From contig JBFGJY010000005.1 of assembly GCA_041576975.1 (NCBI GenBank), forward strand, positions 1 through 62,658: a stretch of 62,658 bases of DNA, written 5' to 3'. Made by a program: the position numbers and the translations under genes. Positions 1 through 62,658 of this stretch are shown here, in pieces. This stretch comes from Gammaproteobacteria bacterium (GTDB lineage Bacteria > Pseudomonadota > Gammaproteobacteria > UBA4575). Under the pieces are notes generated by a model. That model was not told the DNA's origin and did no database searches. It was given only the letters and a program-made list of their open reading frames with translations. Each line of letters begins with the position of its first letter. Positions within the stretch are counted from its first letter, which is position 1.

Positions 1-393
1 CAAACCCATATCCTCATCCAGCCGATGTGCAACCTGTTCTTCTGCTGCATACCAGTCTGTCTCTGCATCACCATTTATAAAATTGCGTTTTTCTGCAAGT
101 TGATAGGCCGTTTCGCGGATCCACTGCTCACGCTCTTCTGTGCTCACATGACGCCCGAGAATCTTAGTCCGTGTGGCCTCGGTAATGCCTTTGACCTCAA
201 TGACACCCGTTCGCACATCGTGTATAAAAGCACGTAAGTATGGTCGTGCAGTTTCGCCAAATCGATCAAGAGTAAATTCGCTAAATTCTTTAATACCATG
301 GCCGGCAGCAACCACATGTTCGAGTGCTGATTTCAAATACTTTTCCAACTCTCTATTTTTTTCTGAGTGCTTATCAGTATCAGTCTGTTTCAT
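1..393 (-). CDS. DUF2934-domain protein (3' end runs off the window)
   Basis: Not in ORF track; hand translation from ATG at 393 is open to base 1 (MKQTDTDKH...EEREQWIRETAYQLAEKRNFINGDAETDWYAAEEQV), matching the DUF2934 pattern I..AY..AE.R....G....DW..AE; AAGG upstream. Confidence 0.7.
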   Translation of the reverse strand, partial: MKQTDTDKHSEKNRELEKYLKSALEHVVAAGHGIKEFSEFTLDRFGETARPYLRAFIHDVRTGVIEVKGITEATRTKILGRHVSTEEREQWIRETAYQLAEKRNFINGDAETDWYAAEEQVAHRLDEDMGL

Positions 394-517
394 AATTCAA
401 CCTTTATCACTGAATTTTATAATATGAAATAAACTATCAGAGTAGGTAAAACAGTATTTGATTTACGTCAGTCTCACTAATATTAGTGAATAGTTTTTGC
501 TATTCTTCAATTGCCTA

Positions 518-546
518 AGTGTCCACTTTTGCCGCAAGCAGACACT
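518..546. repeat. Palindromic cassette-boundary site R1
   Basis: AGTGTCCACTT-TTGCCGC-AAGCAGACACT; 11-bp imperfect inverted arms. Confidence 0.75.
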
Positions 547-573
547 CAGCCCTGTAAGCATATGACTAGAAGC

Positions 574-601
574 AAACATGGTTAGAATAACAACCATGTT
601 T
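574..601. promoter_or_regulatory. Perfect inverted repeat, probable operator of the ICMT-family gene
   Basis: AAACATGGTT-AGAATAAC-AACCATGTTT overlapping a TAGAAT -10-like hexamer, ~30 bp before the ATG at 630. Confidence 0.5.
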
Positions 602-629
602 ATTAATAGCTCAGACCATTAATGGGCCG

Positions 630-1328
630 ATGAGTACCCAGGATATAAAATCTACAATTCGATTACTCATCGCATTCATAGCGGGCCTTGGACTCTTCAC
701 TGCAATTATCTTCTGGCCTGCAGGAAGAATTGACTGGGTAGAAGGGTGGCTTTACTTGGTAATTATCACTGCGTATCTAATGATCAGTACTTTTTACCTC
801 AAGCGTGTGAATCCAACGCTTATCGAACATAGACTACAAGTACGGTTTGGTGAAGGTACGAAACGCTGGGATAAGATATGGTCTGTAACCTTCGCCCCAT
901 TATTTTTTGCAATCTATGTGATCGCAGGGTTTGATGCAGTCCGTTTTGAATGGTCAAACATGTCACCCTGGTTATGGCCACTGGGGTTTGTTCTTTTCAT
1001 ACCGAGTTTGGCACTAATCACTTGGTCCATGGGGGTCAACCCCTTTTTTGAGAGGACAGTGCGAATACAAACTGAGCGAGGACATCATGTGATTGATAAC
1101 GGCCCGTATAGGTTTGTTCGCCACCCCGGGTACTTGGGGTTCTTTGGCTGGAGCCTAACCACTCCTCTACTGCTGGGTTCGTGGTGGGCTTTTCTTCCCG
1201 CCTTGCTGTCAATTATTGGAATTATGATTCGAACAGCTTTGGAAGATCGGACACTTCGTGAAGAACTGACTAGATACGAAGAATATACAAGCCGAGTTCA
1301 TTTCAGGCTGATCCCTGGTATTTGGTAA
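630..1328 (+). CDS. Isoprenylcysteine carboxyl methyltransferase (ICMT/PEMT) family membrane protein
   Basis: Multiple TM helices; NPFF..TVRIQ.ERGH.VI..GPYRFVRHPGY and EDRTL..EL..Y.EY..RV..RLIPGIW motifs. Confidence 0.85.
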   Translation: MSTQDIKSTIRLLIAFIAGLGLFTAIIFWPAGRIDWVEGWLYLVIITAYLMISTFYLKRVNPTLIEHRLQVRFGEGTKRWDKIWSVTFAPLFFAIYVIAGFDAVRFEWSNMSPWLWPLGFVLFIPSLALITWSMGVNPFFERTVRIQTERGHHVIDNGPYRFVRHPGYLGFFGWSLTTPLLLGSWWAFLPALLSIIGIMIRTALEDRTLREELTRYEEYTSRVHFRLIPGIW

Positions 1329-1445
1329 CAGCAACGAGAAATTGATGTATCAAACATTGCGAAATCATAAGAACCTGTTTATTAATATTTAGTCAATGCT
1401 AAACCATGCGCTTAAACAAGATGCAATCAATTAACTCATACATAC

Positions 1446-1474
1446 AATGACCATTCTGGCCGTAAGCAGACATT
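1446..1474. repeat. Palindromic cassette-boundary site R2
   Basis: AATGACCATTC-TGGCCGT-AAGCAGACATT. Confidence 0.75.
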
Positions 1475-1588
1475 GCATTTAATAATTGGAGTTTAAAAAA
1501 AATTTAATATAAAAACTTTGGAGGAGACCTATAATCGATCAATAAACAGACGACAACCGGATCTGGTGGGGCTGTTTACAATTTATGC

Positions 1589-1699
1589 TTATATGCATTT
1601 GAACGTGAAGTAAAAGAAAGTCAGGCTGGTATATGGAAGTTACCAGACAAGGAAAGAGTAAAGCCGTGGGAATAGAGGAAAGAGAAAAGAGGTGGATGA
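1589..1699 (+). pseudogene. Thermonuclease (SNase-like) C-terminal remnant
   Basis: LYAFEREVKESQAGIWKLPDKERVKPWE*RKEKRGG resembles the SNase tail E..AR....GLW.....PWEWR, with an in-frame TAG at 1673-1675; no intact 5' part. Confidence 0.4.
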
Positions 1700-1756
1700 G
1701 ATTCTTGACAAAGAAAAATAAAAAAAGCTGGAAACAAGTAATAAGTATTATATATT

Positions 1757-1885
1757 TCAGTCAATTACTCCTATTGCTGTAAGTACAATTCCAATGATCC
1801 CTACTAGCACTGTAATCGCTAACACTACCCAAACTATTTTAATTAGGGGATGTTGACCTTTATCTTCTCTCTCATCTTCACTCAT
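1757..1885 (-). CDS. Small single-TM protein (42 aa)
   Basis: MSEDEREDKGQHPLIKIVWVVLAITVLVGIIGIVLTAIGVID with AAGGA RBS; below the ORF-track cutoff. Confidence 0.5.
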   Translation of the reverse strand: MSEDEREDKGQHPLIKIVWVVLAITVLVGIIGIVLTAIGVID

Positions 1886-1930
1886 TGTAATTTCCTTTGC
1901 TTTATACTCCCTTCGATGAATACTTATCTA

Positions 1931-2359
1931 TTACCACTCGCTAAGTACAGCAGTAGGGTTTTTCATTTTACTCTTGCAAGGCTCAAGATGTTTGCTCATT
2001 AAAATAGATGAGTTGCTATAATCTCCTTCGATTTCTTTGTCCATATCATCTAGTTCCAGTTTAAATTTCTCGAGTGTAACTTTTTCTGCCATCTCTTCAG
2101 TACGTGTTTCTTCGGCATAAACTAATGCATATCGTAATGCATGTTCTTTAAGATCATTCATTTTAATAGCGTGCTCAGCAGCATCTGGGCCTTCGGTTCT
2201 TTTTGCAGCTTCACCAAGTACAGCATAAAAGCTGGCGCAGGTAACAAATTCATTAGATGCATTATTAAATGCCTTTCCCATTGCACTATCCGGATCAATA
2301 TCTCCTGCATAGGTATAAAAAGGGCACAAAAATATAGTTATTTGAAATAATTTTTTCAT
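1931..2359 (-). CDS. Hypothetical exported protein
   Basis: Signal peptide; two Cys in the mature helical domain. Confidence 0.6.
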   Translation of the reverse strand: MKKLFQITIFLCPFYTYAGDIDPDSAMGKAFNNASNEFVTCASFYAVLGEAAKRTEGPDAAEHAIKMNDLKEHALRYALVYAEETRTEEMAEKVTLEKFKLELDDMDKEIEGDYSNSSILMSKHLEPCKSKMKNPTAVLSEW

Positions 2360-2497
2360 GGCTTCAACAAAAGCGTATACCCAGAAATATGCAGAAGAGA
2401 TTGTTTTAGATCAATAAATTATTAGTTGCATGCAATATTCTTGAATGACTCTAGGAAATTCTTCGCTATTAGCTAGTATAATTCAGGTGTGATAAGA

Positions 2498-2848
2498 ATG
2501 AATAAACTCCTACTTTTCATTTTACTATTTTATATTGGTGTTATCCACGCTGAATCGAGCGGAAGAACCGGAAACGACCTACTGCAAGAATGCCTTGAAT
2601 GGAAAAAAATGTATGAGCATGGCACATCTAACCCAAATGTTGCCTATCAAGCAGGTGAGTGTGTTGCCTACATACAAGGCATTGCTGACTCTTTATATGT
2701 TCAAAAAAGATATTGCCCTGGCAGATCAATATATACACAAAGAACAAGGGCTGTTATTGAGTATTTAGAAAACAATCCAGCAGCACTTGATGAGGATAAA
2801 ATGCAGCTAACAATAACTGCGCTAGTTTCAGCTTTTCCCTGCAAATGA
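2498..2848 (+). CDS. Rap1a/Tai-family immunity-like protein
   Basis: Signal peptide, TGNDLL..C, C.AYIQGI.D, YCP, V.EYL.NNP, AL..AFPC pattern. Confidence 0.75.
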   Translation: MNKLLLFILLFYIGVIHAESSGRTGNDLLQECLEWKKMYEHGTSNPNVAYQAGECVAYIQGIADSLYVQKRYCPGRSIYTQRTRAVIEYLENNPAALDEDKMQLTITALVSAFPCK

Positions 2849-2907
2849 AAAAAACTTATAACATTAATTTTAATTTTAATTGTAATGCCGTATTTTAATA
2901 CAATCTA

Positions 2908-3171
2908 ATGCGCATTATTCAATCCTTTGAAGATTTAGATTTATTAGAACAACTGCAACCGCTTTGCACAGACTGCGGCCACCGTGGCAACGTGGTCGAT
3001 GAACAGTACCTCACACAAAATAAATTACTAATCACAGATATATTGCATAACCTCAAATGCAATCAATGCGGCAGTAAGGATGTAACGTTAAAACTATTGT
3101 CTAATGCTGCGATGCCACAATTAGACAAATCAAATGTTGCGTTTTTTTCGGATAATTTGAGGACGTTATGA
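2908..3171 (+). CDS. Small Zn-ribbon hypothetical protein
   Basis: CTDC...CNQCG Cys pairs; stop codon abuts R3. Confidence 0.5.
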   Translation: MRIIQSFEDLDLLEQLQPLCTDCGHRGNVVDEQYLTQNKLLITDILHNLKCNQCGSKDVTLKLLSNAAMPQLDKSNVAFFSDNLRTL

Positions 3172-3200
3172 ATGCTCGCTATCGACCCAAAGCGCATATT
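3171..3200. repeat. Palindromic cassette-boundary site R3
   Basis: AATGCTCGCTA-TCGACCCA-AAGCGCATATT. Confidence 0.75.
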
Positions 3201-3234
3201 AACTAGAACACAATATTAAGTAAGTTTGAAAAGT

Positions 3235-3687
3235 ATGAAATGGTTGAGTTTAATAGTCTGCATAGCACTATGTCTATGTGCAGGATATATTGGGTCCTTG
3301 TTTAGTCCCGGAGATTGGTACCAAACTCTCGCAAAATCTTCCTTAACTCCTCCAAATATTGTATTTCCTATTGTCTGGAATATTCTATTCATTCTCATGG
3401 GTTTGGCCGCATGGCGTATTTGGAATAGGCATTTACAAGGTAAAAACTTTGCATTATTACTGTTTATCATACAGCTAGGTTTAAATATTCTATGGTCATT
3501 TTTGTTTTTTGGACTACAAAGACCGGATTTAGCTCTTATTGAAATCGTTGTTCTTTGGACTGCAATTTTAGCTACTGTAATCGCTTTTTTTAAGATAGAC
3601 AAATTAGCAGGGGTACTATTATTGCCTTATATAGGTTGGGTTAGCTTTGCAATATACCTTAATTATTCTATTTATAATTTGAATTAG
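3235..3687 (+). CDS. tspO: TspO/MBR tryptophan-rich sensory protein
   Basis: WY..L.K....PPN.VF..VW..L, QL.LN..WS.LFFG, LLPY..WV.FA.YLN. Confidence 0.92.
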   Translation: MKWLSLIVCIALCLCAGYIGSLFSPGDWYQTLAKSSLTPPNIVFPIVWNILFILMGLAAWRIWNRHLQGKNFALLLFIIQLGLNILWSFLFFGLQRPDLALIEIVVLWTAILATVIAFFKIDKLAGVLLLPYIGWVSFAIYLNYSIYNLN

Positions 3688-3720
3688 TATTAATACCTCA
3701 GGTTAACTTAAGAAATCATA

Positions 3721-3750
3721 AATGACCGCTAACGACCCAAAGCGAAAATG
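3721..3750. repeat. Palindromic cassette-boundary site R4
   Basis: AATGACCGCTA-ACGACCCA-AAGCGAAAATG. Confidence 0.75.
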
Positions 3751-3809
3751 CAAATATAAACATCAATTTTTAGCATGTATAATTTTATAGATTCTTAGAA
3801 AATACAATT

Positions 3810-4442
3810 ATGTCTAACCCTAAAAAATTGCCAGACCACAGCATTGAGGCATCTGGTCTTAAATCTGAAGTTGACTCAAACCAGTGTGAAAAATTAAAAA
3901 AACAATATGGGTTTAATGTAGACTTTAATCTTTTTGGTTATTTGCTCGATGCAGTATTATGGTACAAGTCGCACAAAGACATACAAGCTAAAAGATCAGT
4001 TACAGAACAAATCACTTTATTGGATGAGCTTGGTGAACGATCTAATTCGCTTCTTGAATGTTTTGATAAATTAGGATATGAGGAAAGAGGTAAAATTATA
4101 GATAGATTTGGTACACATCTAGATTTAGAAGATATACGATATAAGCTAAACGCGCTCTCTATGCACTCGCCAATAATAGCTAAAGAGCTTAAAGAAAATG
4201 TATCTAAAGATAGTAAAGAAAATAACCCACTTAAAAATTTTTTATCACGTTTAGCGATAATCTATGAACTTGGAACAAAGTGTAAGCCAAAATGTCATTA
4301 TGATGATGCAAATACTAAATACTCTGGTGATTTTTTAGAATTTACTTCTGAAGTATTAAATGAAATTAATGAAGTGCATTCAAATAGTGCAATTGGACAA
4401 GTTATTATTGAAGTCTTAAAGATCCATAAAGTAAGTAAGTAG
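3810..4442 (+). CDS. Hypothetical protein (island/phage-like)
   Basis: 210-aa AT-rich ORF next to the tRNA 3' end; no recognised motif. Confidence 0.55.
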   Translation: MSNPKKLPDHSIEASGLKSEVDSNQCEKLKKQYGFNVDFNLFGYLLDAVLWYKSHKDIQAKRSVTEQITLLDELGERSNSLLECFDKLGYEERGKIIDRFGTHLDLEDIRYKLNALSMHSPIIAKELKENVSKDSKENNPLKNFLSRLAIIYELGTKCKPKCHYDDANTKYSGDFLEFTSEVLNEINEVHSNSAIGQVIIEVLKIHKVSK

Positions 4443-4643
4443 ACTTTAACAATGTCAAATTTCCCCTACATCAAATTCTTTTCTTTTAAAGCTAAAATTG
4501 TCAACGCTCCAAACCCTCTACAACCCACTCCCTCTCATGCTTAAATATCTTTGTTGTATCCTCTAGAGAAATTGCGCACGCACGTAGGATTTAATTACAA
4601 GTAATTAGAATTAGTCGAAAGTCATATAACTTGTTGATATAAC

Positions 4644-4720
4644 TGGTCGGAGTGAGAGGATTTGAACCTCCGACCCCTGCCTCCCGAAGACAGTGCTCTA
4701 CCAAGCTGAGCTACACTCCG
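4644..4720 (-). tRNA. tRNA-Pro(CGG)
   Basis: CGGAGTGTAGCTCAGCTTGGTAGAGCACTGTCTTCGGGAGGCAGGGGTCGGAGGTTCAAATCCTCTCACTCCGACCA; cloverleaf, anticodon CGG, encoded CCA. Confidence 0.97.
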
Positions 4721-4737
4721 ATTAATGAGTTACTTAT

Positions 4738-5706
4738 TTATGAGATCCGGGAAATTGCAAACTCTGTTAATTCTATCAGTGCGTCACGATACTGATTATT
4801 GGGCAATTTTTCGATATGTTGCTTCGCAATTTGTGCTTGTTTGCTTGCTGCATTTTCAGTGTATGTTATAGCCCCAGTTGATTCAATTGCAGCCATAATC
4901 TCATCCATATGTCGTTTGCCACCATTGATAATTGCATCACGTATTACTTCCGCCGTTGCGCCATTGCTGTTCTTCAATGCGTAGATTAATGGCAAAGTAG
5001 GTTTGCCTTCTGCCAAATCATCACCTATGTTTTTACCCGTTTCCTCTGGAGAAGACAGGTAATCTAAAACGTCATCCTTAAGTTGAAATGCAGTACCAAT
5101 ATGTATTCCATAGCCAGCGCATGCGCTTTCGATTTCTTGTGATTGTTTAGCAAGCACAGCGCCAAGCTGACATGCGGCTTCGAATAGTTTCGCAGTTTTT
5201 GATTTAATCACGGTCATGTAGCGATCTTCCGTAGTATCGGGGTCGTTACAATTTAATAATTGCATCACTTCACCTTCGGCAATGGTATTTGAGGCACGTG
5301 CCAAAATTTCCATTACACGCATCTCACCCACATCTACCATCATTTCAAAAGAACGCGAAAACACAAAGTCCCCGACAAGTACGCTGGACTCGTTGCCCCA
5401 AATCGAATTTGCCGTCTCATGTCCACGCCGCAAATTGGAATCATCCACTACATCATCATGCAGTAATGTCGCGGTGTGTATAAATTCGATAATGGCAGCA
5501 ACCAGTGAATGCTTGTCGCCCGTATATCCACAAGCCTTAGAGCACAATAAGGCCAGTAGGGGGCGTAACCGCTTGCCTCCACTGTCAATTATATAATTGG
5601 CCATTTGACTAATCAGGGTGACATCGGAATGCAAGTATTGTCGGATAACGGCATTGACACCCTCCATGTCTTTAGCTGCCAAATTTTGTACGTCCTTGAA
5701 ATTCAT
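4738..5706 (-). CDS. ispB: Octaprenyl-diphosphate synthase
   Basis: GGKRLRP, HDDVVD and DDVLD motifs; divergent from rplU. Confidence 0.95.
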   Translation of the reverse strand: MNFKDVQNLAAKDMEGVNAVIRQYLHSDVTLISQMANYIIDSGGKRLRPLLALLCSKACGYTGDKHSLVAAIIEFIHTATLLHDDVVDDSNLRRGHETANSIWGNESSVLVGDFVFSRSFEMMVDVGEMRVMEILARASNTIAEGEVMQLLNCNDPDTTEDRYMTVIKSKTAKLFEAACQLGAVLAKQSQEIESACAGYGIHIGTAFQLKDDVLDYLSSPEETGKNIGDDLAEGKPTLPLIYALKNSNGATAEVIRDAIINGGKRHMDEIMAAIESTGAITYTENAASKQAQIAKQHIEKLPNNQYRDALIELTEFAISRIS

Positions 5707-5850
5707 GCTGACCAATATTACCTTCTTATACCTCACGTTAAGCCCTAATTTTAATGGGGTCGTTCCTTTTCAGGGTTAATTTGATTGACCCATTTGAGCC
5801 TGCTCGTTAGAATTGCGCACCCTTTTCAGCCCACATTATGGAGTTATCAG

Positions 5851-6162
5851 GTGTACGCAGTTATCGCCACCGGCGGCAAACAATACCGAGTCCAACAAGG
5901 AGACCAGATCAAAGTCGAGAAGCTCGCAGGGAATCCTGGCGATAAAATCGAGTTTGATCAAGTTTTATTACTCGCAGATGGCGAAGACGTATCTATTGGT
6001 ACTCCTTACATTAAAGGTGGCAAGGTGACGGGAGAAGTACAAGAGCATGCTCGGGCCAAGAAAATTGATATCCTAAAATTTAAACGCCGCAAGCAGCACA
6101 TAAAACACATGGGACACAGGCAACACTATACGCACGTCAAGATCACTAATATTTCTAAATAA
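5851..6162 (+). CDS. rplU: 50S ribosomal protein L21 (GTG start)
   Basis: YAVIATGGKQYRV...GHRQHYT. Confidence 0.97.
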   Translation: MYAVIATGGKQYRVQQGDQIKVEKLAGNPGDKIEFDQVLLLADGEDVSIGTPYIKGGKVTGEVQEHARAKKIDILKFKRRKQHIKHMGHRQHYTHVKITNISK

Positions 6163-6171
6163 GGTTTAGCT

Positions 6172-6432
6172 ATGGCACATAAAAAAGCAGGTGGTAGTAC
6201 ACGTAATGGCCGTGATTCCGAGTCTAAACGCCTTGGTGTAAAGCGCTTTGGTGGCGAACAAGTGCGCGCAGGGAATATTATCGTGCGCCAACGTGGCACA
6301 CAATTTCATCCTGGTGAAAATGTGGGTTGTGGTAAAGACCATACCTTGTTTGCAAAATCTGATGGTCGTGTAGTATTTGAAACTAAAGGTCCCAAGAGTA
6401 GAAAATTCGTGCGCATTGATGCGGTGCAATAG
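6172..6432 (+). CDS. rpmA: 50S ribosomal protein L27
   Basis: [24 protein letters not shown]. Confidence 0.99.
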
Positions 6433-6442
6433 GCGTATCTAA

Positions 6443-8633
<2,191 letters not shown>

Positions 8634-8674
8634 AATCTGATTTTTTAAAGTAGTGGCAATTGAACTGCCTTGAA

Positions 8675-8935
8675 TTACATCACTTTAATGCGCGCATTAA
8701 GACGACTTTTATGTCGTGCAGCTTTATTGGCATGGATAAGCTTCTTATTAACCGCCCCATCGATAACGGGCACTGCAGATTTATAGGCGGCCTCGGCTGC
8801 GCTTTTATTACCGGCATTGATGAAATTAACTACGGCTTTAATTTTTGTGCGCAGATTGGAACGTAGGCTAGCATTGTGCAAACGGTTGTTTACTGCTTGC
8901 CGGGCTCGTTTTCTTGCTGATGCAATATTGGCCAA
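8675..8935 (-). CDS. rpsT: 30S ribosomal protein S20
   Basis: [12 protein letters not shown]...[12 protein letters not shown]; TTG start. Confidence 0.97.
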
Positions 8936-9049
8936 TGTTTTTTCCTATTCTTCTAGAGTTCTACCGTTGGGGTCGCGTACTATGGTAGTAAGATAAATAA
9001 ATGTCAACCTTCTCAACCTCTAACTATCCCTACCTTTCTAAGAGTAACA

Positions 9050-10612
9050 ATGGCTGAACATCGAGCCTTATTTAAATCTACGGCTGTAATCAGTGGAATG
9101 ACCTTTATTTCAAGGATATTTGGTTATGTTCGAGACGCAGTAATTTTCATTTTTTTAGGGGCAACCGGCAGTACCGATGCCTTTTTTGTGGCATTTCGAA
9201 TTCCCAATTTCCTGCGTCGTTTATTTGCGGAAGGGGCCTTCTCACAGGCCTTTGTACCGGTTTTATCTGAATATAAGGAAAAAAATTCGCAGACGGAATT
9301 AAAAGTGTTGATCAATCATGTTGCCGGAACTCTTGGCTTAATCCTGCTTTTGATCAGTATTCTGGGCGTTATCCTGGCACCTATACTTATATATATATTC
9401 GCACCAGGGTTTATAAACGACAGCGTGCGCTTTGATCTGGCCACACAAATGCTACGCATCACCTTTCCTTATATACTGTTTATATCGCTAACTGCATTAT
9501 CGGCAAGTATTTTAAACACCTTTAATCGATTTGCAGTTCCAGCTTTTACTCCTACATTGCTGAATCTATCACTGATTGTGGCGACCCTCTGGCTAGCGCC
9601 CAAACTTGATCAGCCGGTTGTCGCGCTAGCATGGGGTGTATTTATTGCCGGAGTGGCGCAGCTTGTATTTCAAATACCATTTTTATATCGGCTAGGAATG
9701 TTACCGAAGTTTTCGTTGAATGGTGCTGCAGATGGAGTAAGAAAAATCATACGCCTCATGCTGCCGGCCATTTTTGGTTCTTCAGTCGTGCAAATTAATT
9801 TGTTAATTAACACAATCATTGCATCATTTTTAGCAGTAGGCAGTATTAGCTGGTTATATATCTCAGACCGTTTTGTTGAACTGCCTCTAGCCATTTTCGG
9901 TGTCGCAACTGCCACAATTATTTTGCCAAGATTGTCTAAACAATATGTAAACCAGTCAGAAACAGGTTTTAATCAAACACTTGATTGGGCTTTACGAATT
10001 TCAATATTAATTGCCATGCCTGCAACGCTTGGCTTAATCTTACTTGCAAAACCTATCTTGGCATCATTAGTGCAGTATCGAGAATTTACTGCCACCGATA
10101 CTTCCATGGCAGCACTTAGCTTGATGACGTATGCGCTAGGTCTACCAGCTTTTATATTAATTAAAGTGTTAGCACCAGGCTTTTATTCTCGTCAAGACAC
10201 TAAAACACCGGTAAAAATAGGGGTCATTGCCGTGTTTTGTAACATCGTATTGAACCTTGGTTTTGTATGGGTATGGACACACTGGCAACTTACGGGGCCA
10301 CATGCAGCACTTGCATTAGCAACCTCATTATCTGCGTATATCAATGCGGCTTTATTGTTCAAAAAACTTAAAAGCTCTACCTCAATCTCTTTACAGATAG
10401 GTTGGTCGAAATACCTAACACAAATCCTTATATGCACATTAATTATGGTTGTAGTGCTGTTATTGCTTCTGCCCAATTTTAATCAATGGCTACTTTGGAA
10501 TGGGTTTGAACGTATCGCTGCGCTCTTGGGCTTTATGCTATTAGGCACTGTGCTGTATATTGGCGCGCTAGCTTTACTTGGCGTACGTAGAGAAAATTTC
10601 ATACTTCAATAA
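9050..10612 (+). CDS. murJ: Lipid II flippase MurJ (MviN)
   Basis: SRIFGYVRD, FRIPNFLRRLFAEGAFSQAF. Confidence 0.97.
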   Translation: MAEHRALFKSTAVISGMTFISRIFGYVRDAVIFIFLGATGSTDAFFVAFRIPNFLRRLFAEGAFSQAFVPVLSEYKEKNSQTELKVLINHVAGTLGLILLLISILGVILAPILIYIFAPGFINDSVRFDLATQMLRITFPYILFISLTALSASILNTFNRFAVPAFTPTLLNLSLIVATLWLAPKLDQPVVALAWGVFIAGVAQLVFQIPFLYRLGMLPKFSLNGAADGVRKIIRLMLPAIFGSSVVQINLLINTIIASFLAVGSISWLYISDRFVELPLAIFGVATATIILPRLSKQYVNQSETGFNQTLDWALRISILIAMPATLGLILLAKPILASLVQYREFTATDTSMAALSLMTYALGLPAFILIKVLAPGFYSRQDTKTPVKIGVIAVFCNIVLNLGFVWVWTHWQLTGPHAALALATSLSAYINAALLFKKLKSSTSISLQIGWSKYLTQILICTLIMVVVLLLLLPNFNQWLLWNGFERIAALLGFMLLGTVLYIGALALLGVRRENFILQ

Positions 10613-10675
10613 CATCTAAACTTTGTAGTCAAAATTAATTATTAGTTTTCAATTTAAATATTGCCATCTGTTCGC

Positions 10676-11608
10676 ATGCAATTAATTAGAGGTTTAAATA
10701 CAAAGATGTCTGGCGCACAACAGGTTGTTGCCACCATTGGAAATTTTGATGGAGTGCATCTAGGACACCAGGCTATTTTGAAAGAACTACTTAAAAAAAG
10801 TAGGGAGCTCCGGCTACCCTCATTAGTAATTGCCTTTGAACCTACTGCAAGAGAATTTTTTCATAAAGACCAAGCACCGGCAAGGTTAACAAATTTTAGA
10901 GAAAAATATTCTCTAATTAAAAACATAGGTGTTGATCATTTTGTTTGCTTACCATTCAATCAAGCTTTAGCAAACATGACCGCGGAATATTTTGTAGAAA
11001 AAGTTCTGGTTGATGATTTGCATATCAAACACCTTACAGTTGGTGATAATTTTCGCTTTGGCAAAGATCGCAAGGGTGACTATGTGCTATTAAAAAATAT
11101 GGCAGAACAATTAAATTTTGAAGTCGAAAATACTGATAGTTACCTTATAAATGGAGAACGAGTTAGCAGCTCTGCAATACGCGGATATCTAGAAAATGGT
11201 GATTTAGAAATAGCAGAGCATTTATTAGGCCGCGCATATAGTATGTCGGGCCGCGTGATACATGGAGATAAAAATGGGCGCACCATTGGCTTTCCTACTG
11301 CAAATATTCCTGTTAAGCGCATTAAATCGCCATTAAATGGAGTATATGCTGTAAAAATAATTATTGAGAACGGTATAGAAAATTTGGGAGTTGCAAATAT
11401 TGGACATCGCCCAACCGTGGATGGCACACGCACACAATTAGAAGTTCATTTATTTGATTTTTCACAAGATATTTATAGCAAACATCTTACGGTTTTATTT
11501 TGCAAAAAATTACGTGATGAAAAAAAGTTTGAGTCATTTGATGCGTTAAAAAAACAAATTAAAAAAGATGCTCAAAACGCAAAAAATTATTTTAATGTCA
11601 CAGCATGA
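10676..11608 (+). CDS. ribF: Riboflavin kinase/FAD synthetase
   Basis: GNFDGVHLGH, GRTIGFPTAN. Confidence 0.97.
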   Translation: MQLIRGLNTKMSGAQQVVATIGNFDGVHLGHQAILKELLKKSRELRLPSLVIAFEPTAREFFHKDQAPARLTNFREKYSLIKNIGVDHFVCLPFNQALANMTAEYFVEKVLVDDLHIKHLTVGDNFRFGKDRKGDYVLLKNMAEQLNFEVENTDSYLINGERVSSSAIRGYLENGDLEIAEHLLGRAYSMSGRVIHGDKNGRTIGFPTANIPVKRIKSPLNGVYAVKIIIENGIENLGVANIGHRPTVDGTRTQLEVHLFDFSQDIYSKHLTVLFCKKLRDEKKFESFDALKKQIKKDAQNAKNYFNVTA

Positions 11609-11617
11609 CCTAGCATC

Positions 11618-14455
11618 ATGAGCGAATATAAAGACACATTAAACTTGCCCAAAACTTCTTTTCCAATGAAAGGAAATCTTGCGCAGCGCGAACCTGAGAT
11701 GTTGAAGCATTGGGAAAAGCAAAATATCTACCAACAAATTCGCACAGCGCGCAAGGGGGCTAAAAAATTTATTTTGCACGATGGGCCGCCTTATGCAAAT
11801 GGTGATATCCATATCGGACATGCAGTAAATAAAATTCTTAAAGACATCATTATTAAAAGCAAAACATTAGCTGGATATGATGCCCCGTATATTCCAGGTT
11901 GGGATTGCCATGGTTTGCCAATTGAACATCAAGTTGAGAAAAAAATTGGTAAGGTCGGCGTTAAGAAAAACCATAAAGAATTTCGTGACGCATGCCGAGA
12001 ATTCGCCAGTAAACAGATTGACAAACAACGCACAGACTTTAAGCGGCTTGGAATCTTTGGAGAATGGGAACAGCCTTATCTCACCATGGATTTCAGCTAT
12101 GAGGCGGACATCGTACGTGCATTAGGCAAAATCTATGCAAAAGGCCATATCGTTAAGGGCTTTAAACCAGTTTACTGGAGTGTAGTCGGTGCTTCTGCAC
12201 TTGCAGAAGCAGAAGTGGAATATCAAGACAAAACTTCATTTGCTATAGATGTACGCTTTAGTATCGCAGATGAAAAAGCATTTACTGAAAAATTTGGTTC
12301 TATCGAAGGTGAAGGTCCAATTTCAGTTGTGATTTGGACTACCACTCCCTGGACTTTACCCGCTAATCAAGCAGTCTCCTTAAACCCTGAGTTAGATTAC
12401 GTATTGGTTGAATGCGCACATAAAAATGGAAAAGAACGTCTACTACTTGCAGATGCATTATATCAATCGTGCTTACTGCGTTATGGAATTGAAAATTACA
12501 AAATCGTAGGGCATTGCAAAGGTAATAAATTAGAAAATATTCAATTACAGCATCCGTTTTATAATAAAACGGTACCGATAATTTTAGGTGGGCATGTAAC
12601 CACTGAAGCCGGAACTGGAGCAGTGCATACTGCGCCAGATCATGGAATCGAAGACTTCGATATCGGTAAAATATATGGAATAGGTACGCTTAATTTGGTT
12701 GATGAGCATGGCGTATTTAGTGATGAAACCGGTTTATTTGCTGGCGAACATGTTTATAAAGTTGATGAAAAAATCATTGATGCCTTGTTCGACAACCATA
12801 AATTAGTTTACCAAACTAAGTTTCAACATAGCTTTCCCCATTGCTGGCGTACTAAAACCCCATTGATTTACCGCGCCACACCACAATGGTTTATTAGTAT
12901 GCATGCAAAAGGATTGTTAGAAGAAGTAAATAAACAAGTCGAAACGGTGGAGTGGATTCCTGAATGGGGTAAGGCACGCATCAAAGGGATGTTAGCGAGT
13001 AGTCCAGATTGGTGTATCTCTCGACAACGCACTTGGGGTGTGCCAATTACTTTTTTTGTGGACAAGAAAACCGAGGAACCACACCCAGATACTCCTGCCT
13101 TGATTGAAAAAATTGCACAAAAAATTGCACAAAAAGGATTGGATGCCTGGTATGACTTAGATGCAAAAGAATTACTCGGCGATGAAGAGCATCAATTTAA
13201 AAAAGTAACGGATACGTTAGATGTTTGGTTTGACTCCGGAATTACCCACTACGCCGTTGCACAAAAAAGATTAGGGGTTGATCTAGAAAAAAACCAGCGT
13301 GTGAATTTGTATCTTGAAGGTTCTGATCAACATCGCGGTTGGTTTCAATCTTCTTTAAAAACTTCCGTGGCGATGCATGATATCGCTCCATACAAACAAG
13401 TCCTTACGCATGGCTTTACGGTTGATGCAGACGGCAGAAAGATGTCTAAATCATTAGGTAATGTAGTTGCTCCACAAAAAATTTGTAATAGCTTAGGTGC
13501 GGATATTTTACGTCTTTGGGTGGCCGCAACGGATTATAGTGGTGAGTTAAATGTATCCAATGAAATTCTAAATCGCACTTCCGATGCATATCGGCGCATA
13601 CGCAATACAATTCGTTATTTGCTTTCTAATCTAAATGGTTTTGATCCAGAAAAAGATTCTATCCAAGCCGATGCAATGGTTTATCTCGATTACTGGATCG
13701 TGTGGGAAACAAAACAGCTGCAGGATGTTATTACACAACATTATAAGAATTATCAGTTTCACAGAATTTATAACTTGATACACAATTTTTGTGTGTTGGA
13801 ACTTGGTAGCGACTATCTTGATATTATTAAGGATCGTCAGTACACCACGCAAGGACAGAGTCACGCACGCAAATCGGCACAAACCGCGATGTTTCACATT
13901 GCGGAAGCACTCATACGATGGATTACACCCATATTAAGCTTTACTGCCGAAGAGGCCTGGCAGCATCTACCAGGTAAACGAGATGCAACCGTCTTTACTC
14001 AAAAGTGGTATAACTTAGATAAGTTTAGTGCAGATAAAGGTGAAATAAATAATCAAGATTGGAAAGGTATACTTGAAACAAAAGAAAAAATTAGTAAACA
14101 GCTGGAAGAATTACGCAACAATAAGGAAATCGGCTCTGCACTGGATGCAGAAGTGAAAATTTGGCATGCGCCAGAGTACTTAAAAAAAATAAAGAATGAT
14201 GAATTACGCTTTGTGTTTATAACTTCCTCTGCCGATATTATTGAAGGTGAGGCACTCCCCAAAACTGCGACAAAACTATCTAATACAAATAGTAATGAAT
14301 ACTTTATTGAGGTAAAAAAATCTGCTTATCAAAAATGTATACGCTGCTGGCATCACCGCGAAGATGTCGGATCAGATTCTCATCATCCTGAGTTATGTAG
14401 CCGTTGTGTAAGCAATCTACCTGATGGCCCTGGTGAGCAACGCCGCTATGCATAA
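11618..14455 (+). CDS. ileS: Isoleucine--tRNA ligase
   Basis: HIGH, KMSKS, C-terminal CIRCW...CSRC zinc finger. Confidence 0.99.
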
Positions 14456-14699
14456 GCTGCATATTGCACCAGACCGCCCATAAGTTTCGGCATGCGGATG
14501 ATAAAATAAACGCTATGCAAGATTTTAATAAACATAGTTTCTATTACACTAGGGCTAGCCGATTTTTTGCTGGATCTCCCTTTACTCGGCTAGCTCTTCG
14601 TTCAAGCCATAGCTACTGCTATGCCTTTCAGTCCAGAGCGGCGCCCGGTAAAGCGGTCTCTCACCCAAAATTTCGGATCCTGGCGCAACATGCAACTTA
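14453..14699. mobile_element. TA-flanked MITE-like insertion between ileS and lspA
   Basis: Terminal IRs TAAGCTGCATATTGCACCAGA / TCCTGGCGCAACATGCAACTTA; internal hairpins; in silico removal restores an ileS/lspA overlap. Confidence 0.75.
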
Positions 14700-15223
14700 A
14701 ATGGCTTTGGTTGACAGTGATTGTGGTGATTGCCGATCAAGTGAGTAAGCAAGCCGCAACGCATTTATTAGTTCCATTTGAACCATATTCATTTTTACCT
14801 TATTTTAATTTTTCATTAACTTTTAATAAGGGCGCTGCCTTTAGCTTTTTGAGTAATGCCGGTGGCTGGCAACGTTGGTTTTTCACTGTGCTAGCTATCG
14901 GAGTAAGTATTTTTATCCTATTTTGGTTGAAAAAACTCACTTCAAAAGAAAAGTTACTGGCGGCTAGTCTGGCATTGATATTAGGAGGAGCGATCGGCAA
15001 TGTACTCGATCGCAGCCTTTACGGCCACGTAATCGACTTCATAGATTGGTTTTATTATTCCAGCACAAAGTGTCTACCTTTTTTCTATCAACTGAATCAT
15101 GCATCATGTCATTGGCCAACGTTCAACCTTGCAGACTCAGCAATTTTTCTCGGAGCTATGCTGATGATCATACAAGCCATATTTAATAAAGAAACACAGA
15201 CTGATGGAAGTGCTACTCGCTAA
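14690..15223 (+). CDS. lspA: Lipoprotein signal peptidase II
   Basis: [34 protein letters not shown]; start MQLKWLW. Confidence 0.95.
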
Positions 15224-16148
15224 TCCTCGAGGTTTTTGTGCCGGCGTGGATCGTGCCATTGAAATTGTAGAGCGCGCGTTAAAATTATTTGGTGCACCAA
15301 TCTATGTTCGGCATGAAGTCGTGCATAACAAATTTGTCGTCGATGATCTTAGAAAGAAAGGCGCAGTATTTGTTGATGAGTTAAACGATGTACCCGATGG
15401 TTCAACGGTGATATTCAGTGCACATGGCGTTTCAAAGGCTGTTCAACAAGAGGCCGCTAATCGCGATGTAAAAGTATTTGATGCGACGTGTCCATTAGTG
15501 ACTAAAGTTCACTTGGAAGTTGCGCGTTATAGCAAACAAGGACTAGACACTATACTTATTGGTCACAAAGGTCATCCGGAAGTCGAAGGCACAATGGGAC
15601 AATATGATCTATCCAACGGGGGACAAATACATTTAGTTGAAAATATGGATGACGTAGTTAAGCTTAAGGTCAACGGTAAGAATAAAACCGCTTTTGTCAC
15701 ACAAACCACTTTATCTGTAGATGACACCAGTGACATTATTGATGCCTTAAGACAACGCTTTCCAAATATCATTGGTCCAAAGAAAGACGACATATGCTAC
15801 GCCACACAAAATAGACAAGATGCGGTAAAAAAATTAGTAAAAAACTGTGACTTGCTTTTGGTCATTGGATCCAAAACCAGTTCCAACTCCAATCGCTTAC
15901 GTGAGATCGCAGATAAAAATGGCGTTGAGGCCCACCTCATTGATGGCCCAGAACAAATTACAGATACTTGGCTAACTCAGAAAACTAAAATAGGGGTAAC
16001 TGCAGGCGCTTCTGCTCCAGAAATATTAGTTCAGCAAGTGATAGAGCGTTTAAATAAACTTCCCAACACGAAAGTTGTAGAAGAAATTGGCAAGCAAGAA
16101 AATATAATATTCCCTTTACCCAAACCTTTTCGGGCAACCACTAACTAA
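15204..16148 (+). CDS. ispH: 4-hydroxy-3-methylbut-2-enyl diphosphate reductase
   Basis: [26 protein letters not shown]. Confidence 0.98.
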
Positions 16149-16151
16149 ATT

Positions 16152-16565
16152 TTACCAACATATATTTTGAGCTAAGCCTGCAGAATTGGTTTTGTTTTGT
16201 GCCTCATCTATTCCTAGGTTTGCACACTTATCATTTGCTTGATCAGTGCCTGCAGGCGGGGTTGCAGTTAGGGTAAAGGTTTGCGCATTGGCCCCTGTAA
16301 CCGTCGCAGTAATGCCATAAAATCCTTCATGGCTTGTGGCTAGAATACCTGAGTTTGCTAGCGTGGCACTGTAACGGCCAAATTGCGTGTAGTGTCGTTC
16401 CATTCTGGCTGCGGCATCCATCAATGCAGCCTTTCCATCCGAGCGGTGGGTTTTTCGAAGTTGTTCGCGATAAGATGGATAGGCAATAGACGCAATAATC
16501 ACAACGATACTCAAGGCTATCATTAACTCAATCAGAGTAATGCCACATATGTATCTCATATCCAC
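16152..16565 (-). CDS. pilE: Type IV minor pilin PilE-like (extra copy)
   Basis: G-ITLIELM prepilin site; YPSY..Q.RK..RSD. Confidence 0.85.
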   Translation of the reverse strand: MDMRYICGITLIELMIALSIVVIIASIAYPSYREQLRKTHRSDGKAALMDAAARMERHYTQFGRYSATLANSGILATSHEGFYGITATVTGANAQTFTLTATPPAGTDQANDKCANLGIDEAQNKTNSAGLAQNICW

Positions 16566-16830
16566 TGCCTAATAATTCTCTACCACTATTGCTACGGTTT
16601 TTATGAAAGTAACAATGCAACAAAATAGGAAGGTAAAATATAATATAACAAGTGGGCGAGAGACAACTCTCAAAGATGAAGGCTTGATTATTATATAAAT
16701 CCTTGATATCACAAATACCTGAGCAGATGAGTGCTATTATTTGTGTTGAGGTAATTCGATATTAGTTATCTTATATATAATTTAACCAACGGTTCTTAAT
16801 TAGTAGATAGAAAAATTCTAAATTGTAGTT

Positions 16831-17241
16831 TTACCAACATTGGTTAAGCGGTAACGTACCGGTTCTACCCTCTAGTCCCGTGTTAGTTATAGTAAGATTT
16901 CCACACGCATCGCCTGCTTGAGCACCTTGGCCTGTGCAAGTTAACGTAAAGGTTTGGCCGCCGCCGCCTACCACGGCAGCTGCCGTATAGAATCCTTCAT
17001 CACTTACATTATCTGGGAGAGCCAACCCTCCGCCGGTAATTGTAGCGGTATAGCGACCAAATTCTGTATAGAAACGTTCTTCAAGACTCGCGAGTTCCAT
17101 AAGTTGAGTGTGACAATCTGATCTGCGCGTTTTGCGCATTTGTTCTTGATAGCTTGGATACGCAATCGACACAATGATTCCAAGTACAGCAATTACGATC
17201 ATCAACTCTATAAGAGTCATTCCTTTGTTGCGGTAAAACAT
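16831..17241 (-). CDS. pilE: Type IV minor pilin PilE (cluster C)
   Basis: G-MTLIELM; YPSYQEQMRKTRRSD; C-terminal CW. Confidence 0.88.
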   Translation of the reverse strand: MFYRNKGMTLIELMIVIAVLGIIVSIAYPSYQEQMRKTRRSDCHTQLMELASLEERFYTEFGRYTATITGGGLALPDNVSDEGFYTAAAVVGGGGQTFTLTCTGQGAQAGDACGNLTITNTGLEGRTGTLPLNQCW

Positions 17242-17301
17242 AACTTAGCCTATTTCCATCGGTATGAGTATTAATGTCTAATAAAGTGTACAGACAACGA
17301 A

Positions 17302-17667
17302 TTAAGTACCATCAGATTCTTCTCTGTGTGCAGTATATTCTTCCAAGTCAAATGTAGATGGTAGTTTATACAACTCGGTAATCATCCTTTCATACTGACC
17401 TATTCGATAGAAGTTACAGCCAACTTTGTCGCCAAGTTGTAGATCGCTTAATGCCAATGAAAGACCAGACGAGCTATATACTTGTACGTCTACTGCAATA
17501 CTAAAAACTGTATCGTTTATCACTGTTTGATTTTCATTAGTACTGCTTTCAAGCGTACCAGCATATGAAAATGGATAGTGTTCAGCGAATGCCGAATTAA
17601 ATACCGGCATCACTATTAACATTAGTATCAAGACTAATCCTTTTTTAAGCTTACAATTCATTTCCAT
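17302..17667 (-). CDS. Small exported protein at the pilY2 position (cluster C)
   Basis: Signal peptide (AFA-E); lies between pilY1 and pilE. Confidence 0.55.
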   Translation of the reverse strand: MEMNCKLKKGLVLILMLIVMPVFNSAFAEHYPFSYAGTLESSTNENQTVINDTVFSIAVDVQVYSSSGLSLALSDLQLGDKVGCNFYRIGQYERMITELYKLPSTFDLEEYTAHREESDGT

Positions 17668-17688
17668 ATTTATGCTCCAACTTATGTG

Positions 17689-20600
17689 TTATTCAATCAC
17701 CATTTCTTGCCATGAGAGTCTGCCAGTCGAATTGGGGTTTTGATCTACCACGTCTACAATGGTTACGGAGGTACTACCGGTATCCGTTACATACAGTTTA
17801 TTACCCAAGAAACTTAGACCTGCGGGAATACCCACGCCTGAAAATTCGACGCCGGCTGCATGTGTCATACCGGTCAGCATATCGCTTGAATCGATAATCC
17901 CATCTGCATTAACATCAAAGGCGCCCTGTGGTGGATTTAAACCATTTTCTGTGGTGACGGCCATGAGGTAACCTGTACCACCCCCCAGACTACACGTTGT
18001 AGTGGCTGGAACCATGGTCGCAAAGAAAACGAGTTTGCCGCGCACCACTGCATCAATAATGACCCGTTCACCCGTATCGATAAGGTCAAAGTACCAACCA
18101 AAATCATCGCCTGAAGTAGGCGCATTGCTATAGTTCACTTGTACGGTAGTGCTTATGAATCGTGCACGTGGGTCCGTCGCATCCTGCGTGAGGGTTTGCT
18201 GTAATAGATCATCTTTATCTAAATTGCTGGTTCCTGCATCCCACACGGCGTAAAAGCTTTGTGTATCAGTGGTGGCGTTATCCGTAGTCGTCAAATACTG
18301 ACCGGTACCAAAATACACCATCACGTTGGGGGCGTTTTGTGGGGTCGTACCCACATTTGGTAGTCTTGCCACAACGGGTTTCACCGTAATCGGCTGATTG
18401 CTCTGTGACTTAAACAATGGCTCTGGATTTAAGGAACCATCGACATAGGCCGAGCCCCAGTTAGCCGGATTTGAATCAGAAATATCAAAGACCCATAAAT
18501 TTCCTTCCACATCGCCACCATACAGACGATCTGCCGTGCCGTTATCATCTAGATCGATAACAGTCAACGTGGACATGCCATTTAGATTCGAGGTAGAACC
18601 TACACCAGTTGGCAACTTGATATAGTTTGTATTCTGTGCCCAAGCGCCATGAATACCGGTACCGGTACCATCCAGGCTACCTTCCATTAACAACACATAT
18701 ACGGCTGCTTCACCACTGCCTGTATTGTTATAGCCATTGCCAAACACCACCCCCCACTTGTCATTATTTAGCATGACCACCGTGGGCTCACTAAAAGAGT
18801 TCCCTAAATCGGGATCGTCGGTGTTATCGAATTCCCACAATACATTTTGTGCGATATCCGCTGCGCTGTTTGTATAGGTAGATGGATTTGTAATATCTAA
18901 TGCATATAAACCGCGTCCGCCACCACGCACGCCAGCTACAAGAACGGTACGCCAACTGGGTGTACCCGTAGGAGCAGTCTTGATGTATGCGTCACTAATC
19001 GAAGTCGTCAGATCTACGTAATAGGTATGTGCGTAATTGGGATCCGTCAGATAATGCAATCCACCCGCAGCATTGGTGTCGTATAAAAAGTTCGGGATAT
19101 ACGTCAGCAACTCGATACCCGTATTGGCATCAAAGGCATGCAACATTCCATCGTTACTACCGGCGTAGATCGCCTTAGTACGGTTTTGATAGGTAGTGCT
19201 GCCTTTAAATGTGGAATAGCGCTCCGATGCGGTTCCAAATGGATCGGCATCAGGGTAATTTAATTCCGGCGCACCCACAAACTGTGGAGATGAATGTACG
19301 ATATCCCCAAGAAGGCTGGTGCGCGTGCGGAAATTATACCCAGCACCCTCATTACTACGATCCCCGGCAACAAATGCTAGTCGTGCCTGCGCAATGGTGT
19401 CGGTGGATGGAGTGCTGTCTGGATTGGTACGCAAGTCATCTTTTTGATAATTAGTCAAGTTGCCCCAGGCAAACTGCACGCCATCGGTGTCGTTATAGGT
19501 GTAGATCTTACGTGAATTCATGCCAAGATTCCTTGAATCCAACAATGCTTGGGCTGACCATGCCGGTGTCGGATTGAGTGCACCGGTAGTTACATTCAGG
19601 TCGTATGCCAATACGTCCCCTTTCCAGCCCGTGGTATTAAACTGTGATAAAAAGATTCTTGAACCGGCTTGCAATGACTTGGAGTTAAACGTCACCGCTG
19701 CGGCACTGCCTTCACGATCGCCAATAGAATTAATTGCGGCCTCCAACGCGGAAATTAAGGTTGCGGGGTCGCGCGCACTCAGGAATTCACCTCTTGCATT
19801 CCAAGCGGCATGACGCATGTCATCAACGGTTGTCGTGGTGTTGGCAACAGGTAGTGGCCAAGTAAACGGGCTGGTGCGATCGGGTGGATTGGCGGTTAGA
19901 GTTCCGTCAACACCAAAGGCCACGGTGTAGGTCACCAGATGCTGCGCATCATTATCATCCACTCCAGGAATTGTCGGTACACCATTTGCGAGTGAAGTAG
20001 ACAAATCGGTTTCATAGTAATACATGGCCACATCGGCAAGTACGTCACTAAAGTTATCCGCATGCGAACCGCCGTCCCACGAGCTGTTATTATCACCATC
20101 ATGATTTGGCATGGTGAACCCAGTGTCACTATTCCAAAATCCATCGGAGAATAAAATATTAAAGTTTTGTTGACATTCCCCGCCATTGGCTTGGGAAAGT
20201 ATCGGGCTGGGATCATTAAAGCCCAGCGCATTATGGTCATTATCATTGCCGGCTTGATCAAAGTATCGTCCTACATTACGCATTAAACTACGCAACGGTG
20301 TGCCGCCGGTTGAATTCACTTGCCCCAATTCATCCAGCAGAGTGATTTTATCCGAGTTGTTGTTCATGTCTGCGATGGGGGTCCCCACATTGTTATTGTT
20401 GTGCAGCGTAGCAAGGCCCATGTAATCATCGGAATTCCAAATGAGCTCAGAGATCGCGCGTTTCGCTACATATTCACGTTTTTGGTAATACGAATACCAG
20501 TTGGCATAGTTGCGCTGTGAATTGGGATAGCCCACATCCCCAGGATTCAGGGTCGCGGGCAATGAATCCACACGAATGCCGGCATTGTTATCAGGAACAT

Positions 20601-21162
20601 TACACTCATCCGTGGGATCGTAAGCTTGGCCTCCCGAAATGGAGCCTGGACCATCATATTCACCATCACCATCCATATCGTTCCAGGTGAAGTAATAGTG
20701 ACCTTTGATATCATCCTCATTATCGTTGTCATAGGGATCGAATAGCGCCTTTTCAAGATCACCACCTTTAGGCATGTCTTGATAGGTAATACCGTCTTCA
20801 TCTTCGCCTTTCCAGGGGGTATAGACAAAATTTGGGTTATAGGCGAGTACATTAAATCCGACACAAAGTTCACGGCGTTCCGTGACATTGTCCGCGGTAA
20901 AATCGAGATAATCGTCGGTCCGACCTCCAGGTGAAAAAGTACCGGCATTTAAGGTGATCTCCCAGTTCATACTGCCTGAATCGTCAATTGCAAAGAAAAT
21001 ATTCGGCGGTACCTTGTTGCCTAAAAATAGTGGGCTTTGTGCCAGTGGACCGGGCTTTGCTTGTGCGGTGCCTGCAAGCAGCGAACCTACTACAAGCATT
21101 GCAGTGATCCAGGTAGTTTTGTTAAGTCCTGTTCGTCTTTCCATCATATTGCTCCAACTCAA
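17689..21162 (-). CDS. pilY1: PilY1/PilC adhesin (cluster C)
   Basis: DDSGSM vWA-like N-terminus; LGDIVHSSP, GSNDGMLHAF, DLDDNGTADRLYGGD; GRLSWQE end. Confidence 0.92.
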   Translation of the reverse strand: MSWSNMMERRTGLNKTTWITAMLVVGSLLAGTAQAKPGPLAQSPLFLGNKVPPNIFFAIDDSGSMNWEITLNAGTFSPGGRTDDYLDFTADNVTERRELCVGFNVLAYNPNFVYTPWKGEDEDGITYQDMPKGGDLEKALFDPYDNDNEDDIKGHYYFTWNDMDGDGEYDGPGSISGGQAYDPTDECNVPDNNAGIRVDSLPATLNPGDVGYPNSQRNYANWYSYYQKREYVAKRAISELIWNSDDYMGLATLHNNNNVGTPIADMNNNSDKITLLDELGQVNSTGGTPLRSLMRNVGRYFDQAGNDNDHNALGFNDPSPILSQANGGECQQNFNILFSDGFWNSDTGFTMPNHDGDNNSSWDGGSHADNFSDVLADVAMYYYETDLSTSLANGVPTIPGVDDNDAQHLVTYTVAFGVDGTLTANPPDRTSPFTWPLPVANTTTTVDDMRHAAWNARGEFLSARDPATLISALEAAINSIGDREGSAAAVTFNSKSLQAGSRIFLSQFNTTGWKGDVLAYDLNVTTGALNPTPAWSAQALLDSRNLGMNSRKIYTYNDTDGVQFAWGNLTNYQKDDLRTNPDSTPSTDTIAQARLAFVAGDRSNEGAGYNFRTRTSLLGDIVHSSPQFVGAPELNYPDADPFGTASERYSTFKGSTTYQNRTKAIYAGSNDGMLHAFDANTGIELLTYIPNFLYDTNAAGGLHYLTDPNYAHTYYVDLTTSISDAYIKTAPTGTPSWRTVLVAGVRGGGRGLYALDITNPSTYTNSAADIAQNVLWEFDNTDDPDLGNSFSEPTVVMLNNDKWGVVFGNGYNNTGSGEAAVYVLLMEGSLDGTGTGIHGAWAQNTNYIKLPTGVGSTSNLNGMSTLTVIDLDDNGTADRLYGGDVEGNLWVFDISDSNPANWGSAYVDGSLNPEPLFKSQSNQPITVKPVVARLPNVGTTPQNAPNVMVYFGTGQYLTTTDNATTDTQSFYAVWDAGTSNLDKDDLLQQTLTQDATDPRARFISTTVQVNYSNAPTSGDDFGWYFDLIDTGERVIIDAVVRGKLVFFATMVPATTTCSLGGGTGYLMAVTTENGLNPPQGAFDVNADGIIDSSDMLTGMTHAAGVEFSGVGIPAGLSFLGNKLYVTDTGSTSVTIVDVVDQNPNSTGRLSWQEMVIE

Positions 21163-21205
21163 ATTAAATTCCGTTTTAAATATCTATTACAAAATAACTA
21201 AGCCA

Positions 21206-21778
21206 TTACAGACCTGATCGTGCGAAGTAGCTTTGCAAAAATACAATTGAATTCGGCGACAAACCTTGGCTCATCGTGATCACTTTAAATAAGTTCACAT
21301 CAGAACTAATGGTCTGTTGGCCATACCCGCCAATTGTGGTCACCGGATTCGCTCCAACAAAGGGATCCACATTACCAATGTGTTTCACGACAAATCTTGG
21401 GGTAACCGTGCGGCTTACCGTGGTGCCATCCGCCTCAAGCGGAATCGGATTAGGTGAGACTGCCGAATTTGTTCCTGTCCAGGTGTTTGGATCAAAATAG
21501 TCTGGCTCAGCATCGGTTTCGCCAAGCAGCCCGTTCGTGCCATTTAAGGCAGCAATATTTACAAAGCCCAAAATTACGGCTTCTGCATCAAGCATGCCGC
21601 GTTCGGCGGATTGAAAAGCCACGCTGCGATCACGAATATTTGAAGCCATTTTTTCTTCCATAGTTGCGGTACGCATTCCGGCAAGAGAAATCATGGTAAT
21701 CACGGCTAAGATCAACAATGAAATCACCAGTATCGCGCCTTGTTGTTTCTTTGCATTTACTTTCACATCTAGCTCCAC
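21206..21778 (-). CDS. pilX: Minor pilin PilX (cluster C)
   Basis: QQG-AILVISL, MEEKMASN.RDR..AFQ.AE. Confidence 0.88.
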   Translation of the reverse strand: MELDVKVNAKKQQGAILVISLLILAVITMISLAGMRTATMEEKMASNIRDRSVAFQSAERGMLDAEAVILGFVNIAALNGTNGLLGETDAEPDYFDPNTWTGTNSAVSPNPIPLEADGTTVSRTVTPRFVVKHIGNVDPFVGANPVTTIGGYGQQTISSDVNLFKVITMSQGLSPNSIVFLQSYFARSGL

Positions 21779-21798
21779 TATTCAAAATATCTACTGGT

Positions 21799-22827
21799 TT
21801 AAATTGTTGTGGTATCCGTTCGATTACGAATCGTCGATGTGGCCGTAAATACGCGACGACTACGGTTATCGGTAGGGGTGAAGGTACCGATCCCGGGAAG
21901 CGTGTAAGCAATAGGTGCTTGATTGCGCGCCTCTTCGGCACGCACTAACAACGCAATTCTCACACTGATCACATTATTGAAATCCGTAACTGAATTTGCC
22001 GGTATATAACGATCTACTACGCCGTCTATAGGTACGCTGGTATCTTCTCCATATACAATCTGCATGGTCTCCACGCCTGGAATGATTACTTGGCCATTTC
22101 TGGTTAAAGCCGGTTCACCAGTGGTTGCATCCGTGCCAATTGCATAGGCAACCCCAGAGGCGCGCGTAAATAGGGATGCTAGTGTGGAATAATTAAACGA
22201 TAAGTCATCACTGGTATTTACCGGATTACCACCCGCATCATTTTGTGCATGCGCGATTTGCCATTGATCATCTACTGCATCACCATCTGTATCTACACCC
22301 GTAATCGCCGTCACGGTAAAGATGTCACCGCGCTGACAATCAGAAATTGTCAGGGTGTCTCCTGGGTTAATTGAACCGGTAGGATCAAAGCCTATCGTAA
22401 TCACATCGGCGGTAGTGGCCATATCCGCGACTACTTGGCCGGAGACATTGGTGGCTCTTGAAATTGAAAAGCTATCGGCTCCAACGTTGTAGCCAGCATC
22501 TGGCGCAGTAGGGCCAGCAGCCTCTTGCCCGCCTATGCCACCGTTGGCAAACTGTGCAGCAGCTGCACCCACTACGTTGTTCGTTACATTTGTGGGATCC
22601 GGTACACACCCCCAAAAATCTGCATAGCGTATATCGCGTGTGATGTACTCCATGGCAAACCGGCCGTTTTCTTGCATACGCGCTAGAGTATCTTGCTGCT
22701 GGTAGTTGCTCTTGTTTTGGGTGAACAACTGCACCACTGCAATCAGTACCAAAGAGTTGATCACCAATGTGACCATCAATTCGACAATCGAAAATCCTTT
22801 TTGCGGTTGCATATTACTTTTCATCAT
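21799..22827 (-). CDS. pilW: Minor pilin PilW (cluster C)
   Basis: G-FSIVELMV, MQENGRFA, GVE.MQ..YG.D. Confidence 0.9.
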   Translation of the reverse strand: MMKSNMQPQKGFSIVELMVTLVINSLVLIAVVQLFTQNKSNYQQQDTLARMQENGRFAMEYITRDIRYADFWGCVPDPTNVTNNVVGAAAAQFANGGIGGQEAAGPTAPDAGYNVGADSFSISRATNVSGQVVADMATTADVITIGFDPTGSINPGDTLTISDCQRGDIFTVTAITGVDTDGDAVDDQWQIAHAQNDAGGNPVNTSDDLSFNYSTLASLFTRASGVAYAIGTDATTGEPALTRNGQVIIPGVETMQIVYGEDTSVPIDGVVDRYIPANSVTDFNNVISVRIALLVRAEEARNQAPIAYTLPGIGTFTPTDNRSRRVFTATSTIRNRTDTTTI

Positions 22828-22828
22828 T

Positions 22829-23338
22829 TTAAAAACTCATAACAAAACGTTGATTACGTGCACCTGTGGCATTTTTTTCATCAGTCCAATCAATATAGAC
22901 AACCGTCACCGCACCAAGCCCGTCACAATTAGGCAGGATTGCGGGATTAGCTACATTTATATCTGGAACTGAATCCACACATACCACGCCACGTGCATTG
23001 GGAAGGTCTGCCGCTGCTGCGATGCTGTCTAGCCAACGACGTATATCGGTTGCAGCCATTTGTGCTGCAGTACAGCCCGCCGTAGTTTCACATGCAGCCG
23101 TTACTGCAGGTGGCGCGCCCGTGCCATCATAGTTATACGCAACACCCGCATTGGCACGTGCTCGATCGGCGATATCTAATGCCAGCATGGTGGCAACGGT
23201 ACGTGAATGTGCGCTGCTATTATTTTTCATGGCAGTAAGCTGTAAACCCGCAAGCCCCATGAGACCAATCGAAAATACAGAAACTGCGACCATAACTTCT
23301 ACCAATGAGAATCCTAATTGTCGTTTTATTAATTTCAT
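22829..23338 (-). CDS. pilV: Minor pilin PilV (cluster C)
   Basis: G-FSLVEVMV, GLAGLQ, DIADRARAN. Confidence 0.9.
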   Translation of the reverse strand: MKLIKRQLGFSLVEVMVAVSVFSIGLMGLAGLQLTAMKNNSSAHSRTVATMLALDIADRARANAGVAYNYDGTGAPPAVTAACETTAGCTAAQMAATDIRRWLDSIAAAADLPNARGVVCVDSVPDINVANPAILPNCDGLGAVTVVYIDWTDEKNATGARNQRFVMSF

Positions 23339-23348
23339 AAGCTTATCT

Positions 23349-23906
23349 TTATGGACATGCGGCGGTAGTTTCAGTAATTACTGCACGACCTGTCGCACGG
23401 ATATTGATCGAACGAGATAGATTTGTATCGTTGTCTGGTCGACACAAACGAAAGATTGCTTGACTGCCTATACCTGCTGCTAATCCCTGTACGGTCTCAC
23501 CTGTGGACTGATAGCTAATTACATCTCCATACGTTGCAGAAGGTTCACGCAAAGTAAATCCGCCTGGAATTCCATCCCTGACTAAAATAATTTGCTCACC
23601 TGCATCGAGAGTGTTATCACGATCTGTGTCGACAAACACTGTCCAACCATCTTCCCAGTTGCCCGTTGCATTACATGCTGCCTGTGCAGCTGGTTTTCCA
23701 CACACAGCAACTCTCGCATTACGTTTTATTGCTTCACTACGTGCAACAGTAAGCGCATTTAAAAATGAATTGCCTATTGACACCGTGCGATTACGTTCTA
23801 CAAATCCTACAAACGCAGGAACAGCAACTGTTGCCATCACTGCGAATACGGCAAGGGTTACCATCAGCTCAATAATTGTAAATCCACGTTGTGAGTTCAT
23901 TTTCAT
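23349..23906 (-). CDS. fimT: FimT/FimU (GspH-like) pilin (cluster C)
   Basis: G-FTIIELMV, ARSEAIKRN. Confidence 0.88.
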   Translation of the reverse strand: MKMNSQRGFTIIELMVTLAVFAVMATVAVPAFVGFVERNRTVSIGNSFLNALTVARSEAIKRNARVAVCGKPAAQAACNATGNWEDGWTVFVDTDRDNTLDAGEQIILVRDGIPGGFTLREPSATYGDVISYQSTGETVQGLAAGIGSQAIFRLCRPDNDTNLSRSINIRATGRAVITETTAACP

Positions 23907-23973
23907 AAAACTAAAAATATAATTTAAAACATTCAGGAGAAGGTTAAACCTCTCTCTTCCAACAATGATGAAG

Positions 23974-24114
23974 ACTTTACATTGATATTTAAGGATTTTT
24001 CACGAGTGTGTTGTAACTCGCTTGGATTCTCCGACAAGAGGAGAGGCTTAGTTTAGAAATGTGATCGACGTTTATTGTGCTAAAAATAGCACAACAACTT
24101 TCACCGATAAATGG
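23974..24114 (-). promoter_or_regulatory. Conserved promoter block upstream of pilin cluster C
   Basis: TAAAGT -10-like hexamer, GTTGTAACTCGCT (24010-24022), CCGACAAGAGG (24031) and CCGATAAATGG (24104); near-identical layout at 31848-31987. Confidence 0.6.
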
Positions 24115-24506
24115 TAATTTTTAAACAAACTAAACTTAAATTTTAAAAATTACACTTAAAAAAATTCATTACAAAATATTTATTCGAATAAAATTTTTTT
24201 TTAAAAATAAAAACGTGGATAGCATGTAAAAAAATCCGGATCGGTGTGCAAAATTAAAAATAGCTTGTTACGAAAGGTACAGAAAAACAGACCTATAGAT
24301 AGATGTATTTATTTATAGCAATCACTCAACAACTTATTGAATTGATGTCAGTTATAACTACGTTGATGATAATTGCACCATTATCCCAGATAGGTGGAAT
24401 GAATACTGCTGTTAATCAGTCAATCATTTTGTATACATAAAGCAATACAAACACACAACGCACTTCAGTTGAGTTTACGTTATTGCAAAAATATAGATTA
24501 ACGATG

Positions 24507-24914
24507 CTACCAATGAGTGGCCGGAGTTTTATTATTCATTGAATCTATAGTCATATTGCCATCGGTAACTTGTGGACCACCAGCAGTGGGTGTTGCGGTT
24601 AGATTTATGCATTGTGTTAATGCAATCGCACCACATGCTGCTGCACTCACTCCATAAAATCCTTCTTCAGAGGGTACCGTGGCTGCTGCATAGCCTAGAC
24701 TTGGCAAAGTCGTCGTATAGGAATTGTTAGCACTGTAAAAGCGTTCTTGTGCTTCCATCACTTCCATTAACATGGCTTTACCATCGGCACGACGAGTACG
24801 TTGCATTTGATCGGTATACAATGGGTACCCAATAGAAGCAAGTATGCCGACAATGGCAATTACGATCATTAACTCGACTAAGTTAAGTCCTTTATGTTTA
24901 GAAATTTGATTCAT
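24507..24914 (-). CDS. pilE: Type IV minor pilin PilE (cluster B)
   Basis: G-LNLVELM; YP.Y..Q..RTRRADG. Confidence 0.85.
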   Translation of the reverse strand: MNQISKHKGLNLVELMIVIAIVGILASIGYPLYTDQMQRTRRADGKAMLMEVMEAQERFYSANNSYTTTLPSLGYAAATVPSEEGFYGVSAAACGAIALTQCINLTATPTAGGPQVTDGNMTIDSMNNKTPATHW

Positions 24915-24948
24915 ATCTTGCTGTGTCACTCTGTTTAGGTTTAGCAAC

Positions 24949-25197
24949 TCACTTCAAAAGTATTAATCCTTTTATGGATTTGCCATTCTGAAAATATTCT
25001 ACTTTTGATCCTTGTTGCATGGATTCACCTTTATTCATAATAATCTCTACATCATGTGTTAAGTTGTATTGCTTGCTATCGATAGTAATGCGATGAGCAC
25101 TCAAATTGACTGTATTTACAATGCCTTTCTGCTCATCGTCTCTTGCAGTAGCGCTGTAATCATTTAAAGATTCTGCAGCAAAACTTAATGATGACAT
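24949..25197 (-). CDS. Small protein at the pilY2 position (cluster B); signal peptide apparently frameshifted
   Basis: GIVNTVNL..HRITIDSKQYNL..DV beta-rich domain; upstream ATG at 25238 is out of frame. Confidence 0.5.
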   Translation of the reverse strand: MSSLSFAAESLNDYSATARDDEQKGIVNTVNLSAHRITIDSKQYNLTHDVEIIMNKGESMQQGSKVEYFQNGKSIKGLILLK

Positions 25198-25277
25198 GAG
25201 AAAAAATAGTTGTTTGTAGCGACTAATAGTCTATACATATCCCTGCACCTTACAGTTAATCCATTAAACTTCTAAAA

Positions 25278-28200
25278 TTAGCGATCTAGTTGTCGCCAAG
25301 TCTGACGCCCTAATGCATCCGGTCCACAGTTATTAGCAGTTGCCTCAATGGCGCCCATGGAACCACTCGCATATTTCACCATAATACCGTTAATGCATTC
25401 TCCACCGCCGCCAGGCTTTTGAATGATGCTTACGGCAGGAATAATTCCCACAGTAGATTTCTTACCACTTGGCGGTAATTTATCATCAGCGTCTACATCA
25501 CCATCGCCATCCACATCAAACAAGACTTGTATCATGTCATTGTCATCGAAGACGCCATCGATATTGATGTCAAATATGACAAAATCGATGCGTGAACCGT
25601 CTCTGGGATCAATTTCCATCAACCAACCTGTGCCATCACCTCTACAAGGGCTTGTGGGTGGAATTAAGGTAGTGAAAATGATGCGATCATTTCTTAACAC
25701 CGCATTAGTCACTTGCCGTTCACCAAAGTTGTTACTATTGGTTGGACTGCTGCTGCTATCAAGTTGCAAATTGATTAGATCCATATACCAACCCAAATGT
25801 GTAACAGGTGGTGATCCAGAAGGCGTGCCGCTGGCTGTGTGCCAAACAATTTGGTTATCAGTACTTGCACGTAAGTCAAAACCACCCGAATTTACTTCTT
25901 GAGTAATGGACTGTTGCAGCAGGTCTCCACGATTAAATACATCTAAGGTGCTTTGGTTTTTATCCCAAACGCCATAGAAACTCTGCGTGTCTTGACCGAA
26001 TTGTGTGTTGTCACCAGTTTCTAAGTATTTTCCAGTACCAAAATAGACCATCACCCCATTAGTAATTCCCAAAGGATGAATACCAACCTGTGGAGTTGTG
26101 GTAATGGCTTGTGGATTATTACTTGCATCACTTGCAACAAACAAAGGCAACGGATTGAACGACGCATCCAAATAATCAGAACCCCAATTATTTGTATTGG
26201 TATTGGTTACATCAAATTTCCATAGGTTGCCAAATAAATCACCGGCATAAATATGATCGGCAATAAAGTCGCCGTCTATATCAATAACAGCAGGTGACGC
26301 TAATCCATTAGGTTGTCCCGAACCAGTTGGGTCATCTGCAGTACCTTTACCCGTATCGATTTTTACAAAGTCAGTGGATGACCAAACTCCATCTAATCCT
26401 TCTTCAATAAATACAATGTACAAGACGGCATTACCTGTGCTACTCACTGAGCCATCCGCTTCGGTATTGTTATAACCGTTACCAAACACAGCAGCCCATT
26501 TGCCATTGTGCATACGAACAATATTGACCAAGCCAAATGTACGACCTAGGTCGGCATCATCCACATCGGTAAACTCCCACAATACTTTATTCGTGATACT
26601 GGATTCAGCACCGCCACCGGAACCGGGTGGTACACTAACATCTAGCGCATAAACACCTTGTCCACCAGCACCCAGGCTACCTGCTAACACACTGCGCCAA
26701 CCTAAGCCAGAGCCAAGATATGCATCCACCACATTGACAGGACCGTCTACAAAAAAGCGATGTTTATAATTTGGATCTGTCAGCCGATTTAGATTAGCAA
26801 ATGTATTACTTGGGACATAAGCAAAGGTTTCAGTGCCATCACTATCACGAAAACCATGCATCATGCCGTCATTCGCACCCACATAAACCATGGGTGTACG
26901 ATTTACATACGTCGTATTGTTTTTAAATGAAGAACTGTAAGGTGCAGAATTTTCTGGCGCACCAGTTCCCCAAAGATCAGGATAAGGCAAATTGGGCGCA
27001 CCAACAAAAACTGGCGCTGAGTTGATGATGTCACCAAGCACACTGCTACGTGCACGAAAATTTATATTACTAGTATCACCACGCAAATAATTCAAACGTG
27101 CTTGGCCTTGGCCATCGGCAGTGCCGCTACTTGGGTTAATATCTAAAGCTGAACTCTGACTAACATCTAGCTCAGTACTACTGGGTGAAGCGGGATTACT
27201 TGGCCAGCGAAATGGAATACCAGTACCCGTTGAAGGTTTATAGGTAATAATCTTGCGGCCCGTATTAAAATTTTGTCCACTTACTACAGCACCTGCATCC
27301 CAGGCTTGTGTGCCCAAAGTTCCATCTGCGTTAATTGGAAACGCAAGTAGCTGACCCGTCCATTCACCGCTATCAAAGCGTGCTTGATACAGTTGTGATG
27401 TACTAGTGATCGTGCCAGAGTTTAAAGCCACGGCTGCCGCAGAACTAATGCCATTATCTATAGACTGCAGAATATTGCTTAGTGCCGTCGCAAAGCTATC
27501 TGAATCGGCGGCATTGAGAAATTCGCCGCGTCCATTTATTGCCGCATGCCAAAGATCATCGCCTCGAGTCGCATTTTGAGAAGGTATTGGGTCAGGCCAT
27601 GATATTGCTCCGTTGGTTAAGTCTTGCAAAACCGTAGGGTCAGTTGAATCAAGCGTACCTGAGATGCCTAGGCTAACCGTATAAGAAGTCATATGTTGCC
27701 AAAATGCCTCATCCTGTGCTGAGGTAGGAACAATGTTAGGCAAATCTGTGCGCAGATCACGGTTCCAGAAATACATGGCCACATCTGCCAAGGTGTTTTG
27801 GGGGATAGCGACACCATCTTTTGTGACTGTACCACCACCCCAATTATCACGGTATGGATCAACCGGAGTGTAACGATAGCTTGGCGGTGTTGGATTCGCA
27901 TTGTGATTAATAATCGTTGGTCCGTTGCTGTTATCGACATTTCCCAGCGAGGTGGCTGTCGTTTCGGGTACGTCAATATCCCAAAAACCATCCGAAGTTA
28001 AAATAGCAGAACTTTGGCGACACTCTGAATGCGGTGTATTGTCATTACTACCTGGAATATTCCCCCACGGGCCAGCGTTATCAGTGCGCGAATAATAGAG
28101 TCCAATATCGGCAAGGGCGCGTCGCGAAGGTGTATCCCCGATAGCTTCTATTGTGTATAGATCATTAAAAAATGACTGGCGATATGTGCCTCCAAATGGG

Positions 28201-29222
28201 CGTACACCTAATCTTAATGTTGTAGGGTGGGTAGCTCCATCAACTTGCCTACTACTAGTATTCGTGCCGGTTTGAATCGATGCAGAAGAATACGCCCCTA
28301 TGAAACCGGTGTTCAATGAGCCAAATCCAACACGCATACTGTTGCTCTGCTGCGCAAAGGCACGACCGGTACCGGCGCGGGCCACGGCAATTCGAGCACG
28401 GTGATATTGGAACCAATTGGCAAAGTTTTGCGCTTCTTCAGTCGGAGTACGTGTAATGCTGCTAAAACTAGCAGTAGTTGTCATAGGCACGCCATTAACT
28501 AAGAGGGTACTGCCTTGAATTTGTATCTTTCTGTAATTACTAGCGTCTGTAAGTTGGGCCACATTATCCGGCACACCTTCATAAATGTAATAGGTGATTG
28601 GCCAATAGGTCATTGCGCAGGTGGCATTGTTATCGCTCGGGTTACAGGCGTTCTCGACTGTGTTCATATCATCCGCAAGTGCATCTACCAGATAGAGATT
28701 ACGATACCATCTCGCAGTATCAGTTTTCTGTATTAATAAATTCAAACAGCCACTAGCCTGGCGCATGGGATCATAGTACGCACAGTTAGGATTGGCGTTT
28801 GCCATTTCTGTGTTGTCTGCATTCACCCAGGGTCTGTAATCTACATTTGGGTTATAGAAAATTGAATTATTAGCAAATGATCTACGTGCATAGTTATGCA
28901 AATTATTATCTTCAAACGTCGCGACCCGATTTCGTGCAGCACCAGAATCTGACCAAACACTGGCTGGATTTAGAAATAATTCATTTCTAGTACGACTAGT
29001 ACCTGAAGGAAGACCATTAACTGAACCTGGCATCCACTCCTCTCTCATCGAACCGGAATCATCCAGGATATAAACAATATTTGGCGGCACAACGCCACCT
29101 AAAAATAATGGTGTATCGGGGATATCCAGCATGGCGGCTTGAGTGTTTGCCATACATGTAATGCAAACCACAGCGAATGCAGATTTAATTGTTAAAATTA
29201 ATTTCCTTATCATTTCCATCAT
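25278..29222 (-). CDS. pilY1: PilY1/PilC adhesin (cluster B)
   Basis: DDSGSM; LGDIINSAP, GANDGMMHGF, DIDGDFIADHIYAGD; GRQTWRQL. Confidence 0.92.
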   Translation of the reverse strand: MMEMIRKLILTIKSAFAVVCITCMANTQAAMLDIPDTPLFLGGVVPPNIVYILDDSGSMREEWMPGSVNGLPSGTSRTRNELFLNPASVWSDSGAARNRVATFEDNNLHNYARRSFANNSIFYNPNVDYRPWVNADNTEMANANPNCAYYDPMRQASGCLNLLIQKTDTARWYRNLYLVDALADDMNTVENACNPSDNNATCAMTYWPITYYIYEGVPDNVAQLTDASNYRKIQIQGSTLLVNGVPMTTTASFSSITRTPTEEAQNFANWFQYHRARIAVARAGTGRAFAQQSNSMRVGFGSLNTGFIGAYSSASIQTGTNTSSRQVDGATHPTTLRLGVRPFGGTYRQSFFNDLYTIEAIGDTPSRRALADIGLYYSRTDNAGPWGNIPGSNDNTPHSECRQSSAILTSDGFWDIDVPETTATSLGNVDNSNGPTIINHNANPTPPSYRYTPVDPYRDNWGGGTVTKDGVAIPQNTLADVAMYFWNRDLRTDLPNIVPTSAQDEAFWQHMTSYTVSLGISGTLDSTDPTVLQDLTNGAISWPDPIPSQNATRGDDLWHAAINGRGEFLNAADSDSFATALSNILQSIDNGISSAAAVALNSGTITSTSQLYQARFDSGEWTGQLLAFPINADGTLGTQAWDAGAVVSGQNFNTGRKIITYKPSTGTGIPFRWPSNPASPSSTELDVSQSSALDINPSSGTADGQGQARLNYLRGDTSNINFRARSSVLGDIINSAPVFVGAPNLPYPDLWGTGAPENSAPYSSSFKNNTTYVNRTPMVYVGANDGMMHGFRDSDGTETFAYVPSNTFANLNRLTDPNYKHRFFVDGPVNVVDAYLGSGLGWRSVLAGSLGAGGQGVYALDVSVPPGSGGGAESSITNKVLWEFTDVDDADLGRTFGLVNIVRMHNGKWAAVFGNGYNNTEADGSVSSTGNAVLYIVFIEEGLDGVWSSTDFVKIDTGKGTADDPTGSGQPNGLASPAVIDIDGDFIADHIYAGDLFGNLWKFDVTNTNTNNWGSDYLDASFNPLPLFVASDASNNPQAITTTPQVGIHPLGITNGVMVYFGTGKYLETGDNTQFGQDTQSFYGVWDKNQSTLDVFNRGDLLQQSITQEVNSGGFDLRASTDNQIVWHTASGTPSGSPPVTHLGWYMDLINLQLDSSSSPTNSNNFGERQVTNAVLRNDRIIFTTLIPPTSPCRGDGTGWLMEIDPRDGSRIDFVIFDINIDGVFDDNDMIQVLFDVDGDGDVDADDKLPPSGKKSTVGIIPAVSIIQKPGGGGECINGIMVKYASGSMGAIEATANNCGPDALGRQTWRQLDR

Positions 29223-29281
29223 CGTTCTCCCAACTCAAAGAACACACATCCCTGCGTGATATCCAAGTTAAAAATCTCCAG

Positions 29282-29815
29282 TTAATTAAATTCCTTGGTA
29301 AATTGTGTTTGTACTGTCGTGGTTGCTAAATTATTACCACCGATACCGTGTCCACTAATGCGATACATCACTCTTCCTGTGATGCCCGCCATGCCGATAT
29401 TTAATGTATATGGCATGAATTGTTCGTACTCTAGGTAATACATCGGTTGTGCGCTGACGCCGCCAATGGTTCCTGCGGGTAACTCGGTCATTGCAGTTGT
29501 ATTCCAATTTGTAATTACAGTGGGGTCTATCGTATTTAAGGTATAAATATGATTTGTGCATGGTGAACAAGATGCAGTACCGGTTACGTGTGTAGTAAGC
29601 CCATCTAGAAATTGTTCGCCTACACGTAATGCCGTTTCAGAAGATTCAAAAGACAGGTTTAAATTATTTGTATTGCCCGCCATTTTTTCTTCTAATGAAG
29701 TGGTTTGCATACCGGTAATACCCACCATGGTGAGCAGCAGCAGCATAATTAAACTTACCGCTAATACCGCGCCCTTTTGTCGCTTTGCACTTGTTATATT
29801 CATTTCCAACTCCAA
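29282..29815 (-). CDS. pilX: Minor pilin PilX (cluster B)
   Basis: QKG-AVLAVSL, LEEKMAGN. Confidence 0.88.
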   Translation of the reverse strand: MELEMNITSAKRQKGAVLAVSLIMLLLLTMVGITGMQTTSLEEKMAGNTNNLNLSFESSETALRVGEQFLDGLTTHVTGTASCSPCTNHIYTLNTIDPTVITNWNTTAMTELPAGTIGGVSAQPMYYLEYEQFMPYTLNIGMAGITGRVMYRISGHGIGGNNLATTTVQTQFTKEFN

Positions 29816-29827
29816 TATCTTTACTGG

Positions 29828-30610
29828 CTATGGCGACTGATTACGAAACGCCACACTTGTAGTAAATACATGTCTGCGCATGTTGTCGTTTATAGGACCA
29901 ATATTTGTGCCCAGTAAACTATAAACCGCTGTGTCTGTAGCGTTGGTAACAGGGTCTACACTGCTTAACAATAATGCTAGACGAACACTCACCACCTGCG
30001 GCCAATCACCGTTGGCTGTTACCGTATTGGCAGGGATATACATATCCGCAACTCGATCAATGTCAGAATCCACACCATAGAGAATCTGCAGATTTTCTAC
30101 TCCATCAATTACCTGCAAATCTGTTCCCGCTGAATCGATACAGTGAAGGGTGTTATCCGCAGCGATATAAATCGTGTTTACCAATGTCGCTCCAGCGACG
30201 GGTGCAATATTGGGGTTACATTCATTTATGAATGGGGCGGCACTGGGCTGCTGAAAACGAAAGCTCAAGGTATCGGAGATGGTTCCCGTGCCTTCCAGGC
30301 CAGCAACGACTTGTCCTGCGGCTATAAAGTCAATATTACTAGCTGGCCCATAATTTCCTGCATCTACCAAAAATGCATCATCATCCGACTGAAATCCATT
30401 CGCTTTGAATCCAGTTTGACGCATGCTTAGTTGCACAAGATCCATCGCAAATCGACCATTTTCCTGCAAGCGCGATAGCCCTTCTCGCAAGTTATAACTT
30501 GCTTTGGTATCTATAAAGATCTTCGTCACACCAAGTAATAATAGTGAGCTTAAGGTGACAGCCACTAATAACTCGACAATACTAAACCCTTTTATAACTA
30601 ACTTTTTCAT
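29828..30610 (-). CDS. pilW: Minor pilin PilW (cluster B)
   Basis: G-FSIVELLV, LQENGRFA, GVENLQILYGVD. Confidence 0.9.
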   Translation of the reverse strand: MKKLVIKGFSIVELLVAVTLSSLLLLGVTKIFIDTKASYNLREGLSRLQENGRFAMDLVQLSMRQTGFKANGFQSDDDAFLVDAGNYGPASNIDFIAAGQVVAGLEGTGTISDTLSFRFQQPSAAPFINECNPNIAPVAGATLVNTIYIAADNTLHCIDSAGTDLQVIDGVENLQILYGVDSDIDRVADMYIPANTVTANGDWPQVVSVRLALLLSSVDPVTNATDTAVYSLLGTNIGPINDNMRRHVFTTSVAFRNQSP

Positions 30611-31137
30611 TACGGGCTGAAACTTGCTTGTACAGTTTGTAACGGTGCACCTAAAGTCGCGCTATTCACAGATTGGTTTCCTGCCCAAGTCACCGTGATA
30701 GTGTGAATAGCATTTGCAGCACAACCAACAGGATTACATACGATGGTTGCATTCCCACCAGGCAAAGCAGCTCCTAAAAAGTTATACCAAGCCACCAAAT
30801 CAGCAGTAGCCATTTCTGCGGGGTTACACAGACCCGCAACAGTAGTGCCCGTGAAATTTGTGACACAATCAAATGTCGGCGCGGCAGGTGCAGCTGCAAC
30901 TTCGTAGTTTCCAGCGATTGCCGCGAAACGATTCGCTCGCATACGGTCCGCTAAATCATTTACTGCATATATTGCTTGTGTGCGCACAAATGCTCCATGG
31001 TTATCACGAAACCCAGAGGCATGCAAACCGGCAAGACCTAACAATCCAATTGCCAACACAATTACTGCTATTAATACTTCTATTAACGCAAAACCAGATC
31101 GACGAATGTTCGAATTATTTTGCTTTAAATGTTTCAT
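30610..31137 (-). CDS. pilV: Minor pilin PilV (cluster B)
   Basis: G-FALIEVLI, DLADRMRAN. Confidence 0.9.
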   Translation of the reverse strand: MKHLKQNNSNIRRSGFALIEVLIAVIVLAIGLLGLAGLHASGFRDNHGAFVRTQAIYAVNDLADRMRANRFAAIAGNYEVAAAPAAPTFDCVTNFTGTTVAGLCNPAEMATADLVAWYNFLGAALPGGNATIVCNPVGCAANAIHTITVTWAGNQSVNSATLGAPLQTVQASFSP

Positions 31138-31153
31138 AGTATGTTTGCAAAGA

Positions 31154-31711
31154 TTAGGTACAAGAATTTACATTGCCGTTTACATCTGCGGCTGGATCGG
31201 TTGCCGACACAACACGACTACGTCCAGTATTCGTGACAATAATTGCGCGCGCCTGTTGCACAAAGCCACGGCCATCACACATTACTAATGTGTCCGGTGT
31301 AGAAGTTGCAGTTCTTAAGCGTCCGCGCGGGTCGAATTCAAAAAATGTAACATTATTAACGACTGAATTTAATGTGAGCGAAGCATTGAATGCAGTTCTA
31401 TTATGTACTGCACAGTCGACTGAGCAGTCAGCAGTCGCAATAAAAATATTGTCATTATTGGTGTCGGTTACAACTGTCCAACCATTGGCCCAATTACTGC
31501 CGCTATTCGATATTATTTGTACGTTAACACCACGTTTAATTGCCTCACTGCGAGCAATCATGATTGCAGAGAGCAATCCATTTGCGTTAGTGATCATGCG
31601 ATTATTTTGTATGCTAGTTCGAAAATTCGGCACACCCACGGTAAGCAATATCGCTAACATCGCGATAGCGATCATTAATTCAATTAACGTGAACCCTTTT
31701 AAAATTTTCAT
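31154..31711 (-). CDS. fimT: FimT/FimU pilin (cluster B)
   Basis: G-FTLIELMI, ARSEAIKR. Confidence 0.88.
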   Translation of the reverse strand: MKILKGFTLIELMIAIAMLAILLTVGVPNFRTSIQNNRMITNANGLLSAIMIARSEAIKRGVNVQIISNSGSNWANGWTVVTDTNNDNIFIATADCSVDCAVHNRTAFNASLTLNSVVNNVTFFEFDPRGRLRTATSTPDTLVMCDGRGFVQQARAIIVTNTGRSRVVSATDPAADVNGNVNSCT

Positions 31712-31847
31712 CTCTCAAAAACCACTTATTAGTAATTAAACGTGAAAGCTACAAACAAAGTAGTTCACAAATTATTCGATTACACGCAGTTTATAAATAT
31801 GAAGGAAACCACTAACAGAGGGATCCCTCTACCAACTCTCGAGGGTC

Positions 31848-31987
31848 ACTCTACATTGATTTTAAAGGGATTATTGTGAGCGAGTTGTAACTCGCTGATA
31901 TTGTCCGATGAAAGGAAAATAATTAACAAATGTGTGTTATATGCACGAAAAACTATAAATGACACGCATTTTTTTACCGATGAAAGG
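31848..31987 (-). promoter_or_regulatory. Conserved promoter block upstream of pilin cluster B
   Basis: TAGAGT -10-like hexamer, palindrome AGCGAGTT-GT-AACTCGCT (31879-31896), two CCGATGAAAGG direct repeats (31905, 31977). Confidence 0.6.
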
Positions 31988-32116
31988 AGGCATGCGTTGA
32001 CCTGTTTAATACAGCTTAATTATTTAAGTTAAAAAATTCGTTTTATAAAAGTTATTGATTTGGAGTGTATTTATTTTTCAGCTTATAAACAACGTTAACA
32101 GCGTCTCATTTTGCTT

Positions 32117-32524
32117 TCACCACTTTCCAATAGGCGTTTTTTCGTTACGAGAATTGTATGTCAGATTACCATCAGCAGTCTGAGCACCTTGTGCAGTAGC
32201 TGTCAGCTCGACACATTGATCAATAGCAAAAGTTGGACAAGCTTGTGCGGCTATTAAATAGAATTCTTTATCCGATAATACATTACCCCCGCCCGCATCT
32301 GGGAAATTTAAATCTGCGATAAGATCTGTTGTGTAAGTACTATTACGTGAATAAAACTTTTGTTGTGCCTGCATAATTTCTAAAAGCATTTTTTGCCCAT
32401 CGGTACGACGATTTTTGCTCATTTGGGATTGATAGCTTGGATATGCCAGCGAAACAATAATAGCTAACACTACAATTACAATCATCAACTCAATTAAGGT
32501 GAAGCCTAAATTTTGTTTAAACAA
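32117..32524 (-). CDS. pilE: Type IV minor pilin PilE (cluster A)
   Basis: G-FTLIELM; YPSYQSQMSKNRRTDG. Confidence 0.88.
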   Translation of the reverse strand: MFKQNLGFTLIELMIVIVVLAIIVSLAYPSYQSQMSKNRRTDGQKMLLEIMQAQQKFYSRNSTYTTDLIADLNFPDAGGGNVLSDKEFYLIAAQACPTFAIDQCVELTATAQGAQTADGNLTYNSRNEKTPIGKW

Positions 32525-32536
32525 TGTAATGTGAAA

Positions 32537-32902
32537 TTAATGAGCTGGAATTGTGCCCGAGGGTAGCTGCCAAACTTGCTTCACTAGCCCTTTGTTAAAC
32601 GATCCTTCATGCATACTGAACGCTAATGGCATTCCTGGTAGCAATTGATCTAGAGTTCCGAACTCTGTCGTTAACAGGTGCACTTGTATGTTCTGATCAT
32701 AGGGAACTCGCAACATACCAAATATAAATTCGCCTTTCTTTCTATCAATGCCAGTGAGTATTGCGGAATGTTCAAAATAGTCTGGATAGTATTGAGGCAG
32801 ACTTGATAACGATACACTTTCGGTTTGCTCACTAAGCAATGTTGCCGGAGTGACGCATAAGCATAAAATAGTGAGCAAACTAATTTTAAATTTGATCTTC
32901 AT
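32537..32902 (-). CDS. Small exported protein at the pilY2 position (cluster A)
   Basis: Signal peptide; lies between pilY1 and pilE. Confidence 0.55.
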   Translation of the reverse strand: MKIKFKISLLTILCLCVTPATLLSEQTESVSLSSLPQYYPDYFEHSAILTGIDRKKGEFIFGMLRVPYDQNIQVHLLTTEFGTLDQLLPGMPLAFSMHEGSFNKGLVKQVWQLPSGTIPAH

Positions 32903-32921
32903 AAATAGTATTCTTTTAATA

Positions 32922-35900
32922 CTAATCAAACCGAATTTCTTTCCATGAGTGTCGTCCTAATAATTCAGCTGAACCTCCAACTTCAGGATTCACAAGAATA
33001 CGGTCAATTGTGCCGTCGGAAAGCTGAGTGATACGATAGTCCCCAACAAAAGACGAATCACTCGGGATGCTATCAAACCGTGTGCCAACAATAATATTGC
33101 TAATGCTATTTACTCCATTCAAGTTATCGTCCGCATCGAATACACCATCGATATTGACATCAAAAAGCACTGCAAAATCAAAACCACCCGTTATTGTATC
33201 AATGCTCAATCCAAAACCTCCTGAGGGTGGCATGCAAGTGGCCGGATCTTGTGGAGTTGCCGTGTTAGTAAACAGTTGAGTTCCTCGCAATTGCAGCTCG
33301 CGCACCGCTCGTTCACCTGGTAATTGGATATCCGGTGCACTGCCTCCTGGAGGTGGGATATTAAAATCATGATACCACCCACGTACTTGATTTGGGCCAG
33401 TATTGTCATATGGCACCGGGTTGTTAGAAACGGTTCGAACTTCTAACCCCGTAATTGTGTCGATAGAAGTTGTGAATTTTTGCTCGACTAATTCGGTAGT
33501 GGTGCTATTCATTTCAATGGGTAAATTGGTACCCAATGTATCATCCCAAAGTCCATAAAGTGATTGTATGTCTGTGCTGGTTGCATCACCTTTCGTAAGG
33601 TAACTTCCGGTGCCAACAACAACTATAAAACCAGGGGCTGTCGGGTGTTTAATTACAGTAGGTCGGTTAGTAATGGGTTGTGGAATAGTACGCGGAAAAC
33701 CAGAGCCAAATTTAGCTTCAAATAGGATATTTGTATTACTTGCTAGTGCCCAATTACTTGAGTTGCTATCACTGATATCTGTAACATATACATTGCCTTG
33801 TAAATCACCTGCGTAAAGACGATCTACGGTACCGTTACCATCCACGTCTATCCCTCTAACACCTGAGATTCCATTTGGGGTTGTACCATCTACACTGGTT
33901 GACTTACCAATACCGGTATCGATCTTGATAAAATCACTACTACTCCAACCGTTAAATCCAGCTTCGATAAACAAGATATAAATTACTGCATTGCCATTTG
34001 CACTGGTGCTGTTAATTCCATTACCAAAGATTGCGACCCATTTTTGATCGCCCGATGCAACTGCATTACTCATTGCGATGAGCGGTTTACTAAAAGTAAA
34101 ACCGAGATCGCTGTTGCCTATCGAGCCATCATCTTTTTCCGTAAATTCCCACATCACCGTGCTAGTATCAAAGTTATTTGGATCGGTAATATCTAGAGCA
34201 AAATAACCCTTACCCCCAGCCCCCAGACCATTTACAAGAACCGTTCGCCATTCTCGCGAACTTGCGGATGCTGTCGGCAAGATGTAGGCATCATTAATGC
34301 TGGGTGTAGAGTCAACAAAGAAGCGGTGGCTATAGTCCGGATCTGTGTATTGAGGCAGATCCCTGAGTAAGACATTAGGAACATAGGCAAACTTTTCGAC
34401 TCCATCTGCAGCTTTGAATGCATGCAACATGCCATCGTTGGCACCAACATAGATCAACTCCTCTCGATTCTGATTCGTGGTCACGAATTCAGAATAATTA
34501 TTTCCTGCACCACTTGGAAAGGCGCCGCCAAAACGACTTGCAAAGGGTGGTGCACCCACAAATACCGGCGTGGAATGGATGATGTCACCAATTTTTCCAC
34601 CCGTAACGATATTTTCAGGGCTAGTAGTAAGTGGTGCACGTATACGCATGTCACCATCATCAAAACTCACGCCTTCATTTGTGGTGTCACCCCGCAAATA
34701 ATCTGTGCGTATTGGAGCAATATTACTCGGTGGGCTTACATTTGCAGGAGCAGGTGTAGTAAGTGTGTTTAATTGAGTTGCTGTTAATCCGTTTGCCGGC
34801 CCCGCATCGAATACCCTTCCGCCACGTGTAGCGGCTTCATCAGAATAGGTCAATATCAAACGAGATGCTGCTGATAATCCATTTAGTTCTGTCGCCGCAC
34901 TCCATTCAAAAATTGGATTACCTGACAAGTCTTCATTAAATGTCCCATCAGTATTTACACGTTGCGCAGCGAGTTCGCCGCTATTGTTTGCAAGATTTGA
35001 AAAAGTTCTAAATGCTAAAGTACTTTCAGTGATAATTTGAGTGTTAAATGCAACAGGGGTAGTTGAACTTTGATTCGTGGTTACTCGAGAAAATACAGAC
35101 TGCACATCAGCTTGCAATTTAGTTAAGTCATCGGTAGTGAAAAATTGCCCGCGTCCGTTATAGGCCGCATGACGCAGATCGTCGACAATTCCATCTAATG
35201 TAATTGGATTTGGCCATGCGAAAGCAGCAGTTGGATCTGAAGGATTAGCTGAAACGGAACCTAAGCCTTGTAAACCAATTCCAATTACATTGGTTTCGAG
35301 GTGCTGGCCTAACTTGTCTCCCGGTTGTAAAAAAGGTGCGCTGGGATCACGGTTGAGATCAATATTTGTAACTGGTACGTCATCAATTAAAGACCCATGT
35401 AAGTCTCTTTCATGAAACTGCATAACGACATCAGCAAATGTATTACTAAAGCCATCCGCAAACGCACCACCATCAAGTTCAGTATTGTTGTCTCCATCAG
35501 TATTGCCAACTGTAGGTGCTAACACATCATAAATACTATCTGTAATTACAAACGAAGTATTGCGTTGACACGCACCTCTAGGCGCATCTAGAAGGGGGCA
35601 AGCCGCATCGCCCGGATTAGAGTTAGCAGCACTATTAAAAATATCTCCAGACAAACATTCAAAGTATCTTCCTACTTTTACATAACTCGTTCTTAATGGA
35701 GAACCTCCAATTGAATTAGTTTGATAAATCACATCGAGCAATGCTCTTTTATCTCCAGTTTGTGGCGATTGATTAAGTAATTTAACAGGTAATCCGATAC
35801 CCGCATTTTGATTTATGGTGGAATAACCAACGCGTGCTGAACTGTTATTGGCAACAATCTCACCCGTTATGGCTTTGGCTATAAATTCTCTGCTACGGTG

Positions 35901-36662
35901 ATAAGTAAACCAATTTGCAAAATTTTGTTTTGTGGCAGCATTTTGATCTCGAATTAAAAATTCGGTTTGTTCGCCATTCTCAAATAGACCATCCCCATCA
36001 TCGCTCCATGCAAAGTATTTAAAGCCAACTCCATTGATGCGATTGCCAGCTGTGTCCAGGCCCGTTTTATGCACCGTTAAATCAATAAAGTGTTGTGGGT
36101 TGTAGGGATTATCGGGTGCATTAGTAATATCGGCATTGCCAAATGGATTGCCATTAATATCTACACCCGCCCAAGGTTTATAAGTTTTAGTAGGATTAAA
36201 ATAAAATGGGTTAAATTGAAAATTTCGAAAGCGCCACGCATCATCATCTGCAACGTAGCAATTTTCACTGCCGGCTGCTGCAGGGATATTTGTATTTGTC
36301 GGAAAGGCAACTGCGTACGCGTAACCGCCAAAGGCGCTAGATTCCACTAAACAATTTGCATCTGCACCACCATCTCCATCATCAACACGTTGTGTAATTT
36401 CAGTAGGGAGCCCACTTCCATCGGGTTGCGGGGCATTAAATTTTCCACCGTTTAAGGCATCTTGTGTAAGCACCTCCCAATCCATACTGCCAGAGTCATT
36501 GTTGAAAATTAAAACATTGGGCGCGACAGATGGGGTCAGTTCTAGAGGAACATTAGATATATCCAAGGGAACTGCATAAGCATTCATAGCTACAGTACAT
36601 ATAAACATACATGCCAGACCATGCATGGATTGTTTGAATCTATGTATATAAGTAAGAGTCAC
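32922..36662 (-). CDS. pilY1: PilY1/PilC adhesin (cluster A)
   Basis: NDSGSM; IGDIIHSTP, GANDGMLHAF, DVDGNGTVDRLYAGD; GRHSWKEI. Confidence 0.92.
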   Translation of the reverse strand: MTLTYIHRFKQSMHGLACMFICTVAMNAYAVPLDISNVPLELTPSVAPNVLIFNNDSGSMDWEVLTQDALNGGKFNAPQPDGSGLPTEITQRVDDGDGGADANCLVESSAFGGYAYAVAFPTNTNIPAAAGSENCYVADDDAWRFRNFQFNPFYFNPTKTYKPWAGVDINGNPFGNADITNAPDNPYNPQHFIDLTVHKTGLDTAGNRINGVGFKYFAWSDDGDGLFENGEQTEFLIRDQNAATKQNFANWFTYHRSREFIAKAITGEIVANNSSARVGYSTINQNAGIGLPVKLLNQSPQTGDKRALLDVIYQTNSIGGSPLRTSYVKVGRYFECLSGDIFNSAANSNPGDAACPLLDAPRGACQRNTSFVITDSIYDVLAPTVGNTDGDNNTELDGGAFADGFSNTFADVVMQFHERDLHGSLIDDVPVTNIDLNRDPSAPFLQPGDKLGQHLETNVIGIGLQGLGSVSANPSDPTAAFAWPNPITLDGIVDDLRHAAYNGRGQFFTTDDLTKLQADVQSVFSRVTTNQSSTTPVAFNTQIITESTLAFRTFSNLANNSGELAAQRVNTDGTFNEDLSGNPIFEWSAATELNGLSAASRLILTYSDEAATRGGRVFDAGPANGLTATQLNTLTTPAPANVSPPSNIAPIRTDYLRGDTTNEGVSFDDGDMRIRAPLTTSPENIVTGGKIGDIIHSTPVFVGAPPFASRFGGAFPSGAGNNYSEFVTTNQNREELIYVGANDGMLHAFKAADGVEKFAYVPNVLLRDLPQYTDPDYSHRFFVDSTPSINDAYILPTASASSREWRTVLVNGLGAGGKGYFALDITDPNNFDTSTVMWEFTEKDDGSIGNSDLGFTFSKPLIAMSNAVASGDQKWVAIFGNGINSTSANGNAVIYILFIEAGFNGWSSSDFIKIDTGIGKSTSVDGTTPNGISGVRGIDVDGNGTVDRLYAGDLQGNVYVTDISDSNSSNWALASNTNILFEAKFGSGFPRTIPQPITNRPTVIKHPTAPGFIVVVGTGSYLTKGDATSTDIQSLYGLWDDTLGTNLPIEMNSTTTELVEQKFTTSIDTITGLEVRTVSNNPVPYDNTGPNQVRGWYHDFNIPPPGGSAPDIQLPGERAVRELQLRGTQLFTNTATPQDPATCMPPSGGFGLSIDTITGGFDFAVLFDVNIDGVFDADDNLNGVNSISNIIVGTRFDSIPSDSSFVGDYRITQLSDGTIDRILVNPEVGGSAELLGRHSWKEIRFD

Positions 36663-36666
36663 AAGA

Positions 36667-37212
36667 TTAATCTATTGTCCTATCGGATCCATACACAGAC
36701 TGCAAAACAACTGCAGTGTTGTCGTTGCCTCCGGTACCGCTAGATGTAATGCGAAATAAATGTACGGTCTTGCTGGCTTCGCCTTCACCGTAATTTTCTA
36801 ATAGAACTTTTGGTGCAATCTGTGTTTCAGCGATGTGCTGTATAACAAAACGTGGTGGTGTATTGACATTAATCGGATTGAATCCGGCATAACTTCGTGA
36901 ATCACTTGCCGCCCAATTGATTGCAGACCAAATCATCTCGTATGTGTTGTCATATAGGCCATCACTACCATCATTATCGAACACATCTAAAGTAAGTGTT
37001 CCTGTGTCCAATAGGTCTTCACCTGCCTCCAGTGCTGCTTCGGCTGCTTGAAACGCAACCATGCCGTCACGAGTGTTCCCGGCCATGCGTTCTTCAAGTG
37101 TTGTGCTTTGCATCCCAGTAATAGCGATTAAGGACATCACCAATAGCATTATCAGGCCTACAAATAAAACTGCGCCTGTTTGGTTGACTATATTAGTTTG
37201 AAAATTCATCAT
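36667..37212 (-). CDS. pilX: Minor pilin PilX (cluster A)
   Basis: QTG-AVLFVGL, LEERMAGN.RD..AFQAAE. Confidence 0.88.
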   Translation of the reverse strand: MMNFQTNIVNQTGAVLFVGLIMLLVMSLIAITGMQSTTLEERMAGNTRDGMVAFQAAEAALEAGEDLLDTGTLTLDVFDNDGSDGLYDNTYEMIWSAINWAASDSRSYAGFNPINVNTPPRFVIQHIAETQIAPKVLLENYGEGEASKTVHLFRITSSGTGGNDNTAVVLQSVYGSDRTID

Positions 37213-38279
37213 TAATTATTAGCGATTCGATTACGTAAATTTATTGTGGTATTGACAACATAGCGCAACTTTCTATCTGCAGGATGCGCAGGTGTAGAAG
37301 TGTCGGAAATTTGTGTCCCAGCAACGTTATAGGAATTAGTATCAATTTGTGTGGCAACTTCTTCACCTGTTGACATTAAAATCCCAAGCCGTACAGTAAT
37401 TACATTTAGCCATTCCGTTGCGGCAACATCATTCGCGGCTACATATCGATCTGCTACTTGATCGTTGTCAACATCAACCCCATAAAGAACTTGCATAGAC
37501 TCAACGCCTTCTAGTAATTCTTCTTCGTTCATTACTGCCGTCTCATTGGGGCCAGTCAATACTACTTGTAACACGCGTCGCTTTAGTGCGTTCACATTCG
37601 GATTCGTGCTACTGGGCGCAATATAATAAATGACAGGTTCATAAGGGGTGATTTGTGCATCATCACCATATATGCCTAAACTGGTAGTAGAGTTTCCAGG
37701 GGCGATTCCGCTATTTGTTCCGTAATCTATAGTCCCTGCACCAAATGCACTATCAGATATTTGAAAGATTGAGGCCTGCCTTGGATCGCAAACCAGTGCA
37801 ATTTCGCCTTTATCAAATTCTCCGTTTGGAAATGTATTTTGTAATGTAATTCTATTTGAGCTGTCATCGTGAATTGCAATTGTTGCAGCATATGCCCCAC
37901 CCTTTAAGATTGCGACAGCGTCAGTTCCTGCCACAACATCACTACTAATCTCAGTTGGGAAAGTACTTACACCTCCCTCATAGCCCCGTATTCCGAAATT
38001 AAAAAAATCTAAAAACCAATTAGTACTGCCATTAACTACATTTGAAAAAATCGGTGGCAATCGGCAGGGCATATAACCAGCCATACGTATATCGCGTGAC
38101 ATAAATTCCAGGCTAAAACGCATATTTTCCTGCAGTCGAGATAAATTATCAGTCATGCGATAGGTTTGTTTGCTGCTTAAATACATACCGGTCACACCAC
38201 TTACTAAAAACAAACCCAATAGCAACGCAACCATCAACTCAACGACAGAAAATCCTTGTTGTTTACTTCTTGTTTTCAT
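37212..38279 (-). CDS. pilW: Minor pilin PilW (cluster A)
   Basis: G-FSVVELMV, LQENMRF, GVESMQVLYGVD. Confidence 0.9.
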   Translation of the reverse strand: MKTRSKQQGFSVVELMVALLLGLFLVSGVTGMYLSSKQTYRMTDNLSRLQENMRFSLEFMSRDIRMAGYMPCRLPPIFSNVVNGSTNWFLDFFNFGIRGYEGGVSTFPTEISSDVVAGTDAVAILKGGAYAATIAIHDDSSNRITLQNTFPNGEFDKGEIALVCDPRQASIFQISDSAFGAGTIDYGTNSGIAPGNSTTSLGIYGDDAQITPYEPVIYYIAPSSTNPNVNALKRRVLQVVLTGPNETAVMNEEELLEGVESMQVLYGVDVDNDQVADRYVAANDVAATEWLNVITVRLGILMSTGEEVATQIDTNSYNVAGTQISDTSTPAHPADRKLRYVVNTTINLRNRIANN

Positions 38280-38788
38280 AACTCTGCCAAAACTGAAATT
38301 GTCTCGGTAGTACCACGGTCAATCCATTGAACTGTTACAGTAATATCGTTGCCAGCACGTGTGACGCTACCATCACCACTAGGGAGTATCGTCGTTAAAT
38401 TAAGTGGCGCAACACAAGCTGCATTGCCTGCATATGCCCCCAATCCACATTTCCACTGGGTAAGCTCAAAGGTAGCAAGTTGAGTAGTTGAACAGTTTGC
38501 ACTGGGTAATTGGCAATTGGTGAAGCTACCAGGTATAGATGACAGAGCCGAATCGTAGCCACCTGTAAGTGTTTCGGCTCGATTGGCTCGCATTTTGTCA
38601 ATTAAATCATATGCAAAGTAGGTTGCTTGTGTACGTAAATATGCATCGTAGTTACTGGTTAAACTAAACAACTGCATTCCAGCCATGCCTAATAATCCAA
38701 TCGACAACACAGCAAGTGCGACAAGCACTTCCATCAACGTAAAACCACGATTAGATATAATTTTCATTTTATTATGATTCATAAACAA
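38276..38788 (-). CDS. pilV: Minor pilin PilV (cluster A)
   Basis: G-FTLMEVLV, DLIDKMRAN. Confidence 0.9.
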   Translation of the reverse strand: MFMNHNKMKIISNRGFTLMEVLVALAVLSIGLLGMAGMQLFSLTSNYDAYLRTQATYFAYDLIDKMRANRAETLTGGYDSALSSIPGSFTNCQLPSANCSTTQLATFELTQWKCGLGAYAGNAACVAPLNLTTILPSGDGSVTRAGNDITVTVQWIDRGTTETISVLAEL

Positions 38789-39345
38789 GTTGTAATTGGA
38801 TTGCCAGAGCCATCAAGTGGCACACCACTACTATTTTGCTGAGCAAGCCGGACTCTTCCGCTTATAACTACAAAGATAGCTCTGGATTTCGTTAAGTCCC
38901 CGTTTTTACACAGCACAAAACGTCCATTTCTATTAGCTCTGCCACTAGGTCTAAATGAAAGATCATCTACACCTCCACTGAAGTCAGCGCCAAGGGAAAG
39001 GTTTTGCGCAATGGCTGCATGTACACGTAGTATTTCATCAACTAGGTTGTCACGATCGCCATCTTGATCAATATCTTCAAAAATTATCCAGCCATTGTCG
39101 TAATTTGAGCCACTACATGTCGCCCCATCACTACTATGACAAATGGATATTCGCTGATTTCTTCTTACAGCTTCACTACGTGCAAAATTTAATGACGCGA
39201 CAATTTCATTAATATTGGCAGCGAGTTGGTTACGTTCGATTAAACGTTCAAAGCTGGGCAGGCCCAGAGTGAGGACGATTGCGGCTACTGCAATCGCAAT
39301 CATCAGTTCGACCAGTGTGAAACCAAAATGTTGTTTATGCATCAC
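38779..39345 (-). CDS. fimT: FimT/FimU pilin (cluster A)
   Basis: G-FTLVELMI, ARSEAVRRN. Confidence 0.88.
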   Translation of the reverse strand: MMHKQHFGFTLVELMIAIAVAAIVLTLGLPSFERLIERNQLAANINEIVASLNFARSEAVRRNQRISICHSSDGATCSGSNYDNGWIIFEDIDQDGDRDNLVDEILRVHAAIAQNLSLGADFSGGVDDLSFRPSGRANRNGRFVLCKNGDLTKSRAIFVVISGRVRLAQQNSSGVPLDGSGNPITTCL

Positions 39346-39760
39346 TCACCAAATATTAGTGATGCGATAGTACGACGTGAAGCAGACTTGGTCTAAGCTA
39401 TACAGACCTACCCTTGTCTTTATTCTCAGTGGCTCTATAACTAGAGCACATTCCTTCCTGTAGCTTTCGCCGCGAAATATCGCGATCTATTATTTATTAA
39501 TAGCGTTTCGCCGATCTCTGACTCAACGCTAAATCTACTTAGTATTGTATTAGGTTCTTTAAGTAAATTCTTGTTCCAAAACGAAGTTTTTTTAATTTCC
39601 TATGTTATTGCTAGAACGTAAGTTTTTGACCACTTCAGTGAATTGCCCGGTTGCAGTACCACTAAAATTTAGTGTTTTGAAGTTATATTCCGTATGGAAT
39701 TTGAGGCTTAATACAGAATTTAGGGAACATCTGATCAGAACAGTTTTATTCTAGACAATT

Positions 39761-39819
39761 AAAAAACCCACGGCTTCCCAGCCGTGGGTCTGAAAGCCTG
39801 CTTCCCTGTAGGCTTATGC
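39761..39819 (-). ncRNA. Candidate CsrA/RsmA-binding sRNA (~59 nt) ending in an intrinsic terminator
   Basis: GCAUAAGCCUACAGGGAAGCAGGCUUUCAGACCCACGGCUGGGAAGCCGUGGGUUUUUU: two hairpins with GGGAA loops; TAAACT -10 at 39826-39831. Confidence 0.5.
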
Positions 39820-39852
39820 ATTTACAGTTTATTAAGCTAGTATTAATAGAAT

Positions 39853-39889
39853 CGTGAACTTGTTCACGCAACTCGGGCAACCTGTTGCC
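39853..39889. promoter_or_regulatory. Two palindromic activator-like sites
   Basis: CGTGAAC-TT-GTTCACG (39853-39868; CRP-like GTGA-N6-TCAC) and GGCAAC-CT-GTTGCC (39876-39889); centres 22 bp apart. Confidence 0.5.
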
Positions 39890-39936
39890 ATGCATCGAAT
39901 TTAGGAGACCGATTATCTACAAGTGTAGAATATGAA

Positions 39937-40491
39937 TTAAGATGGCCGTTGCAAACTAGCTTCTACTTGATTGCGTTTGTCTCCTCCGACCAAACAAGAA
40001 ATTATCTCTAATGCAAAATCCATTGCAGTACCGGGACCACGTGATGTTAATATGTTTCCATCTTGTTGGACTGCGGAATTAGTAACTTCTGTTGTGTTGA
40101 GATTAAGAGCATCTAACACTCCTGGGTATGCAGTGGCCTTTTTATTCTCGAGCAAGCCTGCACTCGCTAAGACTTTTGGTGCCGCACAAATTGCTGCAAC
40201 GGATTTATTATTATTTACGGTGCGTTGTAAGATCTGATGAATTCGATCATCTTCGTTCAAATTATCAGCTCCCGGAAGACCACCTGGTAATATTACCATG
40301 TCAAACTCTTGATCCAGAACCTGATCTAGCGTGGTGTCTGCCAGGATCTTGGTACCACGAGATGCTGTGATGGGACGTTCATCCAAACTTGCTGTGACAA
40401 CATTAATCTCTGCTCTTCGCAGCAAATCGATTATGGTAACCGCTTCAAGTTCTTCGCAACCTTGGGCTAGAGGGACGAGTACGTTTGCCAT
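39937..40491 (-). CDS. yajL: DJ-1/YajL/ThiJ family glyoxalase/deglycase
   Basis: GCEELEAV, LPGGLPGA, AAICAAP, TSRGPGTA. Confidence 0.92.
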   Translation of the reverse strand: MANVLVPLAQGCEELEAVTIIDLLRRAEINVVTASLDERPITASRGTKILADTTLDQVLDQEFDMVILPGGLPGADNLNEDDRIHQILQRTVNNNKSVAAICAAPKVLASAGLLENKKATAYPGVLDALNLNTTEVTNSAVQQDGNILTSRGPGTAMDFALEIISCLVGGDKRNQVEASLQRPS

Positions 40492-41243
40492 TGTTTGGTC
40501 TTTGCTATTTCAATTAACTCACTGACTGTGACTAATTGTATATTTTGTTTGCCAAGTTGAGAGAGTTCCTGGTCAAGTACAGACATCGTTGTATCATAAG
40601 GATGACCTATTGCTAATGCATAACCCTGATGCTTAGCGACTTTCGCCAGAAGCTTTACTTGCTTCCTCACAAATTCTTTGTTATTCGCCTTGGTATCTAG
40701 AAACACGTCACGCACTAAATTCGGGATATGATAATCACTCGCAATTTTACCAGCGATGGTATTAGTTGTAGTTTTACTATCGATAAAATAAAGATAGTCA
40801 TCTCGATTAGCAATGGTTTGCATTAATAAATTCATATGGCCTGCATGTCGAGTTAAAAAACTGCCCATATGATTATTAATTCCTCGTGCAAAAGGAATTG
40901 CATCAATACTAATATTCACTGTGAGCGTAAATTCATGTTTAGACATAGCCGTAGTTAATGCACCAAGACCTAGCCGTTGCTCCTCCTCAGCTTGCATCGG
41001 CAGATGCACCAGGATTTCTTTACCATTTCGATGCGCAAGTTGAGCTAATTGTATAGAGTAAGGCCGTGCTGGAAGAATTGAACATGCGATCGGCCATCGG
41101 GAATTTATAACGCGTTCACCTGCACTAAGATTATGGCCAATGTCATCGATAATAATAGCAACTGCAGGCGACTCTGCGATCACCAAATGAAAAGGTATTA
41201 CAAAGAATAAACCGACTACTATCAGCTTATACAAAGATGCCAT
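40467..41243 (-). CDS. Divergent polysaccharide deacetylase (YibQ family)
   Basis: AIIIDDIG, HLPMQ, NNHMGS, RDVFLD, AIGHP. Confidence 0.9.
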   Translation of the reverse strand: MASLYKLIVVGLFFVIPFHLVIAESPAVAIIIDDIGHNLSAGERVINSRWPIACSILPARPYSIQLAQLAHRNGKEILVHLPMQAEEEQRLGLGALTTAMSKHEFTLTVNISIDAIPFARGINNHMGSFLTRHAGHMNLLMQTIANRDDYLYFIDSKTTTNTIAGKIASDYHIPNLVRDVFLDTKANNKEFVRKQVKLLAKVAKHQGYALAIGHPYDTTMSVLDQELSQLGKQNIQLVTVSELIEIAKTKQWQTYSSL

Positions 41244-41255
41244 GTGAATAGTTAA

Positions 41256-42587
41256 CTATGTAGTAGTTTTACTCGCATAGTTCATGCCTTTTAAAATCTT
41301 AAGTGCCTCTTCCAGCGCGTAATCTGTTGTATCATCATCACGCGCTTTAGGAATAGTTACTGTTGATTTTGGAGTTCTTATTTTGTCTTTATCTTTATCT
41401 TTGCTGTTATTTTCAAGATGGCCTGCTAAATCCGCCTCTGAAATTCTGCCGAAGCCTTTATTTTCATTTTCGTCATCATTCTCCTCTTGTAAAAGAATAT
41501 CCGGAACGATTCCTTCATTTTGGATCGATCTTCCTGCTGGGGTGAAATAACGTGCAGTCGTCAACTTTAATGCAGCATTGTCTTTCAGTGGCAAAATAGT
41601 TTGCACAGAGCCTTTACCAAAAGATGTAGTGCCTAAGATGGTTGCGCGATTATGATCTTGCATCGCGCCGGCAACAATTTCTGATGCCGATGCAGACCCT
41701 TGGTTAATCATCACAACTAACGGTGCGCCACTTAGAGAGTCACCAGTGCTTGCAGAATATTTTAATTCTGATTCTTCTACGCGTCCTTCGGTATACACAA
41801 TCAATTTGTTATCGTTTAGAAATACATCAGAGACACCAACCGCTCCAGTTAATACACCACCTGGGTTATTACGTAAGTCTAAAACCAAGCCTTTGAGTTC
41901 GCCTTCGTTATTCTTTTTCAAGCTCTCAATTGCATCTAACAGTCCGCGTGTTGTCTTTGATTGAAAATTAGAGATGCGTACATAACCAAATCCTGGTTCA
42001 AGAATGCGGCTTCTTACACTGCGTACTCGTATCACATCGCGAGTAATGGTTATGTGTACTGGGCCTTCTTCAGCTTCACGCACTATGGTTAAATCAATTT
42101 TCGAACCTTTTTTGCCGCGCATGAGTTTGACAGCTTCTTCTAAGGTCAAACCTTTTACGGACTTATCGTCCAACTTGATAATTAAGTCGCCTGCTTTTAC
42201 GCCAGCACGTGCAGCAGGCGTGTCATCAATAGGTGCAATTACTTTTACAAAGCCATTCTCCATTCCAACTTCAATACCCAACCCACCAAATTCACCAGAG
42301 GTGCCAATTTGAAGTTCACGAAATTGTTCTTCGTCTAAAAATGCTGAGTGCGGATCAAGCCCGGACAACATTCCACGAATGGCATTTTCTAGAAGATCAC
42401 TGTCATTAACCTCGGTTACATAATCTTGTTTGATACGCGCGTATACATCTGTGAAAACACGCAAATCCTCCAGCGGTAGATTCGCAATATTTTGTTTGTC
42501 AGCCCATACATTATGGGCTAAAGAAAAAGTAAGGCCGAATACCAAACCCAAAACTAACCCTATACCCATTGGGTTTTTGAACTTCAT
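41256..42587 (-). CDS. ctpA: C-terminal processing peptidase (S41)
   Basis: LDPHS, PDZ domain, DLRNNPGG, SASASEIVAGA, FGKGSVQ. Confidence 0.93.
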   Translation of the reverse strand: MKFKNPMGIGLVLGLVFGLTFSLAHNVWADKQNIANLPLEDLRVFTDVYARIKQDYVTEVNDSDLLENAIRGMLSGLDPHSAFLDEEQFRELQIGTSGEFGGLGIEVGMENGFVKVIAPIDDTPAARAGVKAGDLIIKLDDKSVKGLTLEEAVKLMRGKKGSKIDLTIVREAEEGPVHITITRDVIRVRSVRSRILEPGFGYVRISNFQSKTTRGLLDAIESLKKNNEGELKGLVLDLRNNPGGVLTGAVGVSDVFLNDNKLIVYTEGRVEESELKYSASTGDSLSGAPLVVMINQGSASASEIVAGAMQDHNRATILGTTSFGKGSVQTILPLKDNAALKLTTARYFTPAGRSIQNEGIVPDILLQEENDDENENKGFGRISEADLAGHLENNSKDKDKDKIRTPKSTVTIPKARDDDTTDYALEEALKILKGMNYASKTTT

Positions 42588-42816
42588 GAATGTTCTCCTA
42601 GATTGTGCTTGTTCCATCTACTCATGGCTCCGTAATGTAAAGGAAAAAATGGATACGCACTTCATTGAGCCAATCTCTAATATGGTCATGTTACACGTAA
42701 AAGGTTCCAAAAATGATCTCTTTAGCAATGATTACACTGCTTTTATATTATATGTATATACAAACGCTTGCCTAGGACCAGTAAGCCGACTAGTGGGGCT
42801 CAAAGTGGATATGGGC

Positions 42817-44100
42817 TTAACCCGATTGTCTTGCCACTGCGGGTTTAGTACACCATTTTGCTGGGTTTATCGGCTTACCTTGCTTGCGAATCTCAAAATA
42901 TAAGCCAGGACGTGTGTTACCGCCACTGTTTCCTACGGTGGCAATAAGTTCACCAGCATTTACCCACTCTCCCGATTGTTTGTAAAGGCTTTGATTGTGA
43001 CCATACAAACTCATGTACCCATCGCCATGATCGACAATTATCAACAAGCCCAAGCCACGCATCCATTCTGCAAAGGCCACACGACCATGAAATATGCTGC
43101 GCACATTATTGCCCTCATTACTTGGAATAAAAACACCCTGCCAACTTATCTTACTACGTGCCGCATTACGCTTTTGCCCAAACTGATTATTGGGTTTCCC
43201 AACAACCGGCCAAAATAGTTTGCCTTCAAGAGCTTTAAACTCTTGCCCTTGATCAATGACTGGAATATTAGCTAAAACCTCGCGTATGCTTTTAACTAGC
43301 TCTTTTAGTTGTTTTTCATCTCTTTCAAGATGAGATAGATTAGCTTGTTCAGTAGAAACACTAGCACTCAAATTAGCTAATACAGATTTTCGCTTGTTTA
43401 GTTGTTGTTCTAATAATTGTTTTTCATTTAATAGATTTTTTTGGTACTGGTCCGCTAAATTTTGTTGCTCTACAATTTCATTTTGCACTTCGTTTACGGA
43501 TTGTAAAATTTGCGTAGCTTGCTCAATTTCATGCAACCGCGCACGGTGCAAGTAATCATAATAAACAAGAGTTCGGGCTAATTTTGTAGGTTCCTGCTGA
43601 TTAAGTAGCAACTTTAATTTTTCTTGTCCGCCGTATAAATACTCAGATCTTATTTGTGCATATAAAATGCTGCGGTGTTTTGACAGTTGCCCAAGCAATT
43701 CTTGCTTTTGCGTATCTAGACTATGAATTCGTTGTCGACTATTTTCCAGTGTCGTTTCAGTATCCCTGAGTTGTTGATTGAGTTGTCCGATAAGTTGTTC
43801 AGATTGTCGTAACTCTTTTTCAAGCTGACCGATCTCACCGCGATCCTTCTCAAGTTTGCGTTGGCTTTTTTGGATCTGTGCTTGTACGTTTGCAAGTTTT
43901 TTTTCCGCTTCTTGCTGAGACGGAGCGGCCTGCAAATCAATTCCAACACTCAACCAGCAGATAAGCGCTGAATAAATTACTACTCGCAAAATTGAAACGG
44001 CATTTTGATATAGTTTTGTATAGCAAATTTGATGTGTCATAAAAAACTTAATACCATCGATAAGCCCATGATTTAAAGGCTTTATTAATGTATTAGACAT
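42817..44100 (-). CDS. envC: Murein hydrolase activator EnvC (start uncertain)
   Basis: Long coiled coil plus degenerate M23 domain (HGDGYMSLYGH...LYFEIR). Confidence 0.9.
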   Translation of the reverse strand: MSNTLIKPLNHGLIDGIKFFMTHQICYTKLYQNAVSILRVVIYSALICWLSVGIDLQAAPSQQEAEKKLANVQAQIQKSQRKLEKDRGEIGQLEKELRQSEQLIGQLNQQLRDTETTLENSRQRIHSLDTQKQELLGQLSKHRSILYAQIRSEYLYGGQEKLKLLLNQQEPTKLARTLVYYDYLHRARLHEIEQATQILQSVNEVQNEIVEQQNLADQYQKNLLNEKQLLEQQLNKRKSVLANLSASVSTEQANLSHLERDEKQLKELVKSIREVLANIPVIDQGQEFKALEGKLFWPVVGKPNNQFGQKRNAARSKISWQGVFIPSNEGNNVRSIFHGRVAFAEWMRGLGLLIIVDHGDGYMSLYGHNQSLYKQSGEWVNAGELIATVGNSGGNTRPGLYFEIRKQGKPINPAKWCTKPAVARQSG

Positions 44101-44138
44101 TTATAATATTAGCCTATACTATATATGCATAAGTGAGT

Positions 44139-44498
44139 ATGGAAGCTGCTATTAATAATATCTTGGATACAAACCGTATGAGCATTACCGCTGAGGAACT
44201 CATCCATCGAGATGAGGATATCGAGCAGGCCTCTAGATCTCTAAAGGCTATGTCACATCCATTGCGTTTGAAAATTCTTTGCGTCCTGGGTGATCGCGAA
44301 ATCAGCGTGCAAGATATTGTTGACTGTGTTGGCACCTCACAAAGTAACATTTCCCAACATTTAGCCATACTGCGTGATAAAGGAATATTGGCTTCTCGAA
44401 AAGATGCTAATCGTGTGTATTACCGCGTCGGTGATGACCGTACTCTCAAACTAATCGATATGATGCAGCAAGTTTTTTGTTCCACTCATAACTTCTAA
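44139..44498 (+). CDS. ArsR/SmtB family regulator
   Basis: SHPLRLKILC, SQSNISQHLAILR. Confidence 0.9.
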   Translation: MEAAINNILDTNRMSITAEELIHRDEDIEQASRSLKAMSHPLRLKILCVLGDREISVQDIVDCVGTSQSNISQHLAILRDKGILASRKDANRVYYRVGDDRTLKLIDMMQQVFCSTHNF

Positions 44499-44580
44499 TC
44501 ATTTGCCTTTCAATGTTATGGCATTTAATTTATGCCAAACTTTACCTTATAGTTTTTCTGCTAATCTGAGCAATACCTAA

Positions 44581-45006
44581 ATGGAAGAATTTATCGATTT
44601 TGCCAGTAGGAACTACCTACTCTTTGTTGCCTTAGCCGCAGTTATATCTTTAATTATAATCACCGAATTACGACGTGCAACACGAGGATACAAAGAAATC
44701 ACGCCTGCAGAAGCAGTATTACTTATAAATAAAGAAAATGCGTTGGTTCTGGACGTGCGCGAAGCAAATGAACATAGTCAAGGTAGTATTATTGATGCCA
44801 AACATTACGCTTTAAGCACACTCCCAGAGAATGTGGAAAACCTTGCTGCGGACAAAGACAAGCCGATCTTAGTGATCTGTAAAATGGGAAATCGATCGTC
44901 CGAAGCGTGTAAGTTATTATTGAAAAATAGCTACACTAATGTATTTGGCCTCAAGGGAGGAATAAATGCATGGATCAACGAGCAACTACCGGTTACAAAA
45001 AAATGA
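44581..45006 (+). CDS. Rhodanese-like protein (YibN family)
   Basis: N-terminal TM, LDVRE, CKMGNRS, LKGGINAW. Confidence 0.9.
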   Translation: MEEFIDFASRNYLLFVALAAVISLIIITELRRATRGYKEITPAEAVLLINKENALVLDVREANEHSQGSIIDAKHYALSTLPENVENLAADKDKPILVICKMGNRSSEACKLLLKNSYTNVFGLKGGINAWINEQLPVTKK

Positions 45007-45263
45007 ATAAGGTGGAAGTCACAATATATACTGGCCATCGGTGCGCGTATTGCAATGCAGCAAAACGTCTATTTGACAATAAAGGTGTTGGGTACAAAGA
45101 AATATTTATTGATGATGACCCTAAATTACGTGAAGAAATGCTGGCACGCACAAAACGTCAGACTGTTCCACAAATATTTATTGGCGATGTGCATGTAGGA
45201 GGATTTGATGACCTCGCCGATCTCAACCATGAAGGTAAGTTAGACGAACTATTATCGCTATGA
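45003..45263 (+). CDS. grxC: Glutaredoxin 3
   Basis: CAYC, TVPQIFI, GGFDDL. Confidence 0.93.
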   Translation: MNKVEVTIYTGHRCAYCNAAKRLFDNKGVGYKEIFIDDDPKLREEMLARTKRQTVPQIFIGDVHVGGFDDLADLNHEGKLDELLSL

Positions 45264-45311
45264 AGAAATTCCGCACACAAAGCTTTAAGCGATTTGTAAA
45301 TATCTGCTCTC

Positions 45312-45776
45312 ATGGATAAAGAAGCAGCTCAAAAATTTGAGATACAAAAAATCTACGTAAAAGATATTTCTTTCGAAACCCCCAATTCTCCCAAAATCTT
45401 TACAGAAAAATGGAATCCAAAGACGGATGTTCATATCCAAACTGAAAATACAAAACTCGATGAGCACATGTATGAGGTTTGTATAATATTAACGGTAACT
45501 GCATCTCAAGAAGATACTACAGCTTTTTTAGTTGAAGTTAAGCAAGCCGGTATTTTTCTTGTTCAGAATTTTCAAGAAGATCAACATGGACAACTGCTGG
45601 GAAGTTATTGTCCAAATATTTTATTTCCTTTTGCACGCGAAGTCGTAGCTGAATTAATTTCAAAAGGTGGCTTCCCGCAATTATTACTTAACCCTGTTAA
45701 TTTTGAAGCCTTATATCAACAGCATCTGAACGCGTTAAAAGAGCAAAAAACCAACCCCGATCAAATTAAACACTAA
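45312..45776 (+). CDS. secB: Protein-export chaperone SecB
   Basis: IQKIYVKDISFE, CPNILFPFARE. Confidence 0.97.
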   Translation: MDKEAAQKFEIQKIYVKDISFETPNSPKIFTEKWNPKTDVHIQTENTKLDEHMYEVCIILTVTASQEDTTAFLVEVKQAGIFLVQNFQEDQHGQLLGSYCPNILFPFAREVVAELISKGGFPQLLLNPVNFEALYQQHLNALKEQKTNPDQIKH

Positions 45777-45784
45777 TGTAATTT

Positions 45785-46798
45785 ATGGCTACAGCTGCAG
45801 TATTAGGCGCAGGATCATGGGGCACGGCACTTGCTATTCAACTGTCTCGTAATGGCCACAAGGTAAAAGCCTGGGACTGCGATAAAAAATTAATTACTTC
45901 ACTTCAAACTGAACGGCGCAACCTGCGTTATCTTCCAGATAATACCTTTCCAGATTCACTATCGGCGGAACACGATTTAGCTGCAACAATAAATGATGCC
46001 GATTTTATCTTGGCGGTAATACCAAGTTATGCGATGCGCACAGTGTGTGAAGAGTTAAAGCAGCTTGAGAGGCTGGCGTCACTTGTTTTGCCTTTAAAGT
46101 TTATTTGGGCAACCAAGGGGTTTGAAAAACAAAGCAAATTGATGATGCATCAAGTCGTTGCTGAAGTGTTGGGGAATGAAATTCAAACCGCAGTGCTATC
46201 AGGGCCGTCTTTTGCTAAAGAGGTCGCTGATAATTTACCTACCGCTGTCACGCTTGCATCAAAAGATTTAAATTATGCGAAGGAGTTAGCGAGGTATTTT
46301 CATAGTGATAATTTCCGTGTTTATATCAGCGATGATGTTATTGGTGTTGAATTAGGGGGTACCGTAAAAAATGTACTTGCAATTGCTGCCGGAATTGTGG
46401 ACGGGCTCGGTTTTGGCGCGAACGCACGTGCGGCATTAATCACAAGAGGCCTTGCGGAAATGATGCGCCTGGGTCAAGCCTTAGAAGCTAATCCGAAAAC
46501 TCTGATGGGTTTAGCTGGCATGGGTGATTTAGTTTTAACTTGTACAGATGACCAATCCCGCAATCGACGTCTGGGCCATGCGTTGGCGCAAGGCAAAACA
46601 GCACAGCAATACATGGATGAGTTGGGTCAAGCAGTCGAGGGGTTTCATGCAGCACAAGTGGTGCATGAGGTTGCTAAAGAACACCAAGTTGAAATGCCAA
46701 TATGCGAACAAGTTTGGTATGTTTTGAATGGCAAAATAGATCTCAAAGTCGCGGTTTCAGAATTACTTGGTCGTGATATGAAAGAAGAGTTTATTTAA
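45785..46798 (+). CDS. gpsA: NAD(P)H-dependent glycerol-3-phosphate dehydrogenase
   Basis: GAGSWGTALA, KNVLAIAAG, GDLVLTCTDDQSRN. Confidence 0.97.
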   Translation: MATAAVLGAGSWGTALAIQLSRNGHKVKAWDCDKKLITSLQTERRNLRYLPDNTFPDSLSAEHDLAATINDADFILAVIPSYAMRTVCEELKQLERLASLVLPLKFIWATKGFEKQSKLMMHQVVAEVLGNEIQTAVLSGPSFAKEVADNLPTAVTLASKDLNYAKELARYFHSDNFRVYISDDVIGVELGGTVKNVLAIAAGIVDGLGFGANARAALITRGLAEMMRLGQALEANPKTLMGLAGMGDLVLTCTDDQSRNRRLGHALAQGKTAQQYMDELGQAVEGFHAAQVVHEVAKEHQVEMPICEQVWYVLNGKIDLKVAVSELLGRDMKEEFI

Positions 46799-46813
46799 TG
46801 AAAATATACAAGT

Positions 46814-47272
46814 TCACATTTTAAAATTATTTTGTCGCCACGCTTCATAGAGAATAATCCCCACTGCATTGGCAAGATTTATACTGCGTGAAGCTTCACG
46901 CATGGGAATTCGAATTACACTATCTTGATCATATTGTTCAAGAATTGAGGCAGGAAGACCACGTGTCTCGGGGCCAAAAATAAAAGTGTCGCCAGGTTGA
47001 TAGCTTGGAATATGGTAACTTGTGCCTCCTTTAGTAGAACATGCGAAAATTCGTTGTGGGGCGATGCTATCTAACATAGCTTGATAACTTTGATGTTCAG
47101 TCACTATTGCCAAGTCGTGATAGTCAAGCTTCGCTCTGCGTAATTTTTTATCATCCAAATGAAATCCAAGTGGATGAATTAAATGTAAATGACAGCCCAT
47201 GTTGGCACACAAACGTATGATATTACCGGCATTCGGTGGAATCTCGGGTTCATATAAAACGACTTGAAACAT
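46814..47272 (-). CDS. trmL: tRNA (cytidine/uridine-2'-O)-methyltransferase
   Basis: PEIPPNAGN, FGPETRGLP, RSINLAN. Confidence 0.95.
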   Translation of the reverse strand: MFQVVLYEPEIPPNAGNIIRLCANMGCHLHLIHPLGFHLDDKKLRRAKLDYHDLAIVTEHQSYQAMLDSIAPQRIFACSTKGGTSYHIPSYQPGDTFIFGPETRGLPASILEQYDQDSVIRIPMREASRSINLANAVGIILYEAWRQNNFKM

Positions 47273-47296
47273 GAGCTTAAAAATGAACCTTGAAAT

Positions 47297-48253
47297 ATGA
47301 GCAATAATAAAAAACTTAAACTTGAGTTTTGCGGATTGGAGCTAACATCTCCACTGGTTTTGCTATCCGGTTGTGTGGGCTTTGGTGAAGAATATACACG
47401 TGTTGAAGGATTCTCCAATCGAGATGTAGGGGCAGTATGTCTAAAAGGCACGACATTGAAACCACGCTTAGGTAACGCCCCACATCGTCTTGCAGAAACT
47501 CCAGATGGCATGCTCAATGCCATCGGCTTACAAAATCCAGGCGTAGATGTTGTCGTTAACGACATTTTGCCCAAATTAAATTTTTCTGAAACGCGTTTTT
47601 TTGCCAATGTATCGGGTTCAACGGTTGAAGAATATGTCGAGGTCACACGTAAATTTGCGGACTCACCCATTGATGCCATTGAAATCAATATCTCATGTCC
47701 AAATGTAAAAGAGGGTGGCGTAGCTTTTGGAAATGATCCACAAATGTCAGCACGTGTGGTAGAAGCCTGTCGTGCGGTAACCAATAAACCACTGATTACC
47801 AAGTTATCTCCAAATCAAACCGATATTAAACTCAATGCAAAACATTGCATCGAGGCCGGCAGTGATGCCTTTGCGGTCATCAATACCGTAATGGGCATGG
47901 CAATTGATATCGAAACCAAGCAACCGATTATTCATAACAACCAAGGCGGATTATCTGGCCCTGCGATTAAACCCATCGCATTGTTAAAAGTGCATGAAGT
48001 TCACCAAGTGTGCAAACCACACAACATCCCCATCATCGGCCAAGGTGGTGTAGTCAACACAACCGATGCGATTGAATTCCTCATCGCCGGTGCCACCACC
48101 GTCGGCGTTGGTACTGGACTTTTTTACGACCCATTATGCTGCAAAAAAATTAACCAAGGCATTCTTGAGTACCTTGATAAAAATAATCATCAACATGTAA
48201 GTGAAATTGTCGGAAGTTTGACCATTCATTCAGATACAACAGCCTATATGTAA
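47297..48253 (+). CDS. pyrD: Dihydroorotate dehydrogenase (class 1-type catalytic subunit)
   Basis: NAIGLQNPG, EINISCPNV, GGLSGPAIKP. Confidence 0.92.
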   Translation: MSNNKKLKLEFCGLELTSPLVLLSGCVGFGEEYTRVEGFSNRDVGAVCLKGTTLKPRLGNAPHRLAETPDGMLNAIGLQNPGVDVVVNDILPKLNFSETRFFANVSGSTVEEYVEVTRKFADSPIDAIEINISCPNVKEGGVAFGNDPQMSARVVEACRAVTNKPLITKLSPNQTDIKLNAKHCIEAGSDAFAVINTVMGMAIDIETKQPIIHNNQGGLSGPAIKPIALLKVHEVHQVCKPHNIPIIGQGGVVNTTDAIEFLIAGATTVGVGTGLFYDPLCCKKINQGILEYLDKNNHQHVSEIVGSLTIHSDTTAYM

Positions 48254-48311
48254 CCAACGCAAGTAAGAATAAACTTACTGAAGGTTTTTTTCTTTAAGCA
48301 AGAAGTGTCTA

Positions 48312-48341
48312 AATATCTGCTTACGGCCAAAAGCGGCCATT
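48312..48341. repeat. Palindromic cassette-boundary site R5 (left end of respiratory island)
   Basis: AATATCTGCTT-ACGGCCAA-AAGCGGCCATT; its reverse complement closely matches R2. Confidence 0.8.
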
Positions 48342-48360
48342 CCGGAAAATTTGCTGTAAG

Positions 48361-49026
48361 TTACTTGCAGCTACGAAGTTTAAGATAATCTGCGGTCAAC
48401 GTTGCGGGGTTATGCGGGGTGGGAAAATATGCTTGTAGACGAAGCTCTGGGTCTACGAGGGACATAGAGGAATCGCTGTACTCCACCTTGTATTCACGGC
48501 CCGCTTGCGGCGGGGAGATCGTATAGGAAATTCCCAATTCACTTGCAAAGTCCTCGAGTGCATCTGAAGTACCGGTTACACCGATAAAATGATCATCGTA
48601 ATGACTTAGATGATCGGCGAGTCGCTGCAATGTATCTCGATGTGGGTCGACGGCAACCAACAACACCTGACTGTCAGCGACCTTGTCCGTTTTTGAGAGG
48701 GTGGCATACATTTTCGCCAGAGCCGTCAAGCTCACAACACATGGACCTGTGCAACGACTCTCACTAAACACAACAAACGTCCATTTGCCCTTTAGATATT
48801 CTTGAGTAAATTCTTTGCCTTGATGATTCAGCAAGGTAAAAGGTTCAAGCTGCCAAGGTTCCGGCAATAACAATGCTTCAAGACTGGTCGGTTGGCCACG
48901 CAACTCGGCTAAGGCCGGCCCAAAAATACTAATCGCCGCTCCAAATAAAAGAATCATTAATAGCATGCGCCGTAGAACGGTCTTTATTATTTTTGTTTTA
49001 CCTTTTATGTCCTGCATCTCATCCAA
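48361..49026 (-). CDS. SCO1/SenC family protein
   Basis: LKGKW, CTGPC, VDPHRDT, GVTG. Confidence 0.85.
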   Translation of the reverse strand: MDEMQDIKGKTKIIKTVLRRMLLMILLFGAAISIFGPALAELRGQPTSLEALLLPEPWQLEPFTLLNHQGKEFTQEYLKGKWTFVVFSESRCTGPCVVSLTALAKMYATLSKTDKVADSQVLLVAVDPHRDTLQRLADHLSHYDDHFIGVTGTSDALEDFASELGISYTISPPQAGREYKVEYSDSSMSLVDPELRLQAYFPTPHNPATLTADYLKLRSCK

Positions 49027-49028
49027 TC

Positions 49029-51170
49029 CTAAACTTTCTTTTGCCGCAAGAAAGGCACCGGTGTAAGTGCGGTCTGTCGATGCATTGCCGTCCCACTGGA
49101 GCCGTCTACTTCACGAGCTGCGATCAGGGAATTAATGACCACCACCATGCTCGACCCTGCCATTAAGGCGGCAGCAATAACGGGCAAGAGCAATCCTGCG
49201 GCTGCCAACGACAGGGCCACTAAGTTGTAACTCAAAGCCCAGATCAAATTTGTCCAAACCGTCTTTTGCACCCGCCTCGCGAGTATGATCAACCACGGTA
49301 GCCTTTCGAGTGCAGCCTCCGACAAGGTCACATCCGCACTAGCGCGTGCCAGGTCCGTGGCATTACCCACAGCAACGCCTATACTTGCCTTGGCCAATAC
49401 AGGTCCATCATTGATTCCATCACCAACCATGGCCACGGGCCCATGCTGCCGTGTCCATTCGCCGAGTGTCTCGACCTTTTGCAGTGGCAGCAGACCACCT
49501 TGCCATTCTTGAACGCCTGCTTGCTTGGCACTTTGCTCAACAACTACTGGATCGTCCCCGCTGATCAAATAAGTACGCAATCCTGCAGCGTGTAGGGCTT
49601 CGATCATTGGCGGTACCTGTGGATCTAAGGCCTCTGTTAATTCAAACGCTCCATGTACCGACCCATGCCAACCGATGTAGACGATTGAATGATTGCCAGG
49701 TACGTAGCTGATATTAAGGGTTGTCGGCACAGTCCATCCAAGGGAGTGCATGAGATCTAGCGAGCCCATCGCCACAAAAATCTCGGCTAGCTTGGCACTA
49801 ACCCCCATGCCGGCATGCGCCTGAAATTCGGTAACGGGGAGAGGGGTGATAGCTCGCTGTTTTGCAGTTTGCAAAATCGCTGCGGCCTTTGGGTGCGAAA
49901 AGCCTTGTGCCAAGCTTGCGGCACGCTCTAACACCACCCGATTTTCATGCGGTACAGTGACGAGCTTGGCTACTGCCAAGGAATGCGCTGTCAAGGTGCC
50001 TGTTTTGTCAAAGGCCACACCCTTCAGTCGAGCAAGATATTCAAATACCCCGCCTTCGCGCAATATAATCCCATGTTGTGCCGCTTGGCCCAGGCCGATG
50101 GCCGTGGCCAATGGAGCCGCCAAGCCGAGAGCACAAGGACATGCGACGACCAACACTGCCATGCCGGACAGTAAGGCCTGCTCAAATGAGGTGTGCTGAC
50201 TCCAATAATAGACAGTGCCGATTCCAAGCATGAGCACTGCGAATACAAATACGGCAGACACTCGATCCACCAGCCTTCCCACTAGAGTTTTATGCGCCAA
50301 GGTCTGCCTAATTTGACGGCTCATTCGTACCCAATAGGTATCCTGACCTGAGACTGTGGTGCGGATCAGCAATTGCCCGTGTCGATTGACACTTCCAGCA
50401 TAGACTGCTGAGCCAGGTTGTTTTTCTGTATTGGTACTTTGGCCGGTTAGAATTTCTTCATTGCAACTGGAGTGTCCCTCGACCACCACACCGTCTACCG
50501 GAATGCGTTCGCCTGGTGGTACCCGCACCAGGGTATTGGCAGCGATGGCAACGATAGGCTGTTCACGTTCTTGATGATTCTCGATTACCGTCGCGATTGC
50601 ACGTTCGGCCTCTAGCAGGGGCATTAAACTGCGTGTGGTGCGCACGCGGGCCTGTGCCTCTAGGTATCGCCCAACCGTAAACAACACCACGACCATCGTC
50701 GCGGTATCAAAATAAACGACCTCACCACCCGTCAAGATCTGCAACACGGAGTAGCCGTAAGCCCCTAAAGTGCCCACACTTACCAATGTATCGGCGTTGG
50801 CTTGACATTGCCTGGCTGCCTCCCAGGCACCGCGAATAAATGGCCCACCCACAAAGAACACCACAGGCGTAGCGAGTATCCATAGCAGAATATGGATCCC
50901 TTGCAATAATGAAGCGCTCAGGGTACTTACCGACTCGGAGTACAGCATCAAGCTAAACAGCATGATGTTCATTGCCAGAAAAGCGCCAATGCCCAAACGA
51001 ATCAGCAGCCATGCCGCGACGGGTTCTTCGCGGCTACCGTGCTTGACCAAATAAGCCAGGCAACAGCCATAACAACAAAACACTTGTACCTCGCCATTGA
51101 CCTCGCGTCGTTGAACATAGCTGCGCACCGGTAGCTGACAATGCGTACACAATGCGGAGTTGTCTGTCAT
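49029..51170 (-). CDS. ccoI: Cu-translocating P1B-type ATPase (CcoI/FixI-like)
   Basis: CTHC..FCCYGC N-terminus, CPC, DKTGT, GDGINDGP, YN; ATG overlaps the upstream stop. Confidence 0.8.
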   Translation of the reverse strand: MTDNSALCTHCQLPVRSYVQRREVNGEVQVFCCYGCCLAYLVKHGSREEPVAAWLLIRLGIGAFLAMNIMLFSLMLYSESVSTLSASLLQGIHILLWILATPVVFFVGGPFIRGAWEAARQCQANADTLVSVGTLGAYGYSVLQILTGGEVVYFDTATMVVVLFTVGRYLEAQARVRTTRSLMPLLEAERAIATVIENHQEREQPIVAIAANTLVRVPPGERIPVDGVVVEGHSSCNEEILTGQSTNTEKQPGSAVYAGSVNRHGQLLIRTTVSGQDTYWVRMSRQIRQTLAHKTLVGRLVDRVSAVFVFAVLMLGIGTVYYWSQHTSFEQALLSGMAVLVVACPCALGLAAPLATAIGLGQAAQHGIILREGGVFEYLARLKGVAFDKTGTLTAHSLAVAKLVTVPHENRVVLERAASLAQGFSHPKAAAILQTAKQRAITPLPVTEFQAHAGMGVSAKLAEIFVAMGSLDLMHSLGWTVPTTLNISYVPGNHSIVYIGWHGSVHGAFELTEALDPQVPPMIEALHAAGLRTYLISGDDPVVVEQSAKQAGVQEWQGGLLPLQKVETLGEWTRQHGPVAMVGDGINDGPVLAKASIGVAVGNATDLARASADVTLSEAALERLPWLIILARRVQKTVWTNLIWALSYNLVALSLAAAGLLLPVIAAALMAGSSMVVVINSLIAAREVDGSSGTAMHRQTALTPVPFLRQKKV

Positions 51171-51940
51171 AGAGGATGGGTATGCAGCGCCAGAGGCAAT
51201 GCGCCGCGCGTAATCGTAATAATGCCAAGTAATAAAATAAATGCCCCACAGATGCGCAGGCCATAAAGGCGCCAACTGGCTTGTAACCAGTTGCTGCTAT
51301 GTTCCCTACCTAATTGAACCAAGGGGACGGTTTGCACTTGTGCAGCTTGCGTTCGAATATGAAATATCGCACCCACACCCCCCATGGCCAACATTGCTGC
51401 CAAGGTACCCAGACCAAATACCGCCATGGTGAGAATGCCGGGTAGAGTTCCACCGCTTGCCGCAGCCTGTGCAGCAAAAGCATATACCAGGGGACAGGGC
51501 AAAAAGCCATTTAGTACCCCAAATGCCAATGGCGCAAGTGGACTTGGGTGTTTAAGCAGATCGCGCAATGCCTGGGAAAGAATTTGGCTGCCCAAACCGT
51601 TGAGTGCATGCTGTTTGGTTGTGGCGAAGCCAAAGAATTGCATTCCTACCAAAATCATCAATGCGCCGGAAACAGTTGCCAATACCCGTTGGGCAATTAC
51701 CGACGGTGTGCCTTCTAAGCTATGCATAAACTGCATACCAAGAAAACCAACCAGGCCGCCGATAAAACAATAAGTGGTGACTCTGCCAAGGTTATATATA
51801 AGGTGTCGTCGTAGCGTCGCGGTAGGTCCGCGCACATCCGGGCCAAGTGCACAAGCAAAGCCCCCACACATGCCTATGCAGTGTAGACTACCAGCCACAC
51901 CGGCGATAAAGATCAACAAGTATGGTGTGAAGTAAGCCAT
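51167..51940 (-). CDS. DsbD_2/TauE-like cbb3 assembly membrane protein
   Basis: SLHCIGMCGG, YNLGR, LNGFLPCPLVY, FGLGT. Confidence 0.85.
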   Translation of the reverse strand: MAYFTPYLLIFIAGVAGSLHCIGMCGGFACALGPDVRGPTATLRRHLIYNLGRVTTYCFIGGLVGFLGMQFMHSLEGTPSVIAQRVLATVSGALMILVGMQFFGFATTKQHALNGLGSQILSQALRDLLKHPSPLAPLAFGVLNGFLPCPLVYAFAAQAAASGGTLPGILTMAVFGLGTLAAMLAMGGVGAIFHIRTQAAQVQTVPLVQLGREHSSNWLQASWRLYGLRICGAFILLLGIITITRGALPLALHTHPL

Positions 51941-52066
51941 TCTGTATCGAGTATCGTAGCCTGGCTGGGGCGTAGCGTGACCCAAGATTGCAGCGTTATA
52001 TTCCTAGCTTCAATTGTATTTACTGTGGGCATGCACAATTTATTTGATTGCCAGGCTCTATAGAAA

Positions 52067-52159
52067 CTATTTTGAGAACATCAGGTACAGCACCCACAAA
52101 AAGAAGCCTACTGTGGAGACGATAAAGATTCCAAAGCCTATGCTTTCATTCATGGTCAT
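52067..52159 (-). CDS. 30-aa single-TM peptide (CcoQ-like)
   Basis: MTMNESIGFGIFIVSTVGFFLWVLYLMFSK after a perfect AGGAGG RBS. Confidence 0.55.
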   Translation of the reverse strand: MTMNESIGFGIFIVSTVGFFLWVLYLMFSK

Positions 52160-52170
52160 GCAGACCTCCT

Positions 52171-52281
52171 TTAGGGTAACTGTATGGCAGGGATCATTTG
52201 TCCAAATATATTTAGACTAAGCTCGCTGACAAGGAAAAGTATGTTGAGTGCTGCCAGTAGCAATAAGATTCGTTCGGCCAT
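52171..52281 (-). CDS. 36-aa hydrophobic peptide
   Basis: MAERILLLLAALNILFLVSELSLNIFGQMIPAIQLP after AGGAGG RBS. Confidence 0.5.
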   Translation of the reverse strand: MAERILLLLAALNILFLVSELSLNIFGQMIPAIQLP

Positions 52282-52291
52282 GATTACCTCC

Positions 52292-52501
52292 TTAATAACT
52301 CAGTCCGGGGCCCAAGCCCCCCCAGTACGTGAAACCGTAGTACAGTGCCCATACAAACATCACTATATAAACGATTATCAGCCAGACGTTGATACGCCCA
52401 TGACGCGCCTCGATGTGACCATCGCCATACTTTTCGGTTTGTTGATGATGGGGCAATGTTTCATTCTGCTCTGAAGAAGTCTTATCTGGATTCTGGCTCA
52501 T
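52292..52501 (-). CDS. Small membrane protein resembling the CcoP N-terminal anchor
   Basis: YGDGHIEARHGRINVWLIIVY...WALYY; no haem motif. Confidence 0.55.
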   Translation of the reverse strand: MSQNPDKTSSEQNETLPHHQQTEKYGDGHIEARHGRINVWLIIVYIVMFVWALYYGFTYWGGLGPGLSY

Positions 52502-52649
52502 CGTCTACTACCTCCGCACGGTACGCGCGATATTTAATGTCTTCGACATCGTTAAACATTCCTGATAATACGGCCCAAATAAATACACACACTGCACCCA
52601 GGCACATGAATACCGCCACCAAAAATTGTAAAAAGGTGAGTTCAATCAT
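52482..52649 (-). CDS. ccoS: CcoS/FixS-like maturation protein (55 aa)
   Basis: Hand-translated MIELTFLQ...FIWAVLSGMFNDVEDIKYR..DD, matching WA..SG.F.D.E. Confidence 0.7.
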   Translation of the reverse strand: MIELTFLQFLVAVFMCLGAVCVFIWAVLSGMFNDVEDIKYRAYRAEVVDDEPESR

Positions 52650-54396
52650 TACTCGCTCCCATGGTTTGTGGTATCAACATTTCATCTTCGATGTTGTGCA
52701 ATTCGCCAGCCTGTGCTGTCGGTACTATTTCAATGCCATGTTTACTGGCCCAGGCCTCACCGGCATAATAAGAATATTCGGTGTCTGCGGCGTCACCCAT
52801 TGGTTGATAGGCATAGTGTGACTCGGTGGCCTTGAGTGCCGGATGATTCAAGGCCGCACGGTCGACACTAGAAATTTTCAGCGGCTTGCCGGTAAGCGGG
52901 TCCTTAAATGCTGACAATGAGAGTACGTAATACGATAAAGCCCAACGATCTTCCTCGGATTGCGTATCGGCGTAAGACGGCATTGGTGTTCCACTTAAGC
53001 CGTTGCTCATGGTGCGATAGATATCTTTAACCGAAGGGCCAGATTTGAATTGACCCGTAGTCAGGTCCGCCGGTCGAATTGGATAACCGAAGTCGTCTTC
53101 GAGTTCGGCCGCCTTCTCACCATCGCCCTTACCGGTATCGCCATGACATTCCCAGCATTTGGCCTCTTGCCAAACATCTTTTCCATGCGCCACGATCTCA
53201 GCCGAGGGTGTCGGTGCCTCACCGATAAATATCGGTGGCTCAATCGGTTCTTCAACAAAATAAAAATACGGGTAATCTGGATCGCTCTTGTCTACGGCAA
53301 GTTCATATTTAATGTATTGAACCACTGCGAGGCGATCTTTTTCCTGCAGGTTATGCCAGGTCGGCATGGCCGAGCCACGTACTCCGCGTGACAGTGTGCG
53401 TAGTAAATCACCGTCGGTAGGCAAGGACCCTGATGGCGTGAGGTGGAATTTGAACACGCCGAGGGTAAAGTCGCGGGGTCGAAATTCCGTCATAAAGGTG
53501 GCTGCTGGGCCGTTACCATTTCCAGTTTCACCGTGGCAGCCTAGGCAGCGTCGTCGGTAAACTTCTTTTCCATAATCAACCCATTCCTCGGAACGTGGAA
53601 TCGAACCTTGCATTGCCCCCACCAATTGTGGCTCGAATCGATCTCGCCATTTGCCACGATTAGTACCGAGCTTTTGCAAATAGGCCACCAAAGCCTTTAG
53701 TTCCTCAGTAACGGCGATCAGCTCAACTTTGTCCCCGGTATACTCATCATTAGGAGTGAAGATAATCGGGTATTTGCCGCGTTCCTTAACATAGGTCAGA
53801 CCCTCAGCATTGGGGGTGAGCAAGATAGTTTCTTGGCTAGTGAAGTCGAATAGCTTCTTAGTTTCTTCATTTGCAGCAAGTGTCTTATTGCCGGTTTCAT
53901 CTGTGACGATCTCGGCAACATAGGGCCCCTCAAAGTAGTAGGCAAATCGCGGCATGATGGAGTCGGGAGAAATCATGCGTGGGTCCCAAAAATGGGCAAT
54001 GTGCCATTCGTCGCTATATTTCAATCCTACCCGCGAGAGATCTGGTCCGATTCGGCGCGTTGAAAATAGATGCGGTTGGTCATACGCATACTCACCGGAC
54101 TGGGTTACTGGCCCCCAGCGACGGGTCTCGCCAGTTACTGGGCGCACGAATTGCGAGTGACAAAACCAACAGCCATCACGGATATACAAGCGCCGACCGT
54201 GCGCCTCAAGTTCGGTATAATCAGTAGCCTCGTCTTCCATCCACTTTAGTTCACCAAGGTCAGTGCGTACTACCTTAGTAATTTTAGTGGTAGTCGATTC
54301 CGGTTCCAACCAGGGCAACAGACCTTGAGTAAACACCGCCAGAAAAAAGAACCCCACACCCGCAATCAAGCTTACATTACGGGCAGTCATGTTCAT
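52642..54396 (-). CDS. CcoO-like subunit fused to two further cytochrome c domains (trihaem)
   Basis: GRRLYIRDGCWFCHSQFVRP, RRIGPDL, SIMP; plus CLGCH and CWECH. Confidence 0.85.
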   Translation of the reverse strand: MNMTARNVSLIAGVGFFFLAVFTQGLLPWLEPESTTTKITKVVRTDLGELKWMEDEATDYTELEAHGRRLYIRDGCWFCHSQFVRPVTGETRRWGPVTQSGEYAYDQPHLFSTRRIGPDLSRVGLKYSDEWHIAHFWDPRMISPDSIMPRFAYYFEGPYVAEIVTDETGNKTLAANEETKKLFDFTSQETILLTPNAEGLTYVKERGKYPIIFTPNDEYTGDKVELIAVTEELKALVAYLQKLGTNRGKWRDRFEPQLVGAMQGSIPRSEEWVDYGKEVYRRRCLGCHGETGNGNGPAATFMTEFRPRDFTLGVFKFHLTPSGSLPTDGDLLRTLSRGVRGSAMPTWHNLQEKDRLAVVQYIKYELAVDKSDPDYPYFYFVEEPIEPPIFIGEAPTPSAEIVAHGKDVWQEAKCWECHGDTGKGDGEKAAELEDDFGYPIRPADLTTGQFKSGPSVKDIYRTMSNGLSGTPMPSYADTQSEEDRWALSYYVLSLSAFKDPLTGKPLKISSVDRAALNHPALKATESHYAYQPMGDAADTEYSYYAGEAWASKHGIEIVPTAQAGELHNIEDEMLIPQTMGASND

Positions 54397-55823
54397 GACG
54401 TTACTCCTTGCGTGGCCACATCCAGCCCAGGGTGGGTCTCTGTTCTGGCCGGCTTAATCGCCGTTAAGGCAAAATTAACGACCAATAAGGTCATGCCCAA
54501 GTCCATCAAGATGCCGGCCACGGTACGCACCAGCCAGTAGGGTCGGACCGCGACTATGGTATCTAGCCACTCGGTACCGGCCATCCACATATAGCCTTGC
54601 TGTAACCCAAGGGCGGTCAGGTCTAGTCCCATCAAAGTGATACCAAAAGTGATCAACCAAAACGACCAATTGCCCATACGAAATGACCACAACGGCTTGC
54701 CTAATAAACGCGGTAGTACATATACCGTTCCGCCAATGGCCCATACCACGAAAGTGCCAAACACCGTCAAGTGCGAGTGTGAGATAACAAAGTCGGTAAA
54801 GTGTGTGGGTTGTTGAATTGCGCGCAGCGCCTCGGTGGAGCCTTGAAAACAACCGACAAGATACATGAGTGACCCCATGATCAGAAACTTTGCCGTTAGA
54901 TTTTGACTAAAGGTATTCCATCTACCGATCATGGTGCCGAAGAAGTTTTGCAGCACCGTCCATACCGGAATGATCAACAGCATGGAAGTAATGATGGCCA
55001 GCGTCTCGGCCCAATCCGCAATCGGACTATATAGATAATGGTGGATGCCTACAAAAGGATAAAATAGTGCCAACGACCAAAATCCGACTAAGGACAACTT
55101 ATGGCTATAGATGGGATTTCTGACGCTGGCGGGTAAAAAATAGTAGATCAGCACATAACCTGCCGGGGTGATCCACAGCCCCACGATGTAATGAATAAAT
55201 AACCCGTGGAAGGCGGCGCTGTTAATGCCAGAGATAGTATAAGGTAAAATAAAACTGCCGAGGATCAGATTCAGCACCGTCCATATGAAGGCCGCCAGCA
55301 AATACCATAGTGCGACGTACAGTTGTGGTTCCTTACGCCGGCCGATGGTGATTACAAACTGAACAGTCGCTAGAGTGACGACTGTGAAGATGATGCTGTC
55401 CGTCAACAATGGAAACTCCCCGGCCTCCAATGCTTGTGCATGGCCCATCACCATTAATGCTATTCCCAACAATAGATTCAGGTTCCATACCCATACCAGC
55501 CAGTGGCCCCAATGCCCATTCCAGATGCGCACCCCACATAAGCGCGGCACCAGGTAATAGCACAAGCCGATAAATAGCGTGGAAAAGGCACCGAAGATCA
55601 CACCATTGACATGCAAGGGGCGTAAGCGCCCAAAGGTGAGATATTCGGAGGTGCCCAGATAGTCGGGATAGTTAAACAGGCTGGAGATAGCCGCACCGAT
55701 AGAAGGGGTAAACATCAACCAAAACAGGCCCCAATATAGCCATTTACGTACTAAGGCAAAATCGACCAATTCATCTAAGTCGGGGCGAGCATCTTCAGCT
55801 GGGCGCGTGATTGCATCAGACAT
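54393..55823 (-). CDS. ccoN: Divergent cbb3-type (family C) haem-copper oxidase subunit I
   Basis: FGRLRPLH, IHYIVG, YPFVGIHH, HFTDFVISHSH: six His ligands and helix-VII Tyr present. Confidence 0.85.
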   Translation of the reverse strand: MSDAITRPAEDARPDLDELVDFALVRKWLYWGLFWLMFTPSIGAAISSLFNYPDYLGTSEYLTFGRLRPLHVNGVIFGAFSTLFIGLCYYLVPRLCGVRIWNGHWGHWLVWVWNLNLLLGIALMVMGHAQALEAGEFPLLTDSIIFTVVTLATVQFVITIGRRKEPQLYVALWYLLAAFIWTVLNLILGSFILPYTISGINSAAFHGLFIHYIVGLWITPAGYVLIYYFLPASVRNPIYSHKLSLVGFWSLALFYPFVGIHHYLYSPIADWAETLAIITSMLLIIPVWTVLQNFFGTMIGRWNTFSQNLTAKFLIMGSLMYLVGCFQGSTEALRAIQQPTHFTDFVISHSHLTVFGTFVVWAIGGTVYVLPRLLGKPLWSFRMGNWSFWLITFGITLMGLDLTALGLQQGYMWMAGTEWLDTIVAVRPYWLVRTVAGILMDLGMTLLVVNFALTAIKPARTETHPGLDVATQGVTS

Positions 55824-55919
55824 GTACTACGACCTCTCTTTTTATATCATCACGCACATTTTATGCGCGTGACATTTTTTATTTTTTACCGCCGTTTTGT
55901 ATGCTTTAAACCAGAAAAC

Positions 55920-56375
55920 TTAGTGGACTCCTGGAGTTAACGGTGAATCTCGATTAGAGTGATAGATATACGCCTCTAATGCCTTCATCGCAGCGCTATC
56001 CGATTCAATTTTTATTCCCTGATTCGGCTTTTCAATGCACCAGTTAATCATGTCACGCAATGTCGCGAATTCATTCATCTGTTCTTGAAACTTAGGAAAT
56101 TCATGCGGGTGCACATCAGCGGAATTAGGATGACACATGGCACACGCCATGCCTGTTTCACTAAGCGTCACACCAAATTCCTTTTCTGTAGCGGGGTCAC
56201 CGTGAAATAGCAAGTCACCTTTATTCACATTTTCCATGTATACCTCATGAAACGCTTGTAGTGTTTCAGCATCGTGTTCTTTTTTATGTGCAAGAGCCCA
56301 AGTCGTTGCAACGATAGCGAACACAAAAATAAAACCCGTTATCACTCTTACCCATCGATTATCAGTTTTATTCAT
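55920..56375 (-). CDS. Monohaem cytochrome c, SoxA/TsdA-like domain
   Basis: CAMCH plus LRDMINWCIEKPNQG..ALEAYI (candidate Cys ligand). Confidence 0.7.
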   Translation of the reverse strand: MNKTDNRWVRVITGFIFVFAIVATTWALAHKKEHDAETLQAFHEVYMENVNKGDLLFHGDPATEKEFGVTLSETGMACAMCHPNSADVHPHEFPKFQEQMNEFATLRDMINWCIEKPNQGIKIESDSAAMKALEAYIYHSNRDSPLTPGVH

Positions 56376-56458
56376 AACTATTCCCTCCTAAGGGAAGCAG
56401 TTTGTTTTTCACAAACTTATTTATCTTTTTTATCTCTATCTATGGCTAGAATTATTGA

Positions 56459-57607
56459 CTAGTACGGCCACATATTATCTGCGGTACGGCCATGTAAGTT
56501 TTGCGTCGGATTATCGCCAGTACCCGAATCAACCGCCTTGTTTGCAAACACTTTACCTTCACGTTCATTCCACATCATGTATTGGTGTTCAAAACTACCG
56601 TCAGCGTTTGCAGTCATTTTGTCCCAACCGAGACCATCAAAGTGATCGCCGATATCTACACGAATCATCGGTGTGGTTAATGCAGGTACGCCTTCAGGGG
56701 CATATGGCCAAGGCCATGAAGTAGCCAGCATGCCAATGAATTTCATGTTGCCAATTTCGTTATAAAGCACCTGGTGAGTATGACCATGGAAATTGGTAAC
56801 ATTATTATGCGTCTGTAAAATCTCATGCACTTCCCGCCAATCACGCACCCAAAAATTCCAAGGTGGATAGTATTGATAGAGTGGGTTATGACTGAAGATC
56901 ACTAGCGGTTTATCTTTTGGCCAGTCTGAAATCGCATCTTGTAGCCATTTAAGTTGATTATGCCCAAGACCTGCCCAAGGACCCGCCACTGTGCCATCCA
57001 GGGCCTCCATATGCCCCATGCGCTCTTTGGCCGTCATCTTTTTGGCCGACCAATAATCGGGTGCAAAACCAACGGTGTTTAAGCCTACAAAGCGCACACC
57101 TTTATGATCAAACTTCCAGGGACTGCCGCCAAAGTGTTTTTCCCATTTTTTACCCATGTCCAGATACCAATCGTGTTCACCTGGAATAAACACCTTTTTA
57201 ATTTTAATTTCTTTAAGCAATTCAACACCTAGATCAATTTCTACCGGATCGCCCTTTTGCGCAAGATCACCGCCAAATAGCACAAAGTCTGCAGCTGGTT
57301 TCATACCTTGAACTTCTTGAAATGCCCTTACAGTTTTCTCTACGAAACGCGTATTCAAAGCTCTGGGATACAGATGGGTATCTGAAATCCAGGCAAATTT
57401 GAAGGATTCAGTTGCCGCTGAAGCTACATCAATGGTGTTGAGTAGTGGGAACCAACCAGCGGCGGCTACACCCGCAGCAGTGCCTGCCGCTAAGGATCGG
57501 TTTAAAAAAATCCGCCGAGTAATTTTAAAACTTTTATCGATGCCTTTCTCTGCCTCACGTAACGCGCATTCCTTTTCACGTTGTTCTTGTTTGCTAGGTT
57601 TTTTCAT
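56459..57607 (-). CDS. Tat-exported calcineurin-like metallophosphoesterase
   Basis: TRRIFL twin-Arg signal; SDTH, GGDL, GEHD, SH, GHTH. Confidence 0.85.
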   Translation of the reverse strand: MKKPSKQEQREKECALREAEKGIDKSFKITRRIFLNRSLAAGTAAGVAAAGWFPLLNTIDVASAATESFKFAWISDTHLYPRALNTRFVEKTVRAFQEVQGMKPAADFVLFGGDLAQKGDPVEIDLGVELLKEIKIKKVFIPGEHDWYLDMGKKWEKHFGGSPWKFDHKGVRFVGLNTVGFAPDYWSAKKMTAKERMGHMEALDGTVAGPWAGLGHNQLKWLQDAISDWPKDKPLVIFSHNPLYQYYPPWNFWVRDWREVHEILQTHNNVTNFHGHTHQVLYNEIGNMKFIGMLATSWPWPYAPEGVPALTTPMIRVDIGDHFDGLGWDKMTANADGSFEHQYMMWNEREGKVFANKAVDSGTGDNPTQNLHGRTADNMWPY

Positions 57608-57658
57608 TTGATTCCTCCGCGTTCTTGCGTCATATCTATTTAGTTATTATTAAAATAA

Positions 57659-58420
57659 TTATTTTTTCAGTTCGAGAGATAGCTCTGTGGTTTCGCCTTC
57701 TTTCACACTTACAGAAACTTCTATTGGTCCGGTATATTCTTGCGTGGCTATTAAGGTGTAGTCCCCGGGTGGCACATCCGTTAAGGAAAAGCTGCCATCT
57801 TCAGTCGTTAAAGTGTAATAAGGGCTGTCTGCTACATAGACCCAACCTAGCATCCAACCATGCGCATCACAATCAACACGAACTTTGCCAGGACGTTTTA
57901 ATTGCTTGGTTATGCTGTCGCCTTTATTTGGCAGTGCTAAGTTAAATGCCGTGCGTTTACCATAATACCCATGTGTGTTATGCAAAATAGGATCTTCATT
58001 GATAATTTCAATATCACCTGCGCGTACAACTTGCACATGAGGCTCGAAGATGCAGTCTTTATTAGAGATATATGGTGGTTCTTTTGGCGCTTCCCACGCT
58101 TTGCCTTTAGCAACTTTTTTCAAGTAGACAACTGCGTCTTGCACGCCTTTATTTTCATCAACTAAAATTTTTGCTTCATCACGAATGCCGCCACAGATTT
58201 TTTTGTCTTTTGTGGGAATCACTTTCTTCTTAGGCACACTCCCTTGATAAGTTACTTTGCCACTAATGGTGCCGCCATTAGCAACTTCTATTTCTTCATA
58301 GGCTTGAACTGAAAGACCAATACTGAGCAGGAATAAAATACAAATGGCGTGGAAGATTGCACGAGGGAACTTCATCGGTAGTTGCTCTGCATGTTTTGGG
58401 TTATACATGTCTTTTATCAA
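57659..58420 (-). CDS. Exported cupredoxin-like protein with carboxypeptidase-regulatory-like domain (start uncertain)
   Basis: HNTH and CDAHGWM type-1 Cu-like ligands; DGSFSLTDVPPGDY. Confidence 0.75.
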   Translation of the reverse strand: MIKDMYNPKHAEQLPMKFPRAIFHAICILFLLSIGLSVQAYEEIEVANGGTISGKVTYQGSVPKKKVIPTKDKKICGGIRDEAKILVDENKGVQDAVVYLKKVAKGKAWEAPKEPPYISNKDCIFEPHVQVVRAGDIEIINEDPILHNTHGYYGKRTAFNLALPNKGDSITKQLKRPGKVRVDCDAHGWMLGWVYVADSPYYTLTTEDGSFSLTDVPPGDYTLIATQEYTGPIEVSVSVKEGETTELSLELKK

Positions 58421-58646
58421 CCTTATTCTTAATTTTTAGATTTATTCTATATTTAAACTAAGTCTAAGTATTTGCAAATTTAATGTGCTTATTTCTGGAA
58501 TAAGTTGAATTGATAAATTTATAAAGCAAATTTATTCCAACAAACTCAGTATTAAAGTTAAGCAGCAGAATTATTGTATTTTTTATCAGCCATCGCACAC
58601 CACATTAATTAGGTTTAACGTTCTGAAATCTTATAGGTTATAAGAT

Positions 58647-58691
58647 TAATTTAGACAAAGTCTAAATTATTTGATTTAAATCAATTCTAAA
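58647..58691. promoter_or_regulatory. FNR box plus TTTAGAC-N3-GTCTAAA palindrome
   Basis: TTGAT-TTAA-ATCAA at 58671-58684; TAATTTAGAC-AAA-GTCTAAATTA at 58647-58669. Confidence 0.65.
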
Positions 58692-58748
58692 TTAAGAAAT
58701 TTTTTTTGTTGATTTTTTATTGAAAAAAACCAGGTCTTAATTATTCCG

Positions 58749-58778
58749 AATGTCCACTTTGAGTTGAAAGCGGTAATA
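58749..58778. repeat. Palindromic cassette-boundary site R6 (right end of respiratory island)
   Basis: AATGTCCACTT-TGAGTTGA-AAGCGGTAATA. Confidence 0.72.
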
Positions 58779-58810
58779 AAGATTTAAAATATAGAATTTG
58801 TTTCCAGCAC

Positions 58811-58965
58811 CGCACATCACGCTAAGAAAAACAAGGACTTGTCGTGGAACGGCAAAGTGTTGTACGAGCGCAGCGAGTTCACGTGCCGCCAAAAAGAGCG
58901 AGCATTCGAGGATTAAGTGATGTGCGACGCAAATGCTTTTGGGTACTTTTGGAGAAACAAAAGTA
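58811..58965. repeat. Structured intergenic element downstream of ntrC
   Basis: CGCACATCAC/GTGATGTGCG perfect IR enclosing GAGCGCAGCGAGTT; TACTTTTG/CAAAAGTA hairpin. Confidence 0.5.
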
Positions 58966-59060
58966 TTCTCTCTTGTAAGAAAAATTAAAAAGTAGTTTTT
59001 GCTAATGAGAGAGCGAAAAAGATTCTGAGTAGTTACCACGGAATAATTAACAAATCAAAT

Positions 59061-60470
59061 TTATGACTGAAACAACCCCAGCTCTTGAATCTTCCTGGTC
59101 AATGTATTTCTACCCCATCCCAATAGCTTCGCCGCTTCTTGTCGTTTACCACCAGATTTTCGCATTGCCGCTTTAATCATAATTGATTCAAACAATGGTA
59201 AGGCTTGATCCAAAATTGCTTTGCCACCTTTTGACATCTCGCGATCGGCCCATTCGCTTAGCAAGCTTTGCCAATCAGATGATATTTCTGTAGACATTTC
59301 ATCTTTGAGCATTTCTGCAGGTAAATCCTGCATATGGATTTCATTTGCCGAGGCCATCACAGTTAACCAGCGACAAACATTTTCAAGCTGACGGACATTA
59401 CCTGGCCATTTTAAAGCGCTTAAAAATTCCACGACTTCATTAGTGAGTTTTTTTGGTTCAGTTTCTAATTCCATCGCAGAACTTTGCATAAAATGCTGTA
59501 ATAGAATAGGGATATCTTCTTTACGTTCATGCAAAGCAGGAAGGTGAATACGAATAACATTGAGGCGATGAAACAAGTCTTCACGGAATTCCCCGTCACG
59601 TACTCTCGCCTCTAAATTTTGATGCGTAGCGGCAATAATACGCACATCTGCCTTGATAGGGTCGTGTCCACCAACTCGGTAAAAGTGTCCATCTGATAAC
59701 ACACGTAACAAACGCGTTTGTAAATCCTGGGGCATGTCACCAATCTCATCTAAAAATAATGTGCCTTGATGGGCTTGTTCAAAACGACCTTTGCGTAAAT
59801 TTTGTGCGCCAGTAAAAGCGCCCTTTTCGTGCCCAAATAATTCTGACTCAAGTAACTCACGTGGAATCGCTGCCATGTTCAAGGCAATAAAAGGTCCCAG
59901 TACGCGTGGGCTGTGTTCATGTAAAGCATGTGCCACCAACTCTTTGCCGCTGCCCGAGGCACCATTAATAAGTACTGTCATGTTTGAATTGGATAATCTC
60001 CCAATAGCACGAAATACCTCTTGCATTGCGGGCGATTCACCAATGATTTTAGACGTTTTATTCGCAGAGGAGACATCCTTTTCGGTGCTAGTGACTTCTT
60101 CACTAGCAGCCAAACAAGCACGTTTGGTTAATTCTACGGCCTCATCGACATCAAATGGCTTGGGGAGATATTCAAATGCACCTTTTTGATAGGCACCAAC
60201 AGCGCTTTGTAAATCAGAATGCGCAGTCATGATGATAATAGGCAAACCTGGATGATCCGTTTTAATTCGATCTAAAAATTCAAATCCGTTCATTCCTGGC
60301 ATACGCACATCGGTAAGAATGGCAGATGGAACATCATGTTCTAACTCATGCATTGCTGTAGTCGCTGATGCAAATGTTGTAACAGGGATGTGTGCTTTTT
60401 CAAATGCACGCTCCAACACAAAACGCATCGACTGATCATCATCTATAACCCAAACATTAGTATCTCTCAT
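59061..60470 (-). CDS. ntrC: Nitrogen regulator NtrC
   Basis: Receiver domain, GASGSGKE, GAFTGA, LLGWGRNTLTRK. Confidence 0.97.
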   Translation of the reverse strand: MRDTNVWVIDDDQSMRFVLERAFEKAHIPVTTFASATTAMHELEHDVPSAILTDVRMPGMNGFEFLDRIKTDHPGLPIIIMTAHSDLQSAVGAYQKGAFEYLPKPFDVDEAVELTKRACLAASEEVTSTEKDVSSANKTSKIIGESPAMQEVFRAIGRLSNSNMTVLINGASGSGKELVAHALHEHSPRVLGPFIALNMAAIPRELLESELFGHEKGAFTGAQNLRKGRFEQAHQGTLFLDEIGDMPQDLQTRLLRVLSDGHFYRVGGHDPIKADVRIIAATHQNLEARVRDGEFREDLFHRLNVIRIHLPALHERKEDIPILLQHFMQSSAMELETEPKKLTNEVVEFLSALKWPGNVRQLENVCRWLTVMASANEIHMQDLPAEMLKDEMSTEISSDWQSLLSEWADREMSKGGKAILDQALPLFESIMIKAAMRKSGGKRQEAAKLLGWGRNTLTRKIQELGLFQS

Positions 60471-60471
60471 C

Positions 60472-61614
60472 TCATGACTTCATTTTCTGTTTTGTTTTAG
60501 TGAAATAATCTACATTATTTATTGGCAGTAACACACGAAATTCTGTCTGACCCGGTTTCGAATCAAACTCAATTAAACCCCCATGTAGATTTATTAAATT
60601 CTGCGCAATCGGTAATCCCAATCCTATTCCTTCTTCATCCCCCGATACCATAGGGAAGAAAATTTGTGGTTTGAGTTCATCTGCTACACCAGGACCATTA
60701 TCAACAACACATATTTGCGCGACTAGTCGATGACATGTATCTACTATCGTAAATTGTCGTAACACACGTGTCTTTACTGTAACTTCGCCAATTGAATCCA
60801 TGGCATATACCGCATTGCGAACAATGTTCAAAATAGCTTGTACCAACAAATCACGATCGGCATGAATAAGAGGAATGCTTGGATCGTAATCAGTCTTGAA
60901 TGTAATACCACTAGGAGTTTCAGCTAATGCTAGATGGCGAATATGTTCTAGAACGTCATGAATATTTATCTCTTGTTTTTGCGGAACAATGTTTGGTCCG
61001 AGCATTCGATCAACTAATTTACGTAATCGATCGGCTTCACTAATAATCACATCGGTATATTCGTCTAGGCCTTGTTCTGTAATTTCTCCAGCTAATAATT
61101 GCGCTGCACCACGCAACCCACCTAGCGGGTTTTTAATCTCATGTGCGAGTCCGCGTAGCATGCTTTGCGTTGCCTGACTTTCAAGCAACAAATGTTCTTC
61201 ACGAGCTATGCGTAACATACGATCCACTTGAGTAATTTCAAGTAAACATTCAGTTTTTTCCGCTTTGGTAAAAATGGGTGTTATAGAACAATCGATGGTC
61301 ATCTCTCCTCTGCCTAAACGTTTCAAGCAAACTTCTCGCTCAGTGATGGGATGCCCCGTCTGAATCGATTGTTGAATGTGAGGGATAAACTCACCATCGA
61401 TATCATGAATAAAATCCGTTAGTAGATGATGAAGTGCATGCCGTATCCCCGTGCCCAATAATTCTTCGGCTGCAGGATTGAGATAAGTTAGGCGTAATTC
61501 ATCATCGACCAACAATATGGCCACGGTTAAATTATCGAAAACTTTTTTATATTCCATGTTGGCAGGCGCAACGGCGGAAACTTCGCTGAATACATGGCTA
61601 ATTGCGTTGGTCAT
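60472..61614 (-). CDS. ntrB: Sensor kinase NtrB (true start may be ATG at 61557)
   Basis: PAS, LAHEIKNPLGG, DYDPSIP, DNGPG, GLGL. Confidence 0.95.
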   Translation of the reverse strand: MTNAISHVFSEVSAVAPANMEYKKVFDNLTVAILLVDDELRLTYLNPAAEELLGTGIRHALHHLLTDFIHDIDGEFIPHIQQSIQTGHPITEREVCLKRLGRGEMTIDCSITPIFTKAEKTECLLEITQVDRMLRIAREEHLLLESQATQSMLRGLAHEIKNPLGGLRGAAQLLAGEITEQGLDEYTDVIISEADRLRKLVDRMLGPNIVPQKQEINIHDVLEHIRHLALAETPSGITFKTDYDPSIPLIHADRDLLVQAILNIVRNAVYAMDSIGEVTVKTRVLRQFTIVDTCHRLVAQICVVDNGPGVADELKPQIFFPMVSGDEEGIGLGLPIAQNLINLHGGLIEFDSKPGQTEFRVLLPINNVDYFTKTKQKMKS

Positions 61615-61626
61615 AGCGGAAATTTT

Positions 61627-61762
61627 TGCAAGATTCGATCCAACCCCTAAACACAGTAAAAGCCAACAAAATCAGGAGCTTATCTTCCATAGCGATACAT
61701 GATCGCACTATATTAGAGCAAAGCAATTATAATTCAAGTGCAGTATGCACTATTTTAGGGCT
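61627..61762 (-). promoter_or_regulatory. Sigma-54 promoter with two NtrC-like sites upstream of ntrB
   Basis: TGGATCGAATCTTGCA (GG-N10-GC, 61642-61627); CGCACTA-N3-TAGAGCA (61704) and TGCACTA-N3-TAGGGCT (61746). Confidence 0.6.
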
Positions 61763-61826
61763 GAAGTGGGACTATTAGGATACTGGGTCAGCAGGGATGA
61801 CTTATAGTATTGAGCTACATTTTGAC

Positions 61827-62658
61827 TTAAGGCGTAGAAGGTCGAGGTGGTGGTGGTGGGGAACCAAGTGGATTGCGTTGTAATCGAGAAAATCGATGCA
61901 GTGTAAACTCCACGGACTCAGAACTGACAAGGGTTCGACCATTACGCGCAACAATTTTGGCGGTCACTACATGGGTACCACGATCAACATTTTCTATCAA
62001 AATACTAGTATTTGTTCCTTTATAGATTTCTTTATTATCAAGCATGATCACGTATTGATGTCCGATACCTTCATTTAGTGCAGGCGATACCTGATAGGCA
62101 ACGAGAACTTTGCCAGTATTTTCGCGGAGACTTTCTTCATGAGCGGGAGTAGTAATTGCAAGTGACTCGTAACCAGCATAAATGGCTTTCTTAGGTTTAG
62201 TATCAATACTTAGCGGTACCTGAACAGGTTTACTTCTAATTAATGGAGGTAGGGCCTCAAGCGCAACTTCTTCTGCCTCCGGACATAATTCTGGGGAAGG
62301 CGTGTCTAGATATATTTTATTGCCCTCACTATCCTTGCAGACATATATGGGTGATTGTGAAACTTTTTTTAAATCTGCTACTTCTGCACATAATTCAGAG
62401 GAAGGATCGTCTACATATATTTTATTGCCCTCCTTGTCCCAACAGGCGTCTATACGTTCGGGTGTATATATTTCTATGGGTGGGACTTCTTCAACTTTTT
62501 TATCTTTTTCATCTTCATCTTCTACTGTATCAGTACATGCCTCAGAAGTTGGTGTGTCTGAATACACGATATTGCCGTCCTTGTCTGTACACGTATAGAT
62601 GCCCGCTTGTGCGCCATTTGCAGATATGGCCAAGAACACCAACTTCAATAAACTTGCG
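61827..62658 (-). CDS. DUF4124-repeat exported protein (5' end off the window)
   Basis: IYTCTDKDGNIVYSDTP repeated three times, Ig-like C-terminus (DRGTH); frame open to the window edge. Confidence 0.75.
   Translation of the reverse strand, partial: ASLLKLVFLAISANGAQAGIYTCTDKDGNIVYSDTPTSEACTDTVEDEDEKDKKVEEVPPIEIYTPERIDACWDKEGNKIYVDDPSSELCAEVADLKKVSQSPIYVCKDSEGNKIYLDTPSPELCPEAEEVALEALPPLIRSKPVQVPLSIDTKPKKAIYAGYESLAITTPAHEESLRENTGKVLVAYQVSPALNEGIGHQYVIMLDNKEIYKGTNTSILIENVDRGTHVVTAKIVARNGRTLVSSESVEFTLHRFSRLQRNPLGSPPPPPRPSTP

Follow-up and report, generated by a model that had tools for sequence, protein, structure and literature searches.

What the palindromic sites of this locus do

The locus raises the question of what six short palindromic sites, R1 to R6, are doing among the genes of a gammaproteobacterial contig. 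The window, i.e., the whole stretch of 62,658 nucleotides that was analysed (contig C5 of genome G000), was proposed in a preliminary description to carry these sites in three pairs around foreign gene modules, with a recombinase acting on them in trans.

The six sites in the window

Each of the six sites was found where it had been described, with 3–5 mismatches in 22 arm positions relative to the proposed consensus, which has no exact match in the window. The mismatches of R1 to R6 number 4, 5, 5, 5, 3, and 4, respectively, and the spacers are 7, 7, 8, 8, 8, and 8 nt. At a threshold of at most 5 mismatches in 22 and a spacer of 6–9 nt the window contains exactly these six matches, and about 0.1 per 62.7 kb is expected by chance. 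A 34-nt weight matrix at 0 bits or more gave five matches in the window, all of them among the described sites, and missed R1 only because one spacer base has been lost. The sites and their surroundings are as follows.

1–4640, no strand assigned: decayed cassette array that holds R1–R4 and abuts tRNA-Pro
518–547, plus strand: R1, degenerate B-type, spacer of 7 nt (one base lost), 4 mismatches in 22
1446–1475, plus strand: R2, degenerate B-type, 7-nt spacer, matrix score 3.6
3171–3200, minus strand: R3, A-type, 31.5 bits
3721–3750, minus strand: R4, A-type (A' in gene sense), 36.8 bits
4644–4720, minus strand: tRNA-Pro(CGG), border of the mosaic array and the conserved core
48255–59060, minus strand: inserted cbb3-type oxidase island, 10.8 kb, absent at the same locus in relatives
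48312–48341, minus strand: R5, B-type, 44.3 bits, 3' end of the cbb3 island
58749–58778, plus strand: R6, degenerate A-type, 31.6 bits, 5' end of the cbb3 island
58779–58815, plus strand: degenerate linker beside R6

The loop of R1 (TTGCCGC) is similar to the B loop TTGGCCGA. R1 is located upstream of the ICMT gene (630–1328; PF04140) and R2 downstream of it. The start of R3 is overlapped by the TGA stop of ORF 2908–3171, and R3, being on the minus strand, reads A' in the tspO sense; R4 lies between tspO (3226–3687; TspO, PF03073) and ORF 3810–4442. R5 begins about 20 nt past the stop of the last island gene, SCO1/SenC (48361–49026, minus strand), and R6, on the plus strand, reads A' upstream of the minus-strand island genes. 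The linker beside R6 contains ..ATTTGTTTCCAGCACC, which by eye, unscored, corresponds to TTCCAACC (reverse complement GGTTGGAA), the linker core that accompanies A sites elsewhere. Folded as single strands, R1–R6 are no better than shuffled sequences (z from -0.01 to -1.9); well-kept copies outside the window gave z of -3.9 and -6.5. R1–R6 are degenerate copies of a hairpin repeat with about 260 copies in the genome.

A genome-wide family of hairpins

The family element is 34 nt long and has two forms, A with the loop TGGGTCGT and B with the B loop given above. The genome scan with a weight matrix that had been suggested gave 261 matches scoring at least 7 bits and a shuffled sequence gave 3; the consensus scan gave 205, and three shuffled versions of the full 2.73 Mb gave 7, 5, and 2. 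As many as 250 of the 261 copies are intergenic, compared with about 18% expected for random positions, and 61 sites lie between convergent and 33 between divergent genes although random positions favour divergent spacers. Relative to the upstream gene, type A is mostly in opposite orientation (50:7) and type B mostly in the same (43:23). Clustering is strong: arrays of small genes unrelated to one another contain about one copy per kb (18 sites in 15.4 kb on contig C61, and a similar density on five more contigs), and 72 of 135 contigs (1.16 Mb) have none. Close pairs are arranged A-linker-B in 25 of 26 cases, with linker lengths around 24–25 and 49 nt in this genome and 39 nt in genus g6; the stretch from GGTTGG to A' is constant and that between B and GGTTGG variable. 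Genomes ranging from 34 to 74% G+C have the same 28-mer in common; they belong to several classes (carriers are found among alpha-, beta-, and gammaproteobacteria) and to one other phylum, where a Nitrospinaceae MAG has a single unit, A'-ORF-ORF-B. The element was absent from 2.9 million viral contigs and had one marginal match only among 72,556 plasmids; an Rfam 15 search with three arrays gave no match at E ≤ 1, and no description of the family was found in a literature search.

Such a distribution could also arise if the hairpins, and not the genes, were the selfish or structural unit, as in REP/BIME elements. They would have come to occupy the spacers behind genes, with a possible role in stabilising or terminating transcripts, and piled up in dispensable DNA, and the near-identical copies would have served as recombination breakpoints, making genes look like cassettes. 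In favour of this, imperfect palindromes of 34 nt are present in hundreds of copies, nearly all intergenic and concentrated at the 3' ends of genes, their orientation tracks the upstream gene, and the two types form fixed doublets like the Y and Z REPs of BIMEs; a linked enzyme is not required. We nevertheless consider this alternative unlikely, if worth keeping in mind. The core stretches of the window and the 1.16 Mb of contigs are devoid of copies while the arrays are saturated, and REPs are typically species-specific, unlike the widely kept 28-mer. The stems are informative as well. No covariation between the arms was detected, and mismatches are conserved (T.T at one position in 60 of 96 A sites, C.A in 64 of 126 B sites), hence the stems are not simply selected for pairing; the conserved mismatches point to reading by a protein and not to an RNA-stability hairpin. 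Site orientation follows GC skew in 68% of cases in this genome and gene orientation does so in 67%, so that the strand bias of the sites lends no separate support to a replication-coupled mechanism.

Cassette arrays and the polarity of the unit

The cassette reading of the preliminary description is much stronger at the level of the genome and family than is visible from the window, as arrays have one junction per gene, are present or absent at a locus, and share a cassette between genera with homology ending at the hairpins. In gene sense the unit consists of the GGTTGGAA-linker and A', the cargo, and B. Head-to-tail units yield B-linker-A' junctions of 95–120 bp after every array gene. For the 74 ORFs that have sites on either side, the most frequent combination is A' upstream and B downstream (25), and every other combination accounts for at most 9, the rule being statistical only as 49 of the 74 show other combinations. 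The array cargo (glyoxalase, globin, HIT, SDR, GDSL lipase, nuclease, and many ORFs without a Pfam match) is what cassette arrays usually carry.

In relative G022 a 16-kb array of about 25 cassettes follows nuoN. Of its 41 sites, which form 26 junctions, 40 have the same polarity; it begins with linker and A', ends with B, and has 22 of its 24 ORFs of at least 70 aa co-oriented. The nuoN of G005 is 88% identical and its locus is free of the array, as are those of G019, G004, and G000; a tRNA directly follows nuoN in the array-free loci, shown in G005 and G019, and the subsequent run of gene sizes, alike in all four, is read as rimP-nusA-infB. A search of these four loci gave no site of at least 7 bits, nor can one be seen in the G005 and G019 spacers. 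At the ychF locus G005 carries seven cassettes and G019 one; G022, G013, and G000 carry none, and G004 has one weak B-type match (15 bits). Finally, a cyclase cassette is common to two genera, 83% identical between G000 and G004 over 1.44 kb with the homology ending at the flanking hairpins; as a yardstick, the ychF core gene of G005 is 73% identical to both the G000 and the G004 copy. Downstream of the cyclase gene there is a B in G000 and an A' in G004, a variation in hairpin type that would suit REP/BIME-like elements. Against these, hairpins and genes were gained or lost together at the three loci compared, with no hairpin-only gain or loss, and the empty loci are free of hairpins.

The oxidase island and the decayed array

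The claim that the pairs enclose accessory DNA stands for R5/R6. The island comprises eight minus-strand genes (SCO1, P-type ATPase, DsbD_2, a FixO/cytochrome c fusion, COX1, cytochrome c, metallophosphoesterase, and a CarboxypepD_reg protein) at 48–52% G+C (48–56 kb) vs. 39.6% for the genome. In G004, G005, and G022 the same two flanking genes stand 63–112 bp apart, with no island between them. The 5' end of the island carries A' and the 3' end B. The ends are imprecise, as the insertion is about 330 bp longer than the A'...B unit, and neither a target duplication nor the exact end could be fixed. R1–R4, on the other hand, are set in a mosaic 4.6 kb long that is made up of single genes (ICMT, three small ORFs, tspO, and a 210-aa ORF) with homologues each at different, scattered places in relatives; synteny with all five relatives begins at 4636–4759. 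The three pairs are also unlike one another, R1/R2 being both B-type and R3/R4 both A'-type, and only R5/R6 is a complete A'...B. The absence of copies between housekeeping genes holds for the window, with no matches in 4.7–48.2 kb, the synteny of relatives having been checked at 4.6–9.0, 43.0–48.25, and 59.05–61.6 kb.

A residual or hybrid site had been anticipated in relatives without the modules. The four empty loci for the island gave no weight-matrix match at 0 bits or more, and like the array-free nuoN loci they contain no such site.

Candidate enzymes

The window indeed contains no recombinase gene, and the view that the agent acting on the sites is not encoded beside them is borne out. 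The tyrosine, Y1, and serine recombinases of G000 are XerC, XerD, an integron integrase, a P4-type integrase, and a Y1_Tnp homologue, one each, with the tyrosine recombinases on C27, C2, C29, and C63 and the Y1 homologue on C13; the genome has no resolvase and no multi-copy transposase. A recombinase co-occurring with the motif, as had been expected, was not found among the integron integrases, Y1 transposases, and serine recombinases tested, with Xer/dif also examined. Y1_Tnp was found in just 4 of the 13 relatives that carry the element and in none of the 3 distant carriers with multiple copies, and so the cognate transposase of REP elements does not co-occur with the hairpins either.

In the preliminary description the 11-8-11 palindrome was a double-strand core site of a tyrosine recombinase, Xer-like or an unlinked integrase in trans, with modules captured and excised site by site as in the pdif modules of Acinetobacter plasmids. 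The geometry of two 11-bp arms around an asymmetric 8-bp centre is that of a core site (high-G+C copies can be read as 11-6-11), two centre types would make two site classes that do not cross, XerC and XerD occur in every genome, and tyrosine recombinase genes adjoin sites in G004 and one other MAG. We find this model improbable all the same. The recombinases of G004 fall into several subfamilies that are unrelated to one another, G000 has no orthologue of them, and the dif of the genome is canonical (C52:1229) and unlike the hairpin arms. The A' and B flanks of one unit have different centre types, making a single recombinase event unexpected if centres must match. Moreover, the empty loci offer no site for recombination; this and the lack of a co-occurring recombinase are two findings that the preliminary description itself had named as contrary to a tyrosine recombinase at a pre-existing site. 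Together they indicate that the ends travel with the inserted DNA, like transposon ends, and do not pre-exist as chromosomal target sites.

That the sites are neither dif nor integron attC was correctly recognised at the outset, but B-linker-A' as a whole could be a homogenised attC of a sedentary chromosomal integron, the integrase-less arrays being CALINs. G000 encodes an integron integrase (C29:7056–7997; 483 bits vs. a cut-off of 265), the arrays resemble cassette arrays, the junction of 95–120 nt is near the size of a long attC, and in genus g6 the predicted junction fold pairs the outer arms of B and A'. This is nonetheless the least probable of the explanations considered, and a very doubtful one: the fold, with which two local hairpins compete, has a z of only -2.3 to -2.5; next to intI on C29 there are ten cassettes, with different spacers and no hairpin site; the integrase scores above the cut-off in no more than 2 of the 13 carriers among the relatives and 1 of the 5 distant ones; and the ends, as read from the linkers, have no RYYYAAC/GTTRRRY boxes.

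A proposed model of mobile gene units

The borders, the polarity, the presence or absence at conserved loci, and the sharing between genera are observed, and the sites as a family mark the borders of accessory DNA, as first proposed. We hold it slightly more probable than its opposite that the hairpins are the two ends of mobile gene units. The whole resembles a system of gene cassettes operating with no known integrase, and is found in this bacterium as well as in some other Proteobacteria. On this view the left end of a unit is a GGTTGGAA-type motif, about 20–28 nt, and then hairpin A' (AATGWCCGCTAACGACCCAAAGCGGACATT), the right end hairpin B (AATGWCCGCTWTTGGCCGAAAGCRGWCATT), and the cargo one to eight genes. 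Units have entered intergenic DNA without a prior site, bringing both ends, and more of them have been added head to tail to form arrays; old units decay, as R1–R4 and R6 have done. Neither an excised circle nor any other product of excision was seen. The enzyme would act in trans. It is tempting to speculate, if only tentatively, that the enzyme of such mobile units reads folded single strands, as in the IS200/IS605 and integron attC systems. This is suggested by the similar, non-identical hairpins on the same strand at the two ends, the conserved stem mismatches, the motif at a fixed distance outside the left hairpin, and the lack of a site in the empty loci; a classic double-strand tyrosine-recombinase core site fits less well.

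Comparison with known systems

The DUF1874 motif is, in the passage devoted to it by its authors, a conserved structured motif in consecutive intergenic regions, multistem and usually in 5' UTRs, which they put forward as a possible attC of an unusual kind, the arrays ending without an integrase (Weinberg et al., 2017; PMC5737381). The present arrays share the consecutive intergenic placement of a structured motif and the integrase-less array end with what is described there, but the motif is a different one, as also seen from the Rfam search above. Like the pdif (Xer) modules of Acinetobacter plasmids, the units are short gene modules bounded by arm-and-centre sites of about 28–30 bp with the recombinase not encoded in the module; unlike them, they are chromosomal, have arms unrelated to dif alongside a canonical dif, and have flanks that differ in type and share one polarity, whereas pdif flanks are inverted copies. 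REP/BIME elements with RAYT are similar in size, copy number, intergenic 3'-end position, and fixed doublets of two types, but the hairpins are strongly clustered in accessory arrays, have no cognate RAYT, keep one sequence in alpha-, beta-, and gammaproteobacteria, and were always gained or lost with genes at the loci compared.

With IS200/IS605 and PATE-type derivatives the units have in common two similar subterminal hairpins on the same strand without the usual terminal inverted repeat, a motif at a fixed distance outside the left hairpin, bare empty sites, and conserved stem mismatches. They differ in that most carriers have no Y1 transposase and the cargo is ordinary genes, not tnpA/tnpB; that family is not known to form head-to-tail arrays. 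From integrons they are set apart by a repeat that is conserved in sequence across classes, attC being known for conservation of structure only, by two separate 30-nt hairpins and a linker without R boxes, by carriers that mostly have no integron integrase, and by units that also occur singly, with both ends, in formerly site-free spacers. What they share with integron cassettes is co-oriented, mostly single, unrelated, and often uncharacterised genes with a structured repeat of some 100 nt and conserved stem mismatches after each one, in arrays that are present or absent at a locus between close relatives.

The six sites as members of a repeat family

Six palindromic sites (R1–R6) had been described in the window, and a direct sequence check confirmed each of them. 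Numbers of mismatches refer to the 22 arm positions, and the loop types A, B and A' (the reverse complement of A) are defined below.

Position 518: R1, type B, spacer 7 nt (one base short), 4 mismatches
Position 1446: R2, type B, spacer 7 nt (one base short), 5 mismatches
Position 3171: R3, type A', spacer 8 nt, 5 mismatches
Position 3721: R4, type A', spacer 8 nt, 5 mismatches
Position 48312: R5, type B, spacer 8 nt, 3 mismatches
Position 58749: R6, type A', spacer 8 nt, 4 mismatches

None of the six is an exact match to the idealised consensus. With a criterion of at most 5 mismatches over the 22 arm positions and a spacer of 6–9 nt, the window (contig C5) contains exactly these six sites and no other. 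In the whole source genome, G000 (2.73 Mb, 135 contigs, 39.6% G+C), the same criterion gave 205 matches vs. 7, 5, and 2 in three shuffled genomes, and at most 4 mismatches gave 157 vs. 1, 0, and 0. The six-site observation is therefore real and far above chance, and R1–R6 are worn members of a much larger repeat family. Folded as single strands the six window copies reached z-scores of -0.01 to -1.9, compared to -3.9 and -6.5 (-5.4 and -13.3 kcal/mol) for well-kept copies. Between 4.7 and 48.2 kb the window, a single sample of core DNA, has no hairpin match.

When copies were oriented by their asymmetric centre before typing, they split into two types:

Type A: tG-AATGTCCGCTT-TGGGTCGT-TAGCGGTCATT-C
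Type B: tG-AATGWCCGCTT-TTGGCCGA-AAGCRGACATT-C

A 34-nt weight matrix (at least 7 bits) found 261 copies in G000 vs. 3 in a shuffled genome, and 250 of the 261 are intergenic vs. about 18% of random positions. Spacers between convergent genes (61 sites) are over-represented relative to divergent ones (33 sites). Pairing is not simply preserved in the stems: of the 96 type-A copies, 60 carry T.T at one stem position and 55 at a second, 64 of the 126 type-B copies carry C.A, and no covariation was seen at the variable C/T and G/A stem positions. A peptide read through the hairpin (ATG...) was considered and dropped, as the frame is not continued into the downstream ORF in the one case checked by hand. 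Translations of similar palindromes may be present among spurious alphaproteobacterial ORFs.

Arrangement of the hairpins in the genome

The hairpins are very unevenly spread over the contigs of G000. There are no copies on 72 of the 135 contigs (1.16 Mb), 18 copies in 15.4 kb on contig C61, and about one copy per kb on each of C89, C95, C96, C116, and C118. On the dense contigs one site or a doublet is found between nearly all neighbouring genes. Close pairs are arranged A-linker-B in 25 of 26 cases, with linkers mostly of 24–25 or 49 nt containing TTCCAACC. Relative to the upstream gene, type A is mostly in opposite orientation (50:7) and type B mostly in the same (43:23), so that in the sense of the gene it is followed by B or A' and a doublet reads B-linker-A'. 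Of 74 ORFs flanked by a site at either side, 25 have A' upstream and B downstream, more than any other arrangement (the next reach 9). The distance from GGTTGG to A' is constant and length variation is confined between B and GGTTGG, which places the border of the unit there. By this comparison of linker lengths the unit consists of a left end (GGTTGGAA..A'), the cargo, and a right end (B).

The array genes are unrelated single genes (SDR, solute-binding protein, Sel1, nuclease, polysaccharide deacetylase, GDSL lipase, globin, glyoxalase, DUF454, HIT, CBS, and cyclase, along with many ORFs that have no Pfam match), and those of the C61 array have homologues scattered over the chromosomes of relatives. 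The main rival explanation is a repeat similar to REP/BIME that does no more than build up in dispensable DNA and give rise to breakpoints there. This accounts for the size, number, and position of the hairpins, but leaves saturated arrays beside empty core DNA unexplained.

The R5/R6 island and the R1–R4 mosaic

The window from 43 to 62.7 kb was searched against five relatives. Two blocks, 43001–48254 and 59051–61643, are conserved in all five and directly adjoin in three of them, separated by 112 bp (G004), 63 bp (G005), and 65 bp (G022); the 10.8 kb between them in G000 is therefore an insertion. The gap is 670 bp in G013, and G008 has a different insert of 7.7 kb. The inserted genes are:

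Between 48254 and 59051, minus strand: SCO1/SenC, P-type ATPase, DsbD_2, FixO-cytochrome c fusion, COX1, cytochrome c, and two more genes

The island has a G+C content of 48–52% (48–56 kb). R6 lies upstream of its first gene with a degenerate linker alongside, and R5 starts about 20 nt past its last stop codon. The preliminary description had proposed that paired sites enclose accessory DNA, and this holds for R5/R6. The R1–R4 stretch is instead part of a mosaic (1–4640) in which ICMT, tspO, and other small genes match different scattered places in relatives, conserved synteny starting at the tRNA-Pro gene (4644–4720). It looks like an old, decayed array.

At the empty R5/R6 loci of G004, G005, G022, and G013 there is no match to the weight matrix even at 0 bits. 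Clean empty loci indicate that the ends belong to the insert, which argues against recombination at a pre-existing chromosomal site, as no residual hairpin is left in these relatives.

Elsewhere in the window, the region 16000–39000 contains three tandem paralogous gene sets on the minus strand, each with a protein of 1157–1314 aa, pilin-like proteins of 135–146 aa with a prepilin-type N-terminus, and proteins of 166–190 aa. They resemble type IV pilus tip and minor-pilin modules in triplicate, and the G+C content reaches 46–49% at 18–24 kb.

Gain and loss of arrays at conserved loci

In G022 a 16-kb array is located 3' of nuoN. It contains 41 sites and 26 junctions, 40 of the 41 sites share one polarity and 22 of 24 ORFs (at least 70 aa) are co-oriented; the first element is linker-like sequence with A' and the last is B. 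Its 3' side is bordered by a tRNA and then by the succession of gene sizes that is also conserved at this locus in G005, G019, G004, and G000, read by size as rimP-nusA-infB. These four genomes have no hairpin site at the locus, and in the array-free G005 (nuoN identity 88%) and G019 nuoN is directly followed by the tRNA. Downstream of pth-ychF there are seven cassettes in G005, one in G019, and none in G022, G013, and G000; G004 has one weak B-type match (15 bits). All seven ORFs of the G005 array are co-oriented with one site after each, an arrangement also found on C61 of G000. A cyclase cassette is shared by G000 and G004 with 83% identity over 1.44 kb; as a yardstick, ychF of G005 is 73% identical to the copy of either genome. 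The homology runs from the upstream B-linker-A' to the downstream hairpin, whose type differs between the two genomes (B in G000, A' in G004). No hairpin-only polymorphism was seen in the loci compared, which the explanation by a REP/BIME-like repeat does not account for.

Taken together, the position of the borders, the polarity, and the joint gain or loss of genes and hairpins are most consistent with mobile gene units that are capped by hairpins and pile up into arrays.

A few other features were seen at these loci. At the right-hand border of the nuoN array in G022 (C1; loci L153/L169), a partial copy (21 nt) of the 3' end of the adjacent tRNA gene is found about 190 bp away from the complete gene, the trace of an old integration at the tRNA that is distinct from the hairpin array. 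Both edges of the array have a possible imperfect direct repeat (TATTGGTTK..) close by. Just past the ychF array of G005 (C1:237693-242000; L152:11693-16001) there is a large RHS-repeat gene (more than 1436 aa; RHS_repeat, DUF6531).

Parts of the C61 array are present in 20 of the 24 public read runs listed (12 studies). In four runs examined the array appeared as low-depth short contigs broken at every hairpin, and because of this the attempt to see rearrangements failed. The read joints listed have 20–33 letters on their shorter side, except for one (a 450-nt skip with 60–69 letters), which is the repeat itself; the joints show neither excision nor rearrangement, and uncovered parts of the array carry no weight either way.

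Distribution among bacteria

Of 41 related genomes, 13 contain the type-A pattern (at most 2 mismatches), whereas the reversed control has no match, and the complete genome of G004 has 104 type-A copies. A related pattern was found in 8 of 401 genomes sampled evenly over the class (control 0). A scan of species genomes for exact matches gave at least 119 stretches, and among the matches listed are gamma-, beta-, and alphaproteobacteria and one Nitrospinaceae MAG, with G+C contents of 34–74%. Cultured carriers belong to Caulobacter, Lysobacter, Noviluteimonas, Sphingomonas, and Polynucleobacter. Clustering is also seen outside G000, as about twenty of the 34 copies in Caulobacter sp. 17J80-11 lie within 25 kb. 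A Sphingomicrobium MAG has 59 copies and the Nitrospinaceae MAG a single unit, A'-ORF-ORF-B. Viral contigs gave no hairpin match, and the repeat is essentially absent from plasmids (1 marginal match among 72,556 records). The conservation across classes is also left unexplained by a repeat that merely accumulates. A DNA uptake signal in inverted pairs was dropped in view of the conserved loop, the clustering of copies in accessory DNA, and the presence of one sequence in several classes.

Search for a partner enzyme

A tyrosine recombinase acting in trans had been proposed in the preliminary description, but none of the candidate enzymes fits. In G004 the tyrosine recombinases adjoining sites belong to unrelated subfamilies and have no orthologues in G000, and XerCD is rejected because the dif site of G000 (C52:1229-1256, GGTACGCATAATATATATTATGTAAAAT; the sole match in the genome with at most 6 mismatches) is canonical and unlike the hairpin arms. 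A P4-type integrase on C63 was also rejected as a general partner. At L158 (G004:C1:1248000-1258600) three tyrosine-recombinase-like genes (375–379 aa; one pair shares 47% identity) are interleaved with short hairpin arrays, and the first is oriented divergently to its array in the manner of an integron integrase. One further tyrosine recombinase gene adjoins a site in a UBA2675 MAG.

Other enzymes were rejected as general partners as well. An integron integrase (TIGR02249) exceeds the cut-off in 2 of 13 carrier relatives (G000 and G015) and in 1 of 5 distant carriers. Outside the window, G000 has a classic chromosomal integron (C29:1-8018; intI at 6942–8018, TIGR02249, 483 bits) with ten small minus-strand ORFs that diverge from intI and extend past the end of the contig; these have spacers of a different kind, and none of the ten cassettes has a hairpin site. 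Of the 13 carrier relatives, 4 have Y1_Tnp (PF01797), vs. 13 of 28 non-carriers and none of three multi-copy distant carriers; a divergent HUH enzyme outside this family may still be involved. G000 has neither a serine recombinase nor a multi-copy transposase. At the centre of the Caulobacter array, the two large ORFs between the opposed sub-arrays encode histidine kinases and no recombinase.

When 2,056 ORFs within 3 kb of a hairpin were clustered (119 loci, L011–L129), none was constantly beside the hairpin; the largest family (acyl-CoA synthetase-like) occurs in 4 loci, which means that no gene always accompanies it. A basic ORF of 80–81 aa (MTNTPERNDSKK...) has six copies in G000 (C95:1112-1805, C2:327-1104, C109:1847-2089, C113:654-896); four are on small array-rich contigs (C95, C109, and C113) and none is within 400 bp of a hairpin.

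Comparison with known systems

The ends of the units are reminiscent of those of elements that are read as folded single strands, i.e., IS200/IS605 ends and attC, with the usual enzymes missing. This likeness comes from two similar hairpins on one strand, conserved stem mismatches, and a fixed outer motif at the left end. It is tempting to speculate that genes would move in units with a pair of conserved 30-nt hairpins as caps, that these units would enter bare intergenic DNA and then stack into arrays of dozens of cassettes, and that the folded ends would be read by a trans-acting enzyme, either of an unrecognised family or a co-opted host enzyme. Such hairpin-capped units and their enzyme would constitute a second, integrase-independent platform for gene capture in Proteobacteria and at least one Nitrospinaceae MAG, a proposal that we make tentatively and with rather more doubt than conviction.

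The repeat resembles REP/BIME in being a short imperfect palindrome with 261 copies, 250 of them extragenic. It differs in that the cognate Y1 (RAYT) transposase, searched for as PF01797, does not track the carrier genomes, and in that copies are not spread between core genes, with 72 of 135 contigs empty and arrays of about one copy per kb. IS200/IS605 elements likewise require a Y1 HUH transposase, which within the scope of PF01797 does not accompany the hairpins. As for hairpin ends, A' and B share polarity and the empty loci are clean, a comparison made at the level of hairpin polarity and site presence. With respect to replication direction, agreement with GC skew in G000 is 68% for the hairpins vs. 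67% for genes, and the two are inseparable. In G004 almost all type-A copies between about 1.94 Mb and, past the start of the chromosome, about 0.28 Mb are plus-strand copies, and those between about 0.30 and 1.81 Mb are minus-strand copies, apart from a dense cluster of mixed strand at 1.78–1.81 Mb; the switches at about 0.29 and 1.8–1.9 Mb are replichore-like, but again inseparable from gene orientation. Xer/pdif modules differ in that the hairpin arms are unlike the canonical dif of G000.

The study of integrons is based on the integrase and on attC structure, and to our knowledge integrons are the only well-understood builder of single-gene cassette arrays. The hairpin arrays are similar to them in consisting of co-oriented ORFs with one site after each (G022, G005, and C61 of G000). 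An integron array requires its integrase, however, and IntI is above cut-off in few carriers, while the IntI array of G000 lacks hairpin sites. The hairpin ends read AATGWCCGC ... GCGGACATT and lack the RYYYAAC ... GTTRRRY boxes quoted for attC in the preliminary description, which was right to set the sites apart from both dif and attC. No family of Rfam 15, the DUF1874 motif among them, matched the arrays at loci L001, L002, and L127 (E at most 1), and at the gathering score Rfam finds tRNA alone in the window. The DUF1874 motif, proposed as a possible unusual attC, is the closest published parallel among the descriptions consulted, yet a different motif (PMC5737381). No published description of the hairpin repeat was found in full-text literature searches, and repeat catalogues in supplements could still hold the motif.

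If the units are mobile, a large share of the accessory genes in carrier lineages moves by an undescribed route, which in G000 would comprise about 260 ends and include an entire cbb3 oxidase cluster. Such arrays would escape tools that look for IntI and attC, and the conserved 28-mer would be a ready probe for arrays in metagenomes and for fishing out the enzyme. This is directly testable in the cultured carriers Caulobacter sp. 17J80-11, Lysobacter soli, Noviluteimonas species, Sphingomonas daechungensis, and Polynucleobacter meluiroseus. The genomic picture is integron-like, but the end structure is different and conserved in sequence, and most carriers are without integron integrase, Y1 transposase, or serine recombinase. 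Mobile gene cassettes as such are a known kind of element; there is a fair chance that the machinery behind these is new.

Follow-up and report, generated by a model that had tools for sequence, protein, structure and literature searches.

A candidate portable respiratory cassette joining a divergent cbb3-type oxidase to a blue-copper protein and a metallophosphoesterase–cytochrome pair

Positions 48361–58420 of a gammaproteobacterial contig, analysed here as a 62,658-nucleotide stretch (the window), carry an operon that joins an unusual cbb3 branch to a blue-copper protein of its own and to a pair made up of a two-metal enzyme and a haem protein with predicted Cys ligation (Table 1). The explanation we favour, tentatively, is that this locus is a portable cassette passing electrons from a substrate, probably a sulfur compound, to O2. 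It draws on the observed gene content, conserved ligands, folds, clade position, synteny and co-occurrence, from which we infer the electron path, the substrate and the physical association of the components. Every gene named in the initial annotation, from the cupredoxin to SCO, was found on the minus strand within this interval, and since 80 loci of other genomes show this gene order again, the arrangement is far beyond chance. No description of the cassette was found in the literature searched.

Table 1. Features of the cassette locus, with positions in the window.
Feature	Coordinates	Strand	Match or comment
SCO1/SenC copper chaperone	48361..49026	-	PF02630 91.5 bits; CxxxC motif (CTGPC)
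Copper-translocating P1B-ATPase, CcoI/FixI-like	49029..51275	-	TIGR01525 458 bits (cut-off 346); TIGR01511 409 (cut-off 397)
DsbD_2-family membrane protein	51167..51985	-	PF13386 3.5e-41; present in 61/80 loci
30-aa hydrophobic micro-protein, conserved	52067..52159	-	AAGGAGG ribosome site
36-aa hydrophobic micro-protein, conserved	52171..52281	-	AAGGAGG ribosome site
69-aa single-pass membrane protein, conserved	52292..52501	-	tblastn match in 74/80 loci
CcoS/FixS-type maturation protein, 55 aa	52482..52649	-	PF03597 25.9 bits (cut-off 23.1)
Subunit II: CcoO fused to CcoP-like dihaem domain, three haems c	52642..54396	-	FixO 5e-47 + two cytochrome c domains
CcoN-like catalytic subunit I, distinct C-family haem-copper oxidase clade	54393..55823	-	PF00115 6e-70
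Monohaem c-type cytochrome, SoxA/TsdA family	55920..56375	-	PF21342 (SoxA/TsdA cytochrome domain) 41.8 bits (cut-off 27)
Metallophosphoesterase (MPE), predicted Tat-exported dinuclear, 'GEHD' subfamily	56459..57607	-	PF00149 3e-14
Blue-copper (type-1 cupredoxin) protein	57659..58420	-	signal peptide; C-terminal CarboxypepD_reg beta-sandwich, PF13620 34.5 bits
Perfect FNR/CRP-type palindrome TTGATTTAAATCAA	58671..58684	.	about 250 bp upstream of cupredoxin gene

The catalytic subunit stands apart from canonical cbb3 oxidases. On TIGR00780 it fell under the cut-off of 583, at 236 bits, and the canonical ccoN product of the same genome, which also encodes two A-type oxidases, scored 637. The divergence proposed in the initial annotation was borne out by the tree, in which the protein fell into a clade of its own (SH-aLRT 100, stem length 0.89), sister to and not nested among the canonical CcoN sequences, which were sampled from five proteobacterial genomes only. 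The family is a large one: of 8000 candidates scored, 1591 proteins fall within E≤1e-30. Eight residues are fixed across an alignment of 79 sequences: H71, H211, Y255, H261, H262, Q327, H349 and H351. The haem/CuB histidines and active-site Tyr occur in 79/79 (for H71, 77/79 plus two gaps). Subunit II likewise keeps its three CxxCH motifs without exception (72/72 sequences). As part of the cassette reading, and as tentatively as the whole, the enzyme is predicted to be an O2 reductase of a distinct cbb3-type (C-family) clade.

Synteny is kept across at least eight phyla. Over the 80 loci, the CcoO fusion was detected in 77, the 69-aa protein in 74, the cupredoxin in 63, the DsbD_2 protein in 61, the ATPase in 58, the cytochrome in 52 and the MPE in 50; SCO was detected by tblastn in 19. 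CcoS, DsbD_2, the copper P1B-ATPase and SCO would form the oxidase's own maturation and copper-delivery set. The CcoS of the initial annotation is indeed present; it is the 55-aa ORF whose start overlaps the ccoO stop codon (ATGA), not the 69-aa ORF. The latter matched no Pfam or NCBIfam family and is possibly a small oxidase subunit. Peptides homologous to the 36-aa micro-protein (LNLxFLxxELxxNV) lie at the same place elsewhere, and peptides homologous to the 30-aa one (ending like FFxWVAYLAxKK) occur in other loci, in 50/60 and 41/60 gaps, respectively, by a custom loose motif; the oxidase probably has three small membrane subunits. The DsbD_2 protein is often named TauE/SafE by NCBI, and its S. 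meliloti counterpart is annotated as a sulfite exporter TauE/SafE. The N-terminal ATPase-cat_bd match of the P1B-ATPase is weak (18.8 bits), and its start is uncertain owing to the overlap of the listed ORF with the end of the DsbD_2 gene.

The cupredoxin is a near-constant partner of this oxidase clade, occurring in 62 of the 67 loci whose upstream sequence exceeds 2.6 kb. Its copper ligands H147, C184, H187 and M190 are kept in 61/61 full alignment rows, with C76 and C123 invariant as well. The AlphaFold2 model (pLDDT 92) gave Foldseek matches that include amicyanin and plastocyanin (E about 1e-6, TM about 0.7). The listed ORF begins at a TTG at 58420, and translation probably starts at an ATG further downstream. 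Most likely, this protein would hand electrons to the trihaem subunit. Upstream of its gene lies TTGATTTAAATCAA, the sole perfect FNR/CRP-type match in the window; in 51 other loci, a search allowing one mismatch gave no such box ahead of the cupredoxin gene, so the box is host-specific rather than a conserved cassette feature.

Between the cupredoxin gene and ccoN lie the MPE and the monohaem cytochrome. In an alignment of 48 MPE sequences (47 relatives plus the window), the Tat RR motif (R31, R32) and GEHD are invariant, and all seven metal ligands (D76, H78, D114, E144, H240, H276, H278) are kept in 48/48. The GEHD reported in the initial annotation is a family hallmark, an Asn-to-Glu change in motif III that sets the family apart. 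The nearest folds are GpdQ (3d03, E 1e-12) and Rv0805; the family profile matched GpdQ at 6e-9 and gave no match to SoxB. The best NCBIfam model is CpdA-type at 51 bits, with all NCBIfam scores far under cut-off. A relationship to SoxB was rejected beyond the superfamily level, the kin by sequence and fold being the GpdQ/Rv0805 phosphodiesterases. Canonical SoxB is also encoded in 31 of the 52 genomes with MPE-type loci, so the MPE is no general SoxB replacement.

In the cytochrome, CAMCH and NWC are invariant, as are H30, H34, H58 and the C-terminal H151. Its family profile matched SoxA (1h31) at 5.7e-7 and TsdA (4wq7) at 9e-5. The Cys ligation suspected in the initial annotation gained support: the INWC Cys is present in 51/51 sequences, and C113 aligns with the haem ligand Cys96 of TsdA and with the Cys of the SoxA INAC motif, so that a His/Cys-ligated haem is predicted. 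Haems of this type have very low potentials and would serve poorly as simple electron carriers. TsdA is described as acting via a cysteine S-thiosulfonate on its haem-ligand cysteine, a model for the SoxA family (PMC4423706).

The two genes are inherited as a unit. Among the 67 loci with enough upstream DNA, both were present in 49 and one alone in none. Six loci without either gene encode AioB and AioA instead, both over their NCBIfam cut-offs (131 vs 96 and 476 vs 359), in the order AioB, AioA, dihaem cytochrome, cupredoxin, oxidase. The slot between the cupredoxin gene and ccoN thus appears to be variable and to hold a substrate-oxidising unit: arsenite oxidase with a dihaem cytochrome in the sister variant, and a GEHD MPE with a SoxA/TsdA-type cytochrome in the window and most relatives. 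The pair is not specific to the oxidase, however. It also stands alone, without oxidase, cupredoxin or SoxYZ in all 10 such loci examined, 6 of which have a CCP/MauG di-haem peroxidase gene directly ahead of the pair; these MPEs share 35–46% identity with that of the window and carry GEHD in 9/9 examined. The initial annotation had read the hydrolase and cytochrome as a pair feeding a dedicated oxidase. Conservation of the pair beside this CcoN clade stands, its exclusivity to the oxidase does not, and the electron flow and substrate are retained as inferred steps.

Several observations bear on how the locus was acquired. GC content is 0.47–0.545 across 48.5–55.9 kb vs about 0.40–0.43 in the flanks, the CcoN-like tree is incongruent with taxonomy, and the MPE and this oxidase were both missing from two same-family genomes searched. 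In one relative, integrase and recombinase genes flank the cassette. These features suggest, as one element of our still tentative overall explanation, that the locus may have been gained by horizontal transfer as a complete respiratory cassette.

A sulfur compound is the probable substrate, judging from the SoxA/TsdA-type features of the cytochrome, gene neighbourhoods and co-occurrence. In SAR324, Rokubacteria/Methylomirabilota, Entotheonella and Sinorhizobium, the cluster contains or adjoins SoxY/SoxZ-like genes that retain the carrier Cys; those with a (G/N)GC carrier Cys occur in the locus in 8/52 MPE-type loci vs 0/18 loci without MPE, and no SoxYZ gene was found within about 8 kb in 44/52 MPE-type loci. 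On S. meliloti pSymA, such genes stand beside the trio and adjoin a flavocytochrome-like pair. Operon-linked SoxY-like proteins score 37–98 bits, under the 'true SoxY' cut-off of 125. Of the 52 genomes that have MPE-type loci, 48 encode SoxY, as do 10 of the 18 that lack them (Fisher p = 0.0012, relatedness ignored), a co-occurrence confounded by phylogeny; SoxY was not seen in the other 4 of the 52, among them the isolate Arhodomonas sp. AD133. In the window genome (completeness 100), true SoxYZ is present, SoxB gave no match, and the cytochrome of this operon is the sole SoxA/TsdA domain. A 'distal' ccoNO of Sideroxydans ES-1, which may belong to another clade than the window CcoN, is described as up-regulated on thiosulfate (PMC8788666). 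The sulfur substrate suggested in the initial annotation is thus favoured by the SoxYZ-like neighbours and SoxY co-occurrence, whereas its presumed likeness of the hydrolase to SoxB holds only at the superfamily level.

The same genes could instead encode a second cbb3 isoform without a dedicated substrate, in which the cupredoxin and cytochrome are general bc1-to-oxidase carriers and the MPE is an accessory. Multiple isoforms are normal in a genome with a canonical ccoN and two A-type oxidases, the cupredoxin is retained beside the oxidase in 13 of the 18 loci that lack the MPE and cytochrome, and the perfect FNR-type box in this host is expected of low-O2 oxidases. That box is missing from the 51 other loci, however, and the cytochrome belongs to a catalytic family with a ligand Cys and has no class-I carrier fold. 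The strict co-inheritance of MPE and cytochrome, their travelling without any oxidase and the filling of the same slot by real dehydrogenases (AioAB) also argue against it, and we regard it as unlikely. We likewise doubt that the pair is a helper of oxidant-reducing enzymes (a cbb3-type oxidase or di-haem peroxidase) rather than an electron donor. In one form of this proposal, the pair would remove or convert inhibitory periplasmic species, such as sulfide/persulfide adducts or peroxide-derived ones; in the other, oxidative protein modification would act on the MPE. Haem-copper oxidases are sulfide-sensitive, and the stand-alone pairs that directly follow CCP/MauG genes fit a peroxide or protein-modification role. 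BthA, a MauG-like di-haem enzyme, is described as always lying beside a putative purple acid phosphatase that it is proposed to oxidise (PMC6405878); this Burkholderia phosphatase may belong to another family than the GEHD one. Yet the window operon contains no CCP/MauG gene, the AioAB variant shows the slot hosting electron donors, and the SoxYZ-type carriers and flavocytochrome-like pair beside the oxidase-linked version point to substrate oxidation.

Two narrower alternatives concern single proteins. That the MPE is a true periplasmic phosphodiesterase or phosphatase scavenging phosphorus, its operon position being incidental, would suit its complete metal ligands and its phosphodiesterase matches; it is very unlikely given the strict pairing with a SoxA/TsdA-type cytochrome, both oxidase-linked and stand-alone, the sub-cut-off NCBIfam scores and the invariant Glu in motif III. 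The initial annotation had also considered NO reduction. Canonical CcoN has a Glu near haem b3, whereas this clade has Gln in 79/79, giving active-site surroundings unlike canonical cbb3, and NOR families are reported as relatives of the C family (PMC11214002). However, the new NOR and N2O-reductase families described there lack the active-site tyrosine, which is invariant here together with three CuB histidines. Moreover, the assembly genes are copper-specific and no nir, nor or nos genes were seen in 12 annotated loci, so that a reductase of NO or another N-oxide is extremely unlikely.

Under the preferred explanation of a sulfur-oxidising cassette, two steps can be envisaged. The Cys-ligated haem protein would oxidatively bind a sulfur anion, such as thiosulfate, to its own Cys or to the Cys-bearing arm of a SoxYZ-type carrier, passing two electrons to the cupredoxin and oxidase. 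The MPE, as a dimetal hydrolase, would then cleave the terminal sulfonate as sulfate, which is the chemical role of SoxB in the Sox system.

The genes at 48361-58420 form, on firm support, a mobile and self-contained cassette that encodes a distinct cbb3-type O2 reductase together with copper delivery and a blue-copper protein of its own. Pfam and NCBIfam identified a run of co-oriented minus-strand genes filling this interval, and every item of the gene list in the initial annotation was recovered in that orientation. The run opens with a trio encoding a cupredoxin, a Tat-exported metallophosphoesterase with a GEHD motif (MPE), and a monohaem cytochrome, the last two being referred to here as the pair; the stretch between the cupredoxin gene and ccoN is termed the slot. 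The interval between ccoO and the DsbD_2 gene contains four small ORFs. CcoS, which had been reported earlier, is indeed among them, and the correct ORF for it is the 55-aa one. Reading the 69-aa ORF as the N-terminal helix of CcoP was dropped because Pfam returned nothing for it even at E ≤ 1. The ATPase passes both TIGR01511 (408.9 bits, cut-off 397) and TIGR01525 (458.4 bits, cut-off 346), and its N-terminal FixI-type metal-binding domain is weak (PF12156, 18.8 bits vs 27).

Genes of the cassette, with the number of homologous loci giving a tblastn match to each window protein
Feature	Position	Strand	Support	Loci with match
Cupredoxin-like protein, 253 aa, C-terminal CarboxypepD_reg domain	57659-58420	minus	Pfam	63/80
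MPE, 382 aa, calcineurin-like, twin-arginine leader	56459-57607	minus	PF00149, 3e-14, 54.2 bits	50/80
Monohaem cytochrome, 151 aa	55920-56375	minus	PF21342 (SoxA/TsdA cytochrome domain), 41.8 bits, cut-off 27	52/80
COX1/CcoN-like protein, 476 aa	54393-55823	minus	TIGR00780, 235.8 bits, cut-off 583.15	
Subunit II (CcoO-cc), 584 aa, FixO domain then two cytochrome c domains	52642-54396	minus	FixO PF02433, 160.7 bits	77/80
CcoS/FixS, 55 aa	52482-52649	minus	PF03597, 25.9 bits, cut-off 23.1	
69-aa single-pass protein	52292-52501	minus		74/80
Two hydrophobic micro-ORFs, 36 aa and 30 aa	between ccoO and DsbD_2 gene		AAGGAGG site ahead of each	
DsbD_2 membrane protein	51167-51985	minus	Pfam	61/80
Copper P1B-ATPase	49029-51275	minus	NCBIfam	58/80
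SCO1/SenC protein	48361-49026	minus	Pfam	19/80

The cassette is conserved, its gene order recurring in several phyla, and apparently unstudied. A total of 157 confirmed relatives were found and the best 80 loci were analysed, two of which (L020 and L079; L-numbers denote homologous loci) come from unpublished genomes. Among these best 80 of 157, the Proteobacteria are represented by Beta-, Gamma-, and Alphaproteobacteria, including Cupriavidus necator, Ralstonia pickettii, Thiocapsa, and Pseudothauera, and the other groups are SAR324, Rokubacteria, Methylomirabilota, Entotheonella, Acidobacteriota, Gemmatimonadota, and one bin labelled Flavobacteriales. The gene for the CcoO subunit adjoins ccoN in 77 of the 80 loci. 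Contig ends cut many loci, so upstream counts use the 67 with more than 2.6 kb upstream of ccoN. The cupredoxin gene is present in 62 of these 67; the MPE and cytochrome genes occur together in 49 and singly in none, which bears out the association of both with this CcoN clade on which the initial annotation had relied. At least one hydrophobic ORF with a ribosome-binding site precedes the DsbD_2 gene in 57 of 60 gaps, and the two micro-ORF peptides are visibly homologous among loci in 50 and 41 of the 60 as judged by our own loose motifs. Full-text searches of the literature found no account of the trio or of its tie to this oxidase. DNA sequencing runs containing the locus derive from marine, estuary, and sediment metagenomes, with no RNA run among them.

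The oxidase constitutes a separate clade of the C family. Six histidines, H71, H211, H261, H262, H349, and H351, ligate haem b, haem b3, and CuB; each is conserved in 77-79 of 79 clade sequences and lines up with the canonical motifs of 9g83 and 6xkw. The active-site tyrosine Y255, present in 79/79, occupies the C-family place in helix VII, six residues ahead of the HH pair, and aligns with the tyrosine of the canonical ...LYIWAGPHH. The glutamate of the FEGP motif, which lies near haem b3, hydrogen-bonds the proximal histidine of that haem in canonical enzymes; all 79 clade members have glutamine in its place (FQGS). Three CxxCH motifs are kept in 72 of 72 sequences of subunit II, a single 584-aa protein in which the dihaem module is fused to CcoO, and a separate CcoP is absent. 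No cassette ORF matched the CcoQ family, three other small membrane ORFs being found instead, and genes for ccoQ, ccoG, and ccoH were not seen in the cassette. Against solved cbb3 CcoN chains, subunit I scores only about 190 bits, with the canonical ligand motifs aligned. It falls below the TIGR00780 cut-off, whereas the canonical ccoN of the same genome reaches 637 bits. Judged by these residues, the cassette enzyme looks like an O2 reductase of a distinct C-family clade.

This position was recovered in a quick maximum-likelihood tree of 48 subunit-I homologues, namely 28 representing every haem-copper oxidase homologue of five genomes plus 20 clade members. The 25 clade rows of this tree formed a single group (SH-aLRT 100, stem length 0.89), sister to the canonical CcoN group (SH-aLRT 100, stem 0.98), the canonical sample consisting of five proteobacterial genomes, all reached through the loci of this study. 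Measured against that five-genome sample, the CcoN thus lies outside the canonical ccoNOQP clades, as had been supposed from the start. L104, a second copy in genome G021, has a clade-like bit score, yet the tree places it elsewhere, at the end of a long branch. The subunit-I family numbers 1591 proteins at E ≤ 1e-30 among 8000 candidates scored, and the best 120 relatives share 74-100% identity. A possible counterpart of the clade is the "distal" cbb3 subtree of Ducluzeau et al. 2008. In the available text of two papers on iron oxidisers (PMC10734462, PMC8788666), "proximal" and "distal" cbb3 subtrees are cited from that work as differing in subunit composition, and the distal ccoNO of Sideroxydans ES-1, a possible member of this clade, is described as up-regulated on thiosulfate.

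The cupredoxin has predicted type-1 copper ligands. His147, Cys184, His187, and Met190 (pattern LHN...CDAHGWM) are retained in 61 of 61 full rows, including distant variants at 36-42% identity, and the predicted ligands sit in a C-x2-H-x2-M loop. No Pfam cupredoxin family matched the protein. An AlphaFold2 model built from 36 sequences reached a pLDDT of 92, and a Foldseek search likened its central domain to amicyanin, plastocyanin, pseudoazurin, and the cupredoxin domain of NirK (E ~1e-6, target TM ~0.7). Modeled fold and aligned ligands together would place the protein among the blue copper cupredoxins.

Variation in the slot provides our best comparative argument for its role. Six loci (L024, L031, L044, L055, L059, and L060) lack the MPE and the cytochrome, and their genes follow the order Rieske subunit, molybdopterin subunit, dihaem cytochrome c, cupredoxin, Cox11-like protein, DUF4382 protein, and oxidase. 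The first two subunits exceed the NCBIfam cut-offs for arsenite oxidase (AioB 131 vs 96; AioA 476 vs 359), an enzyme that NCBIfam names "arsenate reductase (azurin)" in reflection of its cupredoxin acceptor. At further loci, in Acidobacteriota and related groups, the cupredoxin gene immediately precedes ccoN. This variation argues that the cupredoxin is the point of electron entry to the oxidase clade and that the slot holds an electron-donating enzyme. Assignment of the cupredoxin as electron donor to the oxidase, and of the slot as the place of the substrate enzyme, is reasonably supported. An ECF sigma/anti-sigma pair lies upstream of the AioBA variant (L024:1532-8002).

The MPE retains the hallmarks of the metallophosphoesterase superfamily. 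Its twin arginines and seven metal-ligand positions (D76, H78, D114, E144, H240, H276, and H278) are invariant, and the motifs DxH, GD, G(E)H, H, and GHxH are kept in 48 of 48 sequences. Motif III carries glutamate for the usual asparagine: all 48 oxidase-linked members, and all nine stand-alone copies examined, read GEHD rather than GNH[D/E], and GpdQ has GNHD at the aligned place. The structural model is of moderate quality (pLDDT 66, core 70-90); in fold it comes nearest to the phosphodiesterases GpdQ (E 1e-12) and Rv0805, and the family profile matched only GpdQ (6e-9), Rv0805, PptH, and Mre11 in the PDB. No match to SoxB was obtained with NCBIfam (TIGR04486) at E ≤ 0.01 or among the PDB profile matches. 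At L046:6241-7908, in a Gammaproteobacteria bin, no stop codon separates the MPE frame from the cytochrome gene. This was rejected as a domain fusion because the cytochrome there keeps its own methionine and signal peptide; loss or miscalling of the stop, or an error of assembly, is the probable cause.

The cytochrome and its relatives pass the PF21342 gathering score, and its CAMCH motif and the cysteine of INWC are invariant. The family profile matched SoxA 1h31 at 5.7e-7 and TsdA 4wq7 at 9e-5. In these alignments, the CxxCH coincides with His53 of TsdA, and the invariant Cys113, the predicted distal haem ligand, falls at TsdA residue 96 and at the cysteine of the SoxA INAC motif. Cys96 of TsdA is a haem ligand, and the INWC cysteine, singled out in the initial annotation, gains from its invariance and position as a ligand candidate. 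The available text of PMC4423706 is consistent with this role of Cys96. The protein falls below the SoxA equivalog cut-off (TIGR04484, 34.9 vs 110 bits), and Pfam and NCBIfam revealed no SoxX-type gene in the operon. Four additional histidines are invariant: H30, directly past the predicted signal-peptide cut (AxA|HKxxH), H34, H58, and H151, the last residue. A second metal site is possible on this pattern; stand-alone relatives lack the N-terminal H30/H34 couple.

The MPE and the cytochrome form a unit of their own. In a 400-genome sample of the same class as the window, close MPE orthologues (65-73% identity) occurred in five genomes and relatives at 35-46% in 33. The oxidase clade was encoded next to the MPE in four of the five genomes with a close orthologue, one of which (G376) is unpublished. 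At ten distant loci holding 11 MPE copies, each copy is directly followed by a SoxA/TsdA-type cytochrome with CxxCH and INWC, and no oxidase, cupredoxin, or SoxYZ gene lies nearby. A gene for a CCP/MauG di-haem peroxidase lies directly upstream of the pair in six of the ten, and an Lcl_C-domain gene follows it in two others. The peroxidase, GEHD MPE, and cytochrome trios belong to other Gammaproteobacteria (L119:7742-10515, L120:7687-10305, L121:4407-7105, L124, L125, and L126:8330-10932), and at L121 another copy of the pair lies at a distance of 8 kb.

Several lineages link the cassette to sulfur carriers. A fused SoxY-SoxZ gene lies between the cytochrome gene and ccoN in L070, L073, L075, L076, L078, and L083 (Entotheonella, Methylomirabilota, and Rokubacteria) and upstream in L074, and in the SAR324 locus L013 soxY and soxZ stand between the genes for the ATPase and SCO. 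On pSymA of Sinorhizobium meliloti, the trio adjoins, in back-to-back arrangement, soxY, soxZ, and genes for a c-type cytochrome and an FAD oxidoreductase, a few kilobases from SCO, groEL, and oxidase genes. A (G/N)GC motif with the carrier cysteine is retained in the cassette-linked SoxY-like proteins, which score below the cut-off for "true SoxY". In the fusions at L070:7058-7981 and L076:7079-7945, the SoxY part also matches the Pfam desulfoferrodoxin iron-binding domain (5.6e-9 and 6.2e-8). pSymA is a conjugative symbiotic megaplasmid (L117, CP130049.1:1116795-1137904); a stretch of 15 kb on it accommodates the trio, soxYZ, a flavocytochrome-like pair, the SCO and oxidase genes, and a copy of groEL. 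Among plasmid records, 44 carry the MPE, and Sinorhizobium accounts for 35 of these.

Across host genomes, SoxY is encoded for 66 of the 80 loci and SoxB (E ≤ 1e-50) for 45 of the 80. SoxY accompanies 48 of the 52 MPE-type loci vs 10 of the 18 loci without the MPE (Fisher p = 0.0012, a value that ignores relatedness between groups differing in phylum). SoxB is also encoded in 31 of the 52 genomes with MPE-type loci, and the MPE was therefore ruled out as a general SoxB substitute; SoxY without SoxB was seen in 17 of the 52. The genome of the window (completeness 100) encodes a true SoxYZ pair beside a HiPIP, a cytochrome c, and a sulfur-transport gene, gave no SoxB match (TIGR04486), and has the cassette cytochrome as its only SoxA/TsdA domain. 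Another of its contigs (C67, L087:6089-8031) encodes a fused SoxYZ-like carrier of the "quinoprotein dehydrogenase-associated" type (TIGR04557, 279 bits) adjoining a "quinoprotein relay system zinc metallohydrolase" (TIGR04559, 370 bits), a separate and little-studied system.

The operon lies between a dihydroorotate dehydrogenase gene and ntrBC-like genes. GC content is 0.47-0.545 over 48.5-55.9 kb vs about 0.40-0.43 on either side; neither the MPE nor this oxidase occurs in the two same-family genomes searched, and the oxidase clade tree mixes phyla. In the bin labelled Flavobacteriales (L048; 225-5044, 15837-17345), integrase and serine-recombinase genes flank the cassette. Ahead of the L048 cassette also lie genes for a DAHL-domain histidine kinase and a response regulator of the LuxR type, and the same regulator pair occurs in L019, L026, and L050. 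A perfect FNR-type palindrome, unique in the window, lies about 250 bp upstream of the cupredoxin gene; its absence from 51 of 51 other loci excludes a conserved regulatory site, and it would represent local wiring. Elsewhere in the window, positions 17689-39345 (minus strand) hold three tandem paralogous type IV pilus minor-pilin clusters, each with GspH/FimT-like, PilV-like, PilW, and PilX genes and ending in a large PilY1 gene (1157, 1314, and 1246 aa).

What the pair does is weighed here against four main rivals. The plausible but unproven reading is that it oxidises a sulfur compound in a Sox-like manner, in which the cytochrome would perform oxidative thiol conjugation, as known for TsdA and SoxA, and the dimetal hydrolase would hydrolyse a sulfonate. 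The oxidase might simply be a general second isoform: the same genome also encodes a canonical ccoN and A-type oxidases, and the cupredoxin directly precedes ccoN at the loci from Acidobacteriota and related groups; set against this are the joint retention of MPE and cytochrome and the arsenite oxidase genes in the slot. NO reduction was considered as well. In the available text of PMC11214002, the active-site tyrosine is lost in the NOR families, and the "N2O red" haem-copper family, which adjoins cNOR, is likewise without it. The tyrosine is invariant in the cassette clade, unlike the loss described for cNOR, qNOR, and related NO reductases, and identity with the nitrous-oxide reductase family was ruled out on the same ground.

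The two remaining rivals concern the pair alone. A true phosphodiesterase would agree with the GpdQ- and Rv0805-like fold of the MPE; the glutamate of motif III and the cytochrome found next to every copy at the distant loci speak against it. A helper or peroxide-linked role would suit the upstream peroxidase genes there; against it, the window operon contains no CCP/MauG gene. The module logic first proposed, a Sox-like oxidation module feeding a cbb3-type oxidase, has come through the comparisons of neighborhood, haem ligand, and phylogeny, and is still something we infer. In its fullest form, Sox-like oxidation would involve a new two-protein enzyme, a GEHD hydrolase and a Cys-ligated cytochrome, acting on thiosulfate or SoxYZ-type conjugates as an independently evolved minimal analogue of SoxA plus SoxB. 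Electrons would pass through the dedicated blue-copper protein to a private cbb3-type clade, in a plug-in "substrate-to-oxygen" cassette with a swappable slot (arsenite oxidase in sister loci) and a horizontal spread over at least eight phyla; alongside di-haem peroxidases, the same pair would burn the substrate with H2O2. We offer this complete scheme tentatively, considering it rather more apt to fail than to hold.

If this scheme is true, it would constitute a second, differently built route of periplasmic inorganic sulfur oxidation in bacteria, both free-living and symbiotic, from soil, sediment, sponge, and ocean habitats, among them Cupriavidus, Sinorhizobium, Thiocapsa, SAR324, Rokubacteria, and Entotheonella. 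It would also explain the orphan SoxYZ genes without SoxB in 17 of 52 MPE-type genomes and in the window's own genome, and would add a functional branch to the metallophosphoesterase superfamily, with glutamate for asparagine as its hallmark. Furthermore, a large, highly conserved, and unstudied cbb3-type clade, now annotated as ordinary high-affinity oxidases, would gain a function. Either way, the cassette is amenable to direct testing in harmless, genetically tractable hosts.

A parallel for genetic ties between exported metallophosphoesterase-type proteins and periplasmic c-type haem enzymes is BthA, a MauG-like di-haem enzyme of Burkholderia, described in the available text of PMC6405878 as "always" beside a putative purple acid phosphatase of unknown function; the resemblance is one of description, and the window operon, in contrast, has no CCP/MauG gene. 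With canonical cbb3 oxidases (CcoNOQP with ccoGHIS; 3mk7/5djq, 6xkw, 9g83), the cassette shares the subunit I fold, the six histidines, the C-family tyrosine, a CcoO-type monohaem subunit, a CcoP-like dihaem module, CcoS, and a CcoI-like Cu-ATPase. It differs in its sister-clade CcoN, the CcoO-fused dihaem domain, and the replacement of the FEGP glutamate by glutamine, and its operon adds a private cupredoxin, the DsbD_2 protein, SCO, and three other small membrane ORFs.

The Sox system (SoxAX, SoxYZ, SoxB) likewise has a SoxA/TsdA-family haem protein with an aligned ligand cysteine, a Tat-exported dinuclear hydrolase of the metallophosphoesterase superfamily, and carriers of the SoxY/SoxZ type, which in several cassette lineages are encoded, carrier cysteine included, in or beside the cluster. 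In contrast, the cassette cytochrome is monohaem, SoxX and SoxCD are missing from the operon, the hydrolase is GpdQ/Rv0805-like without a TIGR04486 match, and the cupredoxin and a dedicated oxidase share the operon. SoxB also carries a 5'-nucleotidase C-terminal domain, which the MPE apparently lacks. TsdA (4wq7) is linked to the cytochrome by the profile match, the CxxCH at His53, and the cysteine at Cys96; whereas TsdA is dihaem, tetrathionate-forming, and independent of a hydrolase, the cassette protein has one haem, an obligate MPE partner, and extra invariant histidines that include the first residue past the predicted cut and the C-terminal residue. A parallel in wiring is offered by the rus operon of Acidithiobacillus ferrooxidans, a substrate-to-oxidase operon with a cupredoxin and an aa3 oxidase, and by AioAB with azurin. 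The oxidase family and substrate enzymes differ, and the MPE-cytochrome unit is without a characterised counterpart; the logic is shared, in that an oxidising enzyme (periplasmic or outer) is encoded together with a blue-copper carrier and the terminal oxidase, and the AioAB-carrying sister loci display such wiring directly.
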